Part shown: piece after piece, positions 1 to 64,000 of the stretch | Layout of the letters: each line of letters opens with the position of its first letter | Numbering within the stretch: the stretch's first letter is position 1 | Origin: Verrucomicrobiota bacterium | Lineage (GTDB): Bacteria > Verrucomicrobiota > Verrucomicrobiia > Limisphaerales > MWDV01 | DNA length: 64,000 nucleotides | Assembly (NCBI GenBank): GCA_035411585.1 | Contig: DAONTI010000010.1 | Location: 47,370 to 111,369, forward strand | Direction: 5' to 3' | Notes under the pieces: model-generated | What the model was told of the DNA's origin: nothing | Database searches by the model: none | What the model saw: only the letters and a program-made list of their open reading frames with translations | Translations under genes and position numbers: made by a program

Positions 1-197
1 CGCGGCACGCGAAGTTATCAACCGAACCCGGTCCGACGCGGCGGTTTGCTTAGTCTAGGCACGAGGATCGGATGGGTTGCCGCCGCAAACGACCCTCCAG
101 CGTTTCGCCTGACCGGGGCCCGGTCTCCGGCACGATCAAGTCTGCCAGGCGCTGGTTTTCATTCTGGGTCTTTTTATTCAAAGCGATCTTGGTCTTG

Positions 198-712
198 GTT
201 CCCGTCCTCAGGCGGTCTGCTTCCCTTCACGCGTCAGCGCGCGCGGTTGGCCCATCCTTCCAATCGCCCCCACGAACCCCGCCAGTTCCCGCCCCAACGC
301 CGCCGCCGCCCACTTGCGACTTCTTCTTTCCCACGCCCGTCAGGTGTTTGTAGCGTGAATGCAATCGCGTTTGTGCGTTCCACGCCGCTTCCGTCACCGC
401 TTTGGGCAACCCGGCTTGCCGCGCCAGCACCGTGCGGCTCATGCGCGGGGCGCGGCTGTTGTTCCACGCCGCTTCGATCATCGTCTTGCGCGCCATCCCG
501 TGGCCCAGCTTGGTGATCCCGCCTTGCTTTCGCGTCGTCCCACGGGTGTGTTCGCTCGGGCACAACCCCAGGTAACTCATCAACGCCGGCGCACTCTCAA
601 ACCGATGGAGATCGCCCAACTCCGCCACCAGCGTCGCCCCCGTCAACTCCGCCACCCCGCGCCGACTCATCAACGCTTTGACCCCCGGCTGCCAGCGCCA
701 CCCTTCCCCCAC
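198..712 (-). pseudogene. IS110-family transposase remnant (C-terminal half only, frameshifted)
   Basis: ORF 227..712 reads ...GVAELTGATLVAELGDLHRFESAPALMSYLGLCPSEHTRG...AAWNAQTRLHSRYKHL, the conserved C-terminal region of IS110/IS116/IS902 transposases. The N-terminal DEDD catalytic half is missing; the DUF2726 gene ends only 46 nt away. After GKKKSQV the expected continuation VAAAALGRELAGFVGAI appears only in another frame (stop at 198..200), implying a frameshift near 300..310. Confidence 0.75.
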
Positions 713-757
713 GCGCCCGATCTGCTGCTCAGTTCGTCGCGCTCGATGAAGATTCCT

Positions 758-1342
758 TCAGAACGTCCGCTGTCCATGACTTGGCCCGTCTGCGGAACGG
801 GCGCCGACGTTGGGGGTGGCTCCCTCACCTGAACGAAATAAACCCTGCACCTGCGCTCGAATCTGCGGGGGCGAATACGACTGCCGCGCTGACACTCGCC
901 AGACGGGAATGCGCGCATCCGTCAACGCCGAATCCACAAGGCTGTCACGGATGCCGCGTTCCAATTTCTCGTGCGTCCGGTCATCCAACTCAATCACGGC
1001 CACAACGCCGAAGTGCGACGAATCACAGAGAACGAAATCAACGTGCTTCCCGGCGATGCGGTTGAAGGCCGTCTGCCAACCACTCCGGTTCGGATTGCGA
1101 ACCGGCTGGACAATGTCGGCCAGCCTGACCTTGGTGAAAATCTGATAATCAGAGGCGACTGCCTGCTGAAGCACGGCGAAGAACGACCGCTCTGCGGGGG
1201 TGAGCAAAGCCGGAACCGCTTCGTAGGTGTTCGCGCGGATCTGCGCGGTTCGTTGCCGGCCAATCAGACGAACAACAGACGCGGCAACCGCGAGCAGCAC
1301 CAGTATTACAACGGCAACAATCAACGGCGGGGGAATGGACAT
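758..1342 (-). CDS. DUF2726 domain-containing membrane-anchored protein (restriction-endonuclease-like fold)
   Basis: An N-terminal TM helix (PPLIVAVVILVLLAVAASVV) is followed by LLTPAERSFFAVLQQAV..YQIFTKVRLADIV..GKHVDFVLCD..AVIELDDRTH, which matches my memory of the DUF2726 family. The C-terminal tail (RSGEGATPNVGARSADGPSHGQRTF) runs toward the IS remnant and may be non-native. Confidence 0.7.
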   Translation of the reverse strand: MSIPPPLIVAVVILVLLAVAASVVRLIGRQRTAQIRANTYEAVPALLTPAERSFFAVLQQAVASDYQIFTKVRLADIVQPVRNPNRSGWQTAFNRIAGKHVDFVLCDSSHFGVVAVIELDDRTHEKLERGIRDSLVDSALTDARIPVWRVSARQSYSPPQIRAQVQGLFRSGEGATPNVGARSADGPSHGQRTF

Positions 1343-1358
1343 AATCGGCGAAGTGGTC

Positions 1359-1374
1359 TGGACAATCTGGCTTA
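1359..1374 (-). repeat. 16-nt leader element CTGGACAATCTGGCTT (copy 1), 17 nt upstream of the DUF2726 start codon
   Basis: Exact 16-nt match to 1879..1894. Both copies sit at nearly the same distance (16-17 nt) 5' of the ATG of consecutive minus-strand genes. Confidence 0.9.
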
Positions 1375-1467
1375 TGATGAAAACAAGAAATGGGGCGACT
1401 CTTCAGAATAAACATGGGTTGCGCCTGCACGCCAACGTGTCACCTTTGGCTTCACACTTGTCTCCGT

Positions 1468-1863
1468 TTAATCATGTGTCTCACACACTGTTGGAGCGAT
1501 GGCACTTTTTCTTCTGAATTTTGAACGAACCCAAACTCCTGCAAAAAAACCGGCGACACAGCCGCCGATGTTTGCGACGGCCAAGCCACCGACAAAAAGG
1601 AGGATAACGACTGGAGCCGCCGCTCCATTCATAATATCCGAGAGAATCTGATGTATGGGTTTCAGCATCAAGTTAACCAACCCCCACGCAACAAGCCAAA
1701 ATAGGATGTTTCCGAGGATAAAGCCTGGAATCGTGCCGGCCGCCCCACAGGCGATATACGAGCTCCAAGACCGTGTGCTTTTGATGAAGAAAAGCACTGC
1801 GGAGACCAGAAGCAAGCCCACGAAGAGCAGTGCATAAATTGGGCAGATAATAAAGTAAGGCAT
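1468..1863 (-). CDS. hypothetical small integral membrane protein (about 4 TM helices)
   Basis: 131-aa ORF with four clear hydrophobic helices (ALLFVGLLLVSAVLFFI, GTIPGFILGNILFWLVAWGLVNL, APVVILLFVGGLAVANIGG, VAGFFAGVWV). No competing ORF. Visibly more A/T-rich than the rest of the window. I recognise no family. Confidence 0.55.
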   Translation of the reverse strand: MPYFIICPIYALLFVGLLLVSAVLFFIKSTRSWSSYIACGAAGTIPGFILGNILFWLVAWGLVNLMLKPIHQILSDIMNGAAAPVVILLFVGGLAVANIGGCVAGFFAGVWVRSKFRRKSAIAPTVCETHD

Positions 1864-1878
1864 GGCGCTTAATGCGGG

Positions 1879-1894
1879 CTGGACAATCTGGCTT
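1879..1894 (-). repeat. 16-nt leader element CTGGACAATCTGGCTT (copy 2), 16 nt upstream of the 4-TM gene start codon
   Basis: Exact repeat of 1359..1374 in the same orientation and at the same spacing from the ATG. Confidence 0.9.
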
Positions 1895-2199
1895 TTATCG
1901 CCAGCGCCGGCCGCGCTGATCCGTCAGAGCAAACCGGCGTTGCCCAACGATGTTGGCCTCTACCGCGAGGCAGAATCAACGGGTCCACAATAGCAACTTC
2001 GCAGAACCGTGTCATGGATCGCATGAAGCCCTACATACGCTGTCCCAGCGGACCAGTCCAGCACCAAAGCCACAGAGTTGCGGACGCTGGCGCCAGCTCG
2101 ATCCGCACGTGCCGTTCACGGACCTTGTTTGATTGAGCTTTTGGCGGTTGAATTGCTCAAACGCCGACGAACAACCTCCGTCTTTCGATAGCGGCGATT

Positions 2200-3921
2200 T
2201 TATTTGATGCGGCGCAAAATGGCTTCGGCAAGCTGACGCCGCAACTTTGGCAACGCGTCGGGTGATTGCTGCCATTGTCCCCAGGTGGGTGCCGCAGTCC
2301 GCACCAGGTTGTCCACCAATGCTTTGCCTCCCAATTGCTCCAGCAGCACGAAATACTCGTAATCTTCCATCCCGTCGCGGAGGCATTTCAGCCGGACCGA
2401 CGCCACCGGGCCTTCAATGCCAGCCTCGTTGCCGGGATAAAACAACGCGCCTTCGCCGTTCCACTGCAATCGGAAGCCCGGCTCATCCCACGGATTCCGG
2501 TCGGGACTGCCCCAGTAAACCGTCGCCCAATAAAGCAGTCCGGTGATGTCGTAACGCCGGTTGAGCCAGGGCGCAATGCGATAAGCGGTCACGGGGAAAT
2601 CCAGTTCCCAATACGGCGGGTTGTCGTCCTTCACCTGTTCGTATTGCGGATGGTACGACGGCGCGGGTTGGACGAGCGCGGTATAGCTCCAGACGCTGTT
2701 GCCTTGAGCGCGCACACGCTCAATGCTGGCCGCGTCAATAAAGCCAAAAAGCGGACACCAAATATCCACCGCCCCGTCCAGCACGCCCCAAGCTGGATCT
2801 TCCGTGTATGGCTGCTCGACCACCAAGCGGCGTAACCTCGGCGCGGCTTCGTGAACCAGCGCGCCCAGTTGCCGCACCCGCTCGTAAGCCCTCGAATCGT
2901 TGGGTTCATCCAGCATGTAAAGGTAGGCGCGTTTGGCCCAACCATGCTTTTCGAGGTAGGCAAACACGGTACGATAGAAATTGATGGCTTGCGAACGGTG
3001 CTCCCCCAAGACGTCGCGGAACGGCGCGCGCGGCACGGGGAAATCAGTCACATGATAACGCGCCACAAACTCGGAGAACTTCTGGTCAGCCGCCGGATCG
3101 AAAACGACCGTTCCGTTGGCTTCTGGTTTCGGCCAAAGCCGATTGGGAAGCGGCGGGTTCAACCGATGCGCCGCCAGCATGGCGATATACCGTTCCTCCA
3201 AGCGGATGTATTTTTCGGGATCGTTTTCCAAGCGGTGATAAGCCCGCAACCGGCCAAAACCGCCGAAATGATTTTCGTGAGTCGGCCCTTCCGGCAAAGT
3301 GAAATCCCAGACGGTCAGTCGCACGGGAATCTTGGCGGGGCTGGCGTTCTTCGCGGTCACCCGCAGCACGCCCTCATAAACGCCGGGAGCGGCATCCCGC
3401 GGGATCCGCACATCCACCCACAACGCTTGATGATGGTCCGGCCATAAGGCAAAACCGGTTGCGCCAAAACGCGGCCCGTCCGGCTTGGCATCGGACCAAC
3501 GAGGTTCGCGCACTGGTTCACCGGTGTAAGGATCTTTGAATGGTATCAACGCATCCGCAATCAAGCCGGGCGCAACCGTGGCTCGCGGCGACGAATGGCG
3601 CACCGGCACCCATGCCACCCGGAAAAGCTCCAGGCTGGTTTCCGGCAGCGACGGCCCCCCGGCTTGGCGCAAAGGGTCGAGGGATGCCGTAACGCCTTCC
3701 AGTTTTTCGTCCACGCCGGTCACTACCACTTGAAACGATTCGGTTTCGCCCCGCGCCCCGGCAATCTCCACAGCGGACGTGCCTGCCAGCGGGCCGGTTG
3801 GCGTCGCGCGCATTGTTGCGGGCAGTGCCGTCAATTGGATGCGTGCCTCGGCGGCCTGCCCGGTCGCGGCCAGGTTCAGCAGGAGTGCTGCGCCCACGAC
3901 GGCAATCAAGATTCGATTCAT
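2200..3921 (-). CDS. secreted DUF4091 / glycoside hydrolase family 123-like protein
   Basis: Signal peptide MNRILIAVVGAALLLNLAATGQAAEA; the longer ORF start at 3951 is also possible. The C-terminal ...GEGALFYPGNEAGIEGPVASVRLKCLRDGMEDYEYFVLLEQL is the characteristic DUF4091/GH123 C-terminal signature as I recall it. Confidence 0.7.
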   Translation of the reverse strand: MNRILIAVVGAALLLNLAATGQAAEARIQLTALPATMRATPTGPLAGTSAVEIAGARGETESFQVVVTGVDEKLEGVTASLDPLRQAGGPSLPETSLELFRVAWVPVRHSSPRATVAPGLIADALIPFKDPYTGEPVREPRWSDAKPDGPRFGATGFALWPDHHQALWVDVRIPRDAAPGVYEGVLRVTAKNASPAKIPVRLTVWDFTLPEGPTHENHFGGFGRLRAYHRLENDPEKYIRLEERYIAMLAAHRLNPPLPNRLWPKPEANGTVVFDPAADQKFSEFVARYHVTDFPVPRAPFRDVLGEHRSQAINFYRTVFAYLEKHGWAKRAYLYMLDEPNDSRAYERVRQLGALVHEAAPRLRRLVVEQPYTEDPAWGVLDGAVDIWCPLFGFIDAASIERVRAQGNSVWSYTALVQPAPSYHPQYEQVKDDNPPYWELDFPVTAYRIAPWLNRRYDITGLLYWATVYWGSPDRNPWDEPGFRLQWNGEGALFYPGNEAGIEGPVASVRLKCLRDGMEDYEYFVLLEQLGGKALVDNLVRTAAPTWGQWQQSPDALPKLRRQLAEAILRRIK

Positions 3922-4288
3922 GGCAATAAATCTGATATTGACGGTTTTCACGGTTTCACATGTCTGACGCCAACAGATCGTGCGGAGTCAAAGGCGCGCC
4001 AAACGCTCATGTGACGGCAGAAAACACCAAACTGAATGTATCTTCCAACGCAGGAGTGGCCTAGAAGTAAATTTTAGAGAATGACAAAAGGAAGCACAAC
4101 GGGAACCTTTACTACTCAAAAAATCGTCCGATACCACGAGGTTGGAAAGACAGAACACGGATTAGTTTCGAGCAGTAAGGTGACATTGCACGACCACGCT
4201 CTGCTCGTCTGATACTACTGCTCACCGTCGCCACCCTTGTTATCTCGTCCTTCAACCTGTGCAGAAGCTCCGTCGAACTTGGGCGCAA

Positions 4289-7078
4289 CTATTGTGTAGC
4301 AATGCGGTAATAGGTTTCCGGTGCGGTCGTGGTCGGCAGGAAAAGTTGCATCGTGTTACCGTCGCCGATGAAGTTGGTGACGTTTATCCAGGGGGCAGTG
4401 GTGAGATTGGTGCGGGATTGCACAGTGTGGGTGCGTCCCGCCTGCGTGAGCAAAGAGAGGCTGAAGTTCGTCCCCGTGTGCCAGGGATTCAGAATCTGGA
4501 CCGGCGTTGCGGGCGGTTCAACAGCGCCAACGACGAAGCGGCGAATCTGACTGGAGGTCAAACTGACTTGAGCATACCAAGAGGAGAACGGCGTGGACGT
4601 TATTATATCCTCCGGATCGCTGATGGTCACTCCCGAAAAATCATTCAGGGTAAAATTAATATGGACCGCGTTGGTGCCAGGCATCAGCGGATTCGGCACG
4701 GTACTGCTCACCACATCATGTGCGAGATTTGTAAACCCGCCACTGACTGTCCTCGAGTCGGAGAGGTACGAACAAAGATAAAGCGAATCATAATTACCGG
4801 GACCGGTCCAGGTGAAGATGTGATCCGTGGAAACCCCAGTTTGCCATTCAGTGGGCGAGGTGACATTCACGGCCGGCAAATCGGACTCCACAAGCGTGTC
4901 AACGTTGACGTTGAATTTGTATTGTCGCTCGGACGGATGGCCCCGGTTGATGTAAATCGTCCAGTCGCCAGCTTCCAACGCCGTGATGAGTGTCGCCAGT
5001 GTGGGTTGGATGGAATAGGAAATCGAATCCTGACCACTGCCATCCCTTTGGGTGGTGAATGTGTTTCCAGGTGAGACAATCTCGTGCGAAGTAATCGGAT
5101 CGGGTTGGACGTAAGTAATTGAGGGATAGGCGAAAAAACCAGGATTGGTTGGATCCGACGACCGCTCGATGTGCAGCGTCATGATCATTTCAATTTCCGG
5201 GATGAATTGCACTTCATCAAGCCAGGCGGCGTCGGCTCCCGCGGTAAAGTCGCCATCCTTGTGATAGGTCCAGCGCAATGTATGCGTGCCAGCCGAAAGA
5301 TTGACTTCGTAAAATTCCCAGCCCGATTCACCGGAGAGCTCCGTTTCACTGTCGCCGTCCACTGTCAATTCGAGGTAGTCGTAGCTGTCAGAATCGTCAC
5401 TCGACACGTTCCACCAGAAGGTCAGTGTACCCGGCCCTTCCACGGTCGTTTCAATCCAGGACTCTTCGTCGTGGTCGATGGCGCCGCTCTGCGCTGCATC
5501 CATGCCATCGTGCGTTTCGTTGGTTTGTCGAAACCATGGAGCGTCTCCGCCGGTGATCCAGAGGAGGCTCGGTTGATCCACGGCATCGGCCAGTTCGCTA
5601 TCACCACCGACATCAGGAATGGTCGAGCCAGGGGCGTCGTAGAGCGCGGCGATTTCCGAGGCACTCAAGATGCCGGAATAAATTTGAACATCATCCAACA
5701 AACCGACATACGCGTGGAAATAATCCCCGCCGATTCGCAAATCTCCCACCTCGGTCAACGCATCCAGAGCGCCAAGGTAACCAACGGCGGCCCCCTCAAA
5801 GTCGCCGTTGACGTAAATCTTCTTTTCGCCGGTGATTTGGTTGCGGGTAACTGCCACATGAACATAGCTGCCAGTGCCTACTACATCCGTGCTCGAATGC
5901 AAAGTGTTGCCCGAGTAGGAGTTTGGATCGCCGGTGAAAAAGGCGGCTTTTGTTCCAGTCAAGGCCAGAGGCACAACATCCGCGGCCGCGCCGGCCAAGT
6001 CGCCCCAGAGGACGCCAGTGCCCACGAAACCGGGATCATCGTCTTCGCCAAACGTCTGTGTCGTTTTTATCCACGCCGACACGGTAAAACTGCCAGCCAG
6101 AACCGGAAACAGGTTTGTCGGCAGCCACAGAGTTGAATAGCCGTAAAGCTCAACGGCGCCCGAACCGGCGATGTTATCGGCGACGTAAGCATGCACGGGT
6201 TGGCCCCAGCTCGAAGAAACCATGATGTGATTTTCGCTCGGAGAAGAATCCCGTCCCAGAAAATCGTTATCGTCGAATTCGTAGTGAGCTTTCAGGCTGT
6301 GCGCCGCCATTCCACCGCCCGCAACACTGAAGTTTGAGATCTTGTAACTATACAACCCGCCAATGCCGGTCCAGTCGCTTATGGGCGCTCCCAAAGCGTT
6401 CGTTGGGGTGGAGAAACTGATTCCAGGGAAATCAAAACGGGAATAACGCACCAAAAGCAGGTTAGGTCCCGGGGTTAATGCAGCCGGACTCCACTCGGTG
6501 GCCGTGCCGGGCAAATAGGCCGACCAGAAGTTGCCAGACGTCTGGTGCGCGGTGTACGCGTAGATGGAAGATAAGGTATTGCTCGGGCCGCTCCAGTGGA
6601 ACGTTGGCGTGGTCGTCACTCCCGTACTGCCGTCCGCCGGAAAATCAATCGTCACCTCGCCTAATGTCTCCGTAGTGAGGTTGTTAATCGACATTGAAAA
6701 TTGATAGAGTTGTTCCGAGGGGTGACCGCGATTCAAATACAATTTCCAGAGGCCATTCGTGCATTCGTGGATGATATCGTTGAGATTGTTTTTCAAGAGG
6801 AAGTCGCTGGCACCATTGGTGTCACCAAATTGCCGCCACACCTGACCACTGGCCGATTCCAGCCAGTGAAAAGTCAGCGGTGGATTTGTGGCCGAGAGCC
6901 CCAACGAAACGGAGTAGAAGTCGAAGTAGAAGTCATGTCCGCGTTGAAGTGAAATTTCGGTGGTAACGTCCGCTTGGGCGAGGGTTGGGGAGCAGGCCGC
7001 GACGGCGCCGGCGATCAACCACCCGCGCCAAACTTGGGCAATCGTGGCCCGAAGGGAAGACAGAAACACGCAGTACAT
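4289..7078 (-). CDS. large secreted LamG-domain protein with bookend-duplicated module and C-terminal YYRI domain
   Basis: 929 aa with a signal peptide (..AACSPTLAQA). The central concanavalin-A-like/LamG segment reads SFTVSAWIKTTQ...YVHVAVTRNQITGEKKIYVNGDF...LRIGGDYFHAYVGLLDDVQIYSGILSASEIAALY. It is followed by a CUB/galactose-binding-like segment (GTLTFWWNVSSDDSDSYDYLELTVDG...GTHTLRWTYHKDGDFTAGADAAWLDEVQF). A roughly 190-aa module occurs twice (WKLYLNRGHPSEQLYQF / WTIYINRGHPSERQYKF). The protein ends ...ETYYRIATQ. Confidence 0.8.
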   Translation of the reverse strand: MYCVFLSSLRATIAQVWRGWLIAGAVAACSPTLAQADVTTEISLQRGHDFYFDFYSVSLGLSATNPPLTFHWLESASGQVWRQFGDTNGASDFLLKNNLNDIIHECTNGLWKLYLNRGHPSEQLYQFSMSINNLTTETLGEVTIDFPADGSTGVTTTPTFHWSGPSNTLSSIYAYTAHQTSGNFWSAYLPGTATEWSPAALTPGPNLLLVRYSRFDFPGISFSTPTNALGAPISDWTGIGGLYSYKISNFSVAGGGMAAHSLKAHYEFDDNDFLGRDSSPSENHIMVSSSWGQPVHAYVADNIAGSGAVELYGYSTLWLPTNLFPVLAGSFTVSAWIKTTQTFGEDDDPGFVGTGVLWGDLAGAAADVVPLALTGTKAAFFTGDPNSYSGNTLHSSTDVVGTGSYVHVAVTRNQITGEKKIYVNGDFEGAAVGYLGALDALTEVGDLRIGGDYFHAYVGLLDDVQIYSGILSASEIAALYDAPGSTIPDVGGDSELADAVDQPSLLWITGGDAPWFRQTNETHDGMDAAQSGAIDHDEESWIETTVEGPGTLTFWWNVSSDDSDSYDYLELTVDGDSETELSGESGWEFYEVNLSAGTHTLRWTYHKDGDFTAGADAAWLDEVQFIPEIEMIMTLHIERSSDPTNPGFFAYPSITYVQPDPITSHEIVSPGNTFTTQRDGSGQDSISYSIQPTLATLITALEAGDWTIYINRGHPSERQYKFNVNVDTLVESDLPAVNVTSPTEWQTGVSTDHIFTWTGPGNYDSLYLCSYLSDSRTVSGGFTNLAHDVVSSTVPNPLMPGTNAVHINFTLNDFSGVTISDPEDIITSTPFSSWYAQVSLTSSQIRRFVVGAVEPPATPVQILNPWHTGTNFSLSLLTQAGRTHTVQSRTNLTTAPWINVTNFIGDGNTMQLFLPTTTAPETYYRIATQ

Positions 7079-7741
7079 GGTATGTAATTCAGTTTGTTAG
7101 AATTTGGCAATATTCACACAGCCCCGCCACGGGGCATCAATGGGCGGAATGTAGATTGCTTTCCGGGCGAGCGCAAATGGGTGAAAATTTTGTCTCCCTT
7201 CCCCCCAAAGTTCCGGTCGGAAGCCGTTAAAAATGCTCTGTTGGGGGAGTCACGTTACCGTTCGATAAAATTTTTGAAGTTCGGTAAATCAACGGAGGAC
7301 GGCAAACTTGTTGGCTTTTCAGCGAGGCAATTGGCGATGAAATGTCTGGCTGGGAAACTCGCGCCGCCCGGAGATTACGGTGTGGTCAGTTAAGGGTAAA
7401 CAATGGCCCAACCCGGGGAGTGTCTGACCATCTCGGGGGTAGAAATCGCTGAGAAATTTCGTTAACGATATTCGAGTCCTCTTTGCCTGAATCCCGACAA
7501 GCGGGGGACGCGATACACAACGGATCTGACCGTTGACGCGTAGCCATGCATCCGTATTGCTTTCCCAAATCCAACTCGATGGGGTGACCGCACGAAACTT
7601 CGGCGGGTTGGGCGCGACTGGCGGCGAAGCCATCGTGATGACGAATCTCCAGCCGCAACGGACAAAGCGGCCGTGGATGTCACCCTGATGCCCCTCAGGC
7701 CGGCTCGCGGAGCCAGCCTTGAGGAGTTTTCAAATACGCCC

Positions 7742-9772
7742 TTATTCCTGAAGCCGGAAGAATCGTGCGGCACCGGTGACGGGAAGCGAAACGACTTTTC
7801 GTTCCCCCACTACGACCGGCGTTTCCGCGACTGGCTGCCACTCCGGTGTGTTGAGATCCGCCGTGGCCTTGAGTTGCCCCGCCGCGCTTGCCGGCCAGGA
7901 GATTTCGAGATTGCCCTCTTTCAAGGTGGCTTCCAAAGCAACGGCCGGGACGTAGGGCGCGGCGGTGATCGTAACCATGTCCATCCACATGGTCCCACTG
8001 GAGCCGCCATAGCTATAATCCGAATCCCGGGCCACGTAGGCATCCACCCCCGCTCCGGTGGCGGTCCTCTCAAATTCGCTCACTATCCGGAAGCCAAAGT
8101 TGGGATTGTTATCCACTCCCGGTAAACCGGCAAAATCGGCGGAAAACAGCAACCACCCATCCCAGGCATTCGAGCACACCACGTGATCCGTCCAAACGCT
8201 TCCGTTGGTCGTGTATTGAATCCGCCAAAACCGGCTGGCGGATACGTTGTTGTTATGTTCCCAGATCACCACGGGCTGTTGATAACCCACGGTGCTAAAC
8301 TGGTATTGCACGCCGCTGGTTTTGTTGTCGGCGTCCACGGCGGGATAATTACCGGTGCGCAGCGCGCTTTGGTCGGCCTTGTTTGGATCCGAATTGGCGC
8401 TGGCTTGGAACCGGTAAGTGGTGCTGCTGCCAATAATTTGGGCTTCGCCGGTGCCGATGCTGGGGAACAGGGTGCCAGTGCTTCCATCATTGTCCGGTAC
8501 GGGACTGTTAAAATCCCAGAAGGCGGCGATTTCGGAACGCTCCGCCCGGATCATGAACGTGGTTTCGCTCTCCAGTTCGCCATCACTCGCCACCACGGCC
8601 AGCCGGCCAATGCCCCCGCTGGTGGGGGTCAAATGCAAAGTTCGGTTCGCGCCGGTCCCCGTGAAGGTGGCGTCAAAGGTGAGAAAATTCGGCTGGACCG
8701 GCCGTACGCTGACCGAGATTCCTTCGGGGGCGGATTCGAGATCGCCGACCGTGAAGTTGAGGTCTGCCGTCGCGCCCGGGGGGAGGGTTTGGTCGGCGAA
8801 GGCGGAGATGGTCGGCGGGGTGTTGAGCGGCAGGATGTTCACGAGAAACATGCGCTCGGTGTAGCGACCGCCACCGTCGGTGACCCGCACGATAATGCGC
8901 GACGTCCCAAGGGCCCCGGTGGGTACCACAGTCACGGTGCGGCTGCTCCCGCTGCCGCCAAACGTGAGATCCTGGATGAGATTCGGATTGGAAAATTCCC
9001 CGGATACGTACAAATCCCCCGCGGGTGTTTCCGCATCGCCCACGGTGAACGAAATCGGCGGCAGCGAACTGCCGGCGCGCACGATTTGGTCGGGAATCGG
9101 TGAGATGCTGGGCCGGGTGTTGGCTGGATTCACGGGGTTGCCACTGACCGTGACCATGTCACTCCAGAACGTGCCGGCGGTGGCGTAATTGGCCGTGATG
9201 CCGACGTAGCGCTGGTTATCCCCCTCGCCGATGGCGGTGGCTTCAAATTCCGCCACGATCCGCACGCTAAAGTTGGGATTGTTGTCGGCCTCCGGCAAGC
9301 CGGCCAGGTCCACCGTGTGAAAATACCAGACGCTGGGGGTTAGATTAGTCAGGACAATGTAATCGGCCCAGGCGCTGCCATCCGCCGTGTACTGGATGCG
9401 CAAATACCGGCTCGGGGTCGAGTTGTTGTTGTGCTCCCAGCTCAAGGAAATGTCTTCATAGCCCGCCGTGCTGAACTGCAACTCCAGTCCGCTGGTCTTG
9501 TTGTGCTCGGTGGCGGGCGGGAACGAACTGATGCGCAGACAACTGTTGTCGAAGATCCACGGATCGGAACTGGTGCTGTTTTGGAACCGGTAGGCAATGG
9601 TGGGACCAATGACGTTGGCCATGCCGGTGCCGATCTTGGGCTGGAGCGTCCCGGTGGCGCCGTCGTTGTCCGGCTCGCCCTGGGTGTTGTAATCCCAAAA
9701 GGCCACTGTATCCGCCCGCAAAGCGCCGGCGGTGAGGATGAGGATCGCGAGGAAGTGCAATGCAATTTTCAT
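7742..9772 (-). CDS. secreted protein: duplicated uncharacterised ~185-aa domain flanking two Ig/cadherin-like domains, C-terminal FFRL domain
   Basis: 676 aa with signal peptide MKIALHFLAILILTAGALRA. Domain copies start at AFWDYNTQGEPDNDGATGTLQPKIGTG and AFWDFNSPVPDNDGSTGTLFPSIGTG, and both contain WEHNNN, R(I)QYT and NNPNF. Between them lie two Ig-like repeats (..ISFTVGDAETPAGDL.. / ..LNFTVGDLESAPEGI..). The protein ends ..GAARFFRLQE. Confidence 0.8.
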   Translation of the reverse strand: MKIALHFLAILILTAGALRADTVAFWDYNTQGEPDNDGATGTLQPKIGTGMANVIGPTIAYRFQNSTSSDPWIFDNSCLRISSFPPATEHNKTSGLELQFSTAGYEDISLSWEHNNNSTPSRYLRIQYTADGSAWADYIVLTNLTPSVWYFHTVDLAGLPEADNNPNFSVRIVAEFEATAIGEGDNQRYVGITANYATAGTFWSDMVTVSGNPVNPANTRPSISPIPDQIVRAGSSLPPISFTVGDAETPAGDLYVSGEFSNPNLIQDLTFGGSGSSRTVTVVPTGALGTSRIIVRVTDGGGRYTERMFLVNILPLNTPPTISAFADQTLPPGATADLNFTVGDLESAPEGISVSVRPVQPNFLTFDATFTGTGANRTLHLTPTSGGIGRLAVVASDGELESETTFMIRAERSEIAAFWDFNSPVPDNDGSTGTLFPSIGTGEAQIIGSSTTYRFQASANSDPNKADQSALRTGNYPAVDADNKTSGVQYQFSTVGYQQPVVIWEHNNNVSASRFWRIQYTTNGSVWTDHVVCSNAWDGWLLFSADFAGLPGVDNNPNFGFRIVSEFERTATGAGVDAYVARDSDYSYGGSSGTMWMDMVTITAAPYVPAVALEATLKEGNLEISWPASAAGQLKATADLNTPEWQPVAETPVVVGERKVVSLPVTGAARFFRLQE

Positions 9773-9811
9773 TTGATTTTGGAGGGTTTTAGCGCATTGA
9801 AGGCTCGGGGT

Positions 9812-10570
9812 TTAAGGCGCGACGTCGAGCCCAAATTTGAACACGTTATTCCATCGTTTTTGGGCCACCCATTCGGCGTGTCCGTCGCAAAAATTCATGT
9901 TCGCCCCGGCCGCGCCGTGGTTGTCTTCCGGCGAATCCGGGTAGTCGTTCAAATCCGTCGGTCCGTTGGCATCATCCCCGTCCAACATCAATAAGATTCC
10001 CGCGGGGCCGGGCTTTTCTCCGATCCGCGGCGTGTAGTGGGTGATGACGTAGCCCGCCACCGAGGCTTCGGTTTTCTTAATGCCCCGGATGTTGCCGGAA
10101 ACCTCGTAGCTGTGTCCTTCGTCCCCGCGTTTCTTGGCGATGAACACCAAGTGGCGGGGAACCATGGTCAGATCCGGCTTGTACACCAGGTTGCTGGGAT
10201 TGATGGTATGGCGTGCGCTAGGGCAGATGAAGCTGCGCACAGTGGACACGTAAGTCGGCCACAGCCAAGTCATATCGTCATCGGTGGAATCCCGATCCGT
10301 GGTGGTGCTGTTGACGGGCAAGCGCCAAGTGGGTGCGGTGTAATGGCCGCGGAAGTCGTGGGCGTACATTTGGCTGCCCAAACCCAGTTGCTTGAGATTA
10401 TTCAAACAGGACGTGCGGTTCGCCCGCTCCTTGGCTTTGCCCAGTGCCGGTAAAAGCATGGCTGCCAGGATGGCAATAATGGCGATGACCACCAAGAGCT
10501 CGATCAGAGTGAACGCCAAATTCCGCCGCCAGCCGCCGCTGCGGCCAGGGCCTGTGTGTCGCTGCGCCAT
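9812..10570 (-). CDS. prepilin-type N-terminal cleavage/methylation domain protein (pseudopilin-like, H-X9-DG-type family)
   Basis: [46 protein letters not shown] is the class III signal/pseudopilin N-terminus. The C-terminal [19 protein letters not shown] resembles the H-X9-DG tail, with one extra residue. It is a close paralog of 23848..24657. Confidence 0.9.
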
Positions 10571-10597
10571 TGGGGAAAGCCGGATGAAAATGACCTG

Positions 10598-11530
10598 CTA
10601 TTGGCTCCGTTGCCGCCGCCACCAGAGTAATCCGCCCAGCATCGAAAGCCCGAACAAGAAACCGGACGCCGGCTCGGGTACCGGAGCAACCGAGGCAAAG
10701 GAGGTGCCGATCCGGATTTCATCAAAATCGGTGGAGTACCGCCCCCTGACGCCCACTTGATCCCAGATCGAGTATTGCATCGTTCCTGAGAAGACCGGAG
10801 TGGACAGCGCGCTTTCATCGGTCAGATCGAGGGGATTCAGCCAGACGGAAACTCCGGTCTGCCCATCCACAGCGTCGGGAAACTCCAGTTTCATCACGAA
10901 AAAGGTCTGCAAATCCATCTTGGCGTCGTCGCCAAAATCCGCCGAAGTCACGGGCGCATTTTGCATTTGAATCCCCCAGTTGCCGGTGGTGTTCGGGGTT
11001 ACTTTCCCCAGCCAAAGCGGGTTGCTGGTCCCGCTGTTTTCCAACTCAACAAAGGCGTACCGCGGGCTGGCCGTGGCAATTCCATCGGATTGAGCTAGGA
11101 AACTGACCCAAATGGTGCTGCCCAGTTCACCAATGGGCTCCGACAACAGCCGCTGGTCCCAGGAATTATTGCCGAACGCCGTCCGAATTTGACTGCCTGA
11201 CGTTTGCAAGGTATGGCCAAATCCATCCGTGTACACCAGTGGCGCCACCCGACTACCCGCCGGATAATCGTCGGGATAAACCGGAATACCCGCGTTCTTG
11301 GACCCCCGTGAAGTCCACGCCCCGGCCCAACCGATGCCGCCCGCCAAACCGGCAATGCCTTCGCCCAGCACACTGTCGGAGGCGTACCATTGCACCCGGC
11401 CGTAATCGAACGGTTCATACGCGATCAACTCGGCCGCCGCGCGATCCACCGCCAAGGCCAGGCAGGGCAGGACGGCGAGTAAGAGGCGATACTTGCAGAA
11501 GTAATTTGTGTGGATTTTCATGAGTATCAA
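10598..11530 (-). CDS. PEP-CTERM sorting-domain protein with LamG-like jelly-roll N-domain
   Basis: Has a signal peptide. The N-domain begins LIAYEPFDY..GIGWAGAWT and ends VWLNPLDL...DFDEIRIGTSFASV. The C-terminus VPEPASGFLFGLSMLGGLLWWRRQRSQ has the three parts of a PEP-CTERM signal: PEP motif, TM helix and basic tail. Confidence 0.85.
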   Translation of the reverse strand: MILMKIHTNYFCKYRLLLAVLPCLALAVDRAAAELIAYEPFDYGRVQWYASDSVLGEGIAGLAGGIGWAGAWTSRGSKNAGIPVYPDDYPAGSRVAPLVYTDGFGHTLQTSGSQIRTAFGNNSWDQRLLSEPIGELGSTIWVSFLAQSDGIATASPRYAFVELENSGTSNPLWLGKVTPNTTGNWGIQMQNAPVTSADFGDDAKMDLQTFFVMKLEFPDAVDGQTGVSVWLNPLDLTDESALSTPVFSGTMQYSIWDQVGVRGRYSTDFDEIRIGTSFASVAPVPEPASGFLFGLSMLGGLLWWRRQRSQ

Positions 11531-11844
11531 CTGGGTAAATTCATTAAAACCTTGCCCACCCTAAGCGCATAATTTTTCGGCGTCAAGACAGTCAGTTTGA
11601 AAATTGAAAAATTTTTCCGAATTGTCACCTGCCCACCCTCGTCCCATCATTTGGTTGAAATGAGATGTGACCACTCGCCGCATGCCGGCTCTTTTGCTTT
11701 TCATCGTTGCCCCACTTCGGTTAACTGCTTGGAAATTTTGCGCGGGCGCATCGTCGGCAATCCGTGGCGCCGGGGGTACCGGAATCATTGAAGGCGGTCG
11801 GCAGTTTCAAAAGCGTTTTGCGGTTTAAGGAACTCAAGGATTGT

Positions 11845-12828
11845 ATGAAGCATTACTCGAAAATTTTCCTAATGACCGGCACTGTCGTGCTGGTCTTGGC
11901 CGCGAATGCGGTGGCGGTCGCTGAAACCACGAAACCGTTCCAGGGCATTACCCTGCGGCATGAAAGACTGACCGAGCCCCGGCAGATTGATGTCCACGTG
12001 GTCCGGGTGGATCTCCGGGCGCCGGGAATCCGGTTCAAGGTCACAGAATCATCACGGCCCGGGGAGAGCCGGCTGACCACGGTGCGGGATTCGCTCGCCA
12101 AGGAAAAAGCGCGGGACGCCGCCGCCTGCCTGGCGGTCAACGGCGCCTTCTTCACCTTCAGCCCCAAGACCGGCATCTACCCGCCCCACTGTTACATTGA
12201 GGGGATTGCCGCCAGCGAAGGCGAACTCTATTCGGCCTGGGAAGACATCGCCATTCCGTTCCCGGCTTTCAACCTTTCCAAAGACAATGTTCCCTCCATC
12301 CTCGACAAGCAGGAGGTGATTCCCAATGACCGCTACCGCTCCGTGCTCACCGATATGGAGCATCGCCAGACGTGGGAGGTGGCCTTGGGGCTTCTGGGCC
12401 GGTATTTGAGCAATTATCCGGAACTCCCCGATGACGATATTTCCGGGCACTTTTACAATGCCATCAGTGGATCGCACCGCCTTGTGCGCTCCGGCACCAA
12501 CACCATGGACATAACTTCCTATCCCAAGAACGACGAACCGCATCCCCGGACCGGGATCGGCTACGGCCCCGGGTTTCTCGTCATTGTGGTGGTGGACGGG
12601 CGTAATCCCGGCCACAGCCTCGGTGTCACCTGTCCCGAACTGGCTGATCTTCTGATCAAAGAGGGAGTGGTTGAAGCCGTGAATTGGGACGGGGGCGGCT
12701 CCACCACGCTGGCAATTGCCGATCCGATACCCCGGCTGCTCAATCGCCCCGTCGGCGTCAAAGGCCGGCCCGGCACCGAACGCCCGGTAGGCGCGAGTTT
12801 GATCATTTTTGCCAATCCGGGTAATTAA
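11845..12828 (+). CDS. phosphodiester glycosidase family protein (NAGPA/DUF2233-like)
   Basis: Signal peptide MKHYSKIFLMTGTVVLVLAANAVA (ATG at 11845; the ORF is open from 11764). Motifs AVNGAFF, AISGSHRLVRSG and PRTGIGYGPGFLVIVVVDGRNPGHSLGVTCPELADLLIKEGVVEAVNWDGGGSTTLAI are typical of the NAGPA 'uncovering enzyme' domain family. Confidence 0.85.
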   Translation: MKHYSKIFLMTGTVVLVLAANAVAVAETTKPFQGITLRHERLTEPRQIDVHVVRVDLRAPGIRFKVTESSRPGESRLTTVRDSLAKEKARDAAACLAVNGAFFTFSPKTGIYPPHCYIEGIAASEGELYSAWEDIAIPFPAFNLSKDNVPSILDKQEVIPNDRYRSVLTDMEHRQTWEVALGLLGRYLSNYPELPDDDISGHFYNAISGSHRLVRSGTNTMDITSYPKNDEPHPRTGIGYGPGFLVIVVVDGRNPGHSLGVTCPELADLLIKEGVVEAVNWDGGGSTTLAIADPIPRLLNRPVGVKGRPGTERPVGASLIIFANPGN

Positions 12829-12942
12829 GTCGGACACGAGCCCACCATGACGCGTCAGCACGCATCGCCACCGGCCCGTAGTTTTCGTCGCCCCACCCGC
12901 TCTTTGATGGGGCCGTTCACGCGATGGGGACCGCGGTTTTGG

Positions 12943-13752
12943 ATGGGTGACATAAAATCAATTTTCCGCGCCGCGTTTCTGCTCGGGGCGGCCCTCATTT
13001 TGTCCGGATGCGCATCCCCATCGGCCAAAGTCGGGCAGGTGCGGGTGTTGTGTTACAACATTCGTCACGGGCGCGGGATGGACGGCCGCATTGATCTGGA
13101 GCGCACCGCCCGGGTGATCAAGTCGGTGCAACCGGATTTGGTGGCCGTTTTGGAAATTGACCGGGCCACGCGCCGCTCCGCAGGTGTAGATCAAGTGGCG
13201 GAGCTCGCGCGGTTGACGGGGATGACATACTATTTCGGCAAGTGCCGGGATTATCAGGGCGGCGAGTTTGGGCAGGCGGTGCTTTCGAAATGGCCGTTGA
13301 CCAATGAAGTGTTGCCCTTGCCGGGGAGCCCCGAATTCGGCGCCCGGATTTTGCAAATCAACCGTGTGCAGCCGCCTTCTGGAATTCCCGATTTGATGTT
13401 CCTGAGCACCCACCTCAGTCACGGCGTCAGTCCCGCCGATCGCCTCGCCCAAATTGAATTCATCAATCAATGGTTGCAAACCCAGAGTCCGGACGCCCTG
13501 GCCATCCTCACCGGCGACTTCAACGCAACCCCGGAATCGGAGGAATTGCAACGTCTGTTGCCTCACTGGCGGGATGTCGGGGCGGTGAACTCCGCCGCGA
13601 CGTTCAAGGCTGATCAGCCGAGGATTCGCATTGATTACATCTTCGCCCGTCCCGCAAGCCGGTGGCGGATCATCCAGACGTACGTGCTGGACGATGCCGT
13701 AACTTCGGATCACCGGCCTGTCTTCGCGGTGCTGAAAGCGACGGCCCAATGA
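12943..13752 (+). CDS. endonuclease/exonuclease/phosphatase (EEP) family lipoprotein
   Basis: Lipobox in MGDIKSIFRAAFLLGAALILSGC; the ORF is also open from the ATG at 12847. EEP motifs present: VLCYNIRHG, DLVAVLEID, TGDFNATPES, IDYIFAR, SDHRPV. Confidence 0.85.
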   Translation: MGDIKSIFRAAFLLGAALILSGCASPSAKVGQVRVLCYNIRHGRGMDGRIDLERTARVIKSVQPDLVAVLEIDRATRRSAGVDQVAELARLTGMTYYFGKCRDYQGGEFGQAVLSKWPLTNEVLPLPGSPEFGARILQINRVQPPSGIPDLMFLSTHLSHGVSPADRLAQIEFINQWLQTQSPDALAILTGDFNATPESEELQRLLPHWRDVGAVNSAATFKADQPRIRIDYIFARPASRWRIIQTYVLDDAVTSDHRPVFAVLKATAQ

Positions 13753-15728
13753 ATCCCACTTTCAGGTCCGGTCCGATCATCAGGGCCCGGTTCATCTTGT
13801 TGTGTTTGGTGCTGGCCGCCATCCCGGGTCTGGCGCAGTTGCTGATTTATGAAGACTTCAATTACGAGCGCCGGCAGGGGTTTGTCAGCGCCGCCATTCC
13901 GGGCGAGGGCATAGATGGATTAAATGGCGGGGTGGGTTTCGCCGGTCCGTGGACCACCACCGGAAATTACTTTTCCGGCATCCCAGTTGGTCCCGGAGAT
14001 TACGGTGCGGGGGTCACTTACGGAAATCCGCTTGGCGCGCGCCTGGCCCCGCTGGCCTACAGTGACGGATTCGGCAACCATCTGGTCACCCGGGGACACC
14101 AACTGCGCACGGCCTTCGGCAACCATTCGCGCGAAGTCCGGCGCCTGGCGTCCCCTGTGGGCGGATGCGGAAACACGCTGTGGATGAGTTTTCTGGCGCA
14201 AGCCCACGGGCTGGCCGGCACCTCACGCTACGCCTTCGTGGAACTCGCCAACGCCGACGGCAACGCCATCCGTCTCGGCAACGTCACCCCCGTCTCCTCC
14301 GGGCAATGGGGAGTGCAGGTGTTGAACAGTGGCGGTGGTGCGCCATCGGCCGACTTGGGATTGCCCATGGACGTCCCGACCTTGTTCCTGGCCCGGTTGG
14401 CATATCCGCCAACGCCTGGCGATCCCGCCCGGCTCGCGGTTTGGCTCAACCCGCACAATCTGGTTCATGAAAAGGCGCTGCCCGCGCCGATCATTGAATG
14501 GGATTTTGCACCGGTCGCCTTTGACCAGTTGAGCGTGGCTGGGCGTTACTCCACAGATTTCGATGAGTTGCGTCTCGGCACCCGCTTTGACGCAGTGACG
14601 CCAACGCAACCCGCGCCGGTCGGCGATGCCTGCCTGACCACCGAACGCGACGGTCAGAATCTCCGGCTCAGTTGGCCCGAAGCCTACACCGATGGGTTGG
14701 TGCCACAGGTCTCCCTCGATTTGCAGGAATGGCAGCCGCTGCCCTTGCCGCTAGAGCGCACCAACGGCCAATGGCGGCTGACCGTGCCTCTCGATGGCCA
14801 GCAGCGGTTTTTCCGATTGCATTATCCCGCGCCGGGACCGTCGCGACCGCGGCTCGCCACCCTCGAAGCCACCGGCTGGCAGCCGCAGGAGGTCCGCGCC
14901 GGACTCGTGTATTACGAACGGCAGTTGACCAATTTGTTGGGCAGTCCACAGGTGGTGAACGTGCTGGCGCTCGACCTCGACCACCCCGGCTTGCGTCTCG
15001 AACTGACCGCGATGGATGTCTGGGGGCTTTCCCGCGTTACCGTGCCGGTGCTGGCCGAACATGCCGGCGCGGTCGCGGCTATCAACGGCGGGTTCGGCAC
15101 CGCCCGCACGTTTTCCGAAGTGGGTTACGGCATCATGATTTTTCGCGGGATTGTCTGGCCTTTCGTCAACGATCCCGATTTCCACGAACTCTACGAAGCG
15201 CATGGGCGCAATGCCGTGGGAATTGACGCCGCCGGGGAGTGGCACTTTGCCTCGCGCGGCGCGGAAGGTTGGGAAGTGGGCGCGCGTTGGCCGACGAACT
15301 GGCCGGGCATGGTGCAGGCCATGGCGGGCGGCAGCCAATTGGTGCGGGCCGGTGCGGTCCATCCGTTGGTGGTGCCGGCCACGACGCGCGGGGCGTACCT
15401 CTCGCACAGTGGTTTGCATGACTTGACCTTCAATCGAAATCCGCGTACCGCCATCGGCATCACCAATCATCGGATCGCGGTGCTGGTGACGGTGGCCGGC
15501 CGTTTTCCGGGCATTGCGGAGGGCATGACCTTGCAGGAGATGGCGGAATTGATGTTGTTCATGGGCTGCCGCGACGCCCTCGAACTCGACGGTGGGGGAT
15601 CCTCCACCATGTGGATCGGCCAGCCGCCTTTCGACGGAGTGGTGAATTACCCGACTGACAACGGCCAGTTTGATCACGATGGCCTGCGTTCCCTGCGCTT
15701 GGCCGTCTTAATCATGGAGACGGATTAA
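13749..15728 (+). CDS. fusion protein: LamG-like N-domain (paralog of 10598..11530) + internal FFRL beta-sandwich + phosphodiester glycosidase domain (paralog of 11845..12828)
   Basis: The start ATG at 13749 overlaps the EEP stop (ATGA). Signal peptide MNPTFRSGPIIRARFILLCLVLAAIPGLAQ. The N-domain LIYEDFNYE..GVGFAGPWT..AVWLNPHNL..DFDELRLGTRFDAV aligns along its length with the PEP-CTERM protein. The middle contains ..LRLSWPEAY..QQRFFRLHYP. The C-terminal part has AINGGFG, MAGGSQLVRAG and PRTAIGITNHRIAVLVTVAGR..ALELDGGGSSTMWI. Confidence 0.85.
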   Translation: MNPTFRSGPIIRARFILLCLVLAAIPGLAQLLIYEDFNYERRQGFVSAAIPGEGIDGLNGGVGFAGPWTTTGNYFSGIPVGPGDYGAGVTYGNPLGARLAPLAYSDGFGNHLVTRGHQLRTAFGNHSREVRRLASPVGGCGNTLWMSFLAQAHGLAGTSRYAFVELANADGNAIRLGNVTPVSSGQWGVQVLNSGGGAPSADLGLPMDVPTLFLARLAYPPTPGDPARLAVWLNPHNLVHEKALPAPIIEWDFAPVAFDQLSVAGRYSTDFDELRLGTRFDAVTPTQPAPVGDACLTTERDGQNLRLSWPEAYTDGLVPQVSLDLQEWQPLPLPLERTNGQWRLTVPLDGQQRFFRLHYPAPGPSRPRLATLEATGWQPQEVRAGLVYYERQLTNLLGSPQVVNVLALDLDHPGLRLELTAMDVWGLSRVTVPVLAEHAGAVAAINGGFGTARTFSEVGYGIMIFRGIVWPFVNDPDFHELYEAHGRNAVGIDAAGEWHFASRGAEGWEVGARWPTNWPGMVQAMAGGSQLVRAGAVHPLVVPATTRGAYLSHSGLHDLTFNRNPRTAIGITNHRIAVLVTVAGRFPGIAEGMTLQEMAELMLFMGCRDALELDGGGSSTMWIGQPPFDGVVNYPTDNGQFDHDGLRSLRLAVLIMETD

Positions 15729-15890
15729 GGCTCTTCTTCCCGGCGGAATTTTCGCGGACGAAAACTCGAAGGGTTCCTATCGTTCAACGAATTTGGATTG
15801 GCGGCGAGGATGGACGTTGTGATCCGGCGCCTGGGTCCACCTTACCGATCGCCCCGCAGTTCCCTTGCCGGCTTGCTTTGATCTGGCGGA

Positions 15891-16217
15891 ATGGTTTACT
15901 TCGCCGACGTGCCGTCAATTGCTGTTAGACGCCGCTGTTTCCCGCACGCCCTGGCCGTGTGGTTGCTGGTGGTTTTTGGCGTGATCCTGCTGCACTGGCT
16001 TTACGCTCAATCCTGCGGAGAACACGCGCATGGCCGGACGCATTATCCCTACTGCGCGCTCTGCCTGCTGGTGCACGGGCACGTCGCCCTGGCGGATTCG
16101 TTGCCGCCATTGCCTGTGGTAATCTGGCGGGTGGATGAGTCTTCACGGGAAATGGGGTGGCCGTTCCGCAGTTGGGGAACCTTGGCCGCGCCGAACCGGG
16201 GCCCGCCGGCGGCCTGA
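15891..16217 (+). CDS. possible small membrane protein with Cys/His-rich motif (DUF2946-like?)
   Basis: One TM helix (ALAVWLLVVFGVILLHWLY) is followed by CGEHAHGRTHYPYCALCLLVHGH. It lies just upstream of the metal-uptake operon. Coding status and start are uncertain, and the family assignment is from memory only. Confidence 0.3.
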   Translation: MVYFADVPSIAVRRRCFPHALAVWLLVVFGVILLHWLYAQSCGEHAHGRTHYPYCALCLLVHGHVALADSLPPLPVVIWRVDESSREMGWPFRSWGTLAAPNRGPPAA

Positions 16218-16322
16218 TCTGCTTTCCGTTTATCTTGCGTTGGGCCGGACGAATCTCCGGCAGAGTTGGTGATCTGAAAATCCGGGCGCGCTGGAAAGGG
16301 CCGCCGGGAAAACAAGTTTGGG

Positions 16323-17870
16323 ATGATTTCTATGAGATTAAGTTTAATGCGATGGCTGGGCATGCTCTGCATTGGAGGGGTGATGGCGGCGACAGCCCAG
16401 GGCGCCGGGGAGGTGGAGCAATTGCAACGGCAGTTGCGGGAGTTGCAGGAAAACTTTGAGCGGGTGATGCGCGAACAGCGGCAGCAGATCGAAGCCTTGC
16501 AACAGCAGGTGGAGCGGTTGCAAGCCCGCCAGCCGGCGCCGCCGGTCAAGGCTGAGTCTCCCCCGGTGGCGGAAGCTCCTGAAGAGTCCGATGCGGTCCG
16601 GCGCGGGTGGTCGCCCCCGGATCCCATCCGGATCGGACAAGGCGGGGCGTATATGGATATTGGATTGGTCGGGACGTTTGCGGTGGGCGGCTCCACCGCG
16701 CGGGATATTGAAGGCGGGACGCAATTGGGCGGGCACGATCCAAACCGGCGCGGGTTCACGGTGCAGGGGGTGGAAGTGGAATTCGAAGGGGCGGTGGATC
16801 CGTATTTCCGCGGCAGCGCCAATCTCAACTTTGCGATGGATGGGGAAGGGGAGTCGTTTGTCGAGTTGGAGGAGGCCTGGCTGGAAACGATGGCGTTGCC
16901 GGGGAATTTCCAATTGCGCGCGGGCCAGTTCCTGACGGATTTCGGCCGGTTGAATGGGCAGCACCCGCATCAATGGGCGTTTGTGGACGCGCCGCTGGTG
17001 ACGGCGCGTTTCCTCGGTCCGGATGGGTTGCGGAATCCCGGGGCCCGGGTCTCGTGGCTGATGCCAACGCCGTTTTACTCGGAACTATTTCTCGCCGTGC
17101 AAAACAGTCACGGTGCGGGTGCCGCCGGGTTTCGCGGTGGCGGACATCATCACCACGGCGGCCATGGTGATTCCACGGCGTTGCCGCTGGGCTACCGGCA
17201 CGCGGACAATGACCGTGGCATACGGGGCCTGGGGGATTTGCTATGGTCACCGCGGTATGCGGTGTCGTTCGATGTGACGGAAACCCAAACCGTGCTCTTG
17301 GGCGCCAGCGCCGCTTGGGGGCCGAATGCCAGCGGCGGGCGCGGAGACACCACCACCCAAATTTACGGATTGGATGGTTACTGGAAATGGAAGCCGGCCA
17401 ACGCGCACGGCGGTTTCCCTTTTGTCTCGTTCCAAACCGAAGGCCTGGTGCGTCGGTACGGACTGGGCGCGTTTGACTGGGCGGACGAAGCCCAGCCCCA
17501 AGTATTCACCGCGCCGCTGACCCCCGCCCGGTTGGGCCGCGAGACGGTCACGGATTACGGATTTTATGCGCAACTGCTCTATGGATTCCGCAAAGGCTGG
17601 GTCGCGGGACTGCGGTATGACGCGGTGACCGGCGAACGCGGGAAGTATGAAAAACTGGGGTTGACCGACGCCGACGGCGCCCCGTGGGGGCGCGACCCGC
17701 TCCGGCGCAAACGCTGGCGGCTCTCGCCCAACCTGACTTGGTATCCGAGTGAATACTCGAAAATCCGGCTGCAATATAATTACGATGAGCGCGCGGACCT
17801 CGGCGCGGATCATTCGTTATGGTTGCAGTGGGAACTCCTGCTGGGCGCGCATGGGGCGCATCGTTTTTAG
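16323..17870 (+). CDS. putative outer-membrane beta-barrel/porin with N-terminal coiled coil and His-rich loop
   Basis: Has a signal peptide. The coiled coil reads EVEQLQRQLRELQENFERVMREQRQQIEALQQQVERLQARQ. The long region after it has the alternating/aromatic pattern of beta strands and ends in ...LWLQWELLLGAHGAHRF (terminal aromatic). The His-rich loop GGGHHHHGGHGDS is encoded at about 17137..17175. The gene is directly upstream of the metal ABC genes. Confidence 0.65.
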   Translation: MISMRLSLMRWLGMLCIGGVMAATAQGAGEVEQLQRQLRELQENFERVMREQRQQIEALQQQVERLQARQPAPPVKAESPPVAEAPEESDAVRRGWSPPDPIRIGQGGAYMDIGLVGTFAVGGSTARDIEGGTQLGGHDPNRRGFTVQGVEVEFEGAVDPYFRGSANLNFAMDGEGESFVELEEAWLETMALPGNFQLRAGQFLTDFGRLNGQHPHQWAFVDAPLVTARFLGPDGLRNPGARVSWLMPTPFYSELFLAVQNSHGAGAAGFRGGGHHHHGGHGDSTALPLGYRHADNDRGIRGLGDLLWSPRYAVSFDVTETQTVLLGASAAWGPNASGGRGDTTTQIYGLDGYWKWKPANAHGGFPFVSFQTEGLVRRYGLGAFDWADEAQPQVFTAPLTPARLGRETVTDYGFYAQLLYGFRKGWVAGLRYDAVTGERGKYEKLGLTDADGAPWGRDPLRRKRWRLSPNLTWYPSEYSKIRLQYNYDERADLGADHSLWLQWELLLGAHGAHRF

Positions 17871-17976
17871 TGCGGGTATGAATGGCAACAATCACCAAGC
17901 AAACATCGCCGATGAGAGGCGACCCGGCCATCGCATCCCCGGTTCCCAATCTGAATTTCGGGAAGACGATCCACCA

Positions 17977-18972
17977 ATGAAACCGGCCAAACGCAGAGCG
18001 GGTATCCCCGGCGGATCGCACCTGCTTCGGTTTCGTGCGGTCGCGGGGAGCGTGCTGCTGCTGGCGGCGACGATTGTCCACGCCAAACTCAACATTGTGG
18101 CGACCACCGCCGATCTGGCCGCGCTGGCGCAGGCCATCGGCGGCCAGGAGGTTGCGATCACCGCGCTGGCGCGGCCCACGGAAGATCCGCATTTTGTGGA
18201 CGCCAAACCGAGCTTCATCGTCAAACTGTCCCGGGCCGATGCGCTGATTCACGGCGGGGCGGAGTTGGAATCCGCCTGGCTCGCGCCGTTGCTGGCCGGC
18301 GCGCGGAACGCAAAAATCCTCCCCGGCGCCCCCGGCAACATCCGGGCCTGTCAAGGCGTGCAAATGCTCGAAGTGCCGGATGCGTTGGACCGTTCCCACG
18401 GCGACATCCACGCGGCAGGCAACCCCCATTTTCTGGTGGCTCCGGAGAATGCCCGGATCGTGGCGACGCACCTCGCGGAGGTGTTCGGACAATTGGATCC
18501 GCCATCCGCCGCGTTGTATGCCGCGAACCGCAAGGCGTTCACCGAACAGCTCGAGGCGCGACGGCGGGTTTGGCGGAACGCATTGGCGCCGTTCAAAGGC
18601 GCGCGGTTGGTGGCGTATCACAATTCCTGGCCCTATTTTGCCCGCGAGTTTGGTTTGGAAATCAGTTTGTTCCTCGAACCCAAGCCGGGCATCCCGCCGT
18701 CGGCCGCGCATCTGGCGATGGTGATGGCCCGGATGAAAGAGCAACAGGTGCGGGTGATTTTGCACGATCCGTATCTGGACCGGCGCACCGCGGAAACGGT
18801 GGCCCGGACCACCGGGGCGCGTGTGGTGAATGTCACCCAGTATCCCGGCGGCGTGAAAGGCAGCGAGGGCGGCTATCTGGAAATGATGGATTACCTGGTC
18901 AACACACTGGCTCAAGCTCTGGCCGCCGCTTCCCCAGCGCCGCCGGCGGCGCCGGGCGCGCAACCGAAATGA
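17977..18972 (+). CDS. metal ABC transporter substrate-binding protein (ZnuA/TroA cluster-9 family)
   Basis: Signal peptide followed by KLNIVATTADLAALAQAIGGQEVAITALARPTEDPHFVDAKPSFIVKLSRADALIHGGAELE...GNPHF...YHNSWPYFAREFGLE, typical of ZnuA/TroA-type binding proteins. ATG 17977 was chosen; 17878 is also possible. The listed ORF from 17749 overlaps the preceding gene. Confidence 0.85.
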   Translation: MKPAKRRAGIPGGSHLLRFRAVAGSVLLLAATIVHAKLNIVATTADLAALAQAIGGQEVAITALARPTEDPHFVDAKPSFIVKLSRADALIHGGAELESAWLAPLLAGARNAKILPGAPGNIRACQGVQMLEVPDALDRSHGDIHAAGNPHFLVAPENARIVATHLAEVFGQLDPPSAALYAANRKAFTEQLEARRRVWRNALAPFKGARLVAYHNSWPYFAREFGLEISLFLEPKPGIPPSAAHLAMVMARMKEQQVRVILHDPYLDRRTAETVARTTGARVVNVTQYPGGVKGSEGGYLEMMDYLVNTLAQALAAASPAPPAAPGAQPK

Positions 18973-19844
18973 TTATGGACGTCAACGTGCCGTTGAGCTG
19001 GTCGGAAATCCTGGCGGTCATGCACCGGCCACTGGTGGCCTGTTTGTTGTTGCCGGGAATGCTCGTGTATTACGGGCTGCACATTGTGCGGCGGGGCATC
19101 ATCTTTGTGGACCTGGCCCTGGCGCAGATTGCCACGCTGGGCACGTGCGTCTGCCTTTTGCTGGGCCACGAAGCCACGGATCTGCATACCTATTATTGGT
19201 CGCTGGGATTCACCCTGGGCGGGGCGCTGATCTTTACGTTCACGCGACCGCCCCGGCACGCGCGGGTGCCGTTGGAAGCGTTGGTGGGCATTGTGTACGT
19301 CGTCGCGGCAGCGGCGGGCATCCTGCTGCTCAGCAAGAGCGCCCACGGAAAGGAGGAACTCCAGAAAACGCTGGTGGGGGATTTGCTGACCGTGAGCTGG
19401 TCGCGCATCTGGATTACCGCCGGGTTGTACGCGGTCATCGGCGCGACGCATTGGACGTTCCGCCGGATTTTCATTGCCCTTTCCTTTCAGCCGGATTCGG
19501 CGCGGGCGCGCGGCCTGAAAGTGCGGCTGTGGGACTTCGTGTTCTACGCGCTGTTTGGGTTGGTGGTGACCAGTTTTGTCCACGTGGGCGGGGTGTTGCT
19601 CGTGTTCTCGTATCTGATTGTCCCGGCGGTCTGCGGCAATTATTTGACGGCGTCGCTGCGGGCGGCGTTGGGGATCGGCTGGCTGGTGGCCACCGTTTCG
19701 AGCGGGGCGGGATTGTATGCGTCTTATCGTTGGGATGTGCCGACCGGCGCGGCGGTGGTCTGCGCGTTGGGGGTGGCGCTGTTGTTGGCGGTGATCCTGG
19801 CCGGCTGGCGCGAGCGAAAAAGCCGTATCGCCGCAGCCAAGTAA
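18969..19844 (+). CDS. metal ABC transporter permease (ABC-3/ZnuB-like)
   Basis: ATG 18969 overlaps the stop of the binding-protein gene (ATGA). 291 aa and polytopic, with a pattern typical of ABC-3 permeases (GIIFVDLALAQIATLG..., LLVFSYLIVPAV). The ORF-track start at 18570 is an in-frame upstream extension inside the previous gene. Confidence 0.85.
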   Translation: MIMDVNVPLSWSEILAVMHRPLVACLLLPGMLVYYGLHIVRRGIIFVDLALAQIATLGTCVCLLLGHEATDLHTYYWSLGFTLGGALIFTFTRPPRHARVPLEALVGIVYVVAAAAGILLLSKSAHGKEELQKTLVGDLLTVSWSRIWITAGLYAVIGATHWTFRRIFIALSFQPDSARARGLKVRLWDFVFYALFGLVVTSFVHVGGVLLVFSYLIVPAVCGNYLTASLRAALGIGWLVATVSSGAGLYASYRWDVPTGAAVVCALGVALLLAVILAGWRERKSRIAAAK

Positions 19845-20070
19845 AACCCGTCTCCCGGGCGCCGGAAATCTTTGCCGCTTTGGCCTCGCGCCCGGCGCAT
19901 TTGCGGGAAAGCACTTTCATCAACCGGCCACGGTCGTTGGTCCTTGGTGAGTTCACGGCCAACGAATGTTCGCTGCCGTGCGTCGCATGGTCCAGGCACA
20001 CGGCCGCCACAGGGAATGAACCCTCGGAGGTCTTGCGAGCGGTGGTTTTGGTGTTCGCGTCGGAAAAAAT

Positions 20071-21063
20071 CTAACGCGATGAGGCCCGGGCGGTTTTTAT
20101 CGGACTTCGCCGGCGGGTTGGCGGCGTTTTTGCCGAACAACTTGGTGTGGCGAGTAGGCGCTCGATTTCCCGACGCCGGGGGATGGAGGTTTGAGCCCCG
20201 ACCCGCGTCACGGAAATCGCCGCCGCCGCGCAGGCAAAGCGCGCCGCTTCCGCCAATGTCCGGCGTTCGGCCAGAGCCACCGCCAACGTGCCGTTGAAAA
20301 CATCGCCCGCCGCGGTGGTGTCCACCGGTTTGACTTTGAAGGCCGGGATCAAGGCGTGGCCCTCTGACCCGGCGATCAACGCACCCCGCGCGCCCAGCGT
20401 GATGATGACATGGCGCACCCCCCGGGCGAGCAGTTTCCCGGCGGCCTTAACGGCGGTGGCCGGGCTGGTGACCGTCATTCCCGTGAGCAGTCCCGCTTCG
20501 CTTTCATTGGGCGTCAGCAGATACACTTGGCGGAGCAACTTGTCCGGGAGCGGCCGGGCGGGGGCGGGATTCAAAATGACCCGCGCGCCGGCGGCCACCG
20601 CCAGGTCCGCGGCGGCTTGAACCGTGTTCAGGGGCGTTTCCAGTTGGAGCAGTAACACGCTCGCCCCGCGCAAGGCGCTTTTGGCTTTGACCACATCCGC
20701 CGGCGTCAGTTTCCCATTGGCGCCGGAGGCCACCGCGATGCTGTTTTCGCCGTCCTTGCCCACAAAGATCAGGGCCACACCCGAGGGGTGGGTCCGGTCG
20801 CGGATCACGTGCTTGACGTTGAGGCCGTCCGCCCGGAAGCCGGCCAGGGCACGATCGCCAAACATATCCCGGCCCACGCGCGCGACGAACGTGACCGCGC
20901 CGCCGGCGCGCGCGGCGGCCACGGCTTGATTGGCCCCCTTGCCGCCGGCGGCGATGGCGAATTCGCCGCCCAACAACGTCTCGCCCGGTTTGGGGATGCG
21001 GTCCAGTTTGATGATCATGTCGGTGTTGGAACTGCCGACCACCACGAGGGAAGGCTTGCTCAT
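20071..21063 (-). CDS. rbsK: ribokinase
   Basis: VVVGSSNTDMIIKLDRIPKPGETLLGGEFAIAAGGKGANQAVAAAR..., LTPNESEA and DTTAAGDVFNGTLAVAL (the PfkB anion-hole/DTxGAGD motif) fit ribokinase. Confidence 0.9.
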   Translation of the reverse strand: MSKPSLVVVGSSNTDMIIKLDRIPKPGETLLGGEFAIAAGGKGANQAVAAARAGGAVTFVARVGRDMFGDRALAGFRADGLNVKHVIRDRTHPSGVALIFVGKDGENSIAVASGANGKLTPADVVKAKSALRGASVLLLQLETPLNTVQAAADLAVAAGARVILNPAPARPLPDKLLRQVYLLTPNESEAGLLTGMTVTSPATAVKAAGKLLARGVRHVIITLGARGALIAGSEGHALIPAFKVKPVDTTAAGDVFNGTLAVALAERRTLAEAARFACAAAAISVTRVGAQTSIPRRREIERLLATPSCSAKTPPTRRRSPIKTARASSR

Positions 21064-21123
21064 AATCGGAAATCAAGTGCGTTGGTTCAACGGGATGGAA
21101 ACGATGGCTGCATCCGGCGGACC

Positions 21124-22134
21124 TCAGAGTTTGGACGCGATCAGGATCCCCAGACCCAGCAGGTAGAAGAAAAACATCGCGCCCAGAAGCGAGTTGGTGC
21201 CGCGCGGCGCGCCCTTGAATTCCTTCCAGATGAAGACGCCCCAAAACGCGCCAATCATGGTGGCGCCCTGGCCCAGTCCGTAGGCCAGCGCGGGATCGGC
21301 GGCGTTGGCGGCAATGATGCTGAAGCTCATGCCCAGGTTCCAAATCATGCCGCCCAAAATGCCGATCAAATGCAGGCGGACGTTGCCTTTGCGAAAATAA
21401 TCGCCAAAAGCCACCGGGGCGCCGGAGAGCGGTTTGACCATCATCACGCTGTTCCAGATGAAATTGGACAGCAACACGCCGGCGGAAAAGGCCACGATGG
21501 CGGTGTAGGGACTCAGTTTGCCCGCTTCCAACATCTGGGTTTCGCCCTCCATGCGCCCCATGGCTTGCGCGACAAAGGCGTAGAACCACCCCATCAGCAA
21601 GCCGGCCACCACGGAAATGACAATGCCCTTGGTGGGCGTTTTTTGGCTGGTGCTGGCCAGGCGTTTGTAAGCCAGTCCGTCCAGAATGATGGCGATCACC
21701 ACGCCCGCCACTCCCAGGGCCAGCATGGGGACGTTGCCTTGTCCGGTGACGACGTAGGTTGTAATGACCCCCAAAACCAGGGCCAGGCCGACGCCGACCG
21801 GGAAAGCCACCGCCATGCCCGCAATGTCAATGGCCGCGACGAGCAGGATGTTGGAGAGATTGAAGACCACTCCGCCCAGAAAAGCCGAGCCCAGCCATTT
21901 GGCGTCGGCCTGCTGCAAATCCGCCAGGAACCCGCGCCCCCCGGCGCCGGTACTGCCCATGGTAAACGCGAGAATGAGCGCCAGCAAAAGGACGCCGATG
22001 GCGTAGTCCCAATAAAACAATTGGAAGCGCCACTCCCGGGTGGCCAGCTTTTGGGTGTTCGCCCACGATCCCCAGCACAGCATGGTGATCACACACATGA
22101 AAACCGCGAGCGGATAGGATTCGACAATGACCAT
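21124..22134 (-). CDS. GRP-family (GlcU/RbsU-like, DMT superfamily) sugar transporter
   Basis: Ten-TM-type protein starting MVIVESYPLAVFMCVITMLCWGSWANTQK (ATG at 22134). It lies immediately upstream of rbsK on the same strand. The family call is from general resemblance to glucose/ribose uptake proteins. Confidence 0.7.
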   Translation of the reverse strand: MVIVESYPLAVFMCVITMLCWGSWANTQKLATREWRFQLFYWDYAIGVLLLALILAFTMGSTGAGGRGFLADLQQADAKWLGSAFLGGVVFNLSNILLVAAIDIAGMAVAFPVGVGLALVLGVITTYVVTGQGNVPMLALGVAGVVIAIILDGLAYKRLASTSQKTPTKGIVISVVAGLLMGWFYAFVAQAMGRMEGETQMLEAGKLSPYTAIVAFSAGVLLSNFIWNSVMMVKPLSGAPVAFGDYFRKGNVRLHLIGILGGMIWNLGMSFSIIAANAADPALAYGLGQGATMIGAFWGVFIWKEFKGAPRGTNSLLGAMFFFYLLGLGILIASKL

Positions 22135-22389
22135 ACGTTGACCTTTCTCTTCGGATGTTGGGTGGTTGTTTTGGTGCGATTTCGCTTCCACCGCAGTCTG
22201 AGGCAGCCCGGGCCGTTCTGTCAAATCCTGACTCGCCCTCCGACTGCCGCTCCGGCAGCACCGGCGGGGGCAAGGGCCGTCACGCGCATTATTGTGGTTG
22301 CCGTCGGGAAATCGGATTGACCGTGGTCAGTTCCGGCGGCAGGCTGCGCGTATGACGATGATTGATTTTGGCAACCTCCTCCCGCTCCC

Positions 22390-23616
22390 ATGACCTCGCG
22401 CGAACGCATCCTCACGGCTTTGAACCACCAGGTCCCCGACCGGGTGCCGGTGGATTTCTCAGGACACCGGTCCTCCGGCATCGCCGCCATGGCGTACGCG
22501 CGGTTGCGCGAATTTCTCGGTCTGCCCCGGAAACCGATCCGGGTTTATGATCCGGTGCAGCAACTGGCCATTGTGGACGAGGATGTGTTGACGCGCTTCC
22601 GCGTGGATACCATCGAACTGGGCCGCGCGTTCGCCCGTGAAGATCATTGGTGGACCGAATGGACATTGCCCGACGGGACGCCGTGTCTCATGCCCGTCTG
22701 GGCGAAACCCGAGTGGGTGGCGGACGAATGGGTGTTGCGCTCCGCCCGCACGGGACGCGTCATTGCGCAGATGCCCGATGGCGTCTGGTATTTCGAGCAG
22801 GCGCATTTTCCGTTCCTGGAACACGAAGACTTGGACCAGCTCGAAGCCGAATTCTCCGAGTGCATGTGGTCGGCGGTGGCTTCGCCGCCCGGGCCCATCG
22901 TCGCCGGGCCGGACGGCGCTGAACGCCTGTCCGCGGGGGCGCGGCAATTGCGGGCGGAAACCGATCGCGCCATCATCGGCTTGTTCGGTGGCAACCTGCT
23001 CGAACTGGGCCAGTGGTTCTATCGCAACGACCAATTTTTCATGCTGCTCGCCGCCGAGCCGGAGCGGGCGCACGCGTTTCTGGAACGGCTCACCGAAATT
23101 CACCTGCGCCAACTGGAACGCTTCGCCCGCGCGGTCGGGGGACACATTGACCTCATCCTGTTCGGCGACGATCTGGGCATGCAAAAAGGTCCGCAGATTT
23201 CACCGGCGATGTATCGCGAATTTTTCCAACCGCGCCAGCAACGTCTCTGGCGGCGCGCCCGGGAACTGATCCCCGCCCGCATCATGCTGCATTGCTGCGG
23301 CGGGGTGCGGGAGTTGTTGGACGGGTTGATTGAAGCCGGGTTGGAGGCCATCAATCCCGTGCAAATCACCTGTCGCGGCATGGACCCCGCCGGGTTGAAA
23401 CGCGACTTTGGCCACCGGTTGACGTTTTGGGGCGGGGGCTGTGACACGCGGGACATGCTCAGTCACGGCACGCCGGCGCAAATCCGGGAGCATGTCCGCC
23501 GGTTGGTGGACCTGTGGCGCCCCGGCGGAGGCTTCGTTTTCCAGCAGGTCCACAACATCCTGGCGGATGTGCCTCCGGAAAACATCGTGGCCATGTTCGA
23601 TGCCGTGAATGAGTGA
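22390..23616 (+). CDS. uroporphyrinogen decarboxylase (URO-D) family protein
   Basis: N-terminal MTSRERILTALNHQVPDRVPVDF, and C-terminal ...IMLHCCGGVRELLDGLIEAGLEAINPVQ...FWGGGCDT...PGGGFVFQQVHNI. Both are typical of URO-D/MtaA-like TIM-barrel proteins often found in PVC carbohydrate loci. Confidence 0.8.
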   Translation: MTSRERILTALNHQVPDRVPVDFSGHRSSGIAAMAYARLREFLGLPRKPIRVYDPVQQLAIVDEDVLTRFRVDTIELGRAFAREDHWWTEWTLPDGTPCLMPVWAKPEWVADEWVLRSARTGRVIAQMPDGVWYFEQAHFPFLEHEDLDQLEAEFSECMWSAVASPPGPIVAGPDGAERLSAGARQLRAETDRAIIGLFGGNLLELGQWFYRNDQFFMLLAAEPERAHAFLERLTEIHLRQLERFARAVGGHIDLILFGDDLGMQKGPQISPAMYREFFQPRQQRLWRRARELIPARIMLHCCGGVRELLDGLIEAGLEAINPVQITCRGMDPAGLKRDFGHRLTFWGGGCDTRDMLSHGTPAQIREHVRRLVDLWRPGGGFVFQQVHNILADVPPENIVAMFDAVNE

Positions 23617-23847
23617 ACCCCGGACCGCCGGCCCAGGAAAGTATCCAATCACCCGGCAAGCTAGGCATTGCTTGATGAATAAATATGCGGCATGTTGCCC
23701 TTGACGGAAAACGATTTTCCGGGCAGGATGGGCCGCGAACATGAACAAATTTTTTGTCCGTGAACAACCAAAACACAGTGTAACCAGCACGTAATCACAT
23801 CGTTGAATCCGATCTTCCAGACACAACCGCAACCATACTCATACCAC

Positions 23848-24657
23848 ATGACCTGTTCTCCCTACTTACGTCGGCGCCGGTCGGCGTTCACCTTGATTGA
23901 ATTACTAGTGGTCATTGCGATTATTGCCATCCTGGCGGCCATGCTGTTGCCCGCCTTGGCCAAGGCCAAGGAAAAGGCCAAACGGCTGGGTTGCTTGAAC
24001 AACTGCAAACAACTCGGCTTGGGCAGCCTGTTGTACGCGGCGGACAATGAGGGGCATCTGGCCGGCCACACGTGGAATTGGAATTCCGGGTATTATAATA
24101 CCGCCTTGGGACAGATCAGGAGCGGTCTAAGTGACCGGGACGGGCGGGACGATGACATGAACTGGCTGTGGCCGACCTATGTGAAGAATGGCGTGGGCGG
24201 CGCGGGGCAGAGCAGTTATGTCTGTCCGGCCACGCGGAATGCGGTATCCACCAACCTCATACGGGATACGGTGGCCGGAGTGGATAAATTGCAACAACTC
24301 TGTGACAATGCCCGGACGCCCAAGGACACCCGGGGCCATAGTTATGAGTGTTTCGGGAATCTGACCGGCTCCCGGAAAAAGACCGAGCAAGCGGTGGCCG
24401 GCTGGACGATCATCAACTACAGGCAGGCGCTGGGCATCAAGCCGGGGGCCTCGCAGATTTTCCTGATCACCGACGCGGATGATGTCCCGGAGCCCGGCAT
24501 CGGCGACAACGAGAATTATCCGGATCCAATGGACAACCACGGTGCGCTCGGCCAGAATGTGGTGTTTTGTGACGGCCATGCCGAATTTGTGAAGCAGAAC
24601 CGCTGGCTCCACGTTTGGAACCTTTCCCACGACTCCAACCATACCAAGGGCGATTAA
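23848..24657 (+). CDS. prepilin-type N-terminal cleavage/methylation domain protein (pseudopilin-like)
   Basis: [52 protein letters not shown]. Shares [26 protein letters not shown] and [19 protein letters not shown] with 9812..10570. The ORF is open from 23803. Confidence 0.9.
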
Positions 24658-24714
24658 ACCATAACCACGGCAATCGAAATTACACCAAAAACCAAACACA
24701 AACCCCAAGGACCA

Positions 24715-27700
24715 ATGAAGAACACCAAGAACACACTCCTCACGCGCCTCCGCCGAGGCGCTCGTCTGTCATCCGGGTTGCTCCGGGTTCCGGCCGTGCT
24801 CACGGCTGTAGCGATGGCGCTGACCCTGCTCTGGCCGGCCGCCACCCAGGCGGCGCGGGTCCATCACGGCGTTGCCGCCGCAAATCTCCAAGTGGATCAG
24901 ATCTATTACCCGGATGAAAACGGGCAATGGCCGGATCCGCTGACCAACGAAAACACCAACGCCCTGGTAACCACGCTGTTGAGCATCAATGATTTCCGGG
25001 CGATTACCTCGGATTGGTACACCAACGCGGTGGACGAGTTTGGCGTCCCGACTTCCTGGCATCAATGGTGGAACCGGGCCGATTATCAAATTCAAATCGG
25101 CCCCACCCGGGGCGACGATATCACGGGGGGCGTCATGATGGCCGCCGTGGCGCAGAACGGGCGGAACAACTACGGCGTCACCCGTTATCCGGTTTGCGCC
25201 GTCCATGATGGCTGGCGCATTTGCACGTTCGCCAACAATCACGATGATCCCCTGATCAAGGCGGGCGACGGCTATGAATACAACGTCAACGTGGCGGGCG
25301 CGTGGTTCCCGTATCCAGATTACATCGGGGCCCTCGTGCGCAACAGCGAACGTAAAAACGGGCAGACCAATGACATGTTGATTGGCCACTCGAGCTTGGT
25401 GCTGGGCCAGCATTTCTATTGGTGGGCGAACGGACGGTTCATCGTGGACTTGCGCGACTTGGGTTTTGACTCGCGGACTGACGGGGTCATGATCACCACC
25501 CACGGCAAAGACGAGCAAAACTTCGCGCTGAGTCAGATCAACACCACCAACGGCACATGGACGCTCTACACGAAGGACATGTCGCAGCCGACCTACGGCA
25601 ATTTTGAGCAGGATCCGGTGGCGTTTGTGTTCATTCCCAAGACCAACACCATGCTGATTTCAGGCATGTTCAATGGCGACGGGAGCATCGTGATACACAG
25701 CGGCGACACCCCGCAATTCACCGTACGCCCCAAGAGCGACGTCGGCGCGGGACGCTGGGAGTTGAAAATCCCGGGTCATTCCCCGGCCTCCGGTGTGCTG
25801 ATTATTTCCGCCTGCGCGGGGGGTACCCTGAACACGGATAACATCGTCAGTTACGAACCGGACGGCGACGGTTGGGAAATCCAATCGCGGGACACGCCGG
25901 GCATGGGCTTGCAAACGCCGAAAGGAAATCTGGGCGAACCGGAACCGGTGTGCACGTTTGTCTTTATTCCGGCACCGACGCCCGGAATCACGGTCACGCC
26001 GACCAATAACCTCGTGACCAGCGAGGATGGTGGGACGGCGCAGTTCACGGTGGAATTGGACTTCAAACCGACGGCGGACGTGACGATTGGCGTCAGTTCC
26101 AGCAACCCCGCCGAAGGCGTGGTGGACGTGACTTCCCTGACCTTCACCCCGAATAATTGGAACATCCCGCAAGTGGTGACCATTACCGGACAGGATGATG
26201 CGGTGGCCGACGGCCAGGTGGCGTACACCATCGTTCTGGCCAAGGCGGTGAGCGCGGATCCCCAGTATCATGACATGAAACCGGCCGATGTGGCGGTTCT
26301 CAACGCGGACAACGAAGCCGGGATTACCGTCAGCAAGAACTGGTTGGTGACGACCGAAGCGGGCGGCACGGACAGTTTCACCGTGGTGTTGAATACCGCG
26401 CCCACGGCGGACGTAACGATTGGCCTGGCCTCCAGTGATGTGGGCGAAGGCACCGTCTTCCCGGCCAGCCTGGTCTTCACGCCAGACAATTGGAACATTC
26501 CCCAAACCGTCACCGTGACCGGCGTGGACGATGTGGTGGACGACGGCGATGCGCCCTACGCCATTGTTTTTGCGGCGGCCGTGAGCGCCGACGCGGCGTA
26601 TAACGGGGTGAAAGGCGCGGACGTGCCCGCCCTCAATCTGGATAACGACGAGGCGGGTATTATTGTTACACCGCAAGAGTTGACGGTGAGCGAAACGGGC
26701 ACGACGGCCAACTTCACGGTGGTGCTCGGGACGCGGCCGACGGCGGATGTGGTGATCAGCTATGTTTCCGGCGATCCGACCGAAGGCGTGGTGACACCGG
26801 CCAGCCGGACGTTCACCCCCGATAACTGGAATACGCCTCAAACCTTTACGGTGACCGGCGTGGATGACGCTGAAAATGACGGCGACATCACCTACAACCT
26901 GCAAGGGTCGGTGACGTCGAGCGACGCCGTTTATGCGGCGATGATTCCGGCCCCGATCTTGGTGACCACCTTGGACGACGAGGCGGAACTGGCGCTCCCG
27001 TCCGGCCCGGTTCAATACGGCATTGGCACGACCGGGATTGGCCTGGATGGCTGGGCCACTCTGACGGATTCCGTCGCCAATTACAACGGCGGCAATCTGA
27101 CGGTGGTGGTGACCAACAATGGCTCCGCCGATGACCGGTTGACTCTGCGGAATGAAGGCGTGGAGGAAGGCCAGGTGGGCGTCTCCGGCGCCAATGTCAC
27201 CTACAGTGGCATCCCGGTTGGCACCCTGGCGGGCGGCGAAGGTTTGACGCCGCTGGTGGTGACCTTCAACAACGCGGTGACGCCGGCGGTGGCGCAGGCG
27301 CTCGTCCGGGCGGTCACCTTTAGCAACGTGGCCGAGGAACCGTCGCTGGCGGACCGGACGGTCACCGTCATCGTCAACCGGGGCGCCGGTTCGAGCGCCG
27401 CGGAGAAACTGGTGCATGTGGGCTTGGTCCGGGTCACCCATTTCCAAGAGGGCGCGGACCATGGTTACGGCGTGTACACCGGCGCGCAGAATAACAACCT
27501 GTGGGCGCTCAATGAGGGGACGGCCTATCCGGAAGGATCTCATGCGGATGGACTGGCCATTGGCTTCGCGGGAGTGCAAATGTTGGATCGCGCCATCCTG
27601 TTGCGGTTTGACGATATCATCGGGGAGGGCCCCGGCCAGATTCCGCCCAACGCCACGATTGTTTATGCGGAGTTTCAGTTCTTCGTGTCCAACAACGGTG

Positions 27701-28887
27701 ACGGCAGCCCGATGTACCGGATGTTGATTCCGTGGACGGCGGAATGGGAAAGCTGGGGCTCCTTGGGGGATGGGGTGCAGTTGGATGACTCCGAGGCGCG
27801 CAGCACTTGGGATTCCGCCATTGGCGTTCCCAATCTCACCGGTTCGACTGGCACCGGCCGCAAATCCGTTGCGGTGACGGCCGACGTGCAAGCTTGGGCG
27901 AACGGCGAAGACAACTACGGCTGGTACCTGCCTGGCTGGGATCCTTCCGGCTGGAGCGGAAACTGGGACTTCTGGGCGATTGCCCCGTCCCAGCATGAGG
28001 ACATCACCCGGCGGCCTTCGCTGCTGGTGAAGTGGGTACCGGAAGGCACGTTGGCAACCAGCTTCCGCTACGGTGTCAACGATTACACGGCCACCTACGA
28101 CAGCCGGGTCCGGAGTGGGCGTTATGCCGATGAAGACGGATCTACAGCGATCGCGCTCTTCCCGGATTGGGAAATCAACACCGAGGCCGATGACCGGGAT
28201 ATCGGCTTGATCCGGTTCGAGGAGATCATTGGTGAGGAAGCCGATCAGGTGCCGCCGGGGGCGACGATTCACTCGGCGCAGTTGGACATCGCCGCCTTCC
28301 AGTCGAACTCGCCGGGCAACGGGTTCTATCTGCATTACATGCTCCAGCCGTGGAATGACACGGATACGTGGAACATGCTGGGCGATGGCGTGCAAGCCGA
28401 CGGCGTGAAGGCGGCGGTCACGCCGACCGCAATCCTGCGGGACTTCAGCACCGCCATTATACCTTACGTGCCGGGTGGGTATCACTCGCTGGAGGTGAGG
28501 CCGGATGTGCAGGCCTGGGCCTACAAACAACGGCCGAACTATGGTTGGGTCGTTCTGCCGTTCGAGTTCGGACGGGATGGATTCGGCTTCGGAACGGCGG
28601 AACACACTGATGTGGAACGGCGGCCGCAACTGCGGGTGTTCTACTCGCCGGGCGAAATTCCCGAGCCGGAAGACATCACGTTGACCCTGCCGGTGTGGAG
28701 CCCGTCGCAAGTGGTGGTCGGCTTCAACGCCAAGGCCAACACCACCTACACGGTACAACGGGTGGGGCAACTGGGTGATGCCTGGCAAACCATTGGCCAG
28801 GCGATGACCGACGGCGATGGCCACGGGAATTACGAAGACAAGTCGCCCTTGGCGGGTGCGGCGTTCTATCGCGTCGTATTGCCGTAA
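24715..28887 (+). CDS. giant secreted protein (1390 aa): novel N-domain + 3 Calx-beta-like repeats + 2 DNRLRE-like modules + C-terminal FYRV domain
   Basis: Has a signal peptide. The N-terminal roughly 380 aa are paralogous to those of 29205..32288 and 41889..45296 (HHGVAA..., AWFPYP, DPVAFVFIPKTN, WEIQSRDTPGMGLQTP, CTFVFIPAP). Three ~110-aa repeats follow (GITVTPTNNLVTSEDGGTAQFTV...). The protein ends AAFYRVVLP. Confidence 0.9.
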   Translation: MKNTKNTLLTRLRRGARLSSGLLRVPAVLTAVAMALTLLWPAATQAARVHHGVAAANLQVDQIYYPDENGQWPDPLTNENTNALVTTLLSINDFRAITSDWYTNAVDEFGVPTSWHQWWNRADYQIQIGPTRGDDITGGVMMAAVAQNGRNNYGVTRYPVCAVHDGWRICTFANNHDDPLIKAGDGYEYNVNVAGAWFPYPDYIGALVRNSERKNGQTNDMLIGHSSLVLGQHFYWWANGRFIVDLRDLGFDSRTDGVMITTHGKDEQNFALSQINTTNGTWTLYTKDMSQPTYGNFEQDPVAFVFIPKTNTMLISGMFNGDGSIVIHSGDTPQFTVRPKSDVGAGRWELKIPGHSPASGVLIISACAGGTLNTDNIVSYEPDGDGWEIQSRDTPGMGLQTPKGNLGEPEPVCTFVFIPAPTPGITVTPTNNLVTSEDGGTAQFTVELDFKPTADVTIGVSSSNPAEGVVDVTSLTFTPNNWNIPQVVTITGQDDAVADGQVAYTIVLAKAVSADPQYHDMKPADVAVLNADNEAGITVSKNWLVTTEAGGTDSFTVVLNTAPTADVTIGLASSDVGEGTVFPASLVFTPDNWNIPQTVTVTGVDDVVDDGDAPYAIVFAAAVSADAAYNGVKGADVPALNLDNDEAGIIVTPQELTVSETGTTANFTVVLGTRPTADVVISYVSGDPTEGVVTPASRTFTPDNWNTPQTFTVTGVDDAENDGDITYNLQGSVTSSDAVYAAMIPAPILVTTLDDEAELALPSGPVQYGIGTTGIGLDGWATLTDSVANYNGGNLTVVVTNNGSADDRLTLRNEGVEEGQVGVSGANVTYSGIPVGTLAGGEGLTPLVVTFNNAVTPAVAQALVRAVTFSNVAEEPSLADRTVTVIVNRGAGSSAAEKLVHVGLVRVTHFQEGADHGYGVYTGAQNNNLWALNEGTAYPEGSHADGLAIGFAGVQMLDRAILLRFDDIIGEGPGQIPPNATIVYAEFQFFVSNNGDGSPMYRMLIPWTAEWESWGSLGDGVQLDDSEARSTWDSAIGVPNLTGSTGTGRKSVAVTADVQAWANGEDNYGWYLPGWDPSGWSGNWDFWAIAPSQHEDITRRPSLLVKWVPEGTLATSFRYGVNDYTATYDSRVRSGRYADEDGSTAIALFPDWEINTEADDRDIGLIRFEEIIGEEADQVPPGATIHSAQLDIAAFQSNSPGNGFYLHYMLQPWNDTDTWNMLGDGVQADGVKAAVTPTAILRDFSTAIIPYVPGGYHSLEVRPDVQAWAYKQRPNYGWVVLPFEFGRDGFGFGTAEHTDVERRPQLRVFYSPGEIPEPEDITLTLPVWSPSQVVVGFNAKANTTYTVQRVGQLGDAWQTIGQAMTDGDGHGNYEDKSPLAGAAFYRVVLP
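25984..26985 (+). repeat. three tandem coding repeats (336+336+330 nt) of a Calx-beta-like adhesin module
   Basis: The repeats start at 25984 (GITVTPTNN), 26320 (GITVSKNWL) and 26656 (GIIVTPQEL). Each contains TADVTIG/TADVVIS, (L/R)TFTP(N/D)NWN(I/T)PQ.(V/F)T(I/V)TG.DD and a ..Y.. acidic end. Confidence 0.85.
27421..28655 (+). repeat. two tandem ~205-aa coding modules resembling DNRLRE-type carbohydrate-binding/accessory domains
   Basis: Matched motif pairs: LLRFDDIIGEGPGQIPPNATI / LIRFEEIIGEEADQVPPGATI; YRMLIPWTAEWESWGSLGDGVQ / HYMLQPWNDTDTWNMLGDGVQ; ADVQAWANGEDNYGW / PDVQAWAYKQRPNYGW; RRPSLLVKW / RRPQLRVFY. Confidence 0.7.
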
Positions 28888-28921
28888 TCATCATCCGATT
28901 GGGTAATATGGGTTGGTTCAA

Positions 28922-28951
28922 GTGCGGGACGGCGTCACGGCCGTCCCGCAC
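28922..28951 (+). terminator. hairpin terminator candidate downstream of the 1390-aa gene
   Basis: Perfect 12-bp stem GTGCGGGACGGC / GCCGTCCCGCAC with a 6-nt loop, 35 nt after the stop. It is followed by CCTTCTC, which is only a weak U-tract. Confidence 0.5.
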
Positions 28952-29204
28952 CCTTCTCGGGAAGCGAGGCGTCCGGCCTCGGGCGCCTCACAGAATCGCG
29001 AACCGTAGGGCGGTTGGTTCGCGTCTCCACTCATGACCGACCGGCGATTCTCGCTCCCCCGCACCGGGCTGTGCGCCAAAGCGCAAAGGAGCGGGCGTTG
29101 GATTCAAAAAGGCCCCTTGGGGCGGTTGGGCTGGAGGGTTCCCGTCGGCCCGGATTGAATGAGGGGCGATGAAGGACGGGTGATGTTTGCTTCGGTTCTT
29201 CCAG

Positions 29205-32200
29205 ATGACAGATATGCAAAAAGTTGATTTGAGTTGCCGGCGCTTGGGCAGTCGGTGCGCAGGTAGATTTCCGCATTTTTGGGGTTGGATGATCCTGGCC
29301 GCTTTGGCGGTGGGAGGTATCCCGTCCGCCGCCCAGGCGGGGCACGGCGTGGCTGCCGGGCATTTGCGCGTTATTCAGTTGGACGTGGGCGACACCACCA
29401 ATTCGGTGCGCGTCATTCCCACCCTGCGGATCAATGATTTTCGGCTGCGCGACGGCTCGAACCGCGGCGATTACCCGGTGCAGATCGGCCTGGCGGCGGC
29501 GGACGATGTGGCGACCGGAGTCTTGATTTCTTCCGTGGCCGAGAATGGGCGCTACAACTTTGGCACGAACAATTTTCCCATCAGCGCGGTTCACGTGGGG
29601 GCGACGGATTATCGGATTTCCACGTTTGTGCGGACAGCGGCGGTCGCCGATGCGGGGGCGGAGTATAACGTCAACGTGGCGGCGGCGTGGTTTCCCTACG
29701 ACCGCTTTTGGGGCGGCACCGCCCGCAACGCCTCCGGGTTGGATGGCGGTACCAACAATTTACTGGTCGCCTCGCCGGGATTGGTTTTGGGCCACCATTT
29801 CAAAGGGGTGGCCGCCGGGCGGTCGGTGGTGGATTTGCGGAGCTTCGGCATTGACGCGCGCACGGACGGCGTGTTGCTCGTCAATGGCGGCAAGGACGAG
29901 AACAACTTCGCGCTGTCGCAGGTCAACACCAACGACGGCACCTGGAACGTGTTCGTCAAAGATAACGCGACGCCGACGGCGAGCCAGTATGAACAGGATC
30001 CGGTGGCGTTCGTGTTCATTCCCAAGACCAACACGGCGTTGATTTCCGGGCGGTTCAACGGGGATGGCAGCATTGCCCTGTTCAGCGGCGCGGCGCCGGC
30101 GTTTACGGTCAGCAACCTGGCCGCGGGCCGCTGGGACCTCCGGATTCCCGGCCATTCCCCCCGGGCGGGCATTTTGATTATTTCCGCCGAGGGGGGCGGG
30201 CATTACAACCTGGATAACATCGTCAGTTATCAAATCAACGAGGCGGGCAACGGCTGGGAAATCCAATCCCGGGACACGCCCAACAACGGCTTGCAGACGC
30301 CCGTGGGATCGGGTGGGGAACCGGAGGCGGTTTGCTCGTTTGTCTTTATTCCCGCGGCGGCGCCGTTGTTGGTGTCGCCGGCCAATGGCGCGCCGAATCA
30401 GGCGTTGCCCCAGTTGCAAACGGTGCTGTTCAACGCGGCGCCGGGGGACCTGACCGTGACGGTTTACGGCGGCGAAGCGGCCACGCCGCCGGCCGGGCCG
30501 GACTTCACGGTGGTCGTGCTGCCGGATTCGCAAAACTACACGGATGAACGCAACGGCGCGAAGAAAGAGATGTGGTTTGCCCAGTGCGAATGGATTATCA
30601 CCAACCGGCTCTCCCGCAACATCGCTTACGTCGCCCACCTGGGGGACATCAGCCAGACGGGCGACGTCAAAGGTGGTCGCCCCAATCTCGCCGAATGGCG
30701 CAATGCGACCAACGCAATGTATCGCCTGGAAAACCGGGTGCGGACCGAACTGGCCGAAGGCGTCCCCTATGGCCTGGCGGTGGGTAATCATGATCAGACC
30801 CCGCGCGGAGATCCCTTGGGGACCACGATTTTCTACAACCAATACTTTGGCATCTCCCATTTTCTGGGGCGCACCTATTACGGCGGATATTACGGCACGA
30901 ACAACAACAATCATTATGATTTGTTCAGCGCCAGCGGCTTGGATTTCATTGTGTTGTATTTCGAATACGACATGGACGCCAACCCGGCGGTGCTGGCCTG
31001 GGGCAACGAGGTCCTGCAGGCCTATGCCGACCGGCAGGCCATTGTGGTCACGCACTACATGGGCAGCGCCACGACCCCCAGCACCTTCAGCGCGCAGGGG
31101 GCCGCCATTTACAATACGCTCAAAGGCAATCCGAATCTGGCCTTGTTGCTCGGCGGCCACGTTGCTGGTCCGGGAGGCATCGGTGAAGGTTCCCGCGAGG
31201 ATCATTACGGCGGCAACACTGTTCGCACATTGATCTCGAATTATCAATTCCGCACCAACGGCGGCAACGGCATGTTGCGGCTCATGGAATTTTCGCCCAG
31301 CAACAACACGGTGGTCGTGCAGACCTATTCGCCCTGGTCGGATGAATACGAAACCGACGAGGACAGCGAGTTCTTTTTCACGCGCAACCTGCAGCCGCCG
31401 GGCGGCACGGGTTCCCCCGGCACACCGTTCACCGTGTTGACGACGCAAACAGGAGTGGCGCCCGGCAGCCTGGTGAATCTGACTTGGCCGGGGTTGCGGC
31501 CCGATCGCACCTATCAATGGTATGTCACCGTCACCGATGCAGCGGGGAATACGACCGTGGGGGAAACCTGGCGTTTTACCACCGTGCCCAACTCCCCGCC
31601 ACGGGCCAGCAACCAACTGGTGACCATTGAAGGCGACGCGCCGGCCCCCCTGACGTTGCGCGGATCGGATCCCAACGGCGACGCCATCACTTTTGGTTTG
31701 TTCGCACCGCCCTCCCAAGGGGCGATCACCGAGTTGAATACCAACGCCGGGACTTTGACTTACTATCCCGTCCGGGGCTACCGGGGCCCTGACCGGTTTA
31801 CCTACCGGGCGTATGACGGGCGCACCAACAGCAGCATCGCCACGTTCAACCTCATCATCACCGCGCCGGCGGATACCAACGCCAATGGCTTGCCGGATGC
31901 CTGGGAGGCCGCGTACGGCATCACCGATCCGGACGCCGATGACGATCGCGACGGGCACTCTAATCGCGACGAATACCGGGCCAACACCAATCCCACCAAC
32001 GCCGCTTCGGCTTTGCGGATTACCGGGATGACCCGGCAACCCGACGGACATTTTGACTTTGCGTGGGCGTCCGTGGGCGGCACCCGGTACCGGGTGCAGT
32101 TCACCGATGCGCCTGACCCCGCGGGGCTGGCGGGTGGATTCACTGATGTCGTTCGGGCCCTGACCAACGAGATGGATTTGGGGCCGTACGGAATCATGAG

Positions 32201-32288
32201 CACCCAAAGGTTTACGGATGATTTCACCCTGACCGGGGGCGCGCCCACGAATCAAAGCCGGTATTACCGGGTCCGGGTGGTGCCGTGA
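29205..32288 (+). CDS. giant secreted metallophosphoesterase: novel N-domain + calcineurin-like phosphoesterase + cadherin/Ig-like + TSP3-like Ca-binding segment + C-terminal YYRV domain
   Basis: The N-domain is paralogous to the other two giants. MPE motifs: VVVLPDSQ, HLGDIS, VGNHDQ, VVTHY, LGGHVAG. The acidic segment reads NGLPDAWEAAYGITDPDADDDRDGHSNRDEYRANTNP. The protein ends SRYYRVRVVP. ATG 29205 was chosen; TTG 29187 and ATG 29289 are alternatives. Confidence 0.9.
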   Translation: MTDMQKVDLSCRRLGSRCAGRFPHFWGWMILAALAVGGIPSAAQAGHGVAAGHLRVIQLDVGDTTNSVRVIPTLRINDFRLRDGSNRGDYPVQIGLAAADDVATGVLISSVAENGRYNFGTNNFPISAVHVGATDYRISTFVRTAAVADAGAEYNVNVAAAWFPYDRFWGGTARNASGLDGGTNNLLVASPGLVLGHHFKGVAAGRSVVDLRSFGIDARTDGVLLVNGGKDENNFALSQVNTNDGTWNVFVKDNATPTASQYEQDPVAFVFIPKTNTALISGRFNGDGSIALFSGAAPAFTVSNLAAGRWDLRIPGHSPRAGILIISAEGGGHYNLDNIVSYQINEAGNGWEIQSRDTPNNGLQTPVGSGGEPEAVCSFVFIPAAAPLLVSPANGAPNQALPQLQTVLFNAAPGDLTVTVYGGEAATPPAGPDFTVVVLPDSQNYTDERNGAKKEMWFAQCEWIITNRLSRNIAYVAHLGDISQTGDVKGGRPNLAEWRNATNAMYRLENRVRTELAEGVPYGLAVGNHDQTPRGDPLGTTIFYNQYFGISHFLGRTYYGGYYGTNNNNHYDLFSASGLDFIVLYFEYDMDANPAVLAWGNEVLQAYADRQAIVVTHYMGSATTPSTFSAQGAAIYNTLKGNPNLALLLGGHVAGPGGIGEGSREDHYGGNTVRTLISNYQFRTNGGNGMLRLMEFSPSNNTVVVQTYSPWSDEYETDEDSEFFFTRNLQPPGGTGSPGTPFTVLTTQTGVAPGSLVNLTWPGLRPDRTYQWYVTVTDAAGNTTVGETWRFTTVPNSPPRASNQLVTIEGDAPAPLTLRGSDPNGDAITFGLFAPPSQGAITELNTNAGTLTYYPVRGYRGPDRFTYRAYDGRTNSSIATFNLIITAPADTNANGLPDAWEAAYGITDPDADDDRDGHSNRDEYRANTNPTNAASALRITGMTRQPDGHFDFAWASVGGTRYRVQFTDAPDPAGLAGGFTDVVRALTNEMDLGPYGIMSTQRFTDDFTLTGGAPTNQSRYYRVRVVP

Positions 32289-32405
32289 GGCGCTGAAATA
32301 GATTGGGTGGCGGCCCCGGGTGCTGCACAGCAAACCCTTGCGCCGAATGACGCGCGACGGGACCGATGAATTTACAAGTGACAAATTAAAACTGGGAGAC
32401 AAACG

Positions 32406-33905
32406 ATGAAAACAGGCGAACCGAAGAAACGAGCAGACGCCGTGGGGGCGTTGACGGATGGCGTGTATGACGTGTTGGTGGTGGGCGGCGGCATTGTGGG
32501 CGCCGGGGTGGTGCGCGACGCGGCGCTCCGCGGGCTGAAGGTGGCGTTGGTGGAGCAGCGGGATTTTGCGTTTGGCACGAGCAGCCGGTCGAGCCGGTTG
32601 TTGCACGGCGGCTTGCGGTATCTGGCGCAAGGCCGGGTGGGCTTGGTGCATGAGGCGAGCGTGGAGAAAAAGGTGGTCCACCGCATCGCGCCGCACCTGG
32701 CGGACCCGTTGCCGTTCATCTTCCCGACCTACCGGGGCAACCGGCATTGGGTGCTTTGGCAGTTGAAGATCGGCGTCAAAATTTACGACCTGCTGTGCGG
32801 CGGACGGAATCTGGGGAAATCAACGTGGTTGAGCCGGGCGGAGGTGCTGAAGACGGTGCCGGAGTTGTCGCCGGTGAACTTGAACGGGGCGGTGCGGTAT
32901 TACGATGGCCTGACCAATGACGCGCGCCTGACCCTGGATACGCTGCGGTCGGCGGCGAAGGGCGGAGCGGTGGTGGTCAACTACTGCCGGTTTGTGGATG
33001 CGACCCGGGGGGAACACTGGACCTGCACGGTAACCGACCAATTGACGGGGCGGAACCTGACCGTGAAGACGCGGGCGGTGGTGAATGCCACCGGGCCGTG
33101 GGCGGACGGGTTGCCGCACAGCCGGGTCAAACTGCGGGCGACCAAGGGAATCCACCTGGTGGTGGACCGGGCCCGCGTGCCGGTGCCGGACACGGTGGTG
33201 ATGACGGAGGAGAAACGAATCCTGTTTGCGATTCCGTGGGGTGAACGGACGATTTTGGGCACCACCGACACGGATTACCACGGCTCACTGGACCGGGTCC
33301 TGGCGGACGCGGAGGACATCCGTTATGTGCTGGGGGTGACGAACCAGTTTTTCCCGGGCGCGAAATTGCAGGCCGGGGACGTGATCAGCGCATGGGCCGG
33401 GTTGCGGCCGTTGATCGCGGATCCGAAGGGCAAACCCTCGGACATCTCGCGCTCGCACGAGATCAAAAATCCCGAACCGGGCTGGTGGGATGTGGCCGGC
33501 GGCAAGCTGACCACGTACCGGCTGATGGCGGAGCAGACGGTGGATCGGATCGTGCGTGAGCAAAAGCTGACTGCGCGGAAATGTGTGACGGCGACGGAAG
33601 CCTTGTTGCCGGAGGCGGAGGTGCGCGAGGTGAGCGGGATTTTGCCGCCGCCCATGGACCCGGCGGCCGTGAAGCATTATTGCGCGCAGGAATGGGCGGT
33701 GCATTTGGACGATGTCTTGTTGCGCCGGACCAGTTGGCACTATTACCAGACCGACATGGAAACCCAGGCCCCCCGGGTGGCGGAATGGATGGGCGAGGAA
33801 CTGGGATGGACGGCGGAACAGCGGGCGGCGGAACTGGCGGATTACCGCGTTGCCGTCGGTTTGGTGGAACCGCCCGCGAAGGCACCGGCTGGAGGCGCAG
33901 CTTGA
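32406..33905 (+). CDS. glpD: FAD-dependent sn-glycerol-3-phosphate dehydrogenase
   Basis: YDVLVVGGGIVGAGVVRDAALRGLKVALVEQRDFAFGTSSRSSRLLHGGLRYL is the GlpD N-terminal FAD fold and signature. At 499 aa the length fits. Confidence 0.9.
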   Translation: MKTGEPKKRADAVGALTDGVYDVLVVGGGIVGAGVVRDAALRGLKVALVEQRDFAFGTSSRSSRLLHGGLRYLAQGRVGLVHEASVEKKVVHRIAPHLADPLPFIFPTYRGNRHWVLWQLKIGVKIYDLLCGGRNLGKSTWLSRAEVLKTVPELSPVNLNGAVRYYDGLTNDARLTLDTLRSAAKGGAVVVNYCRFVDATRGEHWTCTVTDQLTGRNLTVKTRAVVNATGPWADGLPHSRVKLRATKGIHLVVDRARVPVPDTVVMTEEKRILFAIPWGERTILGTTDTDYHGSLDRVLADAEDIRYVLGVTNQFFPGAKLQAGDVISAWAGLRPLIADPKGKPSDISRSHEIKNPEPGWWDVAGGKLTTYRLMAEQTVDRIVREQKLTARKCVTATEALLPEAEVREVSGILPPPMDPAAVKHYCAQEWAVHLDDVLLRRTSWHYYQTDMETQAPRVAEWMGEELGWTAEQRAAELADYRVAVGLVEPPAKAPAGGAA

Positions 33906-33944
33906 TCCGGTTGTGAACGCGCGTTTACCCCCCGAAGACTGCCT

Positions 33945-35054
33945 GTGAGTCAGACCCGAGCTTCCACGGTTTCCTTCCTGGACAACTCCGCCCCTGCGGC
34001 GGAGCGGTCGGCGCGGTCCGAACCCGGGGCGATGATCGCCCGCCCGCCCCAGCGACCTTGGACGGACATCCCGGTGCGTTACTCGGATGAACAACTGCGT
34101 CTGGCGGCGCGCTTGTATTATCTGGATGGCCTGGGGCAAACCGAGGTGGCGAAATTCGTCAAAGTGTCCCAAGCGAAAGTGTCGCGGTTGCTGGCGTTGG
34201 CGCGGGAGCGCGGCATTGTGCGCATCTCGGTGGCGGAATATGAACCGCGCAACCTGGAGCTGGAACAGCAGATCTGCCAGAGATTCGGCCTGGCCGCCGC
34301 CGCTGTTTTCAAGACCGTGCCCGAAGCCACGCCGGAGGAAGCCCGACGGGCCGTCGGCCATTTTGGCGCGGCCTTTGCCGCCTCGTTGATCGCGCCCAAC
34401 AGCGTCGTGGCCATTGCCGGCGGCCGCACGATTCGGGAGTTGGTCTTGGGATTGCCCGAGGACAAGGCGCGACAGGTCACGGTGGTGCAGGCCATGGGGA
34501 GCATTGATTCCACCGTCAGCGCGGTGGACGCGCTGGAATTGGGCCGCACCCTCGCCTGGCGGATGGGCGGTTATTTTCTGACGTTGAACACGCCGGCATT
34601 CGTGCCGGACAAACGCACGCGCGACGCGTTTCTGGCGCTCCAGCAAATCCGTTCCGTCTGGCAACGTTTGGACGCGACGGATGTGGCCTTGGTGGGGATC
34701 GGCTCCTTGGACAACTCAGTGTTCGTGGATCGCGGGGTGCTGAGCGCCAACGATCTGGGCACCCTCAAGCGTTTGGGCGCGGTGGGCGAGATTTGCGGAC
34801 ACTTTTTTGACGCGGAAGGGTGCGAGTGTGATTCGCCGTGGCGCGACCGGGTGTTGAGCGTGGATTTGAATCAAGTGCGGCGCATTCCCCATGTGGTGGG
34901 CGTGGTGGTGGGCGCGGATCGCGCCGCGGCCATCGCCGCCGCCATCCGGGGTGGGTTGGTCAAGTCCTTGATCCTGGACGATGCCGGCGCCCGCTCGCTG
35001 CTCGCGCTTCCCAACGCGGTGTCCGGGGGAAAGCCGAATGGAATCTCGAAATGA
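33945..35054 (+). CDS. SorC/DeoR-type sugar-binding transcriptional regulator
   Basis: HTH segment LRLAARLYYLDGLGQTEVAKFVKVSQAKVSRLLALARERGIVRISV, followed by a sugar-phosphate-binding domain (AIAGGRTI..., VVGVVVGADRAAAIAAAIRGGLVKSLILD). The ORF starts at a GTG; ATG 34032 is an alternative. Confidence 0.85.
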   Translation: MSQTRASTVSFLDNSAPAAERSARSEPGAMIARPPQRPWTDIPVRYSDEQLRLAARLYYLDGLGQTEVAKFVKVSQAKVSRLLALARERGIVRISVAEYEPRNLELEQQICQRFGLAAAAVFKTVPEATPEEARRAVGHFGAAFAASLIAPNSVVAIAGGRTIRELVLGLPEDKARQVTVVQAMGSIDSTVSAVDALELGRTLAWRMGGYFLTLNTPAFVPDKRTRDAFLALQQIRSVWQRLDATDVALVGIGSLDNSVFVDRGVLSANDLGTLKRLGAVGEICGHFFDAEGCECDSPWRDRVLSVDLNQVRRIPHVVGVVVGADRAAAIAAAIRGGLVKSLILDDAGARSLLALPNAVSGGKPNGISK

Positions 35055-36061
35055 AAGGCCTTGCTGCAACACCGCGTAGTCGGACGCGCCCCCAGCGCTT
35101 GGTCCGGCTGGGATGGAGTGCCGGCATGGCCGGCGCGGCCCTGTTGCTCTACGCCTGCGCGGCGCCGACCCGGTCCGCACGCCAGACATCCGGGGAATGG
35201 ACGGTGCGCGGGCATCTGCCACGCCAGCAGTTTGTGGTGCAAAGCCATCGCGGCGCCGGTTTTTTGGCACCGGAGAACACGCTTGAGGCTTTTGAATTGG
35301 GATGGAAACTGGGCGCGTGGCCGGAAGCCGACGTGCGCACGACCAAGGACGGGGTGATCGTCGCTTTCCACGATGGCAATTTCAAACGGACGGTGAAAAA
35401 TCCCCCGCCGGAATTGGCCCGGAAAGGCGTGAAGGATGTCACCTTTGCCGAATTGTCCACACTCGACGTGGGCGGTTGGAAAGGCGACGCCTTTGTGGGC
35501 CGCCGGGTTTCCCGGCTCGCGGAGATATTCCAGCTCATGACCGGCCGGCCGGAGCGCATGTTGTATCTCGACATCAAACAGGTGAACCTGGCGCAATTGG
35601 CCGCCGAGGTGCGGGCCGAACGGGTGGTCAGCCAGGTGGTATTCACCAGTCCGAATTACCCGTTGATCCGCGAGTGGAAACGGCTGGTGCCGGAATCCAA
35701 GACCTTGTGCTGGTTGCGGGGACCGGAAACCAACATGACCCATCGCCTCGCGGAAATGCGGGCGTTGAACTACGCGGATTTAACCCAGGTGCAATTGCAT
35801 CTCCGGGCCAACACCAACCGCGCGTCGAGCGAACCGTTTGACATCTCCCGCGCCTTTGTGCGCGCGACCGGCGAGGAACTTCGCCGCTACGGAGTGACCT
35901 TCCAAGTGCTGCCGTGGGACCTGGCGGCGCCGGAAATTTACTGGCAATTGATGGACCTTGGCGTGATGGCTTTCGCCACGGATTATCCCGATATTGCCCT
36001 GCAAGCCGTGCGCGACTACTACGCCGGCCGCAACCGCAGCCCTGTTGATACCCGACCATGA
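35051..36061 (+). CDS. glycerophosphodiester phosphodiesterase (GDPD family), probable lipoprotein
   Basis: ATG 35051 overlaps the regulator stop (ATGA). Possible lipobox in AALLLYAC. The GDPD signature is VQSHRGAGFLAPENTLEAFELGWKLGAWPEADVRTTKDGVIVAFHD. Confidence 0.85.
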   Translation: MKGLAATPRSRTRPQRLVRLGWSAGMAGAALLLYACAAPTRSARQTSGEWTVRGHLPRQQFVVQSHRGAGFLAPENTLEAFELGWKLGAWPEADVRTTKDGVIVAFHDGNFKRTVKNPPPELARKGVKDVTFAELSTLDVGGWKGDAFVGRRVSRLAEIFQLMTGRPERMLYLDIKQVNLAQLAAEVRAERVVSQVVFTSPNYPLIREWKRLVPESKTLCWLRGPETNMTHRLAEMRALNYADLTQVQLHLRANTNRASSEPFDISRAFVRATGEELRRYGVTFQVLPWDLAAPEIYWQLMDLGVMAFATDYPDIALQAVRDYYAGRNRSPVDTRP

Positions 36062-37422
36062 TACCGCCCCCCCGCTCCCTCACTCTCGCGGAAGCCCTGC
36101 AATCCGCCCGTGAAACCCGCGCCCTGGAAATTGGGTCGGGAATCCTCGAGCAAACCCTGCGTCTGTATCGCGACCACTTCGGCGACCGCCCGGCGATGTT
36201 GGTGGCGGACGGCAACACCTACGCCGCCGCCGGACAACGGGTGGTCGAAGCCTTCCGCAAGGCGGGCCACCCGTTGCAGGATGCCTTCATCTTCCGGGCG
36301 CCCGATTTGTACGCGGAACATCGGTTCGTGACCGAACTGGAAGCCGCCTTGCAACCGCACCAGGCCATTCCCATCGCCGTGGGGAGCGGCACGATCAACG
36401 ACCTGACCAAGCTGGCGTCGCACCGCACCGGCCGTCCGTATCTGTGTGTGGCGAGCGCCGCTTCGATGGACGGATACACCGCGTTCGGCGCTTCGATCAC
36501 GTATCAAGGCGCGAAGCAAACCTTCCTGTGCCCGGCGCCGACTGCGGTGTTGGCGGACTTGGAGGTCATCTGCGCCGCACCGGGATTGATGAACGCGTGG
36601 GGTTACACTGATTTGCTCGCCAAAGTCACGGCGGGCGCTGATTGGATCGTGGCGGACGCGCTGGGCATTGAGCCGATTGACCCGCCGGCCTGGGCGATTG
36701 TGCAAGGCCGGTTGCGAGAAATGGTGGCGGATCCCGCCGGGGTGGCGGCGCGCAATCCCGAGGCGGTGGGACGGTTGGTGGAAGGGTTGATGCTCGGCGG
36801 TTTTGGCATGCAATCCTCCCGCTCCAGCCGGCCGGCTTCCGGCGCGGAACATCAGTTCAGTCATTTGTGGGACATGCAGCATCACACCCACAACGGAAAG
36901 ACCCCTTCCCACGGCTTCAAAGTCGGCATCGGCACGCTGGCGGTGGCGGCGCTGTATGAGTATCTGTTGGCGCAACCGTTGGACCAACTGGACGCGGCCG
37001 CGTGCGGCCGGCAATGGCCCGATGCGGAAACGTGGTGCCAACGCGCGCGGGAATGGCTGGGCGAGGGGGAACTGGCCGCCGGCGCGGCGAAGGAATTGCG
37101 CGCCAAGCACAGTCCGCCGGAGGCGCTCCAGGCGCAGATGGAACAGTTGCGTTCGCTCTGGCCGGAGTTGCGCGAGCAGTTGCGCGCCCAATTGATGCCG
37201 TTGGCGACGCTGCGGGAGATGTTGCGCACCGTGGGCGCGCCCACCGCGCCGGAGGAGATCGGCATCACCCGGGAACGATTGCGGCGAAGCTACTGGCAGG
37301 CGTATTGCATCCGGCGCCGGTTCACGGCGCTGGATCTGGCGGTCCGCACCGGATTGCTGGAGGCTGCGTTGGACCACATTTTTGGTCCCGCCGGCGTCTG
37401 GCCGATTGACGCGCGCGGTTAA
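36058..37422 (+). CDS. iron-containing alcohol dehydrogenase superfamily protein, sn-glycerol-1-phosphate dehydrogenase-like (AraM/EgsA clade)
   Basis: ATG 36058 overlaps the GDPD stop (ATGA). VGSGTINDLTK (nucleotide-binding glycine motif), SMDGY and SGAEHQFSHLWDM resemble the G1PDH/Fe-ADH_2 metal-site motifs as I remember them. At 454 aa it is longer than classical EgsA. Confidence 0.6.
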   Translation: MIPPPRSLTLAEALQSARETRALEIGSGILEQTLRLYRDHFGDRPAMLVADGNTYAAAGQRVVEAFRKAGHPLQDAFIFRAPDLYAEHRFVTELEAALQPHQAIPIAVGSGTINDLTKLASHRTGRPYLCVASAASMDGYTAFGASITYQGAKQTFLCPAPTAVLADLEVICAAPGLMNAWGYTDLLAKVTAGADWIVADALGIEPIDPPAWAIVQGRLREMVADPAGVAARNPEAVGRLVEGLMLGGFGMQSSRSSRPASGAEHQFSHLWDMQHHTHNGKTPSHGFKVGIGTLAVAALYEYLLAQPLDQLDAAACGRQWPDAETWCQRAREWLGEGELAAGAAKELRAKHSPPEALQAQMEQLRSLWPELREQLRAQLMPLATLREMLRTVGAPTAPEEIGITRERLRRSYWQAYCIRRRFTALDLAVRTGLLEAALDHIFGPAGVWPIDARG

Positions 37423-37451
37423 TCTCCAGCCCATGTTGCAACCCCTTAAAT

Positions 37452-38819
37452 TTGCCGAGGTGTTTTTTGTTTAAGTCATTTCTCCAATTCTTCCTGACGG
37501 GGCCGGATGCGACCCCATTGACCGACACGGCGGAGATCCAGCGGCGCTACCGGCGCGGCCGGATTTCGGTGTTTTTATCCATCACCCTCGGCTACGCCAT
37601 GTATTATGTCGTCCGCCAGGGCTTCGCGGTGGTCAAAAAACCGCTGCTCGAGGCGGGGATCTTCGACGCCTTGCAGATCGGCAAGATCGGTTCGGTGTTT
37701 TTCCTCACCTACATGATCGGGAAGTGCGTCAACGGCTTTCTCGCCGACCGGTTGAACATCAAACGGTTTCTGGCGTTGGGGTTGCTGGCCTCCTCGACGT
37801 TGCTGGTGGTCTTGGGGTTCTGTTCCAGCTTCTATCTGTTTGCCGTGTTATGGGGGCTGTGCGGCTGGTTTCAAACCTTTGGCGCGGCACCGTGCATCGT
37901 GTCCCTGAACCAATGGTTCTCGAACAAGGAACGGGGCACTTTGTACGGCATCTGGTTTTCCGCGCACAACATCGGCACCGGCCTGACCTACATCATCACG
38001 GCCTATATCGTCGGCGCCTTTGGCTGGCAGATGGGGTTCTTCGCGCCGGGATTGCTGGGGATTACCGCGGCGGTGTTTCTGTATTTGTTCATGTATGACC
38101 GGCCCCAGGTGTACGGGTTGCCGCCGATCGCGGTGTATTCCGGCGAACAAACGCACGCCGAACACCAGGCCAAGGAAAAATCCGTGCTCCGGGCGCAATG
38201 GGCGGTCATCATCCGGCCGGCCGTCTGGATTCTAGGGTTGTCTTCCGCCGCCTGTTACATCACCCGCTATGCGTTCGAATCCTGGGGGGTTGTGTTCCTG
38301 ACCGAGGCCAAGGGATACACCTTGACCAAGGCCAGCGCCATCATCTCCATCTCCCAGTTCGCCGGCATTGCCGGGGCCATCACCTGCGGCTGGATCTCGG
38401 ATAAATTTTTTCAGCACCGCCGCAACGTGCCCTGTCTGTTATTCGGCATTTTCTTCCTGCTGTCCACGGCGACATTCGTCTATGTGCCGGCCGGTTATCC
38501 GTGGAGCGATTATGTGAGCATGGTGTTCTTTGGCTACACCGTGTACGCGTTGGTGACTTATCTGGGCGGGTTGATGGCGGTGGACATCTGTTCCAAGAAA
38601 GCCACCGGCGCCGCCATGGGGGTCATTGGTTTGTTTAGCTACGCCGGCGCGTCGCTGCAGGAAGGCGTGGGCGGTTATTTATTAAACAGCCACAAAATCA
38701 TCGGTCCGGATGGCCAAATTCTTTACGATTTCACCGCCGCCGGTCATTTTTGGGTGATCGCCTCGGCCTTTGCTCTGTTGCTTCCCTTGTTGGTCTGGAA
38801 CGCCAAACCTGAAGATTAA
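37452..38819 (+). CDS. MFS organophosphate:Pi antiporter (GlpT/UhpC family), copy 1
   Basis: EIQRRYRRGRISVFLSITLGYAMYYVVRQGF..., LADRLNIKRF, GWFQTFGAAPC and WFSNKERGT align with GlpT/UhpC landmarks. The only in-frame start upstream of the conserved N-terminus is non-ATG (TTG 37452), so the start is uncertain. Confidence 0.8.
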   Translation: MPRCFLFKSFLQFFLTGPDATPLTDTAEIQRRYRRGRISVFLSITLGYAMYYVVRQGFAVVKKPLLEAGIFDALQIGKIGSVFFLTYMIGKCVNGFLADRLNIKRFLALGLLASSTLLVVLGFCSSFYLFAVLWGLCGWFQTFGAAPCIVSLNQWFSNKERGTLYGIWFSAHNIGTGLTYIITAYIVGAFGWQMGFFAPGLLGITAAVFLYLFMYDRPQVYGLPPIAVYSGEQTHAEHQAKEKSVLRAQWAVIIRPAVWILGLSSAACYITRYAFESWGVVFLTEAKGYTLTKASAIISISQFAGIAGAITCGWISDKFFQHRRNVPCLLFGIFFLLSTATFVYVPAGYPWSDYVSMVFFGYTVYALVTYLGGLMAVDICSKKATGAAMGVIGLFSYAGASLQEGVGGYLLNSHKIIGPDGQILYDFTAAGHFWVIASAFALLLPLLVWNAKPED

Positions 38820-38843
38820 ACCAATTCCCATCCCTCTCCGTAT

Positions 38844-40223
38844 TTGAATCACATGACGCATTCGCCCGGTTCCGCTCCCGCCCCCGCCCCCCGTTTTCCC
38901 TGGCCCTTTCGTGTCTTCGAACCGGCGCCGCCCGCCCCGGTGATGCTGACCGATCCGACCGAGATCAAGCAACACTACCGCCGCTGGCAACGCCGGGTGC
39001 TCATCGCTTCGATCATCGGCTATGCCATGTTCTATTTCGTGCGCAAGAACCTCAGTATTGCGATGCCGGTGATGGAGAAGAGCCTGGGCATTACCAAGAC
39101 CGATCTGGGGTTGTTTCTCACGCTGCACGGGTTGCTCTATGGGCTGTCCAAGTTCGGCAATGGTTTTCTGGGCGACCGCTGCAATGCGCGCACGTTCATG
39201 GCGTTTGGCCTGGCGCTCTCGGCCGTCGTGAACATCTTTTTCGGATTGAGTTCCGCCGTGTTGACCCTCGGGTTGTTGTGGATGTTCAACGGCTTGGTGC
39301 AGGGCATCGGGTTTCCGCCCTGCGCCCGGTTGATGACCCACTGGTTTTCCCCCAAGGAACTGGCCACCAATTTTTCCATCTGGAACACGTCGCATTCCAT
39401 CGGAGCGGCGTTGGTGGTGGTGCTGTGCGGGTATCTGGTGAGCACGTGGGGGGATTGGCGGCTTTGTTTCTTCGTGCCCGCCGGCCTGGCCATTCTCTGT
39501 TCCATTTACCTGCTCTTTGCGTTGCCGGATACCCCGCCCTCTGTGGGGCTGCCGGAAGTGGAGGGCACCGCGCAACCGGAAGCCGGGACGAAAGGGTTTT
39601 CCACCGCGCTCCTCAAACAGGCGTTCACCAACAAATACATTTGGTTTCTCTGCCTGGCGAATTTCTTTGTCTATACCGTGCGGTATGGCGTCTTTGACTG
39701 GGGCCCGACGATGCTCACGGAAATGAAGGGGGTCAAACTCACCCACGCCGGCTGGATGGTGTTCGCCTTCGAGGGCGCCGGGGTGGTGGGCATGTTGATC
39801 AGCGGCTGGTTGACCGACCGGATTTTCGGCGGACGCGGCGCGCGGGTGTGTTTGATTTCCATGTGTCTGGCCGGCATTTCCATGCTCCTGTTCTGGAAGC
39901 TGCCGGGACAATCCATCTGGCTGGGCACGCTCCTGTTGTGCGCGGCGGGATTTTTCATTTATGGCCCGCAGGCGTTGGTGGGGACGGTGGTCGCCAATCT
40001 GGCCACCAAACAAGTGGCGGCCACCGCCATTGGTTTCACCGGGGTCTTCGCCTACGCCAGCACGTTGATCTCCGGTTGGGGACTGGGCGCGCTGGTGCAA
40101 CATTACGGTTGGGAAGCCGGGTTGGCCGGACTGACCGGGATGGCGGCCATCGGGATGATCTTGTTTGCCTTTGCCTGGCCGGCGCAGGCGCACGGTTATG
40201 GCGAAAACCATTCCGCGAAATGA
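38844..40223 (+). CDS. glpT: MFS glycerol-3-phosphate:Pi antiporter (GlpT-like), copy 2
   Basis: IIGYAMFYFVRKNLSIAMP, LGDRCNARTF, GLVQGIGFPPCARLMTHWFSPKE, FVYTVRYGVFDWGPT and GFTGVFAY match E. coli GlpT landmarks closely from memory. An alternative start is at 38943 (MLTDPTEIK). Confidence 0.8.
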   Translation: MNHMTHSPGSAPAPAPRFPWPFRVFEPAPPAPVMLTDPTEIKQHYRRWQRRVLIASIIGYAMFYFVRKNLSIAMPVMEKSLGITKTDLGLFLTLHGLLYGLSKFGNGFLGDRCNARTFMAFGLALSAVVNIFFGLSSAVLTLGLLWMFNGLVQGIGFPPCARLMTHWFSPKELATNFSIWNTSHSIGAALVVVLCGYLVSTWGDWRLCFFVPAGLAILCSIYLLFALPDTPPSVGLPEVEGTAQPEAGTKGFSTALLKQAFTNKYIWFLCLANFFVYTVRYGVFDWGPTMLTEMKGVKLTHAGWMVFAFEGAGVVGMLISGWLTDRIFGGRGARVCLISMCLAGISMLLFWKLPGQSIWLGTLLLCAAGFFIYGPQALVGTVVANLATKQVAATAIGFTGVFAYASTLISGWGLGALVQHYGWEAGLAGLTGMAAIGMILFAFAWPAQAHGYGENHSAK

Positions 40224-40270
40224 CACACGACCGCGCATGCTGTTCCCAGCAAACCTGAGGATGACGAACC

Positions 40271-40726
40271 ATGCGAATTGCCATTGATTGTGACGAGGCG
40301 GGATTGCCGCTCAAACCGGTGCTCGCGGATCATTTGCGCGCCCAGGGCGTGGCGGTGACGGATTTGAATTATCAGCAGGATCATCCGGTGGATTATCCGG
40401 ATGTCGGATATCACTTGGCCCGGCGGGTGGCGGCGGGGGAATTTGACCGGGGCATCCTGATTTGCGGCACCGGTCTGGGCATGGCGATGATTGCCAACAA
40501 AGTGCCGGGCGTCTGGGCGGGCACCTGTCACGACACCTTTTCCGCCGAGCGACTCAAGAAAAGCAACGATGCCAACGTGCTGACGCTGGGGGCGCGTGTG
40601 ATTGGGCCAGAGCTGGCCAAAACCATCGTCACCGCCTGGGTGCAATCCGAATTTGCCGGCGGTGGGTCAACGGCCAAAGTCCAGCGTCTGCGTGAACTGG
40701 AACGGACCGAATGCGGGCGGGCGTGA
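40271..40726 (+). CDS. rpiB: RpiB/LacA/LacB family sugar-phosphate isomerase
   Basis: MRIAIDCDEAG..., GILICGTGLGMAMIANKVPGVWAG and DANVLTLGARVIG are the RpiB family signatures. 151 aa. Confidence 0.85.
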   Translation: MRIAIDCDEAGLPLKPVLADHLRAQGVAVTDLNYQQDHPVDYPDVGYHLARRVAAGEFDRGILICGTGLGMAMIANKVPGVWAGTCHDTFSAERLKKSNDANVLTLGARVIGPELAKTIVTAWVQSEFAGGGSTAKVQRLRELERTECGRA

Positions 40727-40772
40727 AGCGCGGTGCCAACGCGCCTGCCTTTCCGGCCCCGGCCTTTTACCG

Positions 40773-41759
40773 ATGACAGCATTTCGCGGCTCCATTTCCG
40801 ACGCGACGCCGAAACAGCATGTCTTGGCGTCGGCGTTGCCGGGGACGGAGAAGCGGGGTCGCCCCAAGTTGCCGCATTCGCGTGGGCAAAATTGGCTTGG
40901 CGGGGTAATCGGTGGGATCCTGGGGTTGATCATCTTGAGCCCGGCAATCGGCTGGGCGCATGGGGAATTATTGATCCGCATTGACGAAGTCACGCAACGT
41001 ATCGTCGCCGCCACAAACACCCCGGAACGATTGGCCCCGCTTTACGTGGAACGCGGCGATCTGTATCGCGAAGATGAGAATTGGGAGGAGGCGGAAGCCG
41101 ATTTCAACCGGGCGGCGGCGTTGGCGCCGCATTGGGCCGCTGTGGATTTTTTCCGGGGAAAACTGCGCGCCGCCACGGACCAACTGGAGGCCGCCCGGGC
41201 GTTGTTCGACAAAGTGTTGGCCCGCGACGCCAATGACGGCGCCGCGCGGGTGGAACGGGCGCGGGTGCTCGTCCGGCTGAAGGAACTCCCGTTGGCCGAG
41301 GCGGATTTTCAACGGGGCGCCACCCTGTTGGCGGAGCCGGAACCGGAAGTATTCGTGGAATGGGCGCAGGTGTTGATAACGGAGGGCCGCACCAACGATG
41401 CCTTGCGCGCGCTGGATATGGGCATCCAAAAGCTGGGCGTGTTGCCGCCGTTGCAAACCCTGGCGCTGGATTTGGAGGTGGGTCGCCGTAATTACCCCCA
41501 GGCGTTGAAACGCTTGGAAACGCTCCATGCGCGGGCCATGCGCAAGGAAGGTTGGCAGGCGCGGCGGGGCGATATTCTCCGGGCCATGGGGCGGGACGCG
41601 GAAGCGAAGACATCGTATGCCGCCGCTTTGGTTACGATCAAAGCGCTGCCGCCGCGCATCCAACAAGGCCCGGCCATGACTGATTTGCGCGCGCGCGTTC
41701 AAGCGGCGTTGGCGGAATTGGGCGAACCGCCCGCCCACAATGCCCCGGCTCCGCCGTGA
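40773..41759 (+). CDS. membrane-anchored tetratricopeptide (TPR) repeat protein
   Basis: One TM helix (WLGGVIGGILGLIILSPAIGWA) followed by TPR-like helices (LYVERGDLYREDENWEEAEADFNRAAALAP..., ARALFDKVLARDANDGAARVERARVLVRL...). The ORF-track start at 40602 overlaps rpiB, so ATG 40773 was chosen. Confidence 0.65.
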   Translation: MTAFRGSISDATPKQHVLASALPGTEKRGRPKLPHSRGQNWLGGVIGGILGLIILSPAIGWAHGELLIRIDEVTQRIVAATNTPERLAPLYVERGDLYREDENWEEAEADFNRAAALAPHWAAVDFFRGKLRAATDQLEAARALFDKVLARDANDGAARVERARVLVRLKELPLAEADFQRGATLLAEPEPEVFVEWAQVLITEGRTNDALRALDMGIQKLGVLPPLQTLALDLEVGRRNYPQALKRLETLHARAMRKEGWQARRGDILRAMGRDAEAKTSYAAALVTIKALPPRIQQGPAMTDLRARVQAALAELGEPPAHNAPAPP

Positions 41760-41888
41760 CACCGGGAGGATGATCGTGCTTCGTCGAGCCAAGTTGTCGT
41801 CAATGAGCGAACCGGTAAGGCTGGATATTTATTTGGTCCCCTCAATTGACGGAGGGCGCGCGATGCCTTAACCAGTTTATTTGCGGAT

Positions 41889-44800
41889 ATGAAGTGCGTT
41901 TCAAGCTTGGAGCAAACGGCGGCTGGCCGGGCCGCCGGGTTTTTGTTTTTCCGACCGGGAAGATCTCGAGGATGGCTGGCGGCCATGATAGCGGCGGCGC
42001 TCAGCTTTTCTCCCCAGGCCGTCGCCGAGCCGGTTCATCATGGCGTGGCGGCCGGGCGGCTGGTGGTTTCCCAGGTACCGGGCTTGGATGATAACACCAA
42101 CGCCGTCGTCACCCTGGCGCAATCCATCAACAATTTCCAAATCGGCAGTTACAACCGGGGCGATTACGCTGTGCGCATCGGCGTGGGGATGCTGGCTGCG
42201 GAGGACAGCGCCCGCGGGGTTTTGATGGCGTCGGTGGCCGAGAACGGACGGAATAACTTCGGGACCAACGGTTATCCGACCTGTTCCATGGAAGGGAATT
42301 CGGCCGGCGCGTTGCGGATCTCAACCGCGTTGGGCGGCAGCGGCGGGGAATACAACGTCAATGTCGCCGGAGCGTGGTTTCCTTATGACCGCTATCTGGC
42401 CGGTTGGGCGCGCAACGCGAACGCCATCAATGGCGGGACCAATGACCTGCTCACCGCGTCGCCCGGAATCGTGTTGGGCACGCATTTTCGAGGCGTGGCG
42501 AGTGGCCGGTCGGTGGTGGATTTGCGGAGTTTCGGCGTGGATGCGCGCCAGGACGGAGTCTTGTTGGTGACGCATGGGAAGGACGAAGGCAATTTTGCGC
42601 TCTCGCAGGTCAACCCCGTGAATGGGACCTGGAATGTTTTTGTCCGCGACAACGCCCAAGCCACATACAGCAAATACGAGCAGGATCCGGTCGCGTTTGT
42701 GTTCATTCCCAAAACCAATGCCGCGCTCATTTCCGGCCGCTTCAACGGCGACGGCAGCATTGACCTGTTCAGCGGCGTGAGCCCGCGGTTCTCGGTCACC
42801 AACATCGGGACGGGCCGCTGGCTCTTGCGGATGCGGGGCTACACGCCGGCTGAGGGTGTGCTGATCATCTCGGCCGAGGGCGGCGGCAGTCTGAACGGCG
42901 ACAACGTCGTCAGCTACGAGATCACGCCGGACGGGGAGGCGTGGGAAATCCAATCGCGCGACACCCCGGGCATGGGCTTGCAAACTCCGGTGGGTGCGGC
43001 GGGACAACCGGAGGCGGTGGCTTCGTTTGTCTTTATTCCCGCGCCGACTCCCGGAGTGACCGTGACGCCCACCAACAACCTGGTGACCCGGGGCGATGGC
43101 GGCACGGCGACGTTCGCCGTGGTGTTGCATTCGTCGCCGGCCACCAATGTTCACATTCAACTGACATCGAGCGATCCCGCGTTGGGCCGGCCGACCCCGG
43201 CGACGCTGACGTTCCGCTCCACCGATTGGCATTTGCCCCAAACCGTCACCGTCACGGGCGGGGACGCGCTCACGCCCGGCGCGGTGCCGTACCATATTTT
43301 ATTATCGCCGGCAGCCAGCGGGGATGCGGCCTATCGGGGATTGAAACCGGAGGATGTCGCCGTGGTTTATCTTCCCGCGCCGGTGGCGGTGATTACGCCT
43401 CCCCCCGGCGCGCTGAATATCAGTCCTTCGCCCATGCTGACCGTGGTGGCCACCAATCCCGCGCCCGAGGCTCTGACGGTGACGTTTTATGGGCGGGAAG
43501 TGACGGAGACCTTCCCTGGCCCGGATTTCTGCATCGTCGCTTTGCCGGACACGCAAGTTTACGTGGCGGAAAAACGGGGGGCGAAGAAAGAGATGTTCAT
43601 CGCCCAGACGGAATGGATTGTCACCAACCGGATCGCGCGCAATATCGCCTACGTCGCCCAGTTGGGGGATATCGTGAACGACGGTGATATTTATCAGGGC
43701 CAGCCCAATCTCACGCAGTGGCGCAATGCGACGAATGCCATGTATCGCCTTGAGAATCCCGTGCGCACCCTCCTGACCCACGGCATTCCCTATGGCGTGG
43801 CGGTGGGAAACCACGAACAACAGCCGCGCGGCGACCCCACCGGCACCACCTATTTTTACAATCTCTTTTTCGGCCTGCCGCATTTCAGCGGACGGCCGTA
43901 CCACGCCGGGCATTACGGGACCAACAACAACAATCACTTCGATTTTTTCAGCGCCAGCGGCTTGGATTTTGTGGTCCTGTATTTCGAGTACGACCAGGGC
44001 GCGAATCCCGCCGTGCTGGCTTGGGGGAGCGAGGTGCTCCGCACCAACGCCCATCGCCGCGCCATTGTGGTAACCCATCATGTGGGCAATTCCCAGACCC
44101 CCAGCAGCTTCAGCCTGCAGGGCAGCGCGATCTATAACGCGCTCAAGGGCCACACCAACCTGTTTCTCATGCTGGGCGGGCACATCACCGGCCAGGGCTC
44201 GCGGCAGGACATCCACAACGGCAATATCGTGCGCTCGCTGGTGGCGGATTACCAGGGGTGGGCCAACGGTGGCAACGGGTTCATGCGGATCATGGAATTC
44301 TCGCCCAGCAACAATCTGGTGGTCGTGCAAACCTATTCCCCGTGGACCAAAGAATACCTGACCGACGAACACAGCGAGTTTTGGTTCGATTACCCGATGC
44401 AGCCGGCGGGGACGGGTCCGGCGGGCACGGCTTTTGTCCCGCTGGGTACGAACACGAATGTGACGCCGGGCAGCCGGACCAGCCTCGCCTGGCCCAGTCG
44501 GCGCCCCAATCAGAATTACGAGTGGTTTGTGACGGTCACCGATGCCGCCCAGAACACTTGGACGAGCCGTCTCTGGAGGTTCACCACCACCGTGACGAAT
44601 ACGCCGCCGGTGTTGACGAACCGCAGCCTGACCCTCCAGGGGGACACGCCGACCCGTTTGCTGTTTCAGGCGATGGATGTGAATCAGGACCCACTCACGT
44701 ACCACGTGATCGTCGCCCCCACGCGGGGTTTGATGCAGGATTTTGATCCGGTGACGGGGTCGTTTCTCTATGTGCCCGCGCGCGGCTTTCGCGGGATGGA

Positions 44801-45296
44801 CCGCATCACCTATCGGGCGCGCGATGGCCAGGCCTTCAGCGGCATAGCCACGTTGAACCTGAATGTCATCGCGCCGCCGGACGCCAATGGCAACGGCTTG
44901 CCGGACGCCTGGGAATTGTATTACGGCATCACCGATCCCGAGGCTGATGACGATGACGACGGCCTCAGTAATCGTCAGGAGTATTGGGCCCATACCAATC
45001 CCACGAATGCCGCTTCCGCTTTCCGGATTCTTAACGCCGCGTGGCAGCCCAGCGGGCACTTTGCGTTGACCTGGGCCTCCGTGGGCGGCGTGCGGTATCG
45101 GGTGCAATACACCGATGCGACTCATCCGGCCGGTGTGGCCGGGACCTTTACGGACCTGCAACGGGGTATTGAGCTCGAGATGGACGCGGGCCCGGCGGGG
45201 GTGGAGTCCACGCAAACTTTTGCCGATGATTTCACCCACACCGGCGGCCCGCCCGCGCGTGGCGCCCGCTATTATCGCGTGCGGATTGCTCCGTGA
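41889..45296 (+). CDS. giant secreted metallophosphoesterase, paralog of 29205..32288 (with one extra Calx-beta-like repeat)
   Basis: 1135 aa. It has the same N-domain and one Calx-beta-like repeat (GVTVTPTNNLVTRGDGGTATFAV...). MPE motifs: IVALPDTQ, QLGDIV, VGNHEQ, VVTHH, LGGHITG. The acidic segment reads NGLPDAWELYYGITDPEADDDDDGLSNRQEYWAHTNP. It ends ARYYRVRIAP. By eye, well over half of aligned residues are identical to the 29205 protein. Confidence 0.9.
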   Translation: MKCVSSLEQTAAGRAAGFLFFRPGRSRGWLAAMIAAALSFSPQAVAEPVHHGVAAGRLVVSQVPGLDDNTNAVVTLAQSINNFQIGSYNRGDYAVRIGVGMLAAEDSARGVLMASVAENGRNNFGTNGYPTCSMEGNSAGALRISTALGGSGGEYNVNVAGAWFPYDRYLAGWARNANAINGGTNDLLTASPGIVLGTHFRGVASGRSVVDLRSFGVDARQDGVLLVTHGKDEGNFALSQVNPVNGTWNVFVRDNAQATYSKYEQDPVAFVFIPKTNAALISGRFNGDGSIDLFSGVSPRFSVTNIGTGRWLLRMRGYTPAEGVLIISAEGGGSLNGDNVVSYEITPDGEAWEIQSRDTPGMGLQTPVGAAGQPEAVASFVFIPAPTPGVTVTPTNNLVTRGDGGTATFAVVLHSSPATNVHIQLTSSDPALGRPTPATLTFRSTDWHLPQTVTVTGGDALTPGAVPYHILLSPAASGDAAYRGLKPEDVAVVYLPAPVAVITPPPGALNISPSPMLTVVATNPAPEALTVTFYGREVTETFPGPDFCIVALPDTQVYVAEKRGAKKEMFIAQTEWIVTNRIARNIAYVAQLGDIVNDGDIYQGQPNLTQWRNATNAMYRLENPVRTLLTHGIPYGVAVGNHEQQPRGDPTGTTYFYNLFFGLPHFSGRPYHAGHYGTNNNNHFDFFSASGLDFVVLYFEYDQGANPAVLAWGSEVLRTNAHRRAIVVTHHVGNSQTPSSFSLQGSAIYNALKGHTNLFLMLGGHITGQGSRQDIHNGNIVRSLVADYQGWANGGNGFMRIMEFSPSNNLVVVQTYSPWTKEYLTDEHSEFWFDYPMQPAGTGPAGTAFVPLGTNTNVTPGSRTSLAWPSRRPNQNYEWFVTVTDAAQNTWTSRLWRFTTTVTNTPPVLTNRSLTLQGDTPTRLLFQAMDVNQDPLTYHVIVAPTRGLMQDFDPVTGSFLYVPARGFRGMDRITYRARDGQAFSGIATLNLNVIAPPDANGNGLPDAWELYYGITDPEADDDDDGLSNRQEYWAHTNPTNAASAFRILNAAWQPSGHFALTWASVGGVRYRVQYTDATHPAGVAGTFTDLQRGIELEMDAGPAGVESTQTFADDFTHTGGPPARGARYYRVRIAP

Positions 45297-45345
45297 TTCC
45301 GCCGGTTGATCTGGATTCAGCCGCGGCGTTGATCGGCGGACCGGT

Positions 45346-45888
45346 TCAAGGTTGGTTCAGAATCCAGTGCGCGGCACGGGGTAAATCGTCCACCACGATC
45401 GCGGGCGATCCGGCGGGCAGTTGCGCGGCTTCCTGTTGTCCGTAACCGGTGCGAACCAGCAGGCACGCTTTCACCCCTGCCCGCCAACCGCACTCCAAGT
45501 CAATCCGTTTGTCGCCAATCAAGTAACTGCGCGCGAGGTCCACGCCGAATTCATCGCGCGCGTCGAACAGGAACTGTGGCGAGGGTTTGCGTCCGCGGCT
45601 CGGCTGATCCGGCGCTTCGGGCGCGACATACACGTGGGTGAACCGCACTCCGTGGCGCGCAAATTCTTCGGCAACCCGGCGGTTGACGCGTTCCACGTCC
45701 GCGAGGGTGAAATATCCGCGACCCACGCCGGATTGATTCGTCACCTGGATCAAATGAAATCCGGCATCCTGTAATTGCCGCAGCGCCCCGCCCGCGCCGG
45801 GCAGGAGCGCCACGTCTTCGGGGCGGTGCAGATAATGGCGTTCCTCGATGAGGGTGCCGTCGCGATCAAGAAACACGGCGCGTATCAT
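45346..45888 (-). CDS. gmhB: HAD-IIIA phosphatase, D-glycero-D-manno-heptose-1,7-bisphosphate 7-phosphatase-like
   Basis: AVFLDRDGTLIEE (DxDGT), VTNQSGVGRGYF, GRKPSP and LIGDKRIDLECG are GmhB/histidinol-phosphatase-type HAD motifs. ATG 45888 was chosen; the ORF is open to 45921. Confidence 0.75.
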   Translation of the reverse strand: MIRAVFLDRDGTLIEERHYLHRPEDVALLPGAGGALRQLQDAGFHLIQVTNQSGVGRGYFTLADVERVNRRVAEEFARHGVRFTHVYVAPEAPDQPSRGRKPSPQFLFDARDEFGVDLARSYLIGDKRIDLECGWRAGVKACLLVRTGYGQQEAAQLPAGSPAIVVDDLPRAAHWILNQP

Positions 45889-46095
45889 GGTCGTATCGGT
45901 GGGGATTCTGGGGAAGCGCACCGGAATGAAAACTCTTTTCTCCCGTTATCCGAGACCGCGTACGGCGGGAAATGTGTTTTCCCCACCCACCGAAGCGCAG
46001 CCGCAAGGGCCATCTCGGAAACGGCCTGTGGCTGGTTTTCCCGTTCAGGCGATTGTTTTCACCCGGGGTGGGCGGTCCAAAATCCGAACAACGAA

Positions 46096-46121
46096 GAAGG
46101 GCGGCTGGAAAGCCGCCCTTC
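46096..46121 (-). terminator. rho-independent terminator candidate for the 46161..48281 gene
   Basis: Perfect 10-bp stem GAAGGGCGGC / GCCGCCCTTC with a 6-nt loop, 40 nt downstream of the stop on the minus strand. On that strand it is followed by the T-rich TTCGTTGTTCGGATTTTGG. Confidence 0.6.
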
Positions 46122-46160
46122 GCTGGATTCAACTGACCATCGCTGTTGGGCGAGGGCCGG

Positions 46161-48281
46161 TTACGGCGCAGGTGACCAGAACAACCGGAAATAGCGCTGG
46201 CTGTCGGAAGGCGACACTGTATATCCCGTGTTCGACGCTTCCGGCACTTCCGTGAACGGTCCGTTGACGGTCGGCGCGGCCTCCAAGATGAAGACGGGAT
46301 TGCCCCAGCTCAAGGTCAACTGGCCTGCGGCATAGGTCGCAACCAACGCCTCGGCTGCGGGGGTGCTGGGCTCCCACACATCGCTCCATTGCGAGCCGAT
46401 CTTGAGATCGTCCACCCAGAGCGTGGGCGTGCTGGGGCCGTCCGCCTGGCGGAAGCTGTACCAATAAAGCGTGATGGGCGTGGTATTATCAACGGCGGTG
46501 ACGCCGCCGACGGCTTCGGCGGTCGGATTAACCCAGAGAGTGCTTTCCGCCGTATCCACGTTATAGCGGGTCAGCACCAGGTAGGTGGTGTTCAACTCCA
46601 GGTCCTGCGGCACGCCGGCCAGCACGAACCCGCCGTTGGAGATGTGGAACCGGAATTTGCCGGGCGCCGCGCCGTTGGTAGCGGCAAACACCCGCGCGCG
46701 GAAGCCGGTGCCAATATCGCGGTAATGGGCAAAGTAATTGCCGTTGTTTCCGGTCGGCAAAGTGGCCAGGTTCACTTTGAACGCGCTGTAAAGCACGATG
46801 CCGTTGTCCACCGGCTGATAGAAGTTTGAGAAACCCCGGCTGATGTCTTCCGAATCCCCCGCTTTCAGATGCAGCCGGCCTTCCACCACCTGCGTTTGTC
46901 CCGTTGCGCCCGTGCCGGCACTGTGGGTGAACCAGCGGTTGAAGGAATTTTCGATGATGCTGCCGTCGTCGTAGGAGAAATCCTCGTCCAACACGAGGCC
47001 GAACTTGGGATGGAACGTCACCTTGAAACTCGTGGGAATGTCCCAGGTGCCGTCGCTCACGGTCAGGGTGATGGTCGCGGTGCCCGCCATGTCGGGCTGG
47101 GGCGTGATCGTCACCGTGCGGTTGGCGCCGCTGCCCTGGACCTTGATGTTGCTGCTGGGAATGACGGCTTCATTCGAGGAGGTGGGCGTCACCACCAGAC
47201 TGCCCGGCGTTTCGACGTCGGTCACGGTGAAGGCCAGCGGCCCAATGACCGTGTTTGTGGGACCAAACTGGTTGGCCAGCGCGGAAATGGCCGGCTCGCC
47301 CACATAAACCTTGAAGCTGTTGGTCGCGGTTTCATTGTTGCCGTCGGTGACGACCACTTCGATTTGCGCCAGACCCTGCTGGCCGGTGGCGGGAGTGACC
47401 GTGAGCGTGCGGTTTTCGCCCGCGCCGCCAAAGGTGAGATTGGCCGGATTGTTCGGCACCAGGGCGGGATTGTCCGAGGTGGCGGTGACCACCAAATCAC
47501 CGGCGGGCGTCTCGACATCGCTCACCAGGAAAGCCAGCGGCTCGGTGGCGGTGTTCCACGGCAGGTGAACGTCCACCAGACCGGAAATGGACGGCGGACC
47601 GCCAATGGTTTGCACGTCGGCGAACGTCGTGCCGATCCGGAGATCGTCCAAAGTCAGCGTCCCCATCCCATTCCCGCTGGAGAGTGACTGGCGCAGGCAT
47701 ACCGAATGAAGAGGAACGGCTGAGGTGTTATCGTTGGCGTCGGCGCGGTTCGCGCTGCTGGCCTCGGAGGTCGGGTTAATCCACAAAGTGGAGTTGGTGC
47801 CGTTGATGATCCGCACCACCAATTTGACATCCGTATTCAAATCCAGATCCGTGGGGATGACGACCGGCGCATTGCCGCCGTTGGCGATGCCCACGCGGTA
47901 CGTGCTTCCGTTGGGGACCGCGAATACGCGCGCCCGAAACATCGTCGTTCCCGTGTCCCGATAATGCCAAAAATAGCCGCCCGTTCCCACCGGCGGCATG
48001 GAGAAATTCACCACGAAACTGGCAAAAAGGACCCCTTCGCCGGAGTACGGTCCGCCGGGCAGCCCCGCACTGACATCCTCGGCTTCTGACTGGGTGAGAT
48101 TTACCTTGCCCGAGGCAACGTCAACTTGTTCGGGTGCTCCGCTATGGTTGGTCCACACCCCGCCCGAAACTAAAATGAGACTGCCGTCGGGGTAATCAAA
48201 AGGTTCATTCCAGATTAACGCGCCCGGCGCCAGCGAAGCCGCGCCCACCAAGGCCATCAGAGGAAGAAATATGCGTTTCAT
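46161..48281 (-). CDS. secreted protein: two LamG-like jelly-roll domains flanking two Ig/cadherin-like domains, C-terminal YFRL domain
   Basis: 706 aa with signal peptide MKRIFLPLMALVGAASLAPGA. D1 (aa ~21-224) spans LIWNEPFDYPDGS...STLWINPTSEA...LDDLRIGTTFADV. D2 (aa ~428-636) spans LVLDEDFSYDDGS...STLWVNPTAEA...VDDLKIGSQWSDV. Ig-like repeats with FLVSDVETPAGDL / FTVTDVETPGSL lie between them. The protein ends SQRYFRLFWSPAP. Confidence 0.85.
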   Translation of the reverse strand: MKRIFLPLMALVGAASLAPGALIWNEPFDYPDGSLILVSGGVWTNHSGAPEQVDVASGKVNLTQSEAEDVSAGLPGGPYSGEGVLFASFVVNFSMPPVGTGGYFWHYRDTGTTMFRARVFAVPNGSTYRVGIANGGNAPVVIPTDLDLNTDVKLVVRIINGTNSTLWINPTSEASSANRADANDNTSAVPLHSVCLRQSLSSGNGMGTLTLDDLRIGTTFADVQTIGGPPSISGLVDVHLPWNTATEPLAFLVSDVETPAGDLVVTATSDNPALVPNNPANLTFGGAGENRTLTVTPATGQQGLAQIEVVVTDGNNETATNSFKVYVGEPAISALANQFGPTNTVIGPLAFTVTDVETPGSLVVTPTSSNEAVIPSSNIKVQGSGANRTVTITPQPDMAGTATITLTVSDGTWDIPTSFKVTFHPKFGLVLDEDFSYDDGSIIENSFNRWFTHSAGTGATGQTQVVEGRLHLKAGDSEDISRGFSNFYQPVDNGIVLYSAFKVNLATLPTGNNGNYFAHYRDIGTGFRARVFAATNGAAPGKFRFHISNGGFVLAGVPQDLELNTTYLVLTRYNVDTAESTLWVNPTAEAVGGVTAVDNTTPITLYWYSFRQADGPSTPTLWVDDLKIGSQWSDVWEPSTPAAEALVATYAAGQLTLSWGNPVFILEAAPTVNGPFTEVPEASNTGYTVSPSDSQRYFRLFWSPAP

Positions 48282-48434
48282 AAATGTTTTAGAGTATCAG
48301 AGCGTGTTTGGAGTTGCGGTTTAATTTGGATCAATGTTGCGCCTATTATGCGGGCGGCGACGGGGCTGGCAAGGAGAACCTATTCACATTTCCCCCTACG
48401 CCGGCCGGGGCCGGTCGCGCGCGCGCGGCGGATG

Positions 48435-49259
48435 TCAGTTGGGCGTGTTTGCGGTGGGATACCAATACATCCGCCGCTCAATGGCCCATTCCGTGCTGGC
48501 GCTGTTGGATTCCGCCGTCGTGCGCAGGAAATCGTTGGTGCGCGCCACGCGGCCGCTGCCGTCGGCCATGGCGAAGTTGCCGCGCAGATCGTGCCGCGCC
48601 ACGGCGTACTGGCCGGTGACATTGGATTGGGCGGGCGAGGCGTTCTGCGGGGAATTCGGGTCCACTTCCGCCACGAGGACGGTGTCCACCGGTTTCTGGA
48701 TGTTGACGAACTTGGTATTGCTGATGCCCAAAGTGGCACGGGTCGAGCGGTTGATGCAAAGCCGGCCATTCTCGCCGTACATGAACACCGCCCGGCTGAA
48801 ATTGGGCGGATTGGGGTAGGGCATCGCCGCGCGGTTGAGATCCGGCGTGCTGGGACAGGAGAACACGCTGCGCGTGGTGGGCACCGGCGGTTCGGGCGGC
48901 GTGCGCATGTACAAATCTTTGAGACGGGGCTGGCTGATATAAGAGGCCACGGTGTTGTACCAGGCTTCCTCATTTTGGGGGTCAATGATCGGCACCACCG
49001 TGTTGCCTTCCTCGGGGACAAAATCGTTGTGGTCATCGGCATACATGCGAAACCCGAGCGACCATTGCCGCATGTTACTAAGGCAACTGGTGGCCTGGGC
49101 TTTGCTCTTGGCCTTGGACAACGCGGGGAGCAGCATCGCGGCCAGGATGGCGATGATCGCAATGACCACGAGCAATTCAATCAGCGTAAACGCCCGCCCC
49201 GGGCGGGAATAACGCGTCGGCATACAGCGGACGAGTGGCATAGTCGAACTTGTTTGCAT
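48435..49259 (-). CDS. prepilin-type N-terminal cleavage/methylation domain protein with canonical H-X9-DG tail
   Basis: [46 protein letters not shown], and C-terminal [16 protein letters not shown] (H, nine residues, DG). The start is one of ATG 49259/49241/49223; the listed ORF is open to 49520. Confidence 0.9.
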
Positions 49260-49582
49260 TTCCCGGTGCGCATCGCCGCGTCCCGGCAACGTCACCAAAG
49301 TCGTCCGTAGCATAGGGGAGGCGTCCACCCAAAGCAAGCGGCGCGGGTTGTCGTAAGCCAGACGGACGGTCACCGACGAAAGGTTGGGCCGGGAAGCCGC
49401 ATTTGGCGGCTCCAGACGGGGCAAATGCCGGCTGCGCAGCCGCGGCTTGACTTGTCGGTGGGGGCAACTCTTAATGCTCCCGCGCGCGGCGGGTTGGATT
49501 GCGTTTGGTCCCGTCGCCACCCAGTGATGAAGCGAATTTGCATTGAAACATCAGCTCTCCCCATCCCGGGCCGCTCACTGCC

Positions 49583-52018
49583 ATGATTTATCGAAATTTC
49601 TTCCGGACGTTGCCGCTGCTGGTGGTTTGTGCCGTGGCGGCCGGGGCGCGTGATTATCCCATTCAACCCGTGCCGCTGAACGCGGTTCAGGTGCGGGATG
49701 ATTTTTGGACGCTGCGGTTTGAAACCAACCGGGTGGTCACGGTCTGGTATGACTTCCACAAGTGCGAGGAGACCGGGCGCATAGATAATTTCGCCAAAGC
49801 CGGCAAACTGATGCCCGGCGAGTTTCAAGGCACGCCGTTTGATGATTCGGATGTGTTCAAGGTCATGGAAGGCGCCGCCTACATTCTGGCGATGCACCCG
49901 GATCCGAAGCTCGATCAATATCTGGACGAACTCATCGTCAAAATCGCGGCGGCGCAGGAGCCGGACGGGTATCTCTACACCGCGCGCACGATTGATCCGC
50001 AATGCCGGGTGAAATTTTTCGGGCCAACCCGCTGGTCCAATCTCTCCGTCAGCCATGAACTTTACAACGTCGGGCATCTCTACGAGGCGGCGGTGGCGCA
50101 TTTCCAGGCCACCGGCAAGCGGTCGCTGTTGCAGGTCGCGCTCAAGAACGCCGATCTGTTGTGCGACACGTTTGGTCCGGGCAAAGTGCAGGAACCGCCG
50201 GGGCATCAGGAAATCGAGATCGGTTTGGTGAAGCTCTATCGCGTCACCGGGGAGGAAAAGTATCTGCGGTTAGCCCGGTTCTTTGTGGACCTGCGCGGCC
50301 GGGCGGACACGCACGCATTGCGGGGTCCCTATCAACAGGATCACGCGCCCATTTTTGAGCAGACCGAGGCCGTGGGGCACGCGGTGCGGGCGGCTTATTT
50401 TTACAGCGGCGTGGCGGACGTGGCGGCCCTGACCGGCGACGCCCGCTACACGGCGGCGATTGACCGGCTGTGGACCGACGTGGTGGATCACAAACTGCAT
50501 CTCACCGGCGGCATCGGCGCCCGGCGATCGGGCGAGGCCTTTGGCGCGGCCTACGAGTTGCCCAATCGAACCGCCTACCTCGAAACCTGCGCGGCCATCG
50601 CCAACGTGTTTTGGAATCATCGCCTGTTCCTGCTGCACGGGCGGGCGGCATACGTGGATGTCCTGGAACGGGTGCTTTACAACGGCTTCCTCAGCGGCGT
50701 GGCGTTGAGTGGCGATCGTTTTTTCTATCCCAATCCGCTCGAAACCGACGGGCGCACGAAATTCAATCAAGGCGGGACCGAACGCGCGCCGTGGTTTGGG
50801 TGCTCCTGTTGTCCGGTGAATGTGGTGCGGTTCATCCCGTCCATCGCGGGATATATTTACGCCACGCGCGGGGAGACGCTGTACGTGAACCTGTTCATCG
50901 GGAGCCGCGCGACCGCCCGGGTGGGGGAGCGTACGGTGCGGTTGACGCAACAGACGCGGTATCCGTGGGCGGGGAGCGTGCGCTTGGGGATTGATCCGGA
51001 TCAAGCGGGCGAATTCACGGTCAACCTGCGCATTCCTGGCTGGGTGTTGGGCCAGCCCGTGCCCAGTGATTTGTACCGATACGCCGCTACGGCGCCGACG
51101 GAGAAGCAGACTACAACCGCGTTCCAAATCCATATCAACGGACGTGAATTCGAGGGCGGTCCGGTGCGGGACGGTTTTCTGGCGCTCCGACGCGTGTGGC
51201 AACCGGGTGACGAAGTGACGATCAATCTGCCGATGCCGGTGCGTCGGGTGATCGCGCATGAGGCGGTCAAGGATAACCTCGGCCGCATTGCCATCGAGCG
51301 CGGGCCGCTGGTGTATTGCGCCGAAGGCGCGGATAACGCCGGGGCGGTATTGAACGCCGTGTTGCCGGATGAGACGATACTGACGCCGGAGCATCACGCG
51401 GATTTGTTGGGCGGGGTGACGATGTTGCGGGGGCGCGCGTTGCGGGTGCAAAGAACGGATGATGGGCAACGTCAAACCCAGTCTGCCGAACTGAAATTGA
51501 TTCCGTATTACGCTTGGAACCATCGCGGCGCGAATGAGATGGCGGTCTGGCTGGCGCGCACGCCTGAGAGTGTGCCTTTGGCGTCCTTGATCCGGCCCCG
51601 TTACTCGGCGAGCGCATCACATTGTTTCGAGCACGACTCCGTGGAGGCGTTGTGCGACGGCATCGAGCCGGTCAGTTCGAACGATCATGACCTCCCCCGT
51701 TTCACCTGGTGGCCGCGCACGGGCAGTGCGGAGTGGGTGCAATACGATTTTGCTGCGCCCCGCAAGGTGTCGGGCATGGCGGTGTATTGGTTCGATGACA
51801 CTGGCGCGGGCAGTTGCCGGGTGCCGCAGTCGGCGCGGTTGCTCCATGCGGTGGGCGGGGAGTGGAAAACCGTGCCCGGCGCGGCGGCGGTGGGCGTCAA
51901 AAAAGACGCGTGGAATCATCTCCAGTTTCCCGCTCTCGAAGTTTCCCGCCTGCGTCTCGAAGCGCAACTGCAACCGAAATTCTCCGGCGGAATCTTGGAA
52001 TGGAAAATCACTGAATAA
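49583..52018 (+). CDS. glycoside hydrolase family 127 (beta-L-arabinofuranosidase-like, DUF1680) with C-terminal discoidin/F5-8-type-C-like domain
   Basis: Has a signal peptide. SHELYNVGHLYEAAVAH, PGHQEIEIGLVKLY, YLETCAAIAN and WFGCSCCPVNVVRF (the Glu/Cys3 Zn-site pattern of HypBA1-type GH127). The C-terminal ~150 aa (..EWVQYDF..VYWFDD..) look like a galactose-binding domain. Confidence 0.85.
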   Translation: MIYRNFFRTLPLLVVCAVAAGARDYPIQPVPLNAVQVRDDFWTLRFETNRVVTVWYDFHKCEETGRIDNFAKAGKLMPGEFQGTPFDDSDVFKVMEGAAYILAMHPDPKLDQYLDELIVKIAAAQEPDGYLYTARTIDPQCRVKFFGPTRWSNLSVSHELYNVGHLYEAAVAHFQATGKRSLLQVALKNADLLCDTFGPGKVQEPPGHQEIEIGLVKLYRVTGEEKYLRLARFFVDLRGRADTHALRGPYQQDHAPIFEQTEAVGHAVRAAYFYSGVADVAALTGDARYTAAIDRLWTDVVDHKLHLTGGIGARRSGEAFGAAYELPNRTAYLETCAAIANVFWNHRLFLLHGRAAYVDVLERVLYNGFLSGVALSGDRFFYPNPLETDGRTKFNQGGTERAPWFGCSCCPVNVVRFIPSIAGYIYATRGETLYVNLFIGSRATARVGERTVRLTQQTRYPWAGSVRLGIDPDQAGEFTVNLRIPGWVLGQPVPSDLYRYAATAPTEKQTTTAFQIHINGREFEGGPVRDGFLALRRVWQPGDEVTINLPMPVRRVIAHEAVKDNLGRIAIERGPLVYCAEGADNAGAVLNAVLPDETILTPEHHADLLGGVTMLRGRALRVQRTDDGQRQTQSAELKLIPYYAWNHRGANEMAVWLARTPESVPLASLIRPRYSASASHCFEHDSVEALCDGIEPVSSNDHDLPRFTWWPRTGSAEWVQYDFAAPRKVSGMAVYWFDDTGAGSCRVPQSARLLHAVGGEWKTVPGAAAVGVKKDAWNHLQFPALEVSRLRLEAQLQPKFSGGILEWKITE

Positions 52019-52038
52019 TCCTCACGTCAACCACCTTT

Positions 52039-53916
52039 ATGAAACAAATCCTGCAACGTCTTGTCCTTCTCGTTTTGGTAAGCGGTATGCCCGCGCTGGC
52101 GGCCTCAAAAACCTGGCAACCCGCCCAAGGGCCGTTGATGACCCGCTGGGCGGCGGAGGTCTCGCCCCGGAACGCGCATCCGGAATATCCGCGGCCGCAG
52201 ATGGTCCGCGCGGACTGGCAAAATCTGAACGGGCTTTGGGCCTACGCGGTCACCGATCGGGCTGCGGCGGCGCCGACGCACTGGGACGGTCAAATCCTCG
52301 TACCTTTTCCCATTGAATCCGCGCTTTCCGGTGTGATGCGGCGGGTGTACGAAACAAACCGCCTGTGGTACCGCCGCACGTTTACGATTCCGCGCGGCTG
52401 GCGGGGCCGGAATGTCCTGCTCCACTTTGGCGCCGTGGATTGGGAGACGACGGTTTACGTGAACGGCCAGGAGGTCGGCACTCATCGCGGCGGGTACGAC
52501 GCGTTTAACTTCGACATTACCGCCGCCCTCAAACCGCGCGGGCAACAGGAGATCCTGGTGGCGGTTTGGGATCCGACCGATGCCGGACCGCAACCGCGCG
52601 GCAAACAGGTCCGCAATCCCCACGGGATTTGGTACACCCCCACCAGCGGCATCTGGCAGACGGTGTGGCTAGAGCCGGTGTCGCGGGCGCATCTCCAAGA
52701 CTTGAAGATCACCCCCAATCTCGATGAATCCTCGGTGACCATCGAGGCGCGGGGCCTTGGCGATCGCGGGCGTCCCACAGTAAAGGTGCAGGTGTTGGAA
52801 GGCGCGGAAGTCGTGCGGGAAGGCATGATTGAGCAAATGATTTCCACCCGTTCCATTCCCCCGCAGATTCGCCCGTCAATCACGCTCTCCGTGCCAAACG
52901 CCCGGTCGTGGTCGCCGGACGCGCCCTTCCTTTACGGGCTCCGCGTGACCCTGCTGGAGAACGGCCGGAAGGTGGACGAAGTGGAGAGCTATTTCGGCCT
53001 GCGCAAAATTTCCCTGGCCCCGGACGCCTACGGCAACCTGCGTCTGCATCTGAACAATCAACCCTATTTCCAATTCGGTCCGCTGGATCAAGGGTTCTGG
53101 CCCGATGGCCTTTATACCGCGCCCACCGATGCCGCGTTGCGGTACGACATCGAAATGACCAAGAAGCTCGGGTTCAACATGGCGCGCAAGCATGTGAAGA
53201 TCGAGCCCGCCCGCTGGTATTACTGGTGCGACAAACTCGGCCTGCTGGTCTGGCAGGACCTGCCCAGCGGCGACCGCAGCGCCAAATGGAAAGGGCCCAG
53301 CGGCATTGACGGCGAAGAAATGCAACGCACACCTGAATCCACCGCCATTTTCGAGCACGAATTGCGCGCCATGATCGCCGGGTTGTACAATCATCCCTCC
53401 ATTGTCATCTGGGTGCCGTTCAACGAAGGCTGGGGTCAGTTCGACACCGTGCGGATTCTGAATCTGACCAAGCAACTCGATCCCACGCGGCTCGTGAATG
53501 GTGCGAGCGGCGGCAATCATTTCCCGGCGGGCGACATCATTGACCATCATCAATATCCGGGTCCGGGATTGCCGCCGCGGGTGACCGATCGCGCCATGGT
53601 GCTGGGCGAGTTCGGCGGGCTGGGGTTGCCGCTCAAGGGCCACACCTGGCAGGACGAAAAAAATTGGGGCTACAAGAGCTTCACCAACGCCCAGGACCTG
53701 ACCCGGGCCTACGTGGAACTGCTGGAGAAATTGCATCCGTTGACCGGACGCGACGGACTCAGCGCCGCCATTTACACGCAGACCACCGACGTGGAAATCG
53801 AGGTCAACGGGTTGATGACCTATGATCGCGCGGAAGTGAAAATGGATGTGGAACGCATCGCGACGGCGAACCGGAAAGTTTACACGCCGCCGCCCCAACC
53901 CGCCTCGACGGAGTAG
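52039..53916 (+). CDS. glycoside hydrolase family 2 protein
   Basis: Has a signal peptide. HPEYPRPQMVRADWQNLNGLW..., the sugar-binding beta-sandwich, and the TIM-barrel motifs FNMARKH and IVIWVPFNEGWGQ (acid/base NE) are typical of GH2. Confidence 0.85.
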   Translation: MKQILQRLVLLVLVSGMPALAASKTWQPAQGPLMTRWAAEVSPRNAHPEYPRPQMVRADWQNLNGLWAYAVTDRAAAAPTHWDGQILVPFPIESALSGVMRRVYETNRLWYRRTFTIPRGWRGRNVLLHFGAVDWETTVYVNGQEVGTHRGGYDAFNFDITAALKPRGQQEILVAVWDPTDAGPQPRGKQVRNPHGIWYTPTSGIWQTVWLEPVSRAHLQDLKITPNLDESSVTIEARGLGDRGRPTVKVQVLEGAEVVREGMIEQMISTRSIPPQIRPSITLSVPNARSWSPDAPFLYGLRVTLLENGRKVDEVESYFGLRKISLAPDAYGNLRLHLNNQPYFQFGPLDQGFWPDGLYTAPTDAALRYDIEMTKKLGFNMARKHVKIEPARWYYWCDKLGLLVWQDLPSGDRSAKWKGPSGIDGEEMQRTPESTAIFEHELRAMIAGLYNHPSIVIWVPFNEGWGQFDTVRILNLTKQLDPTRLVNGASGGNHFPAGDIIDHHQYPGPGLPPRVTDRAMVLGEFGGLGLPLKGHTWQDEKNWGYKSFTNAQDLTRAYVELLEKLHPLTGRDGLSAAIYTQTTDVEIEVNGLMTYDRAEVKMDVERIATANRKVYTPPPQPASTE

Positions 53917-53930
53917 CAAGGAGACCGAAC

Positions 53931-56576
53931 ATGGAAACTGATGTGCGGTTGGTTGATGGCAAATCGCCCGCCGGACCGTCCGGTGTTGGCGCGGTCAAGG
54001 TCACAGCGGCAGAGGACTGCCGCACGCTCGGACGCCGCCGGGTTGTTGGCGTCGTGGGGCTGTTCGTTGCTTTGGTAATTCAGGCCGTGTTGGGCGCCGT
54101 CGCGCAAGAGCCGCCCCCTTTGCGCCCACCCGCCGTGCCGCTGGTGACCTGCGATCCTTATTTCAGCATCTGGTCGCCGGCGGACAAACTGACCGACGCG
54201 GACACCGCCCACTGGACCAGCAAACCGCAGCGGCTCACCAGTCTCGTGCGGATTGACGGCCGACCGTTTCGCGTAATGGGCAAAACTCCCGCCGACGCGC
54301 CCGCGTTGCCCCAAACCAAACTCGAAGTGCTGCCGACCCGCACGATCTATTCCTTCGAAGGCGCCGGTGTGCAACTGACACTCACATTCATGACGGCCGC
54401 GTTGCCAGACGATCTGGATTTGCTCGCCCGACCGGTCACATATCTGACTTGGAAAGTTAAATCCGCCGATGGAAAAAAACACGAAGTTGAAATCAGCCAG
54501 AATGCTTCGGCGGAAATCGCGGCTAACATACCCAGTCAAATCGTCGCTCCCAGCCACGAAAAGATCGGAAATCTGGAGGTCTTAAAAGTCGGCACGGTCG
54601 AACAACCCGTCCTGGCGAAGAAAGGAGACGACCTGCGAATTGATTGGGGCTATTTCTACGTGGCCGCCCCGGCAGCGTCGGTGCGTCGAGCAGGAATTGT
54701 CGCCAAGAATTCCGGTCAAGGCAACCCTCCGCCAACCGGCCCCGCCGACGCTTTTCAAACCGAAGTTTTGTTTCAGCCTCTGTCCGTTACGTCGCAACCC
54801 GTGTCCTGCTGGCTCATGCTCGCCTATGATGACGAGTATTCCATCCAATACATGAAGAAGAACCTGCGCCCGTATTGGCGGCGCAATGGGGATGACGCCG
54901 CGGCGCTTTTGCGAAAGGCGGCGGCCGATTACGCTTCACTGCAACAACGCTGCGAAAAATTCGACGCCGAATTGATGACGGATTTGCGACAGGCGGGTGG
55001 CGAGAAATACGCGCGACTCGCGGCCCTGGCGTACCGGCAATGTTTCGCCGCGGGCAAATTCGTGGCCGACGCCAACGGGCAACCGCTGCAATTCAGCAAG
55101 GAAAATCATTCCAACGGTTGCATCGGCACGAGCGACATCTTTTATCCGATGTCACCGCAGTTTCTGCTATTCGGCCCCACCCTGCCCAAAACGTTTCTGG
55201 TGCCGTTCATGAATTACGCGTCCAGCGAGCATTGGAAATTTCCGTTTGCGCCGCACGACCTCGGCACGTATCCGCAGGCGAACGGGCAGGTCTATGGCGG
55301 CGGCGAGCGTTCCGAAGAAAACCAGATGCCGGTCGAAGAAAGCGGCAACGTGCTCATCGTCATGACGGCAATTGCCGAAATCGAGGGGAACGCCGATTTT
55401 GCCGGGCAGTGGTGGCCCACACTTGAAAAATGGGCTGAGTATCTCAAGGCCCGCGGCTTCGATCCGGAGAATCAGTTGTGCACGGACGATTTTGCCGGAC
55501 ACCTGGCGCACAATGTCAATCTGAGTGCGAAGGCCATTGTCGGCCTGGGCGCGTTTGCCAAATTATGTGAACTGCGCGGGGATCACGCCAAGGCCGGCGA
55601 ATACCGGGAGCTCGCGCGCGCCTTCGCCCAACGCTGGATGAAGGAAGCCGATGACGGCGATCATTTCCGACTGGCGTTCGACAAACCCGGCACGTGGAGT
55701 CAGAAATACAATCTCATCTGGGATCGCATTCTCGGTCTGAACCTGTTCCCCGCGGAAGTGGCGCAAAAGGAAATGGCTTATTACAAAAAGAAGCAAAATC
55801 GCTACGGCCTGCCCTTGGACAATCGCAAGGATTACACCAAGCTCGATTGGATTACATGGAGCGCCACGCTCACGCAAAACCGGACGGATTTCGAGACGCT
55901 GATTGATCCGGTCTATCGGTTTTTGAACGAAGCGCCGGATCGCGCACCGCTGACGGATTGGTATGATTCCAAAACGGCGAAGAAAGTCGGCTTCACTGGG
56001 CGGCCCGTGGTGGGCGGCGTGTTCGCTCGGCTGCTCTACGACAAACCCGTATGGCGTAAATGGGCGAGTCGCGACCGGACGCATGCCGCAGGTTGGGCGC
56101 CGATTCCAATCCCGCCAAAAATCACGCCAGTGGTGCCAGCCGCCGATACCGCCGCTGTCGTCTGGCGTTACACGACAACCAAACCCGCCGACGGATGGAC
56201 GGCTCCCGGTTTTAATGATTCGGCCTGGAAAGAAGGCAAAAGCGGTTTCGGCACGCGCGGCACACCGGGCGCAATCATTGGCACGGAATGGAACACCGCG
56301 GACATCTGGCTGCGGCGGACGATTGATATTCCAGCCGCCCAACTGGCGAACATTCAACTCTGGCTGCATCACGATGAAGATGCCGAAGTTTATTTCAATG
56401 GCGTGCTGGTGTTTCGCACCACGGGTTGGACCACCAGCTACGACGCGTTTCCCCTAAGCGCGCAAGGCAAGTCGGCACTCAAAGCGGGCCGTAACGTGGT
56501 GGCGATCCATTGCCATCAAACCGGTGGCGGCCAGTACATTGATTTGGGCCTCATCACCGTCGAAGCCGCGCCGTAA
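53931..56576 (+). CDS. glutaminase-A-like DUF4964/DUF5127/DUF4965/DUF1793 family putative glycoside hydrolase with C-terminal galactose-binding-like module
   Basis: PPAVPLVTCDPYFSIWSPADKLTD..WTSKPQRLTSLVRIDGRPFRVMG is the typical N-terminus of this family. An (alpha/alpha)6-like middle region follows. The C-terminal module is WRYTTTKPADGWTAPGFNDSAWKEGKSGFG...IWLRRTIDIP...EVYFNGVLV. Confidence 0.8.
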   Translation: METDVRLVDGKSPAGPSGVGAVKVTAAEDCRTLGRRRVVGVVGLFVALVIQAVLGAVAQEPPPLRPPAVPLVTCDPYFSIWSPADKLTDADTAHWTSKPQRLTSLVRIDGRPFRVMGKTPADAPALPQTKLEVLPTRTIYSFEGAGVQLTLTFMTAALPDDLDLLARPVTYLTWKVKSADGKKHEVEISQNASAEIAANIPSQIVAPSHEKIGNLEVLKVGTVEQPVLAKKGDDLRIDWGYFYVAAPAASVRRAGIVAKNSGQGNPPPTGPADAFQTEVLFQPLSVTSQPVSCWLMLAYDDEYSIQYMKKNLRPYWRRNGDDAAALLRKAAADYASLQQRCEKFDAELMTDLRQAGGEKYARLAALAYRQCFAAGKFVADANGQPLQFSKENHSNGCIGTSDIFYPMSPQFLLFGPTLPKTFLVPFMNYASSEHWKFPFAPHDLGTYPQANGQVYGGGERSEENQMPVEESGNVLIVMTAIAEIEGNADFAGQWWPTLEKWAEYLKARGFDPENQLCTDDFAGHLAHNVNLSAKAIVGLGAFAKLCELRGDHAKAGEYRELARAFAQRWMKEADDGDHFRLAFDKPGTWSQKYNLIWDRILGLNLFPAEVAQKEMAYYKKKQNRYGLPLDNRKDYTKLDWITWSATLTQNRTDFETLIDPVYRFLNEAPDRAPLTDWYDSKTAKKVGFTGRPVVGGVFARLLYDKPVWRKWASRDRTHAAGWAPIPIPPKITPVVPAADTAAVVWRYTTTKPADGWTAPGFNDSAWKEGKSGFGTRGTPGAIIGTEWNTADIWLRRTIDIPAAQLANIQLWLHHDEDAEVYFNGVLVFRTTGWTTSYDAFPLSAQGKSALKAGRNVVAIHCHQTGGGQYIDLGLITVEAAP

Positions 56577-56585
56577 CCGTTATTC

Positions 56586-57896
56586 ATGCACAACTCATTG
56601 CTTAAACTCCTGGCGATTCCTTGCGGAGTCGTTCTGTTGACAACTTTCACCGTGGCGGCGGGGGCCGGCCCTTTGGTCGTGACAGATTTCGGTGCCAAAG
56701 GCGACGGTCAAACCGATGACACGGCCGCCTTCCAGAAAGCGTTGGAAGCCGCGGGCGACGCGGGCGGCGGGGTGGTGTTTGCGCCGCGGGGTAACTATTT
56801 TTTTGCCGGACACCTCACGGTACCGCCTGCCGTCACACTGAAAGGTATTTGGGAATCCGTGCCCGCGCACAACGGCATTCGCAATCCCGGATTGCCCAAA
56901 CCCACCGAGGACGGCACCACGTTTCTCGTCACCGCCGACGCCGGGCGGGAGGAGGGGCCGGCGTTCATCACCCTGAACCATAACAGCACGCTGAAAGGGG
57001 TGGTCATTTATTATCCAGAACAGCGCGTGGATGCGCCACCGCAGCCCTATCCCTACGCCATCGCCATGCGCGGCAAAAACCCCGCCGTGCTGGCGGTGGA
57101 ATTGCTGAATCCGTACAACGGCATTGATGCCTCGCGTAATGAACGCCACTTGATTCGCGATGTCCACGGGCAGCCGTTGCGCCGCGGTATTTTCGTGGAC
57201 GTCATCTACGACATCGGCCGCATTGAAAACGTGCATTTTAATCCGTGGTGGAGCATGAAACCCAAATTGTTTCAGTGGCAGATGCAGCACGGGGAGGCGT
57301 TCATCTTTGGCAAGAGCGACTGGCAATATGTCCTCAACACCTTCTGTTTCGGTTACAACGTGGGGTACAAATTCATTCAAACCAAGACCGGTGTCTGCAA
57401 CGGCAACTTCCTCGGCATCGGCGCGGACGACTGTTTTACGGCGCTTGAAGTCGAACAATGTTCGCGCATCGGTTTGCTGATTACCAACGGCGAATTTGTT
57501 TCCTTTCATGGTCCCGATCCCACCATGGTGCGCGTGGGTGCCAACAATGTGGGCAGCGTGCGATTCGTCAATTGCGCGTTTTGGGGCCCGTGCCATCAAA
57601 TTGCCCGGGTGAGCGGCGCCGGCACGGTGGGGTTTGGGGATTGCACCTTCATGCAGTGGGATCATCGCGGAGAAGGCCGCGCGGCGCTCCAGGCGGAAAG
57701 CGGCGATCTCTTGGTGCGCGGCTGTGAGTTCCAAGAGGACAAACTTCAGGTGACCTTGGGGGCGTCTGTCCAGCGGGCCGTGATTACGGGCAATATCATC
57801 AAAGGAAAATTGAACATCGCCAACCAAAGCAAGGGCAGCGTCATCGTGAAGGATAATGCCAGCGATGATCGGAAAGCGGACGCCCCGGGGAATTAG
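56586..57896 (+). CDS. pectate-lyase-superfamily (right-handed beta-helix, GH28/GH55-related) protein
   Basis: Has a signal peptide. VVTDFGAKGDGQTDDTAAFQKALEAAGDAGGGVVFAPRGNYFF is the Pectate_lyase_3-type N-terminal signature. Confidence 0.75.
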   Translation: MHNSLLKLLAIPCGVVLLTTFTVAAGAGPLVVTDFGAKGDGQTDDTAAFQKALEAAGDAGGGVVFAPRGNYFFAGHLTVPPAVTLKGIWESVPAHNGIRNPGLPKPTEDGTTFLVTADAGREEGPAFITLNHNSTLKGVVIYYPEQRVDAPPQPYPYAIAMRGKNPAVLAVELLNPYNGIDASRNERHLIRDVHGQPLRRGIFVDVIYDIGRIENVHFNPWWSMKPKLFQWQMQHGEAFIFGKSDWQYVLNTFCFGYNVGYKFIQTKTGVCNGNFLGIGADDCFTALEVEQCSRIGLLITNGEFVSFHGPDPTMVRVGANNVGSVRFVNCAFWGPCHQIARVSGAGTVGFGDCTFMQWDHRGEGRAALQAESGDLLVRGCEFQEDKLQVTLGASVQRAVITGNIIKGKLNIANQSKGSVIVKDNASDDRKADAPGN

Positions 57897-57962
57897 CGCG
57901 TTGACCGGACGATTGTTGCTCCACAAAACCCCGTTCCTCCTCGGCGTCGAGACACTCCTTCC

Positions 57963-60161
57963 ATGAACTCCCTTATACCTCCTTCTTCCCCGTCTGCTGT
58001 TATGCATCGTGCGGGATTGTTTTTTCTCCTCACGCTGGCGGTGATGTTGGGGGGGTGCCGTGCGTGGCCGCGTGCCTCCGCGCATCGTCCAGCGCAACCG
58101 CAAACCGGCCCGGGCATTTTTTTTGTCGCGACTAACGGCAATGATGCCTGGTCAGGCCGGAGGGCAGTCCCGAATTGGCGCAAGACAGACGGGCCCTTCG
58201 CGACCCTGCCACGCGCCTTGACCGCAGTGCGCGAATACAAAGCAGGGCAGGGGAGCAGTGAGCCGAACGGGGCGACGATTTGGGTCCGCGATGGCACGTA
58301 TTTCCTTTCCGCTCCCCTGACGCTCACGCCGGACGATTCCCAATTGACCCTGGCGGCTTATCCGGAAGAACACCCCGTGCTCAGTGGCGGGCGGCGCATC
58401 GCGAACTGGCGTGAATCCCAAGTTAACGGGCGTCCGGTTTGGGTGGCGGAAGTGCCGGCCGCGCGTGGCGGGCGCTGGTCCTTTCGTGAACTTTGGGTGA
58501 ATGGGCAACGGGCCGTGCGCGCTCGGCGGCCCAATTGGGGATACTACCAAGTGGCCGGGTTGCCCGATCGCACGCCTAATTGGACTGACGGCCACGCGCG
58601 GTTCCGCTTCCAGGCGGATGATCTGCAGGCATGGCCCACCTGCACAAACGCCGATGTAGTCGTCATGACCCGCTGGGTGGAATCGCGATTGCCGGTGGTG
58701 GCGGTGGATGCGGCGGCGCGGGAGGTCCGGTTTGCCAAACGGTCGGTGTTTCAACTCCAGCCCGGTGATTATTACTACATCGAAGGCGCCTTGGAATTAT
58801 TGGATTTGGAAGGCGAATGGTATCTCGATCCCAATGCCGGTCGGTTGTTTTACGCTCCGCGATCCGGGGAAACGCCGGAGCGTGCTGAAGTCATTGCTCC
58901 GGTGTTGCAATTTGTTGTGCGTCTGGCGGGACAGCCTGAGGCAGAGCGATTTGTGGAACGGGTCAATTTTCGCGGGCTGACGTTTGCTCACGCGGAATGG
59001 ACGTTTCCGTCCGACGAAGCCACCGCCCGTCGTGCGGCCACGATCTGGCCGGCCCCGTCCACCCAGATCGGAGGCTTTGCCCAGGCCGCCGTCGGGGTGA
59101 CTGGTGCGGTGTGGGGGGAAGGCGCGCGGGAATGTGTCTTTAAGGAATGTCAATTCACGCATCTCGGTGCGTATGGTCTGGAACTGGGCCGCGGCTGCCA
59201 GAGCAATTTGATTTCACGGTGCGAATTCGCAGACCTGGGCGCCGGCGGGATCAAGATTGGCGAAACACACATCCGGGAGAATCTGGCCGAGCTGGCCCGC
59301 GCCAACGAGATCACGGATTGCTGGCTGCACCACGGCGGCCGGACGTTTCACAGCGGGATCGCGATTTGGATCGGGCAATCGCCGGATAATTGCGCCCAGC
59401 ACAATTTGATTCATGATTTCTACTACACCGGCATCTCCATTGGCTGGACTTGGGGTTACGATCCGCGCGCACGGGCGACTAATAACTGGGTCGCGTTCAA
59501 TCATGTTCATCACATTGGGGTGCAGTCGGATGGCGACGGGCCGATTCTGAGTGACATGGGCGGCATTTACACCTTGGGAATGCAACCGGGCACACGCATC
59601 GTGAACAATCTGTGGCACGACATCGCGGGCCTGCGCTACGGCGGCTGGGGCATCTACACCGATGAAGGCAGCAGCAGGGTTCTTATCGAAAGCAATCTAG
59701 TGTATCGCACAACCCACGGCGGTTTCCATCAGCATTACGGGGCGACCAATATCGTGCGGAACAATATCTTCGCCTTTGCCCGCGCCCATCAACTCCAGCG
59801 CACCCGGGACGAGCCGCATCCCAGCTTCAGCTTCAGCAACAACGTTGTGGTGTTCAACCACGGGGTGGTGTTGGGCGGAAGCTGGCGGAACGATCGGTTC
59901 ATCCTGGACCGCAACCTGTATTGGGACTACCGGGCCGCGGCCACGCCCGATGACCTGACCTTCGCCGGCGGGACATTCGATCATTGGCGCAAGCGCGGGC
60001 ACGACATGCACTCACTCTTTGCCGATCCACTGTTTATCGCCCCGGAGCAGGATGATTTCCGGTTGCTCCCGGCGTCGCCGGCTTTCCGACTGGGCTTTCA
60101 ACCGATTGAAATCAGCCGGGTTGGTCCACGCGGAGACCCCGGTTCGGTGGGAATAAAATGA
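57963..60161 (+). CDS. right-handed parallel beta-helix repeat protein (probable polysaccharide lyase/hydrolase), lipoprotein-like
   Basis: Possible lipobox in LTLAVMLGGC. FFVATNGNDAWSG...GPFATLPRAL...IWVRDGTY is the usual N-terminus of beta-helix enzymes. Repeated G-x-Y/I-x-D/N beta-helix turns are present (GIAIW, GISIGW, GGIYT, WGIYTDEGSS). Confidence 0.75.
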   Translation: MNSLIPPSSPSAVMHRAGLFFLLTLAVMLGGCRAWPRASAHRPAQPQTGPGIFFVATNGNDAWSGRRAVPNWRKTDGPFATLPRALTAVREYKAGQGSSEPNGATIWVRDGTYFLSAPLTLTPDDSQLTLAAYPEEHPVLSGGRRIANWRESQVNGRPVWVAEVPAARGGRWSFRELWVNGQRAVRARRPNWGYYQVAGLPDRTPNWTDGHARFRFQADDLQAWPTCTNADVVVMTRWVESRLPVVAVDAAAREVRFAKRSVFQLQPGDYYYIEGALELLDLEGEWYLDPNAGRLFYAPRSGETPERAEVIAPVLQFVVRLAGQPEAERFVERVNFRGLTFAHAEWTFPSDEATARRAATIWPAPSTQIGGFAQAAVGVTGAVWGEGARECVFKECQFTHLGAYGLELGRGCQSNLISRCEFADLGAGGIKIGETHIRENLAELARANEITDCWLHHGGRTFHSGIAIWIGQSPDNCAQHNLIHDFYYTGISIGWTWGYDPRARATNNWVAFNHVHHIGVQSDGDGPILSDMGGIYTLGMQPGTRIVNNLWHDIAGLRYGGWGIYTDEGSSRVLIESNLVYRTTHGGFHQHYGATNIVRNNIFAFARAHQLQRTRDEPHPSFSFSNNVVVFNHGVVLGGSWRNDRFILDRNLYWDYRAAATPDDLTFAGGTFDHWRKRGHDMHSLFADPLFIAPEQDDFRLLPASPAFRLGFQPIEISRVGPRGDPGSVGIK

Positions 60162-61612
60162 AAAGCACACTCGCAAGCCTCGGCCTCGGAATTGCCGTGC
60201 TGGCGATTGATTCGGGAACCGCTGTTGCCGCGTCATCCGCTTCATTCGCTCCCAACATTCTGTGGTTGATCGCCGAGGATTTTGGGCCGCACCTCGGTTG
60301 TTATGGCACCCGCGAGGTGTGGACGCCTCATCTTGATGAACTGGCCGCCCAAGGCGTGCGTTACACGCGGTTCTTCACCACCGCCCCCGTGTGTTCGCCG
60401 AGTCGCTCGGCGTTCATGACCGGGATGTATCAGACGACCATCGGCGCGCACAACCATCGGTCGCATCGCGACGACGGCTACACGTTGCCCGCGGGCGTAC
60501 GCCTGCTGACGGACTGGCTGCGTGAGGCGGGCTATTTCACCGCCAACGTGAGGGAGCTGCCGCCGGCGGTGGGGTTCAAAGGTACTGGCAAAACGGATTG
60601 GAATTTCGCTTACGCGGGTTCGCCCTTTGATTCGGACCGGTGGGATGATTTGCGCCGGCAACAGCCTTTCTACGCGCAGATCAATTTTTCCGAAACCCAT
60701 CGCCGCTTTCGCGCGCCCCGCCGCGCGGATCCCGCCCGTGTGGAACTGCCCGCCTGGACTCCTGATCATCCAGTGGCGCGCGAAGACTGGGCAAAATATC
60801 TCGACGCTGCGAGCGCGTTGGATCGCAAGGTCGGGCGCGTACTGGAACAACTTGAGGCTGACGGATTGGCGGACAATACGGTGGTGGTATTTTTCGGGGA
60901 CAACGGCGCCGCCCATGTGCGGAGCAAGCAATTCTGTTACGATTCCGGCCTGCATGTGCCTCTGATTATTCGTTGGCCCAAAAATTTCCCCACGCCCCGG
61001 CATTTCCGGGCCGGCACGGTGGACAGCCGGTTGTTGATGGCGATTGATCTCGCGCCCACGATGCTGGCCATCGCGGGGGCGAAGAAACCCGCCCGGATGG
61101 AAGGCGAAATTTTCCTGGGCGACAACGCGGCGAAACCGCGCACCTATGTCTTTGGCGCGCGGGACCGTTGCGATGAAACCGTCTTCCGTTTCCGCACCGT
61201 GCGCGATTCGCGGTATCGCTACATCCGCAACTTCACGCCCGGGCGGCCGTTTCTGCAGGATAACGCCTACAAGGAGCGCGCTTATCCGGTGTGGAATTTA
61301 CTCAAAGAACTTCACGCGGAGGGAAAGCTGACGCCGGCCCAGGCGTTCCTGTGCGCGCCGGCGATGCCGGTGGAGGAATTGTACGATTTGCAGGCGGACC
61401 CGGACGAAGTCCACAACTTGGCGGCGTCATCCGCGCATCAGGCCGTGCTGATGCGTATGCGCGCGGTTCTCGCAGATTGGATTGCGGCCACGCACGATCA
61501 AGGCGCCCAACTTGAACCGGCGGACGTGGCCGCTCGCGGCGGGACAACGAAACCGAATTCCAACCCCAACGCGCCCGCTCAACCGCCTCCCGCCAACCCG
61601 GGGCGACGTTGA
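60158..61612 (+). CDS. sulfatase (formylglycine-dependent, arylsulfatase A family)
   Basis: ATG 60158 overlaps the previous stop (ATGA). PNILWLIAEDFG...FTTAPVCSPSRSAFMTGMY carries the C-x-P-x-R formylglycine motif. The middle contains GDNGA. Confidence 0.9.
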   Translation: MKSTLASLGLGIAVLAIDSGTAVAASSASFAPNILWLIAEDFGPHLGCYGTREVWTPHLDELAAQGVRYTRFFTTAPVCSPSRSAFMTGMYQTTIGAHNHRSHRDDGYTLPAGVRLLTDWLREAGYFTANVRELPPAVGFKGTGKTDWNFAYAGSPFDSDRWDDLRRQQPFYAQINFSETHRRFRAPRRADPARVELPAWTPDHPVAREDWAKYLDAASALDRKVGRVLEQLEADGLADNTVVVFFGDNGAAHVRSKQFCYDSGLHVPLIIRWPKNFPTPRHFRAGTVDSRLLMAIDLAPTMLAIAGAKKPARMEGEIFLGDNAAKPRTYVFGARDRCDETVFRFRTVRDSRYRYIRNFTPGRPFLQDNAYKERAYPVWNLLKELHAEGKLTPAQAFLCAPAMPVEELYDLQADPDEVHNLAASSAHQAVLMRMRAVLADWIAATHDQGAQLEPADVAARGGTTKPNSNPNAPAQPPPANPGRR

Positions 61613-61992
61613 ATGTTCAGCCCGTAGTTGAGCCCGGGCTCCCGTATTCAACTTTCCCACGGACTGGCTGGGGGATCGTCAAAGCGAATTTGGACGCGTC
61701 ACATCCCCGGATTGGCCGTTTCGGTTGCGCGTAAGTTTTTTGGTACGGTCTTCGAACATCCGGCCTGAAGTAGTCAAATGCGAGTAGCTGTGGAGGGCAA
61801 TCACGATGGCTGACCGAAATCGCGCGATTTTTCCAGGGTCGAAGGCGTTTTCCTCTTTCTCTATGAGTTACGCTCGCGTCCGTTCATCTTCGTTCACTCC
61901 GGAATAATCGAGACCATATCAAGTCGCGTTCCGGTTGCGGCTCACATGCTTTGTCCTTGTGCGTATTGGATTTTAATGAAAGAGTGAAGAGC

Positions 61993-64000
61993 ATGTTGTT
62001 TGGCGGTTTTCTGCGTGCGTTTTGGTTGTCGGTGATTTTGGGAGGGACGATCCAGCTTGCCTGGGGGCAGGTGATCATCAATGAATTGGTGGCCACTTCG
62101 TCGGACCGGTTGCTGCAACGGGTGCCGGGTGCTTATCCCCGCGTTGGAAACACCACGCCGTGGCAGGACATTGCTTACGACGATTCGCGGTGGGGTCTTG
62201 CGGCCGGGCCCTTTGGCTTTGGCACCTTCAGCGGCGTAACCATCGCCACCGATCTCGCGGCGCAACTCCAGTATCGCGCCGCCTCACTCTACTTACGCAA
62301 GACGTTTGTGGCCACGCCGGAGCAAGCCGCCAGCGGCGCGGCGATGGAGTTACGCGTCCGTTACAACGATGGCTTTATCGCCTTCCTTAACGGCGTCGAA
62401 ATTGCGCGACGCAACATGGGTAATCCCGGGATGTTTGCCTTTCACGATCAGGACGCCCTCAACCCCAATCTCAATACCCTCAATATGGAAACTATTCCGG
62501 TAGGGAATGCGAACACGCGGTTAGTGGCGGGGGACAACGTGCTTTGTCTCCAAGTGCATAATCACAGTGCGTCGGGGGCCAATTTTTTAATCCAAGCCGA
62601 TCTCCAAATGGCGGGCGGCGAAACCTTGGCGGATCATCAATCGTTCTGGAAGTATTTTCCGGGCTTGAGTGAGCCGTCCGGCGGGCTCCTGGACTATGGG
62701 CTGTATTATGCTTTTGTCCATCAACTGAGCGCGGTGGCATGGACGACGCGGGGATTCGATGACGCCGACTGGCCGGTCAGTCCCGGGCCCGTCGGGATTG
62801 AAGGGGCCAATCCGCCGGATTATCTCCTCGGCACCAATTTGTACCAGCAGGTGTATAACATAACGCCGACCATCTATTCACGGCTTGTGTTTTCCCTGTC
62901 CCCGGAGGAAGCGGCAGCGGAAGCCCCCTTGCGGTTGACGCTGGATTATGACGACGGGGTGATTGTTTATTTGAACGGCCGTGAAGTTGCGCGGCGTAAC
63001 GTGGGCAAGCCCGGAGTGCCGACCGCACGCACGGCGGTTGCGACGTCCATTCACGACGCCAACGGAGACCAGAATGGCGCGGTTACCGGGCGGGAGGAGA
63101 TTCTGCTGTTGGGGTCGCCCAAGAGTCTGTTGGTGGCCGGGGACAACGTGCTGGCGGTGCAGTTGCACAACGCCGCCAAGAAAGATGAGGACGCCATTGT
63201 GCGCGTTACGCTGGAAACGACCGGGTCCAATGGCCGGGTGCTTTGTCAGCCTACGGATATCGTGCGTTTTTTTGTTGGCACCCAGGAGCCGTCGCCCGCA
63301 CCGCCGCAAAGCGACATCGGGCCAATCGCATCGGTGCCGGACGGGAAAAACGATTGGATCGAACTGCACAATTCGGGGAGTGCGGAAGTTTCCTTTGATG
63401 GATGGGCGTTAACCGACAACGCATCCAATCCGCAAAAGTGGCTGTTTCCCGGCGGCACAACCATTCCTGGCGGTGGATTTCTTCTCGTGTTGGCCACGGG
63501 GTTGGATATCGGGCCCGCAGATGGCGCCACGTATTTGCACGCGAACTTTAGCTTGTCTGCCAGCGGCGAATATCTGGCCTTGATCAATGCCGAGGGGCAA
63601 GTGGTGAGTGAATTGTCCCCGACCTATCCCGTCCAAAACGTCTTCCATTCGTACGGGCGAGATACGAACGGGAATTGGGGTTTTCTGGCGGAGGCCACTC
63701 CCGGCGCACCTAACGTCGGACCGGCGTTGGCTGCGGCACCGTCGGCTCCCGAATTCAGCATTTCCGGCGGCTTTCATGACGCACCGGTGTCCTTGGTAAT
63801 CACCTCAACGACCGCCGGCGCTGATATATATTATACACTGGACGGCAGCGAGCCAAATCCAGGTCTTCGCTACACCGGACCCATTTTGATTTCGACCAAT
63901 CAGGTTGTCCGAGCGCGGGCGGTTCAGGACGGAGCCATTCCATCAGCAACGTTGACGCACACTTATTTGATCGGCGTATCAGCCGCCAAAAAATCGCTGC
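61993..64000 (+). CDS. partial (3'-truncated by window) secreted lamin-tail-domain / CotH-type protein
   Basis: This frame is open from the stop at 61864..61866 to the window end and is absent from the ORF track because it has no stop. It starts at ATG 61993 with signal peptide MLFGGFLRAFWLSVILGGTIQLAWG. Two galactose-binding-like modules follow (..RVRYNDGFIAFLNGVEIARRNMG.. / ..TLDYDDGVIVYLNGREVARRNVG..). Then a lamin tail domain (NDWIELHNSGSAEVSFDGWALTD...ANFSLSASGEYLALIN), and finally a chitobiase/FN3-associated-type segment (FSISGGFHDAPVSLVITSTTAGADIYYTLDGSEP). Confidence 0.75.
   Translation, partial: MLFGGFLRAFWLSVILGGTIQLAWGQVIINELVATSSDRLLQRVPGAYPRVGNTTPWQDIAYDDSRWGLAAGPFGFGTFSGVTIATDLAAQLQYRAASLYLRKTFVATPEQAASGAAMELRVRYNDGFIAFLNGVEIARRNMGNPGMFAFHDQDALNPNLNTLNMETIPVGNANTRLVAGDNVLCLQVHNHSASGANFLIQADLQMAGGETLADHQSFWKYFPGLSEPSGGLLDYGLYYAFVHQLSAVAWTTRGFDDADWPVSPGPVGIEGANPPDYLLGTNLYQQVYNITPTIYSRLVFSLSPEEAAAEAPLRLTLDYDDGVIVYLNGREVARRNVGKPGVPTARTAVATSIHDANGDQNGAVTGREEILLLGSPKSLLVAGDNVLAVQLHNAAKKDEDAIVRVTLETTGSNGRVLCQPTDIVRFFVGTQEPSPAPPQSDIGPIASVPDGKNDWIELHNSGSAEVSFDGWALTDNASNPQKWLFPGGTTIPGGGFLLVLATGLDIGPADGATYLHANFSLSASGEYLALINAEGQVVSELSPTYPVQNVFHSYGRDTNGNWGFLAEATPGAPNVGPALAAAPSAPEFSISGGFHDAPVSLVITSTTAGADIYYTLDGSEPNPGLRYTGPILISTNQVVRARAVQDGAIPSATLTHTYLIGVSAAKKSL

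What the first reader, a model, noticed from the sequence alone, without database searches (positions are those of the whole stretch)
10598..11530. Same N-domain carried with two alternative C-termini: PEP-CTERM here, FFRL beta-sandwich in the 13749 paralog
The roughly 270-aa jelly-roll domain of this protein begins LIAYEPFDY and ends DFDEIRIGTSFASV. It aligns end to end with the N-domain of 13749..15728, which begins LIYEDFNYE and ends DFDELRLGTRFDAV. Here it is followed by a PEP-CTERM sorting signal. In the paralog the same position is occupied by the ~65-aa domain ending QQRFFRLHYP. This substitution suggests the FFRL module may be a functional analogue of a sorting or anchoring signal. At minimum it shows the two paralogs are targeted differently.
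Basis: partly seen in the sequence, partly recalled or inferred. Interest (0 to 1): 0.55.

Follow-up and report, generated by a model that had tools for sequence, protein, structure and literature searches.

The report
Lectin paralogs with swapped tail modules
Two neighbouring secreted lectin-like proteins share one domain but continue differently: one has a PEP-CTERM sorting tail, the other a small FN3-like "FFRL" module that here leads into an enzyme domain. The FFRL module is a very common, uncatalogued domain that nearly always closes proteins, so it may be a tether, but no sorting role is shown.

Summary
Protein A (10598..11521, -) and protein B (13749..15728, +) share a ~250-aa domain (47% identity, E 4e-76). 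AlphaFold/Foldseek place that domain in the ConA-like lectin/glucanase fold. A ends in a bona fide PEP-CTERM. B carries a 65-aa FFRL module at the same position, but the module is internal there and is followed by a complete NAGPA phosphodiester-glycosidase domain.

In the N-domain family (47 proteins and 23 genome loci) the tails are mutually exclusive: 19 PEP-CTERM, 10 FFRL at the very C-terminus, none with both. Dockerin tails and N-terminal anti-sigma/TM fusions also occur.

The FFRL module has no Pfam, NCBIfam or PDB match. It folds as a small FN3/Ig-like sandwich (pLDDT 94). It matches about 14,000 protein clusters and occurs in 1-8 tandem copies. In 156 of 167 top proteins the last copy ends within 8 residues of the stop codon.

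The module is therefore a genuine, uncurated, strongly C-terminal module on diverse secreted cargo. Its tandem arrays, internal copies, lack of a TM or cleavage motif and lack of known machinery argue against a PEP-CTERM-like signal. A non-covalent tether or binding module is the best guess. Exosortase could not be checked. FFRL genes recur next to DUF1559 pseudopilin genes, which is an open lead.

The parts
10598..11521 (-). Gene A: 307-aa secreted protein made of signal peptide, ConA-like N-domain and PEP-CTERM tail. The ORF tool's TTG start at 11530 adds 3 residues.
   Evidence: ORF list; called as a 307-aa gene in three metagenome contigs; near-identical protein P0001 in the database.
11432..11521 (-). 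Predicted Sec signal peptide of A (MKIHTNYFCKYRLLLAVLPCLALAVDRAAA|E).
   Evidence: Read from the sequence: basic n-region, hydrophobic core, AAA|E site. The conserved domain starts immediately after it. This is an inference; no signal-peptide predictor was run.
10685..11431 (-). Shared N-domain of A (ELIAYEPFDY ... DFDEIRIGTSFASVAP), a ConA-like lectin/glucanase jelly roll.
   Evidence: 47% identity to B, E 4e-76. 47 homologues found. AF2 model of the B copy has pLDDT 91. Foldseek hits the calreticulin lectin domain, L-type lectins and PL7/PL20 lyases at E ~1e-5. No Pfam or NCBIfam hit.
10607..10684 (-). PEP-CTERM sorting domain of A (VPEP, then GFLFGLSMLGGLLWW, then RRQR).
   Evidence: PF07589 26.2 bits (cut-off 20.7); TIGR02595 22 bits (cut-off 16).
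13749..15728 (+). Gene B: 659-aa secreted protein made of signal peptide, the same N-domain, an internal FFRL module, a Pro-rich linker and a NAGPA phosphodiester glycosidase domain.
   Evidence: ORF list; called as a 659-aa gene in metagenomes; 58% identical over its full length to an Opitutales MAG protein.
13839..14612 (+). Shared N-domain of B (LLIYEDFNYE ... DFDELRLGTRFDAV).
14628..14822 (+). FFRL module of B (aa 294-358, ...LRLSWPEAYTDG...QQRFFRL). A 6-7-stranded FN3/Ig-like sandwich, internal in this protein.
   Evidence: 47.9 bits against the 327-copy HMM. Strands 267-328 of the AF2 model have block pLDDT 79-94.
15066..15665 (+). NAGPA (phosphodiester glycosidase) catalytic domain of B.
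   Evidence: PF09992 E 4e-26. The last 299 aa of B align with the whole mature standalone NAGPA protein 11764..12828 (E 1e-12).
7748..7942 (-). Terminal FFRL module of the 676-aa protein 7742..9772 (ends ...ARFFRLQE, then stop).
   Evidence: 67.5 bits; AF2 model of this module has pLDDT 93.9.
46179..46352 (-). Terminal FFRL module of the 706-aa Big_9/cadherin-like protein 46161..48281 (ends ...QRYFRLFWSPAP).
   Evidence: About 20 bits, full-length alignment to the HMM; Pfam cargo domains.
4298..4483 (-). Terminal FFRL-like module of the 929-aa LamG protein 4289..7078 (ends ...ETYYRIATQ).
   Evidence: About 19 bits, covering HMM positions 21-65; Laminin_G_3 cargo.

Best explanation
A and B are Sec-exported paralogs built on one ConA-like lectin-type domain, probably a glycan-binding or glycan-recognising unit of a phosphodiester-glycan degrading gene cluster.

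A carries a classical PEP-CTERM suffix. After export it should be held in the inner membrane by its C-terminal helix and processed by an exosortase. This step is inferred from the PEP-CTERM literature.

B looks like a fusion of a 'lectin domain + FFRL module' protein with a complete NAGPA phosphodiester glycosidase. The FFRL module therefore ended up between two domains.

The FFRL module itself is an autonomous ~66-aa FN3/Ig-like beta-sandwich and not a cleavable signal peptide. It is an uncurated, very abundant domain seen so far in Verrucomicrobiota-type secreted proteins. It normally closes the polypeptide, singly or as a tandem array, on very diverse cargo.

In this lectin family the module is one of four interchangeable tethering options: PEP-CTERM, FFRL, dockerin, or an N-terminal anti-sigma/TM anchor. 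Its most likely role is therefore a non-covalent retention or binding module that holds the secreted protein on a cell-surface or glycan partner. On this reading it is analogous in purpose, but not in mechanism, to PEP-CTERM.

Shown: the architecture, fold class, terminal bias, mutual exclusivity and fusion-like arrangement. Inferred: binding or tethering as the function, and the exosortase dependence of A.
For: - **Homology and tails.** A and B align at E 4e-76. A's PEP-CTERM scores above the curated cut-offs. B has NAGPA.
- **Family survey.** 19 members end in PEP-CTERM, 10 in a terminal FFRL module, and none has both. Dockerin-like tails occur in L018 and L026, and anti-sigma/TM fusions occur in Blastopirellula, Bremerella and Gimesia.
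- **Repeated swaps.** A rough NJ tree interleaves the tail types. In one Opitutia MAG a PEP-CTERM paralog and an FFRL-terminal paralog overlap by 4 nt on the same strand.
- **Conserved B architecture.** The B-type arrangement is found in L010, L012 and L013. B's C-terminal 299 aa align to the whole mature standalone NAGPA protein next door, which suggests a fusion.
- **FFRL module as a folded domain.** AF2 gives pLDDT 93.9 with 6-7 strands. The best PDB fold neighbours are FN3, Ig and CBM sandwiches. The profile partially cross-hits fn3 arrays and reaches titin FN3 and a CBM32 discoidin domain at E 0.002-0.006.
- **Abundance and position.** The profile matches 14,114 clusters at E<=1e-3. The last copy ends within 8 aa of the stop in 156 of 167 proteins. 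Copy number ranges from 1 to 8.
- **Cargo.** Cargo domains are diverse: lipases, GDSL, SBBP+DUF11, PKD, Big_9, DUF1349 and LamG.
- **Precedent (own knowledge).** Tandem C-terminal repeats of one module are the hallmark of non-covalent anchors and binding modules such as SLH, LysM, GW, choline-binding repeats and CBMs. This is not a tool result.
Against: - No binding partner, ligand or localisation is known for the FFRL module. The tether function rests only on positional analogy and domain grammar.
- The module works as an interdomain piece in the conserved B-type enzymes, and as an internal copy in L035. That fits a passive spacer equally well.
- The terminal-bias statistic comes from the 150 best-scoring representatives, which favour multi-copy proteins, and the seed alignment was mostly terminal copies.
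- Part of the 14,114 count is cross-hits to ordinary fn3 arrays.
- The taxonomic range is barely sampled: Opitutales and Verrucomicrobiota names only.
- Exosortase was not found in the window, so A's processing is unverified.
Confidence: 0.5

Rival explanations
1. The FFRL module is a passive structural FN3-like spacer with no targeting or binding role. Its frequent terminal position would reflect only how such domains accrete at the 3' ends of genes. The PEP-CTERM versus FFRL alternation would be coincidental domain shuffling in a small family.
For: - The fold is a generic FN3/Ig sandwich with no significant specific PDB neighbour.
- The module is internal and interdomain in the conserved B-type enzymes and in a 591-aa protein in L035.
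- Copies are joined by Pro/Thr-rich linkers, as in stalk domains.
- The profile partially cross-hits ordinary fn3 arrays.
Against: - A spacer at a free C-terminus has nothing to space, yet 93% of the arrays end 0-3 residues before the stop.
- W17, W36, R64 and L65 are nearly invariant across very divergent cargo.
- The last copy has a distinct K/R/Q/P-rich 2-3-residue tail, unlike internal copies.
- Within one family the module occupies the slot otherwise taken by PEP-CTERM, dockerin or a TM anchor, with no overlap.
Confidence: 0.28
2. The FFRL module is a true C-terminal secretion or sorting domain recognised by a dedicated, still unknown machinery of PVC bacteria. In logic it would resemble the beta-sandwich C-terminal domain of type IX secretion cargo.
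For: - It is about 66 aa, forms an Ig-like sandwich and sits at the extreme C-terminus of many unrelated secreted cargo proteins with N-terminal signal peptides.
- There are 4 confident and 3 look-alike copies in one 64-kb window.
- It alternates with PEP-CTERM inside one family. That is the argument Haft et al. used for sorting suffixes (PMC3237569).
- The terminal copy has a distinctive basic tail.
Against: - Tandem arrays of up to 8 equally conserved copies and conserved internal copies are unlike any known sorting domain.
- There is no hit to T9SS CTD models or any other sorting-domain model at E<=10, and no T9SS CTD among the top 50 PDB fold hits.
- No candidate machinery was identified.
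- Nothing is known about cleavage.
Confidence: 0.14
3. The FFRL module is a docking module for the DUF1559 prepilin-type proteins encoded next to many FFRL genes. It would attach cargo to, or route it through, a pseudopilus or type IV filament-like apparatus.
For: - All three N_methyl+DUF1559 genes of the window lie immediately upstream, on the same strand, of a gene ending in an FFRL-type module.
- The same adjacency occurs in L034 and L035, which were chosen only through the FFRL module, and in L009 and L011; in L001 the prepilin gene is two genes from the FFRL-terminal gene.
- From my own knowledge, an Fn3 domain carries T2SS recognition determinants in Dickeya PelI. This was not checked here.
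Against: - DUF1559 and N_methyl genes are extremely numerous in these phyla, so adjacency is partly expected.
- Three other short FFRL loci (L036-L038) show no such neighbour.
- One of the three window pairs involves only a weak look-alike module of 6-7 bits.
- No interaction test was possible.
Confidence: 0.08

Closest known systems
PEP-CTERM / exosortase (EpsH) sorting system (Haft et al. 2006, 2012; TIGR02595, PF07589)
   Same: Protein A has the full tripartite tail (PEP motif, TM helix, Arg cluster) at the extreme C-terminus and an N-terminal signal peptide. As described for PEP-CTERM, the tail behaves as a 'sequence suffix' present on only some members of an otherwise full-length homologous family (PMC3237569).
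   Different: The cognate exosortase was not found in the window and cannot be checked. The FFRL module shares none of the tripartite features.
Type IX secretion C-terminal domain (Por_Secre_tail, TIGR04183 / PF18962)
   Same: Both are small (~70-90 aa) Ig-like beta-sandwiches at the extreme C-terminus of many unrelated secreted cargo proteins.
   Different: There is no sequence match to any NCBIfam or Pfam model, and no T9SS CTD appears among the PDB fold hits. FFRL occurs in tandem arrays and sometimes internally. The relatives are Verrucomicrobiota, a phylum not known to have T9SS (my own knowledge).
Fibronectin type III / Ig-like modules of bacterial extracellular enzymes
   Same: The size, strand count and 'LSW' B-strand motif are shared. 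The profile partially cross-hits canonical fn3 arrays, and FN3 structures are among the best fold neighbours.
   Different: The module does not reach PF00041 or any other Pfam model. It has a near-invariant F-[FY]-R-L last strand and an extreme C-terminal bias that ordinary fn3 modules do not show.
'Choice-of-anchor' domains of NCBIfam (domains found ahead of several different C-terminal sorting signals)
   Same: The N-domain is combined with PEP-CTERM, FFRL, dockerin or an N-terminal TM anchor in different members.
   Different: No choice-of-anchor model or any other NCBIfam model matches the N-domain. The family is small, with 47 hits in 5.8 billion proteins.
Non-covalent surface-anchor and binding repeats (SLH, LysM, GW, CBMs, dockerin)
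   Same: These are C-terminal, often tandem, copies of one small folded module on diverse secreted cargo. Dockerin occupies the same slot in two family members.
   Different: There is no sequence or specific fold relationship, and no ligand is known for FFRL.
ConA-like lectins/glucanases (calreticulin lectin domain, L-type lectins ERGIC-53/VIP36/Emp46-47, PL7/PL20 lyases)
   Same: The N-domain model matches these at E ~1e-5.
   Different: Sequence identity is only 8-14% and TM-score 0.35-0.5. There is no Pfam hit, and no catalytic or sugar-binding residues were assessed.

Membership tests
PEP-CTERM (PF07589 / TIGR02595), protein A | HMM match above the curated cut-off | tested here: met
   PF07589 26.2 bits against 20.7; TIGR02595 22 against 16.
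PEP-CTERM (PF07589 / TIGR02595), protein A | Tripartite tail (Pro-Glu-Pro motif, TM helix, basic cluster) at the extreme C-terminus, plus an N-terminal signal peptide | tested here: met
   The tail reads VPEP, then ASGFLFGLSMLGGLLWW, then RRQRSQ followed by the stop. The N-terminus is a hydrophobic leader ending AAA|E (read).
PEP-CTERM (PF07589 / TIGR02595), protein A | Exosortase (EpsH family) encoded in the same genome | not testable with these tools
   No exosortase domain was found in the window ORFs scanned. Only 64 kb of the genome is available.
Type IX secretion C-terminal domain, FFRL module | Match to the Por_Secre_tail or type B CTD models | tested here: not met
   No such hit at E<=10 in Pfam or NCBIfam for 8 modules.
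Type IX secretion C-terminal domain, FFRL module | Single copy at the extreme C-terminus | tested here: not met
   The module is terminal in 156 of 167 proteins, but 141 of 167 have 2-8 tandem copies. It is internal in B and its orthologues.
Type IX secretion C-terminal domain, FFRL module | T9SS machinery (PorK/L/M/N, Sov, PorU/V) in the genome | not testable with these tools
   The whole genome is not available. The nearest relatives are Opitutales/Verrucomicrobiota MAGs.
Fibronectin type III (PF00041), FFRL module | Pfam fn3 match | tested here: not met
   No fn3 hit at E<=10. There are only partial reverse cross-hits of the FFRL profile to fn3 arrays.
Fibronectin type III (PF00041), FFRL module | FN3/Ig-type beta-sandwich fold | tested here: inconclusive
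ConA-like lectin/glucanase superfamily, shared N-domain | Jelly-roll fold similarity to solved members | tested here: met
   Foldseek returns 93 PDB hits at E<=1e-3. The top hits are the calreticulin lectin domain, Emp46/47, ERGIC-53, VIP36 and PL7/PL20 lyases, using a model with pLDDT 91.3.
ConA-like lectin/glucanase superfamily, shared N-domain | Sequence-family membership (Pfam or NCBIfam model) | tested here: not met
   No Pfam or NCBIfam hit to the N-domain.
NAGPA phosphodiester glycosidase (PF09992), C-terminal half of B | HMM match above the cut-off | tested here: met
   92.6 bits against 25, E 4e-26, aa 440-639.
NCBIfam 'choice-of-anchor' domains, shared N-domain | Match to a choice-of-anchor model | tested here: not met
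   No NCBIfam hit outside the PEP-CTERM tail. Only the concept applies, namely one domain with several alternative anchors.

The most novel reading that the evidence does not exclude
The FFRL module is the recognition or docking element of an undescribed surface-display or secretion route of Verrucomicrobiota-type (PVC) bacteria. It would mark thousands of secreted proteins, possibly by binding the DUF1559 prepilin-type proteins so often encoded beside them. It would then be a beta-sandwich counterpart of PEP-CTERM and of the T9SS C-terminal domain.
Probability: 0.15. Interest if true: 0.85.

Novelty: new variant of a known kind. Interest (0 to 1): 0.5.

Why it matters
Tail swapping within a protein family is how several sorting systems were first recognised, including PEP-CTERM/exosortase and GlyGly-CTERM/rhombosortase. 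Here the same logic points to a ~66-aa FN3-like module that is absent from Pfam and NCBIfam. The module matches on the order of 10^4 protein clusters and almost always closes the polypeptide of secreted enzymes and adhesin-like proteins.

How Verrucomicrobia and their relatives retain or display their very large repertoires of secreted glycan-degrading proteins is poorly understood. A defined, easily recognisable tail module gives a concrete handle, together with a small lectin family that carries four alternative tethers. It can be used for phylogenetic profiling, C-terminal proteomics and binding assays.

If the module is only a structural FN3 variant, the result is still useful. It supplies a missing domain model and corrects the reading of protein B as a lectin-FFRL-NAGPA fusion enzyme.

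Tried and rejected
- **Missing-strand Ig fold.** I considered an FN3 fold lacking its G strand, completed by donor-strand exchange. This is rejected: the AF2 model has a complete 6-7-strand sandwich with FFRL as the last strand.
- **Disguised T9SS CTD.** Rejected at the sequence level, and none appears in the top 50 PDB fold hits.
- **Word-indexed protein searches.** Searches with the short FFRL profile returned only 8 and 10 hits. A 66-aa domain cannot reach E<=1e-3 against 5.8 billion sequences, so these searches gave no taxonomy.
- **Metagenome locus scan.** The tool chose a poorly conserved peptide pattern and only recovered the window's own organism.
- **First genome scan.** It was repeated successfully with A4.
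- **Plasmid collection.** tblastn of a tandem FFRL pair found no match.
- **Literature.** Searches for FYRL/FFRL motifs, for Verrucomicrobial C-terminal sorting domains and for DUF1559 found nothing relevant to the module.
- **Cluster look-ups.** Twenty FFRL proteins yielded only one organism name, a Verrucomicrobiota bacterium.
- **Three window C-termini.** The proteins 24715..28887, 29187..32288 and 41889..45296 end in FYRV/YYRV but score only 2-7 bits against the FFRL HMM. I do not count them as members.
Full report
**Observation.**
The ORF at 10598..11530 (-) encodes protein A. It is 310 aa from a TTG start, or 307 aa from the ATG at 11521 that three metagenome assemblies call. The ORF at 13749..15728 (+) encodes protein B, 659 aa.

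BLASTP aligns A residues 20-287 with B residues 16-290 at 47% identity and E 4e-76.

A then ends with VPEP, a hydrophobic helix and RRQR. This tail matches PEP-CTERM above both curated cut-offs: PF07589 at 26.2 bits against 20.7, and TIGR02595 at 22 against 16.

B has a 65-aa segment ending QQRFFRL at the same position, aa 294-358. B does not stop there. After a Pro-rich linker it continues into a NAGPA phosphodiester glycosidase domain (PF09992, E 4e-26, aa 440-639). The last 299 residues of B align with the whole mature part of the standalone NAGPA protein encoded at 11764..12828 (E 1e-12).

B is therefore a lectin-like domain, an FFRL module and a complete enzyme, most simply a gene fusion. 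The 'alternative C-terminus' description does not apply to this particular pair.

**The shared N-domain.**
The N-domain has no Pfam or NCBIfam match. An AlphaFold2 model of B residues 31-360, built on a 48-sequence alignment, is confident (pLDDT 91.3, pTM 0.79).

Foldseek against the PDB returns the ConA-like lectin/glucanase jelly roll. The hits include the calreticulin lectin domain, the L-type lectins Emp46/47, ERGIC-53 and VIP36, and PL7/PL20 lyases. They come at E ~1e-5, TM 0.35-0.5 and 8-14% identity. 'Jelly-roll' is therefore right at the fold level, and a glycan-recognition role is plausible.

The surrounding genes fit that reading. They include two NAGPA genes, an endonuclease/exonuclease/phosphatase-family gene, a GDPD and a glycerol-3-phosphate oxidase-type enzyme. 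They also include GH2, GH123, GH127, GH141-like and sulfatase genes.

**Family survey.**
A search of 5.8 billion proteins with A's N-domain found only 47 homologues. Reading their sequences and checking by HMM and regular expression gives these classes:
- 19 members have signal peptide, N-domain and PEP-CTERM.
- 10 members have signal peptide, N-domain and one FFRL module ending at the very C-terminus ('...RQFFRLQ(Q)(P)').
- 18 members have neither tail. Most of these are Planctomycete proteins in which an anti-sigma-type N-terminus and a TM helix precede the N-domain.
- No member has both tails.

A scan of one genome per species found 23 loci, and the closest are Opitutales, Opitutia and Verrucomicrobia MAGs. 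These loci add several architectures:
- Three B-type lectin-FFRL-NAGPA proteins (L010, L012, L013). L013 is 58% identical to B over its full length.
- More PEP-CTERM versions, including one in Poriferisphaera and one in Pirellulales.
- Two proteins in which the N-domain is followed by a dockerin-like tail (L018, L026).

A rough NJ tree of the N-domains interleaves PEP-CTERM and FFRL tails within the Verrucomicrobial clade (no bootstrap). In one Opitutia MAG a PEP-CTERM paralog and an FFRL-terminal paralog overlap by 4 nt on the same strand.

The tails are mutually exclusive, and FFRL is a real alternative C-terminus in this family. The family also behaves like the 'choice-of-anchor' domains named in NCBIfam. 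Tail swapping of this kind is the pattern Haft and colleagues described for PEP-CTERM, LPXTG and GlyGly-CTERM (PMC3237569).

**The FFRL module.**
Eight modules gave no meaningful hit in Pfam or NCBIfam even at E<=10. Two profiles gave no significant PDB sequence hit. The best matches were titin FN3 and a CBM32 discoidin domain at E 0.002-0.006, and FN3con at E 0.3.

An AF2 model of the terminal module of the 7742..9772 protein is confident (pLDDT 93.9). It shows a complete 6-7-strand sandwich whose last strand is FFRL. Foldseek against the PDB gives only generic FN3, Ig and CBM neighbours (E >= 0.15, TM 0.4-0.59), with no T9SS C-terminal domain in the top 50.

A 13-sequence profile searched exhaustively against 1.84 billion cluster representatives matched 14,114 clusters at E<=1e-3 and 867 at E<=1e-10. 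Some of these are partial cross-hits to ordinary fn3 arrays. P0124 and P0126, for example, are PF00041 arrays. This also suggests a distant FN3 relationship.

I analysed the 150 best representatives together with the earlier hits by local hmmsearch, 167 proteins in all:
- Each carries 1-8 tandem copies, and 107 have two.
- Every copy ends in F-[FY]-R-L.
- The last copy ends within 8 residues of the stop in 156 of 167 proteins, mostly within 0-3 residues.

The residues after the last copy are rich in K, R, Q and P. Internal copies are instead followed by A/T/S and Pro-rich linkers.

Cargo is diverse. It includes lipases/esterases, GDSL, SBBP propeller with DUF11, PKD, Big_9/cadherin-like, DUF1349 and LamG domains.

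In the window the HMM confirms four copies:
- the C-terminus of 7742..9772 (67.5 bits);
- the internal copy of B (47.9 bits);
- the C-terminus of 46161..48281 (about 20 bits);
- the C-terminus of 4289..7078 (about 19 bits).

Three further proteins end in FYRV or YYRV but score only 2-7 bits, and I do not count them.

**Interpretation.**
What is shown is this. FFRL is an autonomous, folded, uncurated FN3/Ig-like module with a striking C-terminal bias and promiscuous cargo. In this lectin family it occupies the slot otherwise filled by PEP-CTERM, dockerin or a TM anchor.

It does not have the architecture of a PEP-CTERM-type signal. It lacks a TM helix, a basic cluster and a cleavage motif. It also does not behave like the one known beta-sandwich sorting domain, the T9SS CTD, because it forms arrays of equally conserved copies and sits internally in conserved enzymes.

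From established knowledge, tandem C-terminal copies of one small module are typical of non-covalent anchors and binding modules such as SLH, LysM, GW and CBMs. My best explanation is therefore that FFRL retains or targets the protein by binding a surface or glycan partner. On that reading it is analogous in purpose, not in mechanism, to PEP-CTERM. I hold this at about 0.5 overall. The architectural statements are firm, and the function is inferred.

The main rival is a passive spacer (0.28). It is weakened by the observation that a spacer at a free C-terminus has nothing to space, and by the near-invariant W, W and R-L positions. A dedicated sorting domain (0.14) is not excluded.

That A and B are targeted differently is a sound inference. 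A's dependence on an exosortase could not be verified.

**A lead noticed on the way.**
All three N_methyl+DUF1559 prepilin-type genes in the window lie immediately upstream, on the same strand, of a gene ending in an FFRL-type module: 9812..10570 precedes 7742..9772, 23803..24657 precedes 24715..28887, and 48435..49520 precedes 46161..48281.

The same adjacency appears in two metagenome loci reached only through the FFRL module, L034 and L035. It also appears in L009 and L011; in L001 the prepilin gene is two genes from the FFRL-terminal gene. It is absent from three short loci, L036-L038.

These genes are very numerous in PVC genomes, so this needs a genome-wide test. If it holds, it suggests a docking or routing relationship with a pseudopilus-like apparatus. 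That is the most novel reading not excluded, at a probability of about 0.15.

**Verdict.**
The PEP-CTERM half is ordinary. The FFRL half points to a large, uncatalogued, terminally biased module family whose role is open. I rate the finding as a new variant of a known kind with interest 0.5.

Noticed in passing
window 9812..10570(-), 23803..24657(+), 48435..49520(-); L034:10330-11157; L035:6469-7311; L011:10033-10872; L009:5271-5990: Prepilin-type N_methyl+DUF1559 genes sit immediately beside genes that carry FFRL modules. This holds for all 3 such genes in the window and for several unrelated loci. Three short FFRL loci (L036-L038) lack this neighbour. It could be a functional pairing, or it could reflect the high density of these genes in PVC genomes.
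   Followed up: partly
L018:7050-8981, L026:7137-8927; P0030-P0045; L019, L027-L030: In Planctomycetota the same ConA-like N-domain is followed by a dockerin-like tail (two loci). Alternatively it sits at the C-terminus of proteins with an anti-sigma-factor-like N-terminus and a TM helix (Blastopirellula, Bremerella, Gimesia). In those proteins it would serve as an extracytoplasmic sensor domain.
   Followed up: partly
L011:7728-8936 and 8933-10030 (Opitutia MAG PWMU01000136.1); B-type gene at L012:7980-9974: One genome carries a PEP-CTERM paralog and an FFRL-terminal paralog as overlapping same-strand genes, plus a lectin-FFRL-NAGPA paralog about 10 kb away. The differently tailed versions therefore coexist and do not replace one another.
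   Followed up: partly
window 29187..32288(+) and 41889..45296(+); also 24715..28887(+): Two large paralogous Big_9/cadherin-like proteins end in a ~92-aa module '...RYYRVR(V/I)(V/A)P', and a 1390-aa protein ends '...AFYRVVLP'. The FFRL HMM scores them only 2-7 bits. They may represent a second, related family of C-terminal modules.
   Followed up: partly
window 7742..9772(-): The 676-aa FFRL-tailed protein has no Pfam or NCBIfam hit. By eye it contains an internal duplication of a ~250-300-aa unit ('TVAFWDYNTQGEPDNDGATGTL...LRIQYTADGSAW' and 'IAAFWDFNSPVPDNDGSTGTL...WRIQYTTNGSVW').
   Followed up: no
terminal versus internal FFRL copies in P0048-P0204: The last copy of an array is followed by 2-3 residues rich in K, R, Q and P, for example ...FYRLRK and ...FFRLQQP, often with Pro as the final residue. 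Internal copies are followed by A/T/S and Pro-rich linkers.
   Followed up: partly
window 227..712(-), 758..1342(-), 2200..3951(-); L006/L007:15823-17670 versus L008:15822-17573: There is an IS110-family transposase fragment and a DUF2726 gene next to the GH123 gene. In two metagenome versions the GH123 gene call is merged with DEDD_Tnp_IS110/Transposase_20 domains, while a third version and the window have the intact 583-aa GH123. This looks like an insertion polymorphism between strains.
   Followed up: no
window 11764..15728, 32406..36061, 49583..61612: The window looks like a glycan and phosphodiester-polymer utilisation island. It holds two NAGPA genes, an EEP-family phosphoesterase, a GDPD and a glycerol-3-phosphate oxidase-type enzyme. 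It also holds GH127, GH2, GH123, a glutaminase-A-like six-hairpin enzyme, GH141-like beta-helix proteins and a sulfatase.
   Followed up: no
L036:229-1620 and 1680-2030: Downstream of one FFRL-terminal gene lie two further FG-GAP-like secreted protein genes. The first ends '...LFFQLLHP', an FFRL-like variant. FFRL-tailed genes can therefore occur in tandem runs.
   Followed up: no

Follow-up and report, generated by a model that had tools for sequence, protein, structure and literature searches.

The 64-kb window analyzed here, the whole stretch of DNA studied from an uncultured Verrucomicrobium, carries many genes for phosphoester-cleaving and glycerol phosphate proteins between positions 10598 and 45296, which raises the question of whether these genes constitute one functional system and what that system would process. 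A sequence-only reading had proposed that they constitute a single phosphoglycan- or teichoic acid–scavenging regulon, an interpretation that our analyses partly supported. Specifically, the 35-kb stretch splits into three units, A, B, and C, plus unrelated genes, and is not one unit. On balance, we favor the view that units B and C form a glp regulon–like catabolic system for glycerophospho compounds that handles both enantiomers of glycerol phosphate.

Three Units Interspersed with Unrelated Genes

The families on which the regulon proposal was based are all present, namely two NAGPA proteins, EEP, GDPD, GlpD, a G1PDH-like protein, two GlpT proteins, RpiB, and two giant metallophosphoesterases (MPEs) (Table 1). 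However, they do not form the one dense block that was described, as unrelated genes are interspersed among them. Because paralogs and operon members do not represent independent events, these eleven "phospho" genes reduce to three independent units. The stretch also encodes a pseudopilin-like protein, a SorC regulator, and a tetratricopeptide-type (TPR) protein, and the description of neighboring products as lectin-like held in part, with Laminin_G_3, DNRLRE, and Big_9 domains and a PEP-CTERM motif being found.

Unit A comprises an operon for exported proteins, NAGPA–EEP–NAGPA, together with the gene of a PEP-CTERM paralog. The EEP gene starts 18 bp past the upstream NAGPA gene, and the second NAGPA gene overlaps the EEP stop codon. 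The product of this second gene, NAGPA688, has a C-terminal NAGPA domain and an N-terminal domain that is common to the PEP-CTERM protein (47% identity over 279 aa). Unit B encodes three paralogous giant secreted proteins, two of which contain a divergent MPE module, and unit C is a tight eight-gene operon with the order GlpD–SorC–GDPD–G1PDH-like–GlpT–GlpT–RpiB–TPR.

Table 1. Features of the 35-kb stretch, numbered from the first nucleotide of the window
Feature	Position	Strand	Supporting evidence
Unit A: PEP-CTERM-anchored secreted protein, 310 aa	10598..11530	-	PF07589 (PEP-CTERM) E=7.8e-06
Unit A: NAGPA-family phosphodiester glycosidase, exported, 354 aa ORF	11764..12828	+	PF09992 E=8.9e-21; signal peptide in translation
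Unit A: EEP (endonuclease/exonuclease/phosphatase) family lipoprotein	12847..13752	+	PF03372 E=1.8e-22; lipobox LILSGC
Unit A: two-domain exported NAGPA protein	13749..15728	+	PF09992 E=4.5e-26, residues 469-668 of long ORF; signal peptide
Metal-uptake unit, unrelated to phospho genes	15891-19844		
PfkB kinase and permease, unrelated to phospho genes	20071-22224		
URO-D-like gene, unrelated to phospho genes	22390-23616		
Unit B: N_methyl/DUF1559 pseudopilin-like protein	23803..24657	+	PF07963 E=5.8e-09
Unit B: 1390 aa secreted giant; N-module, three Calx-beta-like repeats, two DNRLRE-type domains	24715..28887	+	NF033679 (DNRLRE) E=1.1e-11
Unit B: MPE giant 1, secreted, 999-1033 aa	29289..32288	+	Signal peptide; motifs PDSQ, GD, GNHD, VTH, GGH
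Unit C: GlpD-like FAD-dependent glycerol-3-phosphate dehydrogenase	32406..33905	+	PF01266 (DAO) 4.8e-52; PF16901 (DAO_C) 1.3e-10
Unit C: SorC/DeoR(Bsu)-type transcriptional regulator, sugar-phosphate-binding domain	33945..35054	+	PF04198 E=6.8e-61
Unit C: GDPD, exported (lipoprotein signal) glycerophosphodiester phosphodiesterase	35126..36061	+	PF03009 E=1.1e-21; N-terminus ...GAALLLYAC
Unit C: G1PDH-like NAD(P) polyol-phosphate dehydrogenase, 454 aa, AraM/EgsA relative	36058..37422	+	PF13685 (Fe-ADH_2) 3.9e-30
Unit C: GlpT-type organophosphate:phosphate antiporter, paralog a	37467..38819	+	E. coli GlpT 1pw4 5.2e-63
Unit C: GlpT-type organophosphate:phosphate antiporter, paralog b	38853..40223	+	E. 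coli GlpT 1pw4 6.2e-79
Unit C: RpiB/LacAB-family sugar-phosphate isomerase	40271..40726	+	PF02502 1.5e-49; NF004051 (RpiB) 166 bits (cut-off 135)
Unit C: membrane-anchored TPR protein, last operon gene	40773..41759	+	TPR_2 1.5e-11
Unit B: MPE giant 2, secreted, 1103-1135 aa	41985..45296	+	49-62% identity to 1033 aa giant; GNHE and related motifs

Gene Content of Unit C

The genes of unit C, from GlpD to TPR, lie on a single strand with intergenic spacing of −4 to 71 bp. The best solved match of the GlpD protein is the G3P dehydrogenase 3da1 (E=1.2e-85), with GlpO (2rgh) and E. coli GlpD (2qcu, 5e-62) also matched, and its score against the NCBIfam GlpD models, 320 bits, is just below the equivalog cut-off of 360. 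The GDPD protein matches the PDB GDPDs 1zcc and 2pz0 (∼6e-16), with alignment of the HRG...ENT...E.D...HD motifs. For the G1PDH-like protein, the best solved matches are G1PDHs (9h4x, 1.1e-50; 4rgq, 3.3e-28), and glycerol dehydrogenases match at 1e-10 or weaker. Its residues D185, H265/H269, and H285 are invariant and align to the Asp/His/His metal-site region of the solved G1PDHs. The C-terminal region differs from that of the archaeal enzymes, and the score against the G1PDH model NF002022 is 155 bits, below the equivalog cut-off of 413. The two GlpT paralogs share 31% identity, and both conserve the equivalents of R45, H165, and R269; the paralog a type is confined to a close clade, and the paralog b type is a near-universal neighbor of the G1PDH-like gene. 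A homolog of the TPR protein lies between the giants in four loci. Export signals are found on GDPD (lipoprotein) and on the giants (signal peptides), and none is found on GlpD, G1PDH, or RpiB, in agreement with the earlier proposal that cleavage takes place outside the cytoplasm.

The Giant Secreted Proteins of Unit B

The pseudopilin-like gene is the first member of a conserved triad, DUF1559–1390-like giant–MPE giant, which recurs in seven loci. Over its N-terminal 500 aa, the 1390 aa giant shares 50% identity with the 1135 aa giant; no catalytic domain was detected in the former, and the MPE motifs are absent. MPE giant 1, whose gene ends 117 bp upstream of the GlpD gene, consists of a signal peptide, an N-module (∼aa 50 to 392), the divergent MPE module (∼aa 425 to 745), a Big_9 domain, and a C-terminal domain. 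MPE giant 2 is its paralog, with one additional Calx-beta-like repeat. A terminator-like hairpin (41917-41950) is located just upstream of the gene-caller start of MPE giant 2, and this hairpin and one 3′ of the 1390 aa giant gene suggest separate transcripts.

Neither MPE giant matched Pfam Metallophos, even at E≤1, or any sequence among solved structures. However, homologs ∼50% identical to the MPE module carry PF00149 and are named metallophosphoesterase, and an AlphaFold (AF2) model (pLDDT 92.7) gave fold matches to purple acid phosphatases, GpdQ, acid sphingomyelinase, and Rv0805. On these two grounds the MPE fold is assigned with confidence, and the proteins were rightly called giant metallophosphoesterases despite the missing Pfam match. 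The model places the module closest to phosphomono- and diesterases, including GpdQ from Enterobacter aerogenes and acid sphingomyelinase, with which it shares a calcineurin-like alpha/beta sandwich (predicted with high confidence) and the GD, GNH[DE], H, and GH motifs. Unlike these enzymes, to which it is 11 to 15% identical (TM ∼0.5 to 0.6), the module resides within secreted proteins of 1000 to 1135 aa that also contain the N-module, Calx-beta-like, Big_9, and C-terminal domains. Moreover, its first motif is D-x-Q instead of D-x-H, and the final GH-x-H motif lacks the second His; thus, activity is not assured.

The N-module is a previously unannotated region of ∼340 aa with a family of 512 representatives. 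It is fused to this MPE module, in either order, in 21 of 110 long N-module proteins, and its other catalytic partners among the 40 scanned were only GDPD, PF04185 phospholipase C/acid phosphatase, and PAP-type Metallophos. Among those scanned, the N-module is therefore fused elsewhere only to phosphoesterase domains.

Recurrence of Unit C and Its Link to Unit B

The core of unit C, comprising the G1PDH-like protein, a GlpT-type antiporter, and a HAD-IIA phosphatase, often with an exported GDPD, GlpD, and a repressor, recurs at 80 species-level loci across four phyla, Verrucomicrobiota, Planctomycetota, Bacteroidota, and Acidobacteriota. The recurrence of this core and the tight spacing of the operon support the import-and-oxidation half of the sequence-only reading. 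Neighbors of the G1PDH-like gene are GlpT-type MFS (52/80), HAD-IIA (50/80), SorC (32/80), GDPD (28/80), and GlpD (24/80); as many of the contigs are short, these counts are minimum values. SorC adjoins the G1PDH-like gene in 24 of 40 Verrucomicrobiota and 7 of 13 Planctomycetota loci, and a DeoR-type regulator takes its place in 8 of 25 Bacteroidota loci. The NagD-type HAD-IIA phosphatase, a module member in most other genomes, is absent from the 64-kb window.

By comparative genomics, units B and C occur together well beyond what chance would give. Ten N-module/MPE loci of the related clade were informative (≥6 kb of downstream sequence), and in eight of them SorC, HAD-IIA, GlpD, GDPD, G1PDH, or MFS genes lie directly downstream, in varying order. 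An independent instance is a Bacteroidales locus in which DeoR–SusC–SusD–MPE genes are divergent from GlpD–GDPD–G1PDH–MFS–HAD genes. These rearranged and independent arrangements support the functional link between the giants and the operon that had been suggested. The link of the MPE module is strong only in one Verrucomicrobial clade and this Bacteroidales locus; glycerol phosphate neighbors were not found for more distant MPE homologs.

Alternative Interpretations

The proposal that the entire 35 kb is one co-regulated scavenging regulon, in which NAGPA would uncap sugar-1-phosphate diesters before cleavage by EEP, MPE, and GDPD, now appears improbable. In its favor, all three NAGPA/EEP proteins are exported and encoded within 20 kb of the operon, and few other homologs of them occur in ∼1.6 Mb of PVC loci, so that a rough estimate from NAGPA/EEP homolog density in ∼2 Mb of related loci gives a chance probability of 3 to 7% for this proximity; unlike that of B and C, it is not well above chance. 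In Bacteroidota, NAGPA is located directly upstream of, and divergent from, the G1PDH–GlpT–HAD module in two loci, NAGPA and an NPP phosphodiesterase lie 5 kb from the G1PDH module in another, and EEP is found inside a SusC/D locus adjoining the module in a fourth. These arrangements hint weakly at a wider theme, but the Bacteroidota co-occurrence (5/25) is not clearly above chance for common families. In addition, three EEP homologs of 43 to 52% identity are in unrelated contexts without NAGPA, and a search relaxed to E≤0.01 found neither NAGPA nor EEP within 10 kb of the MPE at 79 other loci or of the G1PDH gene at 53 PVC loci. The gap of eight kilobases between A and B contains unrelated genes on both strands and is not syntenic in relatives, and no operator motif common to the upstream regions of the units was found. 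In PVC relatives, unit A shows no conserved association with either of the other two units, and the inclusion of NAGPA–EEP–NAGPA in the system is not supported by these comparisons; these genes and the metal-uptake, kinase/permease, and URO-D-like genes are neighbors, not demonstrated members of the B and C system.

For units B and C, it is rather unlikely that the target is phosphorus and not carbon, with surface phosphoesterases and GDPD freeing phosphate or organophosphate under phosphorus limitation (Pho-type). A Mucilaginibacter SusC/D locus with a standalone MPE-module homolog, an NPP phosphodiesterase, a second MPE, and a PLC/acid phosphatase, under an ECF sigma/anti-sigma pair, does resemble organic phosphorus acquisition, the modeled MPE fold is nearest purple acid phosphatases, and B. 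subtilis glpQ is Pho regulated. However, GlpT-type carriers exchange organophosphate for Pi with little net phosphorus gain, the two dehydrogenases would feed DHAP into glycolysis, the repressor is of the sugar-phosphate type and not PhoB/PhoR, and a phosphate transporter and alkaline phosphatase are absent from the unit. A GlpT-type antiporter in place of an ABC importer, combined with a sugar-phosphate-type repressor, is the logic of E. coli glpTQ/glpD/glpR for carbon use. Known phosphorus-scavenging routes are ABC systems, such as Ugp or GpxB (PMC12718374). Still less probable is a biosynthetic role for the G1PDH-like enzyme, of the kind assumed for B. subtilis AraM, in which G1P made from DHAP would go into an ether-type lipid or a G1P-containing surface polymer and the adjacency to transporters would be incidental. 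In most genomes, the G1PDH-like gene is paired with a gene for a NagD-type phosphatase, whose HAD-IIA assignment was confirmed here; this pairing parallels araL–araM of the B. subtilis ara operon, where AraL is a HAD-IIA phosphatase. The best-characterized relatives, AraM and archaeal EgsA, which belong to the same Fe-ADH_2/G1PDH family, make G1P (PMC5059525, PMC13400652). However, the recurrent neighbors include neither a GGGPS/PcrB-like prenyltransferase nor any other gene of lipid synthesis, and the constant partners, an organophosphate importer, exported GDPD, GlpD, and a repressor, represent a catabolic architecture. The protein also differs from AraM and EgsA in its length (450 to 470 aa) and distinct C-terminal region. 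Its gene lies among import and catabolic genes instead of arabinose or lipid-synthesis genes, and the enzyme therefore probably acts in the oxidative direction. Finally, the GlpD-like FAD dehydrogenase, the SorC-type regulator, and RpiB of the operon belong to families that also occur in the erythritol pathway of Brucella, and these three proteins might act like EryB, EryD, and EryI on other polyol or sugar phosphates, such as erythritol-4-P or teichoic acid ribitol-5-P. RpiB matches the D-erythrulose-4-phosphate isomerase (EryI) model, but at 159 bits, below the cut-off of 240, whereas the generic RpiB model is passed. Further, GlpD best matches genuine G3P dehydrogenases and oxidases, EryC and TpiA2 homologs are absent, and RpiB accompanies the module in just 5 of 80 loci, all among the 40 from Verrucomicrobiota, leaving this explanation very doubtful.

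A Candidate Glycerol Phosphate Catabolic System

In the glp-like system that we favor for units B and C, the secreted or surface-held giants would bind a phosphodiester-containing substrate through the N-module and cleave it with the divergent binuclear MPE module. Candidate substrates are lipoteichoic acid (LTA), phosphatidylglycerol or cardiolipin head groups, and other glycerophospho-polymers of cell debris. The periplasmic GDPD, as its family, export signal, and position indicate, would release glycerol phosphate and an alcohol from glycerophosphodiesters. The two antiporters, judging by family and signature residues, would then import glycerol phosphate in exchange for phosphate. In the cytoplasm, GlpD would oxidize sn-glycerol-3-phosphate to DHAP, and the AraM/EgsA-like dehydrogenase would do the same with sn-glycerol-1-phosphate (G1P), the direction and stereochemistry of both reactions being suggested by context and the enzymes by family. 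The SorC-type repressor may render the operon substrate inducible. RpiB and the TPR protein have no part in these steps.

Among the closest known systems is the E. coli glp regulon (glpTQ, glpD, glpR), which likewise has a periplasmic GlpQ-like GDPD, a GlpT-type G3P:Pi antiporter (R45, H165, R269), FAD-dependent GlpD, and a sugar-phosphate-responsive repressor, and the same logic from diester to glycerol phosphate, import, and DHAP. Unlike the E. coli genes, those of unit C are all in one operon, with two divergent GlpT paralogs, an additional G1PDH homolog, and, in most genomes, the HAD-IIA phosphatase; GlpK and GlpF are absent, giant secreted phosphoesterases flank the operon, and the regulator is SorC-type, a GlpR-like DeoR-type regulator occurring only in the Bacteroidota versions. 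Unit B is similar in idea to the organic-phosphorus SusC/SusD loci of Bacteroidota (phosphoesterase-containing PULs), which capture and hydrolyze phosphorylated polymers at the surface and, in Mucilaginibacter and Bacteroidales, have MPE-module homologs as cargo enzymes. In contrast, the Verrucomicrobia lack SusC/D, and the MPE of unit B carries a putative binding module of its own within the same protein, with the DUF1559 pseudopilin-like gene ahead. Bacterial use of G1P is also the task of the GpxB/UgpB systems of marine bacteria, which are of the ABC type, contain substrate-binding proteins, and have been described only with respect to transport (PMC12718374). Unit C instead has an MFS antiporter module and a candidate for a dedicated dehydrogenase.

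G1P is a real growth substrate for bacteria, and no pathway for its catabolism has been described (PMC12718374). The LTA polymer, poly(sn-Gro-1-P), is resistant to GlpQ, which is specific for Gro3P (PMC7086022). The bacterial G1PDH that has been characterized, AraM, is taken to be a biosynthetic enzyme (PMC5059525, PMC13400652). Judged from its gene content, the unit C operon probably imports glycerol phosphates and oxidizes them with two dehydrogenases, one ordinary (GlpD) and the other "archaeal-type" (G1P).

Organization of the 10598-45296 interval

The region holds a conserved glp variant with an sn-glycerol-1-phosphate (G1P) dehydrogenase (G1PDH) homolog, coupled in this clade to a new type of modular surface phosphoesterase. 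The window (61% G+C) derives from an uncultured Verrucomicrobiota bacterium. Genes were picked by GC3 and annotated with Pfam and NCBIfam, and the 10598-45296 interval comprises three units plus unrelated genes, as listed below. Unit A is a gene for a PEP-CTERM protein with a NAGPA-EEP-NAGPA trio, unit B a DUF1559 pseudopilin-like gene with three secreted giant proteins, and unit C an eight-gene run from GlpD to a TPR protein with intergenic gaps of -4 to 71 bp. Two of the giants flank unit C, with 117 bp between the 1033 aa giant and GlpD and 225 bp between the TPR gene and the 1135 aa giant. The same genes also occur in JGI metagenome 3300009670 and ENA assembly ERZ764730, there on 116 kb contigs, and the closest genomes are Limisphaerales MAGs, with ~70% protein identity.

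Features in and around the 10598-45296 interval
Feature	Coordinates	Strand	Content
Left window edge	227-1342	-	IS110-family transposase fragment (161 aa, Transposase_20 only), DUF2726 protein
Secreted protein	4289-7078		[FY][FY]R[LVI] segment
Secreted protein	7742-9772		[FY][FY]R[LVI] segment
Pseudopilin-like gene	9812-10570	-	N_methyl/DUF1559
Unit A	10598-15728	-, then +	PEP-CTERM protein (-); NAGPA, EEP, NAGPA (+)
Secreted protein	13749-15728		second NAGPA protein of unit A; [FY][FY]R[LVI] segment in the middle
Metal-uptake unit	15891-19844	+	DUF2946-like 108 aa protein, 515 aa His-rich protein, ZnuA, ZnuB
PfkB kinase and permease		-	3' of the metal-uptake unit in map order
URO-D-like protein		+	after the PfkB kinase and permease in map order
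Pseudopilin-like gene (unit B)	23803-24657	+	N_methyl/DUF1559
1390 aa giant (unit B)	24715-28887	+	[FY][FY]R[LVI] segment
Hairpin	28925-28948	+	terminator-like
1033 aa giant (unit B)	29289-32288	+	[FY][FY]R[LVI] segment
Unit C	32406-41759	+	GlpD, SorC-type regulator, GDPD, G1PDH-like protein, two GlpT-type MFS, RpiB, TPR protein
Hairpin	41917-41950	+	terminator-like
1135 aa giant (unit B)	41985-45296	+	[FY][FY]R[LVI] segment
191 aa HAD	45346-45921	-	GmhB/PNK3P-like
Secreted protein	46161-48281		[FY][FY]R[LVI] segment
Pseudopilin-like gene	48435-49520	-	N_methyl/DUF1559
Glycan-degrading cluster	49583-61612	+	GH127, GH2, GtaA/DUF4964/DUF5127 protein, pectate-lyase-like protein, GH141, sulfatase
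Others beyond the interval			GH123, lectin-like and Big_9 secreted proteins

The sequence-only reading had proposed the whole 35 kb as a possible phosphoglycan or teichoic-acid scavenging regulon, whose products would bind, deglycosylate and cleave a polymer outside the cell, then import the fragments and oxidise them to DHAP. Every family that it named is present, but the 35 kb is not a demonstrated single regulon. Once paralogs and operon members are grouped into units A, B and C, the eleven "phospho" genes amount to about three independent placements, not eleven. No operator-like motif linking the units was found in their upstream regions, a search for a shared operator among 11 such regions returning chance-level 11-mers only, and Rfam and tRNA scans of the whole window gave no matches.

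Between 22 and 42 kb, scans for promoters and terminators gave about as many matches overall as chance predicts (7 versus 4.8 expected and 23 versus 23.3 expected), two hairpins alone being notable. One, CGGGACGGCGTCACGGCCGTCCCG, lies 38 bp past the 1390 aa giant. The other, a GC stem CGGCGGCTGGCCGGGCCGCCG followed by a T run GGTTTTTGTTTTT, separates the TPR gene from the gene-caller start of the 1135 aa giant; this start and the giant's transcript boundaries are provisional, and with translation from 41889 the hairpin would fall within the ORF. Given these hairpins, the giants may be transcribed partly on their own.

The metal-uptake unit, which separates unit A from the other units, shows no synteny in relatives. 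Its 515 aa protein has no Pfam match and combines an N-terminal coiled coil with a GGGHHHHGGHGD run, and no ZnuC ATPase gene occurs anywhere in the window. The glycan-degrading cluster is kept beside the 1135 aa giant in a near-identical strain (locus L089).

Unit C encodes GlpT-, GlpD- and GlpQ-type proteins with a G1PDH homolog

The two MFS paralogs of unit C are only 31% identical to each other. Both are of the 12-TM MFS type and matched E. coli GlpT (1pw4) end-to-end, MFS_b at 6.2e-79 (residues 24-442) and MFS_a at 5.2e-63 (residues 25-412). Equivalents of Arg45, His165 and Arg269 (E. coli numbering), the substrate-binding residues of GlpT, are kept in both, within VRKN/VRQG, (S/A)H(S/N)(I/V)G and (V/T)RY(G/A). 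At the equivalog level, which bears on glycerol-3-phosphate specificity, the TIGR00712 glpT model scored 316 and 252 bits for the two proteins against a cut-off of 633, and the UhpC and PgtP models scored similarly. Both proteins are assigned by sequence to the GlpT/organophosphate:phosphate antiporter (OPA) family.

The 454 aa G1PDH-like protein (36058-37422) matched PF13685 at 3.9e-30 (Fe-ADH_2/DHQS-like fold), and its matches in the PDB were G1PDHs at 1e-50 to 4e-23 and glycerol dehydrogenases at 5e-10 or weaker. D185, H265/H269, H285 and the NAD(P) loop G109-S-G-T-x-N-D115 are invariant in 13 sequences, and the conserved positions align with GMGD, SEHLFSH and LHGEQCG of the Methanocaldococcus (M.) jannaschii G1PDH; the His ligands of the putative Asp/His/His metal triad are assigned by analogy with the superfamily. 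Close homologs carry the NCBI name sn-glycerol-1-phosphate dehydrogenase. Residues ~305-375 form a helical segment that is missing from archaeal G1PDHs and gives spurious weak profile matches to release factor RF1 (E ~2e-4).

GlpD combines a DAO domain (PF01266, 4.8e-52) with the alpha-glycerophosphate oxidase C-terminal domain (PF16901, 1.3e-10), and its PDB matches (3da1, 1.2e-85; 2qcu, 5e-62) are sn-glycerol-3-phosphate (G3P) dehydrogenases and oxidases. Since both GlpD (NF008899, 319.7 bits, narrowly under the cut-off of 360) and the G1PDH-like protein (NF002022, 155 bits against 413) score below equivalog level, their substrate assignments are putative. The GDPD matched PF03009 across the whole TIM-barrel domain (1.1e-21), and its catalytic motifs SHRGAG, PENT, EADV and FHD align to 1zcc. 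Like periplasmic GlpQ, it appears to be exported, with a lipoprotein-type signal, read by eye, of a basic N-terminus, a hydrophobic stretch and the lipobox LLLYAC; no export signal was found in GlpD, the G1PDH-like protein or RpiB. A Brucella-type erythritol (Ery) pathway was rejected for this operon, as RpiB scored 158.8 bits against the EryI cut-off of 240 (NF051858) and the operon contains no kinase, EryC or TpiA2 homolog.

The G1PDH-centred gene set is conserved across phyla

The G1PDH-like family is large and at E<1e-10 comprises over 7000 database clusters. Loci of homologs >50% identical were collected with 10 kb flanks and one genome per species, giving 80 loci: 40 from Verrucomicrobiota, 13 from Planctomycetota and allies, 25 from Bacteroidota and 2 from Acidobacteriota. 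Locus ORFs were searched with the window proteins and neighbours were clustered; because many contigs are short, the resulting partner counts are lower bounds. A GlpT-type MFS of the MFS_b type was found in at least 52 of the 80 loci, followed by a NagD-type HAD-IIA phosphatase (at least 50; for example L074, 12688-13587, and L062, 12581-13474), the SorC regulator (at least 32), GDPD (at least 28) and GlpD (at least 24). A DeoR-type regulator takes the place of SorC in at least 8 of the 25 Bacteroidota loci, and RpiB accompanies the module in the closest clade only (5/80). The usual gene order is SorC-GDPD-G1PDH-MFS-HAD-GlpD. Cultured carriers include Singulisphaera acidiphila DSM 18658, Pedobacter spp., Sphingobacterium, Dysgonomonas massiliensis, Bacteroides caecimuris and Opitutaceae EW11.

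The G1PDH-centred gene set is thus a conserved module and a variant of the glp system. It follows the same logic as the E. coli glpTQ/glpD/glpR regulon, to which it adds the G1PDH homolog, and in most loci it has the same G1PDH/HAD-IIA pairing as B. subtilis araM/araL, araL being the HAD-IIA partner of araM. Solved relatives of the module's HAD-IIA protein include glycerol-3-phosphate phosphatases (4i9f, 7po7). The HAD-IIA phosphatase is absent from the window; the 191 aa HAD downstream of the last giant was tried as an AraL-like partner and rejected, as it is GmhB/PNK3P-like (DRDGT motif) and probably unrelated. Lipid-synthesis genes were not among the recurrent neighbours of the 80 loci.

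Two of the giants combine a divergent metallophosphoesterase module with an unannotated N-terminal domain

The 1033 aa and 1135 aa giants are paralogs (49-62% identity), and both contain the motifs PD(S/T)Q, GD, GNH(D/E), VTH and GGH. Direct searches of the two for a metallophosphoesterase (MPE) domain were negative, with no PF00149 match in Pfam even at E<=1 and none in NCBIfam, and phmmer of the 1033 aa giant against PDB sequences returned no match. The assignment was settled by homolog annotation and a structure model. Homologs ~50% identical to the 320 aa module are annotated with PF00149 and named metallophosphoesterase, and relatives in loci L074 and L049 match PF00149 at 2e-4 and 4e-6. 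An AlphaFold model from 36 sequences (pLDDT 92.7, pTM 0.91) was matched by Foldseek, with probability 1.00 and TM 0.5-0.6, to purple acid phosphatases, the glycerophosphodiesterase GpdQ, acid sphingomyelinase, Rv0805 and Mre11. The module is accordingly modelled as a calcineurin-like four-layer alpha/beta sandwich, and the earlier call of two giant metallophosphoesterases was right as to fold. Of the canonical ligand motifs DxH, GD, GNH[DE], H and GHxH, the module keeps GD, GNH[DE], H204 and GH239 without variation; the first motif reads D-x-Q, and the last one lacks its final His. Because of these two departures, the chemistry of the module may differ from that of textbook metallophosphoesterases.

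The 1390 aa giant lacks the MPE module and shares only its N-terminal ~340-390 aa with the others (50% identity). Pfam has no model for this N-terminal region of ~340 aa (the N-module). When 1.84 billion representatives were searched exhaustively with a profile, 512 members were returned, 211 of them below 1e-30, and the N-module lies mostly at the N-terminus of proteins of 1000-4000 aa. In 40 members scanned with Pfam, the only catalytic domains were GDPD in two, a PF04185 phospholipase C/acid phosphatase in one and PAP-type Metallophos in one, with no glycosidase, peptidase or lipase; of the 110 long members, 21 contain the divergent MPE module, placed before or after the N-module. We read the N-module as a domain that appears dedicated to phosphoesterases, and its function is probably substrate binding. 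Of its fold, modelled from three paralogs only and poorly (pLDDT 48), all-beta character alone can be stated. With 512 cluster representatives, the N-module is a defined, unannotated domain family. Since phosphoesterases, of four different types, are the sole catalytic domains detected beside it, it is a candidate for substrate targeting and merits structural study.

At least seven secreted proteins of the window, the giants included, contain an ~80 aa segment, terminal or internal, that has no Pfam match and finishes in [FY][FY]R[LVI] (for example, RYYRVRVVP, AFYRVVLP, RYFRLFW, ARFFRLQE and ETYYRIATQ); it may be a shared sorting or anchoring domain. Pseudopilin-like genes directly adjoin large secreted proteins three times in the window. 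The triad of DUF1559 gene, 1390-like giant and MPE giant is kept in seven other loci (L005, L091, L094, L095, L097, L108 and L160), which suggests that the DUF1559 gene serves secretion or display of the giants.

The giants are linked to the glycerol-phosphate module, unit A is an unproven neighbour

The MPE alignment, used to scan metagenomes, retrieved 80 loci; one, L089, is from a near-identical strain of the window's organism, and 14 encode N-module giants. Both scans together yielded 10 N-module/MPE loci whose downstream sequence extends for 6 kb or more, and in 8 of them glycerol-phosphate module genes lay directly downstream. The arrangements were HAD-IIA-GlpD-GDPD-G1PDH-MFS-MFS (L094, L095), HAD-IIA-GlpD-MFS (L097, L160), SorC only (L092, L093), SorC-G1PDH-RpiB (L005) and SorC-G1PDH-MFS-RpiB (L011). 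That the linkage persists despite rearranged gene orders argues for functional coupling of the giants to the module within this clade. An independent case is the Bacteroidales locus L074, where DeoR-SusC-SusD-MPE is divergent from GlpD-GDPD-G1PDH-MFS-HAD-MFS. Compared with the G1PDH family, the MPE family is much less common (at least 274 clusters at E<=1e-5 versus more than 7000 at E<=1e-10, the thresholds being different), and by a rough estimate MPE genes lie within 10 kb of a G1PDH gene, in independent lineages, far more often than chance would give. Around the more distant MPE homologs of the scan no glycerol-phosphate neighbours were found. In Mucilaginibacter, a homolog shares its SusC/D locus with an NPP phosphodiesterase, a second MPE and a PLC/acid phosphatase, which suggests that the family generally serves to hydrolyse organophosphates at the surface.

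Unit A fared differently. Its NAGPA domains are secure (PF09992, 75.3 and 92.5 bits against a gathering cut-off of 25), its NAGPA, EEP and NAGPA genes are separated by 18 bp and an overlap, all three products are exported, and the second NAGPA protein has an N-terminal domain that shares 47% identity with the divergent PEP-CTERM protein. EEP-centred comparative genomics recovered no conserved trio: EEP homologs (43-52% identity) lie in unrelated contexts, the nearest non-self one being only 49-52% identical. NAGPA/EEP homologs were absent, even at E<=0.01, from all 53 PVC G1PDH loci and all 79 other MPE loci, and the kinase, permease, URO-D-like and Znu genes are not beside the giants in relatives. 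Repeated co-localisation was found for the giants and the module and, in PVC relatives, not for NAGPA or EEP.

NAGPA occurs near the G1PDH module in 3 of the 25 Bacteroidota loci only. Two of these, from close relatives (L055, L081), have NAGPA directly divergent from G1PDH-MFS-HAD, L055 with a GDSL esterase as well; in the third, from Pedobacter sp. BS3 (L070, 2-3009), NAGPA lies 5 kb from the module and precedes an NPP-type phosphodiesterase and a T9SS-secreted protein. Beside the Bacteroides caecimuris module (L053, 14009-21323) lie SusC-SusD-EEP, a BACON protein and a DUF5689 protein. The L053 and L070 neighbourhoods are possible Bacteroidota counterparts of the proposed phosphodiester-polymer theme, and the Bacteroidota cases weakly favour the broader regulon. 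These families are common in Bacteroidota and 5 of 25 is not clearly above expectation, so we treat unit A as an unproven neighbour of units B and C. The sequence-only reading was largely correct as an observation and partly supported as an interpretation.

Discussion

In the best-supported scheme, surface phosphoesterases and the periplasmic GDPD would release glycerol phosphates, GlpT-type antiporters would import them, and GlpD and the G1PDH-like enzyme would turn the two enantiomers into DHAP, under control of the SorC repressor. We infer every functional step of it beyond family membership, export signals and gene linkage.

When phosphatidylglycerol is cleaved in PLC fashion, its head group is freed as Gro-1-P. 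Lipoteichoic acid consists of poly(sn-Gro-1-P) and resists the Gro3P-specific GlpQ (PMC7086022), and bacteria can grow on G1P as sole carbon source, only its uptake being described (PMC12718374). This lipoteichoic acid chemistry, head-group release and growth together make G1P a plausible natural substrate.

To our knowledge, bacterial G1P dehydrogenases have been discussed almost solely as biosynthetic oddities in the "lipid divide" debate. Bacterial G1PDH has been treated as biosynthetic (PMC5059525, PMC13400652), and G1P breakdown in bacteria was still called unexplored in 2025, with transport alone covered (PMC12718374). In the literature searched, no catabolic G1PDH operon is described, and no experiments on the module were found. 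We tentatively propose, while holding it somewhat less probable than the contrary, that the G1PDH-like gene marks a widespread, undescribed bacterial catabolic pathway for G1P, the "archaeal" enantiomer, which also forms the unit of lipoteichoic acid and arises from phosphatidylglycerol head groups. It would consist of an exported GDPD, a GlpT-type antiporter, an oxidative G1PDH, GlpD for G3P and a HAD-IIA phosphatase; the gene set occurs in Verrucomicrobiota, Planctomycetota, Bacteroidota (including gut Bacteroides) and Acidobacteriota, and in one Verrucomicrobial clade the pathway would be fed by giant surface enzymes with the new ~340 aa phosphoesterase-dedicated module.

An operon joining a G1PDH homolog to glpQ/glpT/glpD-type genes is a concrete, testable candidate for the missing step of G1P catabolism, and the interest of the module lies in offering such candidates in cultured species. 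Material containing G1P (lipoteichoic acid, phosphatidylglycerol head groups and archaeal lipids) is plentiful in sludge, soil, gut and sediments, so that such a pathway would matter for how carbon and phosphorus of cell envelopes are turned over.

Follow-up and report, generated by a model that had tools for sequence, protein, structure and literature searches.

Three consecutive genes of a verrucomicrobial genome raise the question of whether NAGPA-family phosphodiester glycosidases and an EEP-superfamily lipoprotein work together on phosphorylated glycans. A first-pass annotation of the window, the 64,000-nucleotide stretch of DNA analysed here, had read them as a two-step phosphoglycan module in which the glycosidases uncover a sugar phosphate and the lipoprotein removes the phosphate. 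The source lineage has been described as an uncultured, Opitutia-like verrucomicrobium from anaerobic digesters. The reading that we prefer, with a probability of about 40%, is that of an extracytoplasmic glycan-foraging operon, with the NAGPA paralogs as its conserved core and the EEP protein as a lineage-specific accessory phosphoesterase.

Operon layout and domain architecture

The three genes lie in series on the forward strand and, by ORF reading, all encode exported-type enzymes, with ORFs and coordinates that match the co-directional arrangement described earlier. The first, g1 (11845-12828, + strand), encodes a secreted single-domain NAGPA-family (PF09992) phosphodiester-glycosidase homolog of 327 aa with a signal-peptide-like N-terminus. 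The longest ORF of g2 spans 12847-13752 (+), and its true start is likely ATG 12943, giving MGDIKSIFRAAFLLGAALILSGC with an L-S-G-C lipobox and a 269-aa lipoprotein of the EEP superfamily (PF03372; 12943-13752, +). Sister MAGs are annotated at NCBI with a product of 269 aa as well, and g2 homologs are about 265 aa long. The third gene, g3 (13749-15728, +), encodes a 659-aa secreted fusion in which a signal peptide is followed by a ConA-like domain, a small beta-sandwich and a NAGPA domain. A signal peptide or lipobox is thus found in all three products. The ATGA overlap between g2 and g3 (13749-13752, +), also reported earlier, can be read directly in the letters (ATG at 13749-13751, TGA at 13750-13752) and holds if g3 starts at ATG 13749. 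Two NCBI MAG annotations give a g3 product of 643 aa, which implies a start at TTG 13797 and no overlap; we prefer ATG 13749 because the Arg-containing n-region of the signal peptide comes with it.

HMM searches confirmed the proposed domains, as all three proteins exceed the Pfam cut-offs: g1 matches PF09992 with an E-value of 6.9e-21 (75.6 bits, cut-off 25), g3 matches it over residues 440-639 (4.1e-26, 92.6 bits), and g2 matches PF03372 Exo_endo_phos (1.8e-22, 80.6 bits, cut-off 24.5). The NAGPA catalytic region of g3 (14862-15728, +; about residues 372-659) is just 26% identical to g1, and the two are most likely anciently diverged paralogs that form the conserved core of the operon. The DGGGS motif, reported to be catalytic and strictly conserved in NAGPA (PMC13474241), is kept in both (residues 282-286 of g1 and 614-618 of g3). 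This sugar-phosphate-binding loop is retained together with a conserved Arg about 30 residues downstream, and R235, D251, R253 and R313 of g1 are invariant across its family, whose orthologs share 62-80% identity.

The roughly 370 N-terminal residues of g3 match no Pfam family. An AF2 model of residues 28-375 (pLDDT 77) resembles ConA-like lectins and glucanases, with Foldseek matches to calreticulin, Emp47p, VIP36, ERGIC-53, PL7 and GH16 (E-values of about 3e-5 to 4e-4), so that the "lectin-like" domain assigned earlier is supported at fold level. The ConA-like domain (13839-14618, +; about residues 31-290) carries the conserved motif GRYSTDFDExRxG and is followed by a linker beta-sandwich module (14631-14828, +; about residues 295-360; LxWP...FFRL). 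It is 47% identical to a neighbouring 310-aa PEP-CTERM-anchored paralog, encoded divergently from g1 (10598-11530, - strand), which is a candidate surface glycan-binding protein. The position of the PEP-CTERM gene is conserved in the closest relative, locus L017, where g1 is 80% identical. Between the PEP-CTERM gene and g1 lies a divergent intergenic region of 314 bp (11531-11844) with weak promoter-like matches only and no Rfam family; its place in L017 is taken by a LuxR-type response-regulator gene. Of two further genes upstream (7742-10570, -), one encodes an internally duplicated secreted protein of 676 aa that matches no Pfam family, and the other a prepilin-type N-methyl/DUF1559 protein of 252 aa; L017 also has both beside its g1 ortholog (79% and 85% identity). 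The C-terminus of the 676-aa protein shows a module similar to the beta-sandwich linker of g3. A GH123 and a LamG protein are encoded upstream in the same window.

The EEP lipoprotein and the distribution of its pairing with NAGPA

All catalytic motifs of g2 are intact (YN39I, LE71ID, H157, GD192FN194, RID231Y, SD256H257), and the EEP catalytic residues show no variation among 37 family members. The model of g2 (pLDDT 92) places its fold in the TDP2/BT3783 branch: Foldseek ranks 4RUW first among PDB entries, then 3MPR, which is BT3783 (E 1.2e-17, TM 0.72), then 3G6S and TDP2, and none of DNase I, ExoIII and sphingomyelinase is among the 50 best matches. The closest solved relative, 4RUW (profile E 1.5e-23; Foldseek E 8e-21, TM 0.75), is an uncharacterised EEP protein from Beutenbergia cavernae without an assigned function. 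After 4RUW and BT3783, the matches are dominated by TDP2 structures. Both 4RUW and TDP2 have the Mg-binding and catalytic N/E/D/N/D/DH motifs in common with g2. TDP2 is a 5'-tyrosyl-DNA phosphodiesterase that acts in nuclear DNA repair, whereas the lipoprotein g2 is encoded among glycan enzymes in an operon. By sequence, g2 matches BT3783 partially (about 20% identity, E 1.6e-6) and no more closely than TDP2, nocturnin or sphingomyelinase C; its profile also matches ExoIII, and the E-values for all four are similar to that for BT3783. BT3783 of Bacteroides thetaiotaomicron is an EEP-fold, Mg-dependent phosphatase that was assayed on phosphorylated sugars (PDB 4C1R/3MPR, "mannosyl-6-phosphatase"), in agreement with the first-pass annotation, which had named gut-Bacteroides sugar-phosphate phosphatases for phosphorylated yeast mannan among EEP-family enzymes.

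The adjacency of NAGPA and EEP genes proved not to be conserved, an outcome that the first-pass annotation had itself named as refuting its module. The g1-g2-g3 trio is consecutive in several MAGs of the same species-level lineage, at an identity of at least 90% (for example, OQB90990-OQB90992 of Verrucomicrobia bacterium ADurb.Bin118). Outside this lineage, no EEP gene was found at nine distinct loci that have orthologs of g1 or g3 (57-80% identity), and of three Opitutia species-representative genomes that encode a g3 ortholog, none carries the pairing. Of 68 NAGPA genome loci, 1 has an EEP ORF no more than 10 kb away. The families that recur among 108 immediate NAGPA neighbours do not include PF03372, and no NAGPA ORF was found at 80 metagenome loci of the EEP family of g2 (652 kb). 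An independent NAGPA-EEP neighbourhood is present in Sphingobacterium suaedae (L045). The EEP family itself is large (1125 matches; the metagenome scan matched 599 stretches, 519 of them confirmed relatives), and its members, secreted and about 265 aa long, are stand-alone proteins whose neighbours vary. It has no consistent genomic context, and the slight recurrences of phosphoesterases among 91 immediate neighbour genes (Metallophos 4, PF01663 3, 5'-nucleotidase 2) fit general organophosphate scavenging.

These results bear on a serious, if tentative, alternative in which the EEP protein acts independently, as a general extracytoplasmic phosphodiesterase, nuclease or lipid phosphodiesterase for organophosphate scavenging, and was inserted between g1 and g3 in one lineage, where it is merely co-transcribed. 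The family distribution, its phosphoesterase neighbours and the equally good profile matches to enzymes other than BT3783 agree with this, as does locus L021, where g3 follows g1 with no gene between. Nor is the 4-bp overlap specific to a functional partner: g3 orthologs overlap a sulfatase gene in this way in L012, L016 and L024 and an unrelated 2-oxoacid dehydrogenase E2 gene in L011, so the overlap is no proof of functional coupling. However, g2 is tightly packed among the exported glycan enzymes of the operon, where it follows g1 by 18-114 bp and overlaps g3; its structure is nearest to the TDP2/BT3783 branch rather than to DNase I, ExoIII or sphingomyelinase; and in relatives the gene directly upstream of g3 or g1 is that of a sulfatase, likewise an ester hydrolase.

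Catabolic context and catalytic site of the NAGPA paralogs

The ortholog loci have a catabolic context. A formylglycine sulfatase with the CxPxR motif occupies the position beside g1 or g3 orthologs in 4 of the 9 loci (directly upstream of g3 in three and of g1 in one), a GH84 N-acetylglucosaminidase and an SSF symporter follow g1 in two, including L017, and LacI-type (PF13377) or LuxR-type (PF00196) regulator genes and PEP-CTERM ConA-like proteins are also encoded. In the Opitutia loci L012 and L016, NAGPA genes adjoin a PF01663 (NPP-type) phosphodiesterase that is non-homologous to EEP.

The PF09992 fold of g1 and g3 is that of vertebrate lysosomal NAGPA/UCE (EC 3.1.4.45; PDB 6PKU, 6PKY; human cryo-EM, PMC13474241), most of whose core aligns with the g1-family profile (E 6e-20). 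The invariant DGGGS loop with its catalytic Asp and the (P/A)RT(A/G)IG motif are common to both, and the Arg downstream of DGGGS fits the phosphate-binding R316 of NAGPA/UCE. However, identity is below 30%, and the operon proteins have no propeptide, EGF stalk or membrane anchor. The E226/T227 loop, which recognizes the N-acetyl group of GlcNAc in the vertebrate enzyme, lies inside a vertebrate-specific insertion that is missing from the g1 family, whereas g3 adds a ConA-like domain. The setting also differs, namely, a bacterial catabolic operon here and Golgi Man-6-P tagging for NAGPA/UCE. The best PDB sequence matches of g1 and g3 (E 3e-8 alone, 4.8e-23 with a profile) are bacterial homologs, the DUF2233 protein BACOVA_00430 of Bacteroides ovatus (3OHG) along with 6OZD and 5H3K. 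These are single-domain secreted NAGPA-fold proteins (about 30% identity) that, unlike the operon described here, have no ConA-like fusion and no known EEP neighbour; we found no physiological characterisation of them, and our literature search found no bacterial NAGPA homolog with a biochemically defined substrate. JGI labels many homologs "exopolysaccharide biosynthesis protein".

It is unlikely that the cluster has nothing to do with phosphodiester-linked sugars, that is, that the NAGPA homologs attack linkages of another kind in sulfated or HexNAc-rich glycans or serve to remodel the exopolysaccharide or surface of the cell itself, with an unrelated or structural-maintenance role for the EEP protein. 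Genuine formylglycine sulfatases as the commonest neighbours of the g1/g3 pair, the pairing of GH84 with g1 orthologs, the JGI label, the missing GlcNAc-recognition loop and the outcome of the literature search would suit such a role. However, the DGGGS loop and its downstream Arg are kept, PF01663 phosphodiesterases adjoin NAGPA genes in two related loci, and the SSF transporter and LacI- and LuxR-type regulators of relatives point to catabolism, not biosynthesis. Very improbable is the strong version of the first-pass annotation, a dedicated and evolutionarily conserved "uncover and dephosphorylate" module of PVC bacteria, which has the compact operon, the trio of one species-level lineage and the S. 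suaedae neighbourhood in its favour but is largely refuted by the synteny survey.

A candidate sugar-phosphate-stripping operon

In the glycan-foraging operon that we favour, g1 and g3 would cut a sugar-1-phosphodiester at its C1-O bond, so that a free sugar is released and the rest of the glycan retains a phosphomonoester. They would be aided by the ConA-like binding modules, one fused to g3 and one carried by the PEP-CTERM surface protein. The EEP lipoprotein would most likely act on that substrate too, by hydrolysing a phosphate ester. It may take off the phosphomonoester that NAGPA cleavage has bared, in the way of BT3783 during the breakdown of yeast mannan, or it may clear a blocking phosphate from the terminal sugar, which would let an exo-acting NAGPA enzyme repeat its cut on a poly(sugar-1-phosphate) chain. 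The analysis establishes the gene structure, the domains and their intact catalytic motifs, the export signals, the ConA-like fold and the distribution among relatives; the substrates, the reaction order and any functional link between the EEP and NAGPA proteins are inferred.

Similar pairings are found elsewhere. In the yeast-mannan PULs of B. thetaiotaomicron, mannose-1-phosphate decorations are removed before the EEP-fold phosphatase BT3783 acts (Cuskin et al. 2015, PMC4978465). The logic of a glycosidase baring a sugar phosphate and an exported EEP-fold metal-dependent phosphatase is shared, but the uncovering enzymes are GH92/GH38 mannosidases there and NAGPA-family proteins here, and our operon has no SusC/SusD pair and a pairing that is not conserved. 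Computational studies have also described NAGPA domains in fusions with ShfP-like surface phosphoesterases of the calcineurin type, as well as TelC-NAGPA proteins of Bacillota, with teichoic-acid-like phosphodiester polymers as predicted targets (PMC11488536, bioRxiv 10.1101/2025.01.14.632903). As in our operon, a NAGPA domain is combined on the cell surface with another enzyme that acts on phosphoesters or lipids and with lectin or adhesion domains; however, the partner is a metallophosphoesterase or Lipocone fold instead of EEP, the proteins are fusions in Gram-positive lineages, and the activity of their NAGPA part is predicted. Together with the PF01663 neighbours in L012 and L016, the NAGPA-calcineurin-like fusions indicate that the theme of NAGPA plus a phosphoesterase recurs with different folds.

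Of the two-step module first proposed, the domains, their export and the BT3783 precedent stand and the chemistry is plausible in this lineage, whereas its conservation does not stand. With its NAGPA-EEP pairing limited to one lineage, the locus is a plausible candidate sugar-phosphate-stripping operon rather than a conserved system.

Start sites and export signals

As the first-pass annotation had described, three co-directional ORFs lie at this locus. The first, g1 (11845-12828, + strand), encodes a secreted protein of 327 aa with the signal-peptide-like N-terminus MKHYSKIFLMTGTVVLVLAANAVAVA. The second, g2, sits in an ORF spanning 12847-13752 (+), and the third, g3 (13749-15728, +), encodes a 659-aa protein with a signal peptide and ~370 N-terminal residues without a Pfam match. 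The likely start of g2 is ATG 12943, as homologs have ~265 aa and the NCBI product in sister MAGs has 269 aa; this start gives the N-terminus MGDIKSIFRAAFLLGAALILSGC, with a canonical lipobox. The signal peptide and lipobox read from the g2 N-terminus (MGDIKSIFRAAFLLGAALILSGCAS) fit the pattern L-[AS]-[GA]-C, by which g2 is predicted to be a bacterial lipoprotein.

All three starts vary by annotation pipeline: g1 begins at 11764, 11845 or 11872 (products of 354, 346, 327 or 318 aa), g2 at 12847 or 12943 (301, 281 or 269 aa) and g3 at 13749 or 13797 (659 or 643 aa). The choice for g3 decides whether an ATGA overlap exists at the g2/g3 junction. With the ATG start, the overlap proposed at 13749 is there (ATG 13749-13751, TGA 13750-13752), but it is lost with the TTG start at 13797, which is used in two NCBI (PGAP) MAG annotations with a 643-aa product. 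We prefer ATG 13749 because it gives the signal peptide its charged n-region. No Rfam RNA element or riboswitch was detected upstream of g1 at gathering thresholds, the promoter and terminator scan gave no signal exceeding shuffle expectation, and the NCBIfam search returned a specific equivalog for none of g1, g2 and g3.

Catalytic and binding domains

Domain HMMs bore out the family assignments. The NAGPA domain (PF09992) scores 75.6 bits in g1 and 92.6 bits in g3 (residues 440-639), both beyond the curated cut-off of 25, and PF03372 (Exo_endo_phos) scores 80.6 bits in g2 against a cut-off of 24.5. According to a 2026 structure paper (PMC13474241), NAGPA proteins of bacteria and man alike share a strictly invariant DGGGS loop, which binds the sugar phosphate and holds the catalytic Asp (D286 in the human enzyme). 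Both proteins keep it (VNWDGGGSTT in g1, LELDGGGSST in g3), and it is invariant in the alignments of g1 orthologs and of g3 orthologs. In human NAGPA, the phosphate-binding R316 lies 30 residues after the Asp; an invariant Arg of g1 (R313, in TERPVG) lies 31 residues past it and aligns with an Arg of 3OHG, and in g3 an Arg (in GLRSLR) follows at 33-36 residues. By spacing alone these residues fit as putative counterparts of R316, spacing being the guide because the vertebrate alignment ends short of that position. The vertebrate enzyme reads the N-acetyl group of GlcNAc through E226/T227. The equivalent 'ET' of 6PKU sits in a 17-residue insertion with no counterpart in the g1-family profile; the g1 family thus lacks this GlcNAc-recognition feature, and the released sugar cannot be assumed to be GlcNAc. 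The catalytic regions of g1 and g3 are 26% identical, and the two are old paralogs, each with a separate ortholog set.

In the EEP, N39, E71, H157, D192, N194, D231, D256 and H257 are invariant in 37 homologs, and the AF2 model (pLDDT 92) adopts the EEP fold. Judged from their sequences, g1, g3 and the EEP look active. By family profile, the closest solved relative of the EEP is the uncharacterised 4RUW (E 1.5e-23), followed by 3G6S, 3TEB, 3L1W, nocturnin and TDP2, and only then by BT3783 of Bacteroides thetaiotaomicron. The profile matches to BT3783 are partial (3MPR, E 1.6e-6 over residues 130-245; 4C1R, 7.5e-6), similar in strength to that of sphingomyelinase C and no better than those to TDP2, nocturnin or sphingomyelinase. 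By structure (Foldseek), the order is 4RUW, then 3MPR, which is BT3783 (E 1.2e-17, TM 0.72, 20% identity), then 3G6S and TDP2. The statement that gut Bacteroides use EEP-family sugar phosphatases on yeast mannan was correct: BT3783 was tested on phosphorylated sugars by following the release of phosphate, its structure was solved with Mg and overlaid on TDP2, and it was deposited as a mannosyl-6-phosphatase (Cuskin et al. 2015, PMC4978465). As BT3783 is a sugar phosphatase with the EEP fold, such a role is plausible for g2, although homology does not establish it.

The 'lectin-like' part of g3 was confirmed at the level of fold. An AF2 model of residues 28-375 (pLDDT 77) is an all-beta sandwich whose best PDB matches are calreticulin, L-type lectins (Emp47p, VIP36, ERGIC-53), PL7/PL20 lyases, GH16 and clostridial neurotoxin binding domains (Foldseek E ~3e-5 to 4e-4, target-normalised TM 0.4-0.5). 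The model points to a ConA-like lectin/glucanase fold with putative carbohydrate binding. A divergently transcribed neighbour of 310 aa (10598-11530, -) is 47% identical to this domain and carries a PEP-CTERM motif (PF07589, 26.2 bits vs 20.7; TIGR02595, 22 bits vs 16). Elsewhere, stand-alone copies of ~365 aa occur (P0131-P0134), and in five further homologs (P0135-P0139) the NAGPA domain comes first and the ConA-like domain after, the reverse of the g3 order. Fusion in both orders indicates that the association is recurrent and real. The family itself (~260 aa, motif GRYSTDFDExRxG; in the window at 10598-11530, -, and 13839-14618, +) is without a Pfam model and takes the forms of PEP-CTERM surface proteins, stand-alone proteins and NAGPA fusions.

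Gene neighbourhoods of NAGPA and EEP homologs

Copies of the trio were found on many contigs, all from one lineage at >=90% identity and from anaerobic-digester samples. They include Verrucomicrobia bacterium ADurb.Bin118 (OQB90990-92) and three other MAGs, where the three genes have consecutive accessions. Outside this lineage, none of the nine loci with a g1 or g3 ortholog contains an EEP gene, the contig of one of them (L170, a g3 ortholog) covering 60 bp upstream. Next to the closest g1 ortholog (L017, 80% identity), the upstream 676-aa, pilin-like and PEP-CTERM genes are kept, and g1 is followed by a GH84 NAGidase and an SSF symporter (4799-8302 of that locus). In L020 (72%), the order is again g1, an overlapping GH84 gene and SSF (291-4584). 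The association of GH84 beta-N-acetylglucosaminidase with an SSF sodium:solute symporter suggests a pathway of HexNAc release and uptake, and GH84 hints, indirectly, at GlcNAc. In L021 (62%; 2-4339), a sulfatase lies directly ahead of the g1-g3 pair, with no gene between g1 and g3.

At the loci chosen by their g3 orthologs (57-67% identity; L012, which is the same as L022, and L016, L024, L011, L023 and L170), an SGSH-like sulfatase gene directly precedes g3 with a 4-bp overlap in three Opitutia MAGs (L012, 8529-11995; L016, 1122-4576; L024, 8460-11777). The upstream gene is a 2-oxoacid dehydrogenase E2 in L011, also with a 4-bp overlap, and codes for a 467-aa protein of unknown function in L023. 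L012 and L016 have another NAGPA gene downstream of g3 and, adjoining the NAGPA genes on the opposite strand, an NPP-type PF01663 phosphodiesterase/phosphatase (13430-14779, -, and 5906-6886, -), which may correspond to the EEP without being homologous to it. As a partner of NAGPA, the sulfatase is conserved far better than the EEP. The partner sulfatases carry the CxPxR formylglycine motif, and the idea that they are phosphatases in disguise was rejected. Since sulfatase genes and an unrelated E2 gene share the same kind of overlap with g3 orthologs, and since PGAP places the start at a TTG further downstream in two MAGs, the ATGA overlap was dismissed as a sign of functional coupling; a 4-bp overlap carries little weight.

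Broader surveys gave the same picture. With the EEP HMM, an EEP ORF was found in one of 68 NAGPA loci from species-representative genomes. This case is Sphingobacterium suaedae (L045, 10001-12947), where the EEP gene (PF03372, E 2e-14) is the next one downstream of NAGPA, and it is absent from sister Sphingobacterium loci. PF03372 was not among the recurrent families of 108 immediate NAGPA neighbours, a list headed by SusD and a Met-zincin. Conversely, no NAGPA ORF occurred in 80 metagenome loci of the EEP family of g2 (652 kb in total; 37 loci of >=8 kb). The adjacency was not conserved in these surveys, and the conserved two-step NAGPA-EEP module that had been proposed was rejected on their results; a specific module of this kind is not supported.

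Several other features of the window were recorded. Upstream of the trio, an IS110-family transposase fragment and a DUF2726 gene flank a GH123-like glycosidase and a 929-aa LamG_3 protein (227-712, 758-1342, 2200-3951 and 4289-7078, all -); in sister contigs, one gene caller fused the GH123 and transposase parts into one product. The 676-aa secreted protein (7742-9772, -), without a Pfam match and 79% identical to its L017 counterpart, has a duplicated ~200-aa module (AFWD[YF]N...NNPNF...EFE) with Ig-like repeats between the copies and an LxWP...FFRL module at the C-terminus. Downstream, a 515-aa protein without a Pfam match (16323-17870, +), with the His-rich stretch GGGHHHHGGHGD, is encoded just ahead of the ZnuA and ABC-3 metal-transporter genes; it is a candidate outer-membrane channel for metal uptake. 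A prepilin-type N-methyl/DUF1559 gene recurs beside a very large secreted protein (1033-1390 aa, with Big_9/Cadherin_5 domains or without a Pfam match) at 23803-32288, 41889-45296 and 46161-49520. About 17 kb downstream of the trio, and not adjacent to it, lies a gene cluster for using glycerophosphodiesters and glycerol phosphate (32406-40223, +), with a G3P oxidase/dehydrogenase (DAO+DAO_C), a SorC-type regulator, a GDPD phosphodiesterase, an Fe-ADH_2 protein and two MFS transporters, which would be compatible with the use of teichoic-acid or phospholipid head groups for growth. The window is also rich in CAZymes, with GH127, GH2, a GtaA-like protein, GH141 and a sulfatase within 49583-61612. 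This SGSH-like sulfatase (60158-61612) is 23% identical to the partner sulfatase and was rejected as its displaced ortholog.

Possible roles of the EEP beside NAGPA

In this Opitutia group, the conserved unit consists of NAGPA paralogs and ConA-like binding proteins, and their loci sit in catabolic company, among sulfatase, GH84, SSF transporter and LacI-/LuxR-type regulator genes. The position beside the NAGPA genes is variable; most often it is occupied by a sulfatase, an ester hydrolase that in most cases immediately precedes g3. We tentatively favor, at a probability of about 0.4, an operon for glycan foraging, with the EEP taking a phosphate ester off the substrate that it shares with the NAGPA enzymes. 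Bacteroides mannan PULs already follow the logic of first uncovering a sugar phosphate and then dephosphorylating it with an EEP phosphatase (PMC4978465), and given this precedent the trio is best seen as a variation on it, supported by a single lineage.

The main rival treats the EEP as an organophosphate-scavenging enzyme with no relation to g1 and g3, between which it landed; we regard this as a serious though somewhat doubtful possibility. On three long contigs, the closest EEP homologs sit in unrelated gene contexts, and the neighbours in EEP-family loci show no dominant theme, with small recurrences of other phosphoesterases. That NAGPA enzymes work together with a phosphoesterase has moderate support from the EEP here, PF01663 in two relatives and the NAGPA-calcineurin-phosphoesterase fusions reported in the literature.

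A bolder proposal, which we consider unlikely, is that g1, g3 and the EEP form an alternating exo-acting cycle depolymerising sugar-1-phosphate-linked polymers. NAGPA would clip off the terminal sugar; the following residue would keep the phosphate until the EEP took it off, opening the chain to another round. The targets could be polymers such as poly(HexNAc-1-P) teichoic acids or capsules, or the GlcNAc-1-P linkage units through which wall polymers are attached to peptidoglycan; in sister lineages, the neighbouring sulfatase would do the corresponding 'unblocking' on sulfated glycans. Such a cycle, if real, would provide the first physiological substrate for bacterial NAGPA/DUF2233 and a new catabolic route for phosphoglycans. 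A sphingolipid connection, built on GH123 in the window, a ceramidase in L012 and the EEP as a sphingomyelinase, was left unsupported, as sphingomyelinases match less well by sequence than 4RUW, 3G6S and TDP2 and are missing from the 50 best structural matches.

Bacterial NAGPA/DUF2233 proteins are widespread, and no homolog with a defined physiological substrate was found in the literature searched, nor was a description of a NAGPA-EEP system. The locus is a reasonable lead for enzyme discovery, not a new system. The Opitutia clusters, in which NAGPA paralogs occur with a sulfatase, GH84, an SSF transporter, a PF01663 phosphodiesterase or, here, the EEP, are concrete candidates for assigning a substrate to the bacterial family. 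If the EEP does work with NAGPA, the glycan-foraging reading would add a second, non-homologous way to remove glycosyl-phosphate decorations, after the Bacteroides mannan system, and would matter for how teichoic acids, capsules and fungal or protist phosphoglycans are turned over in anaerobic digesters.
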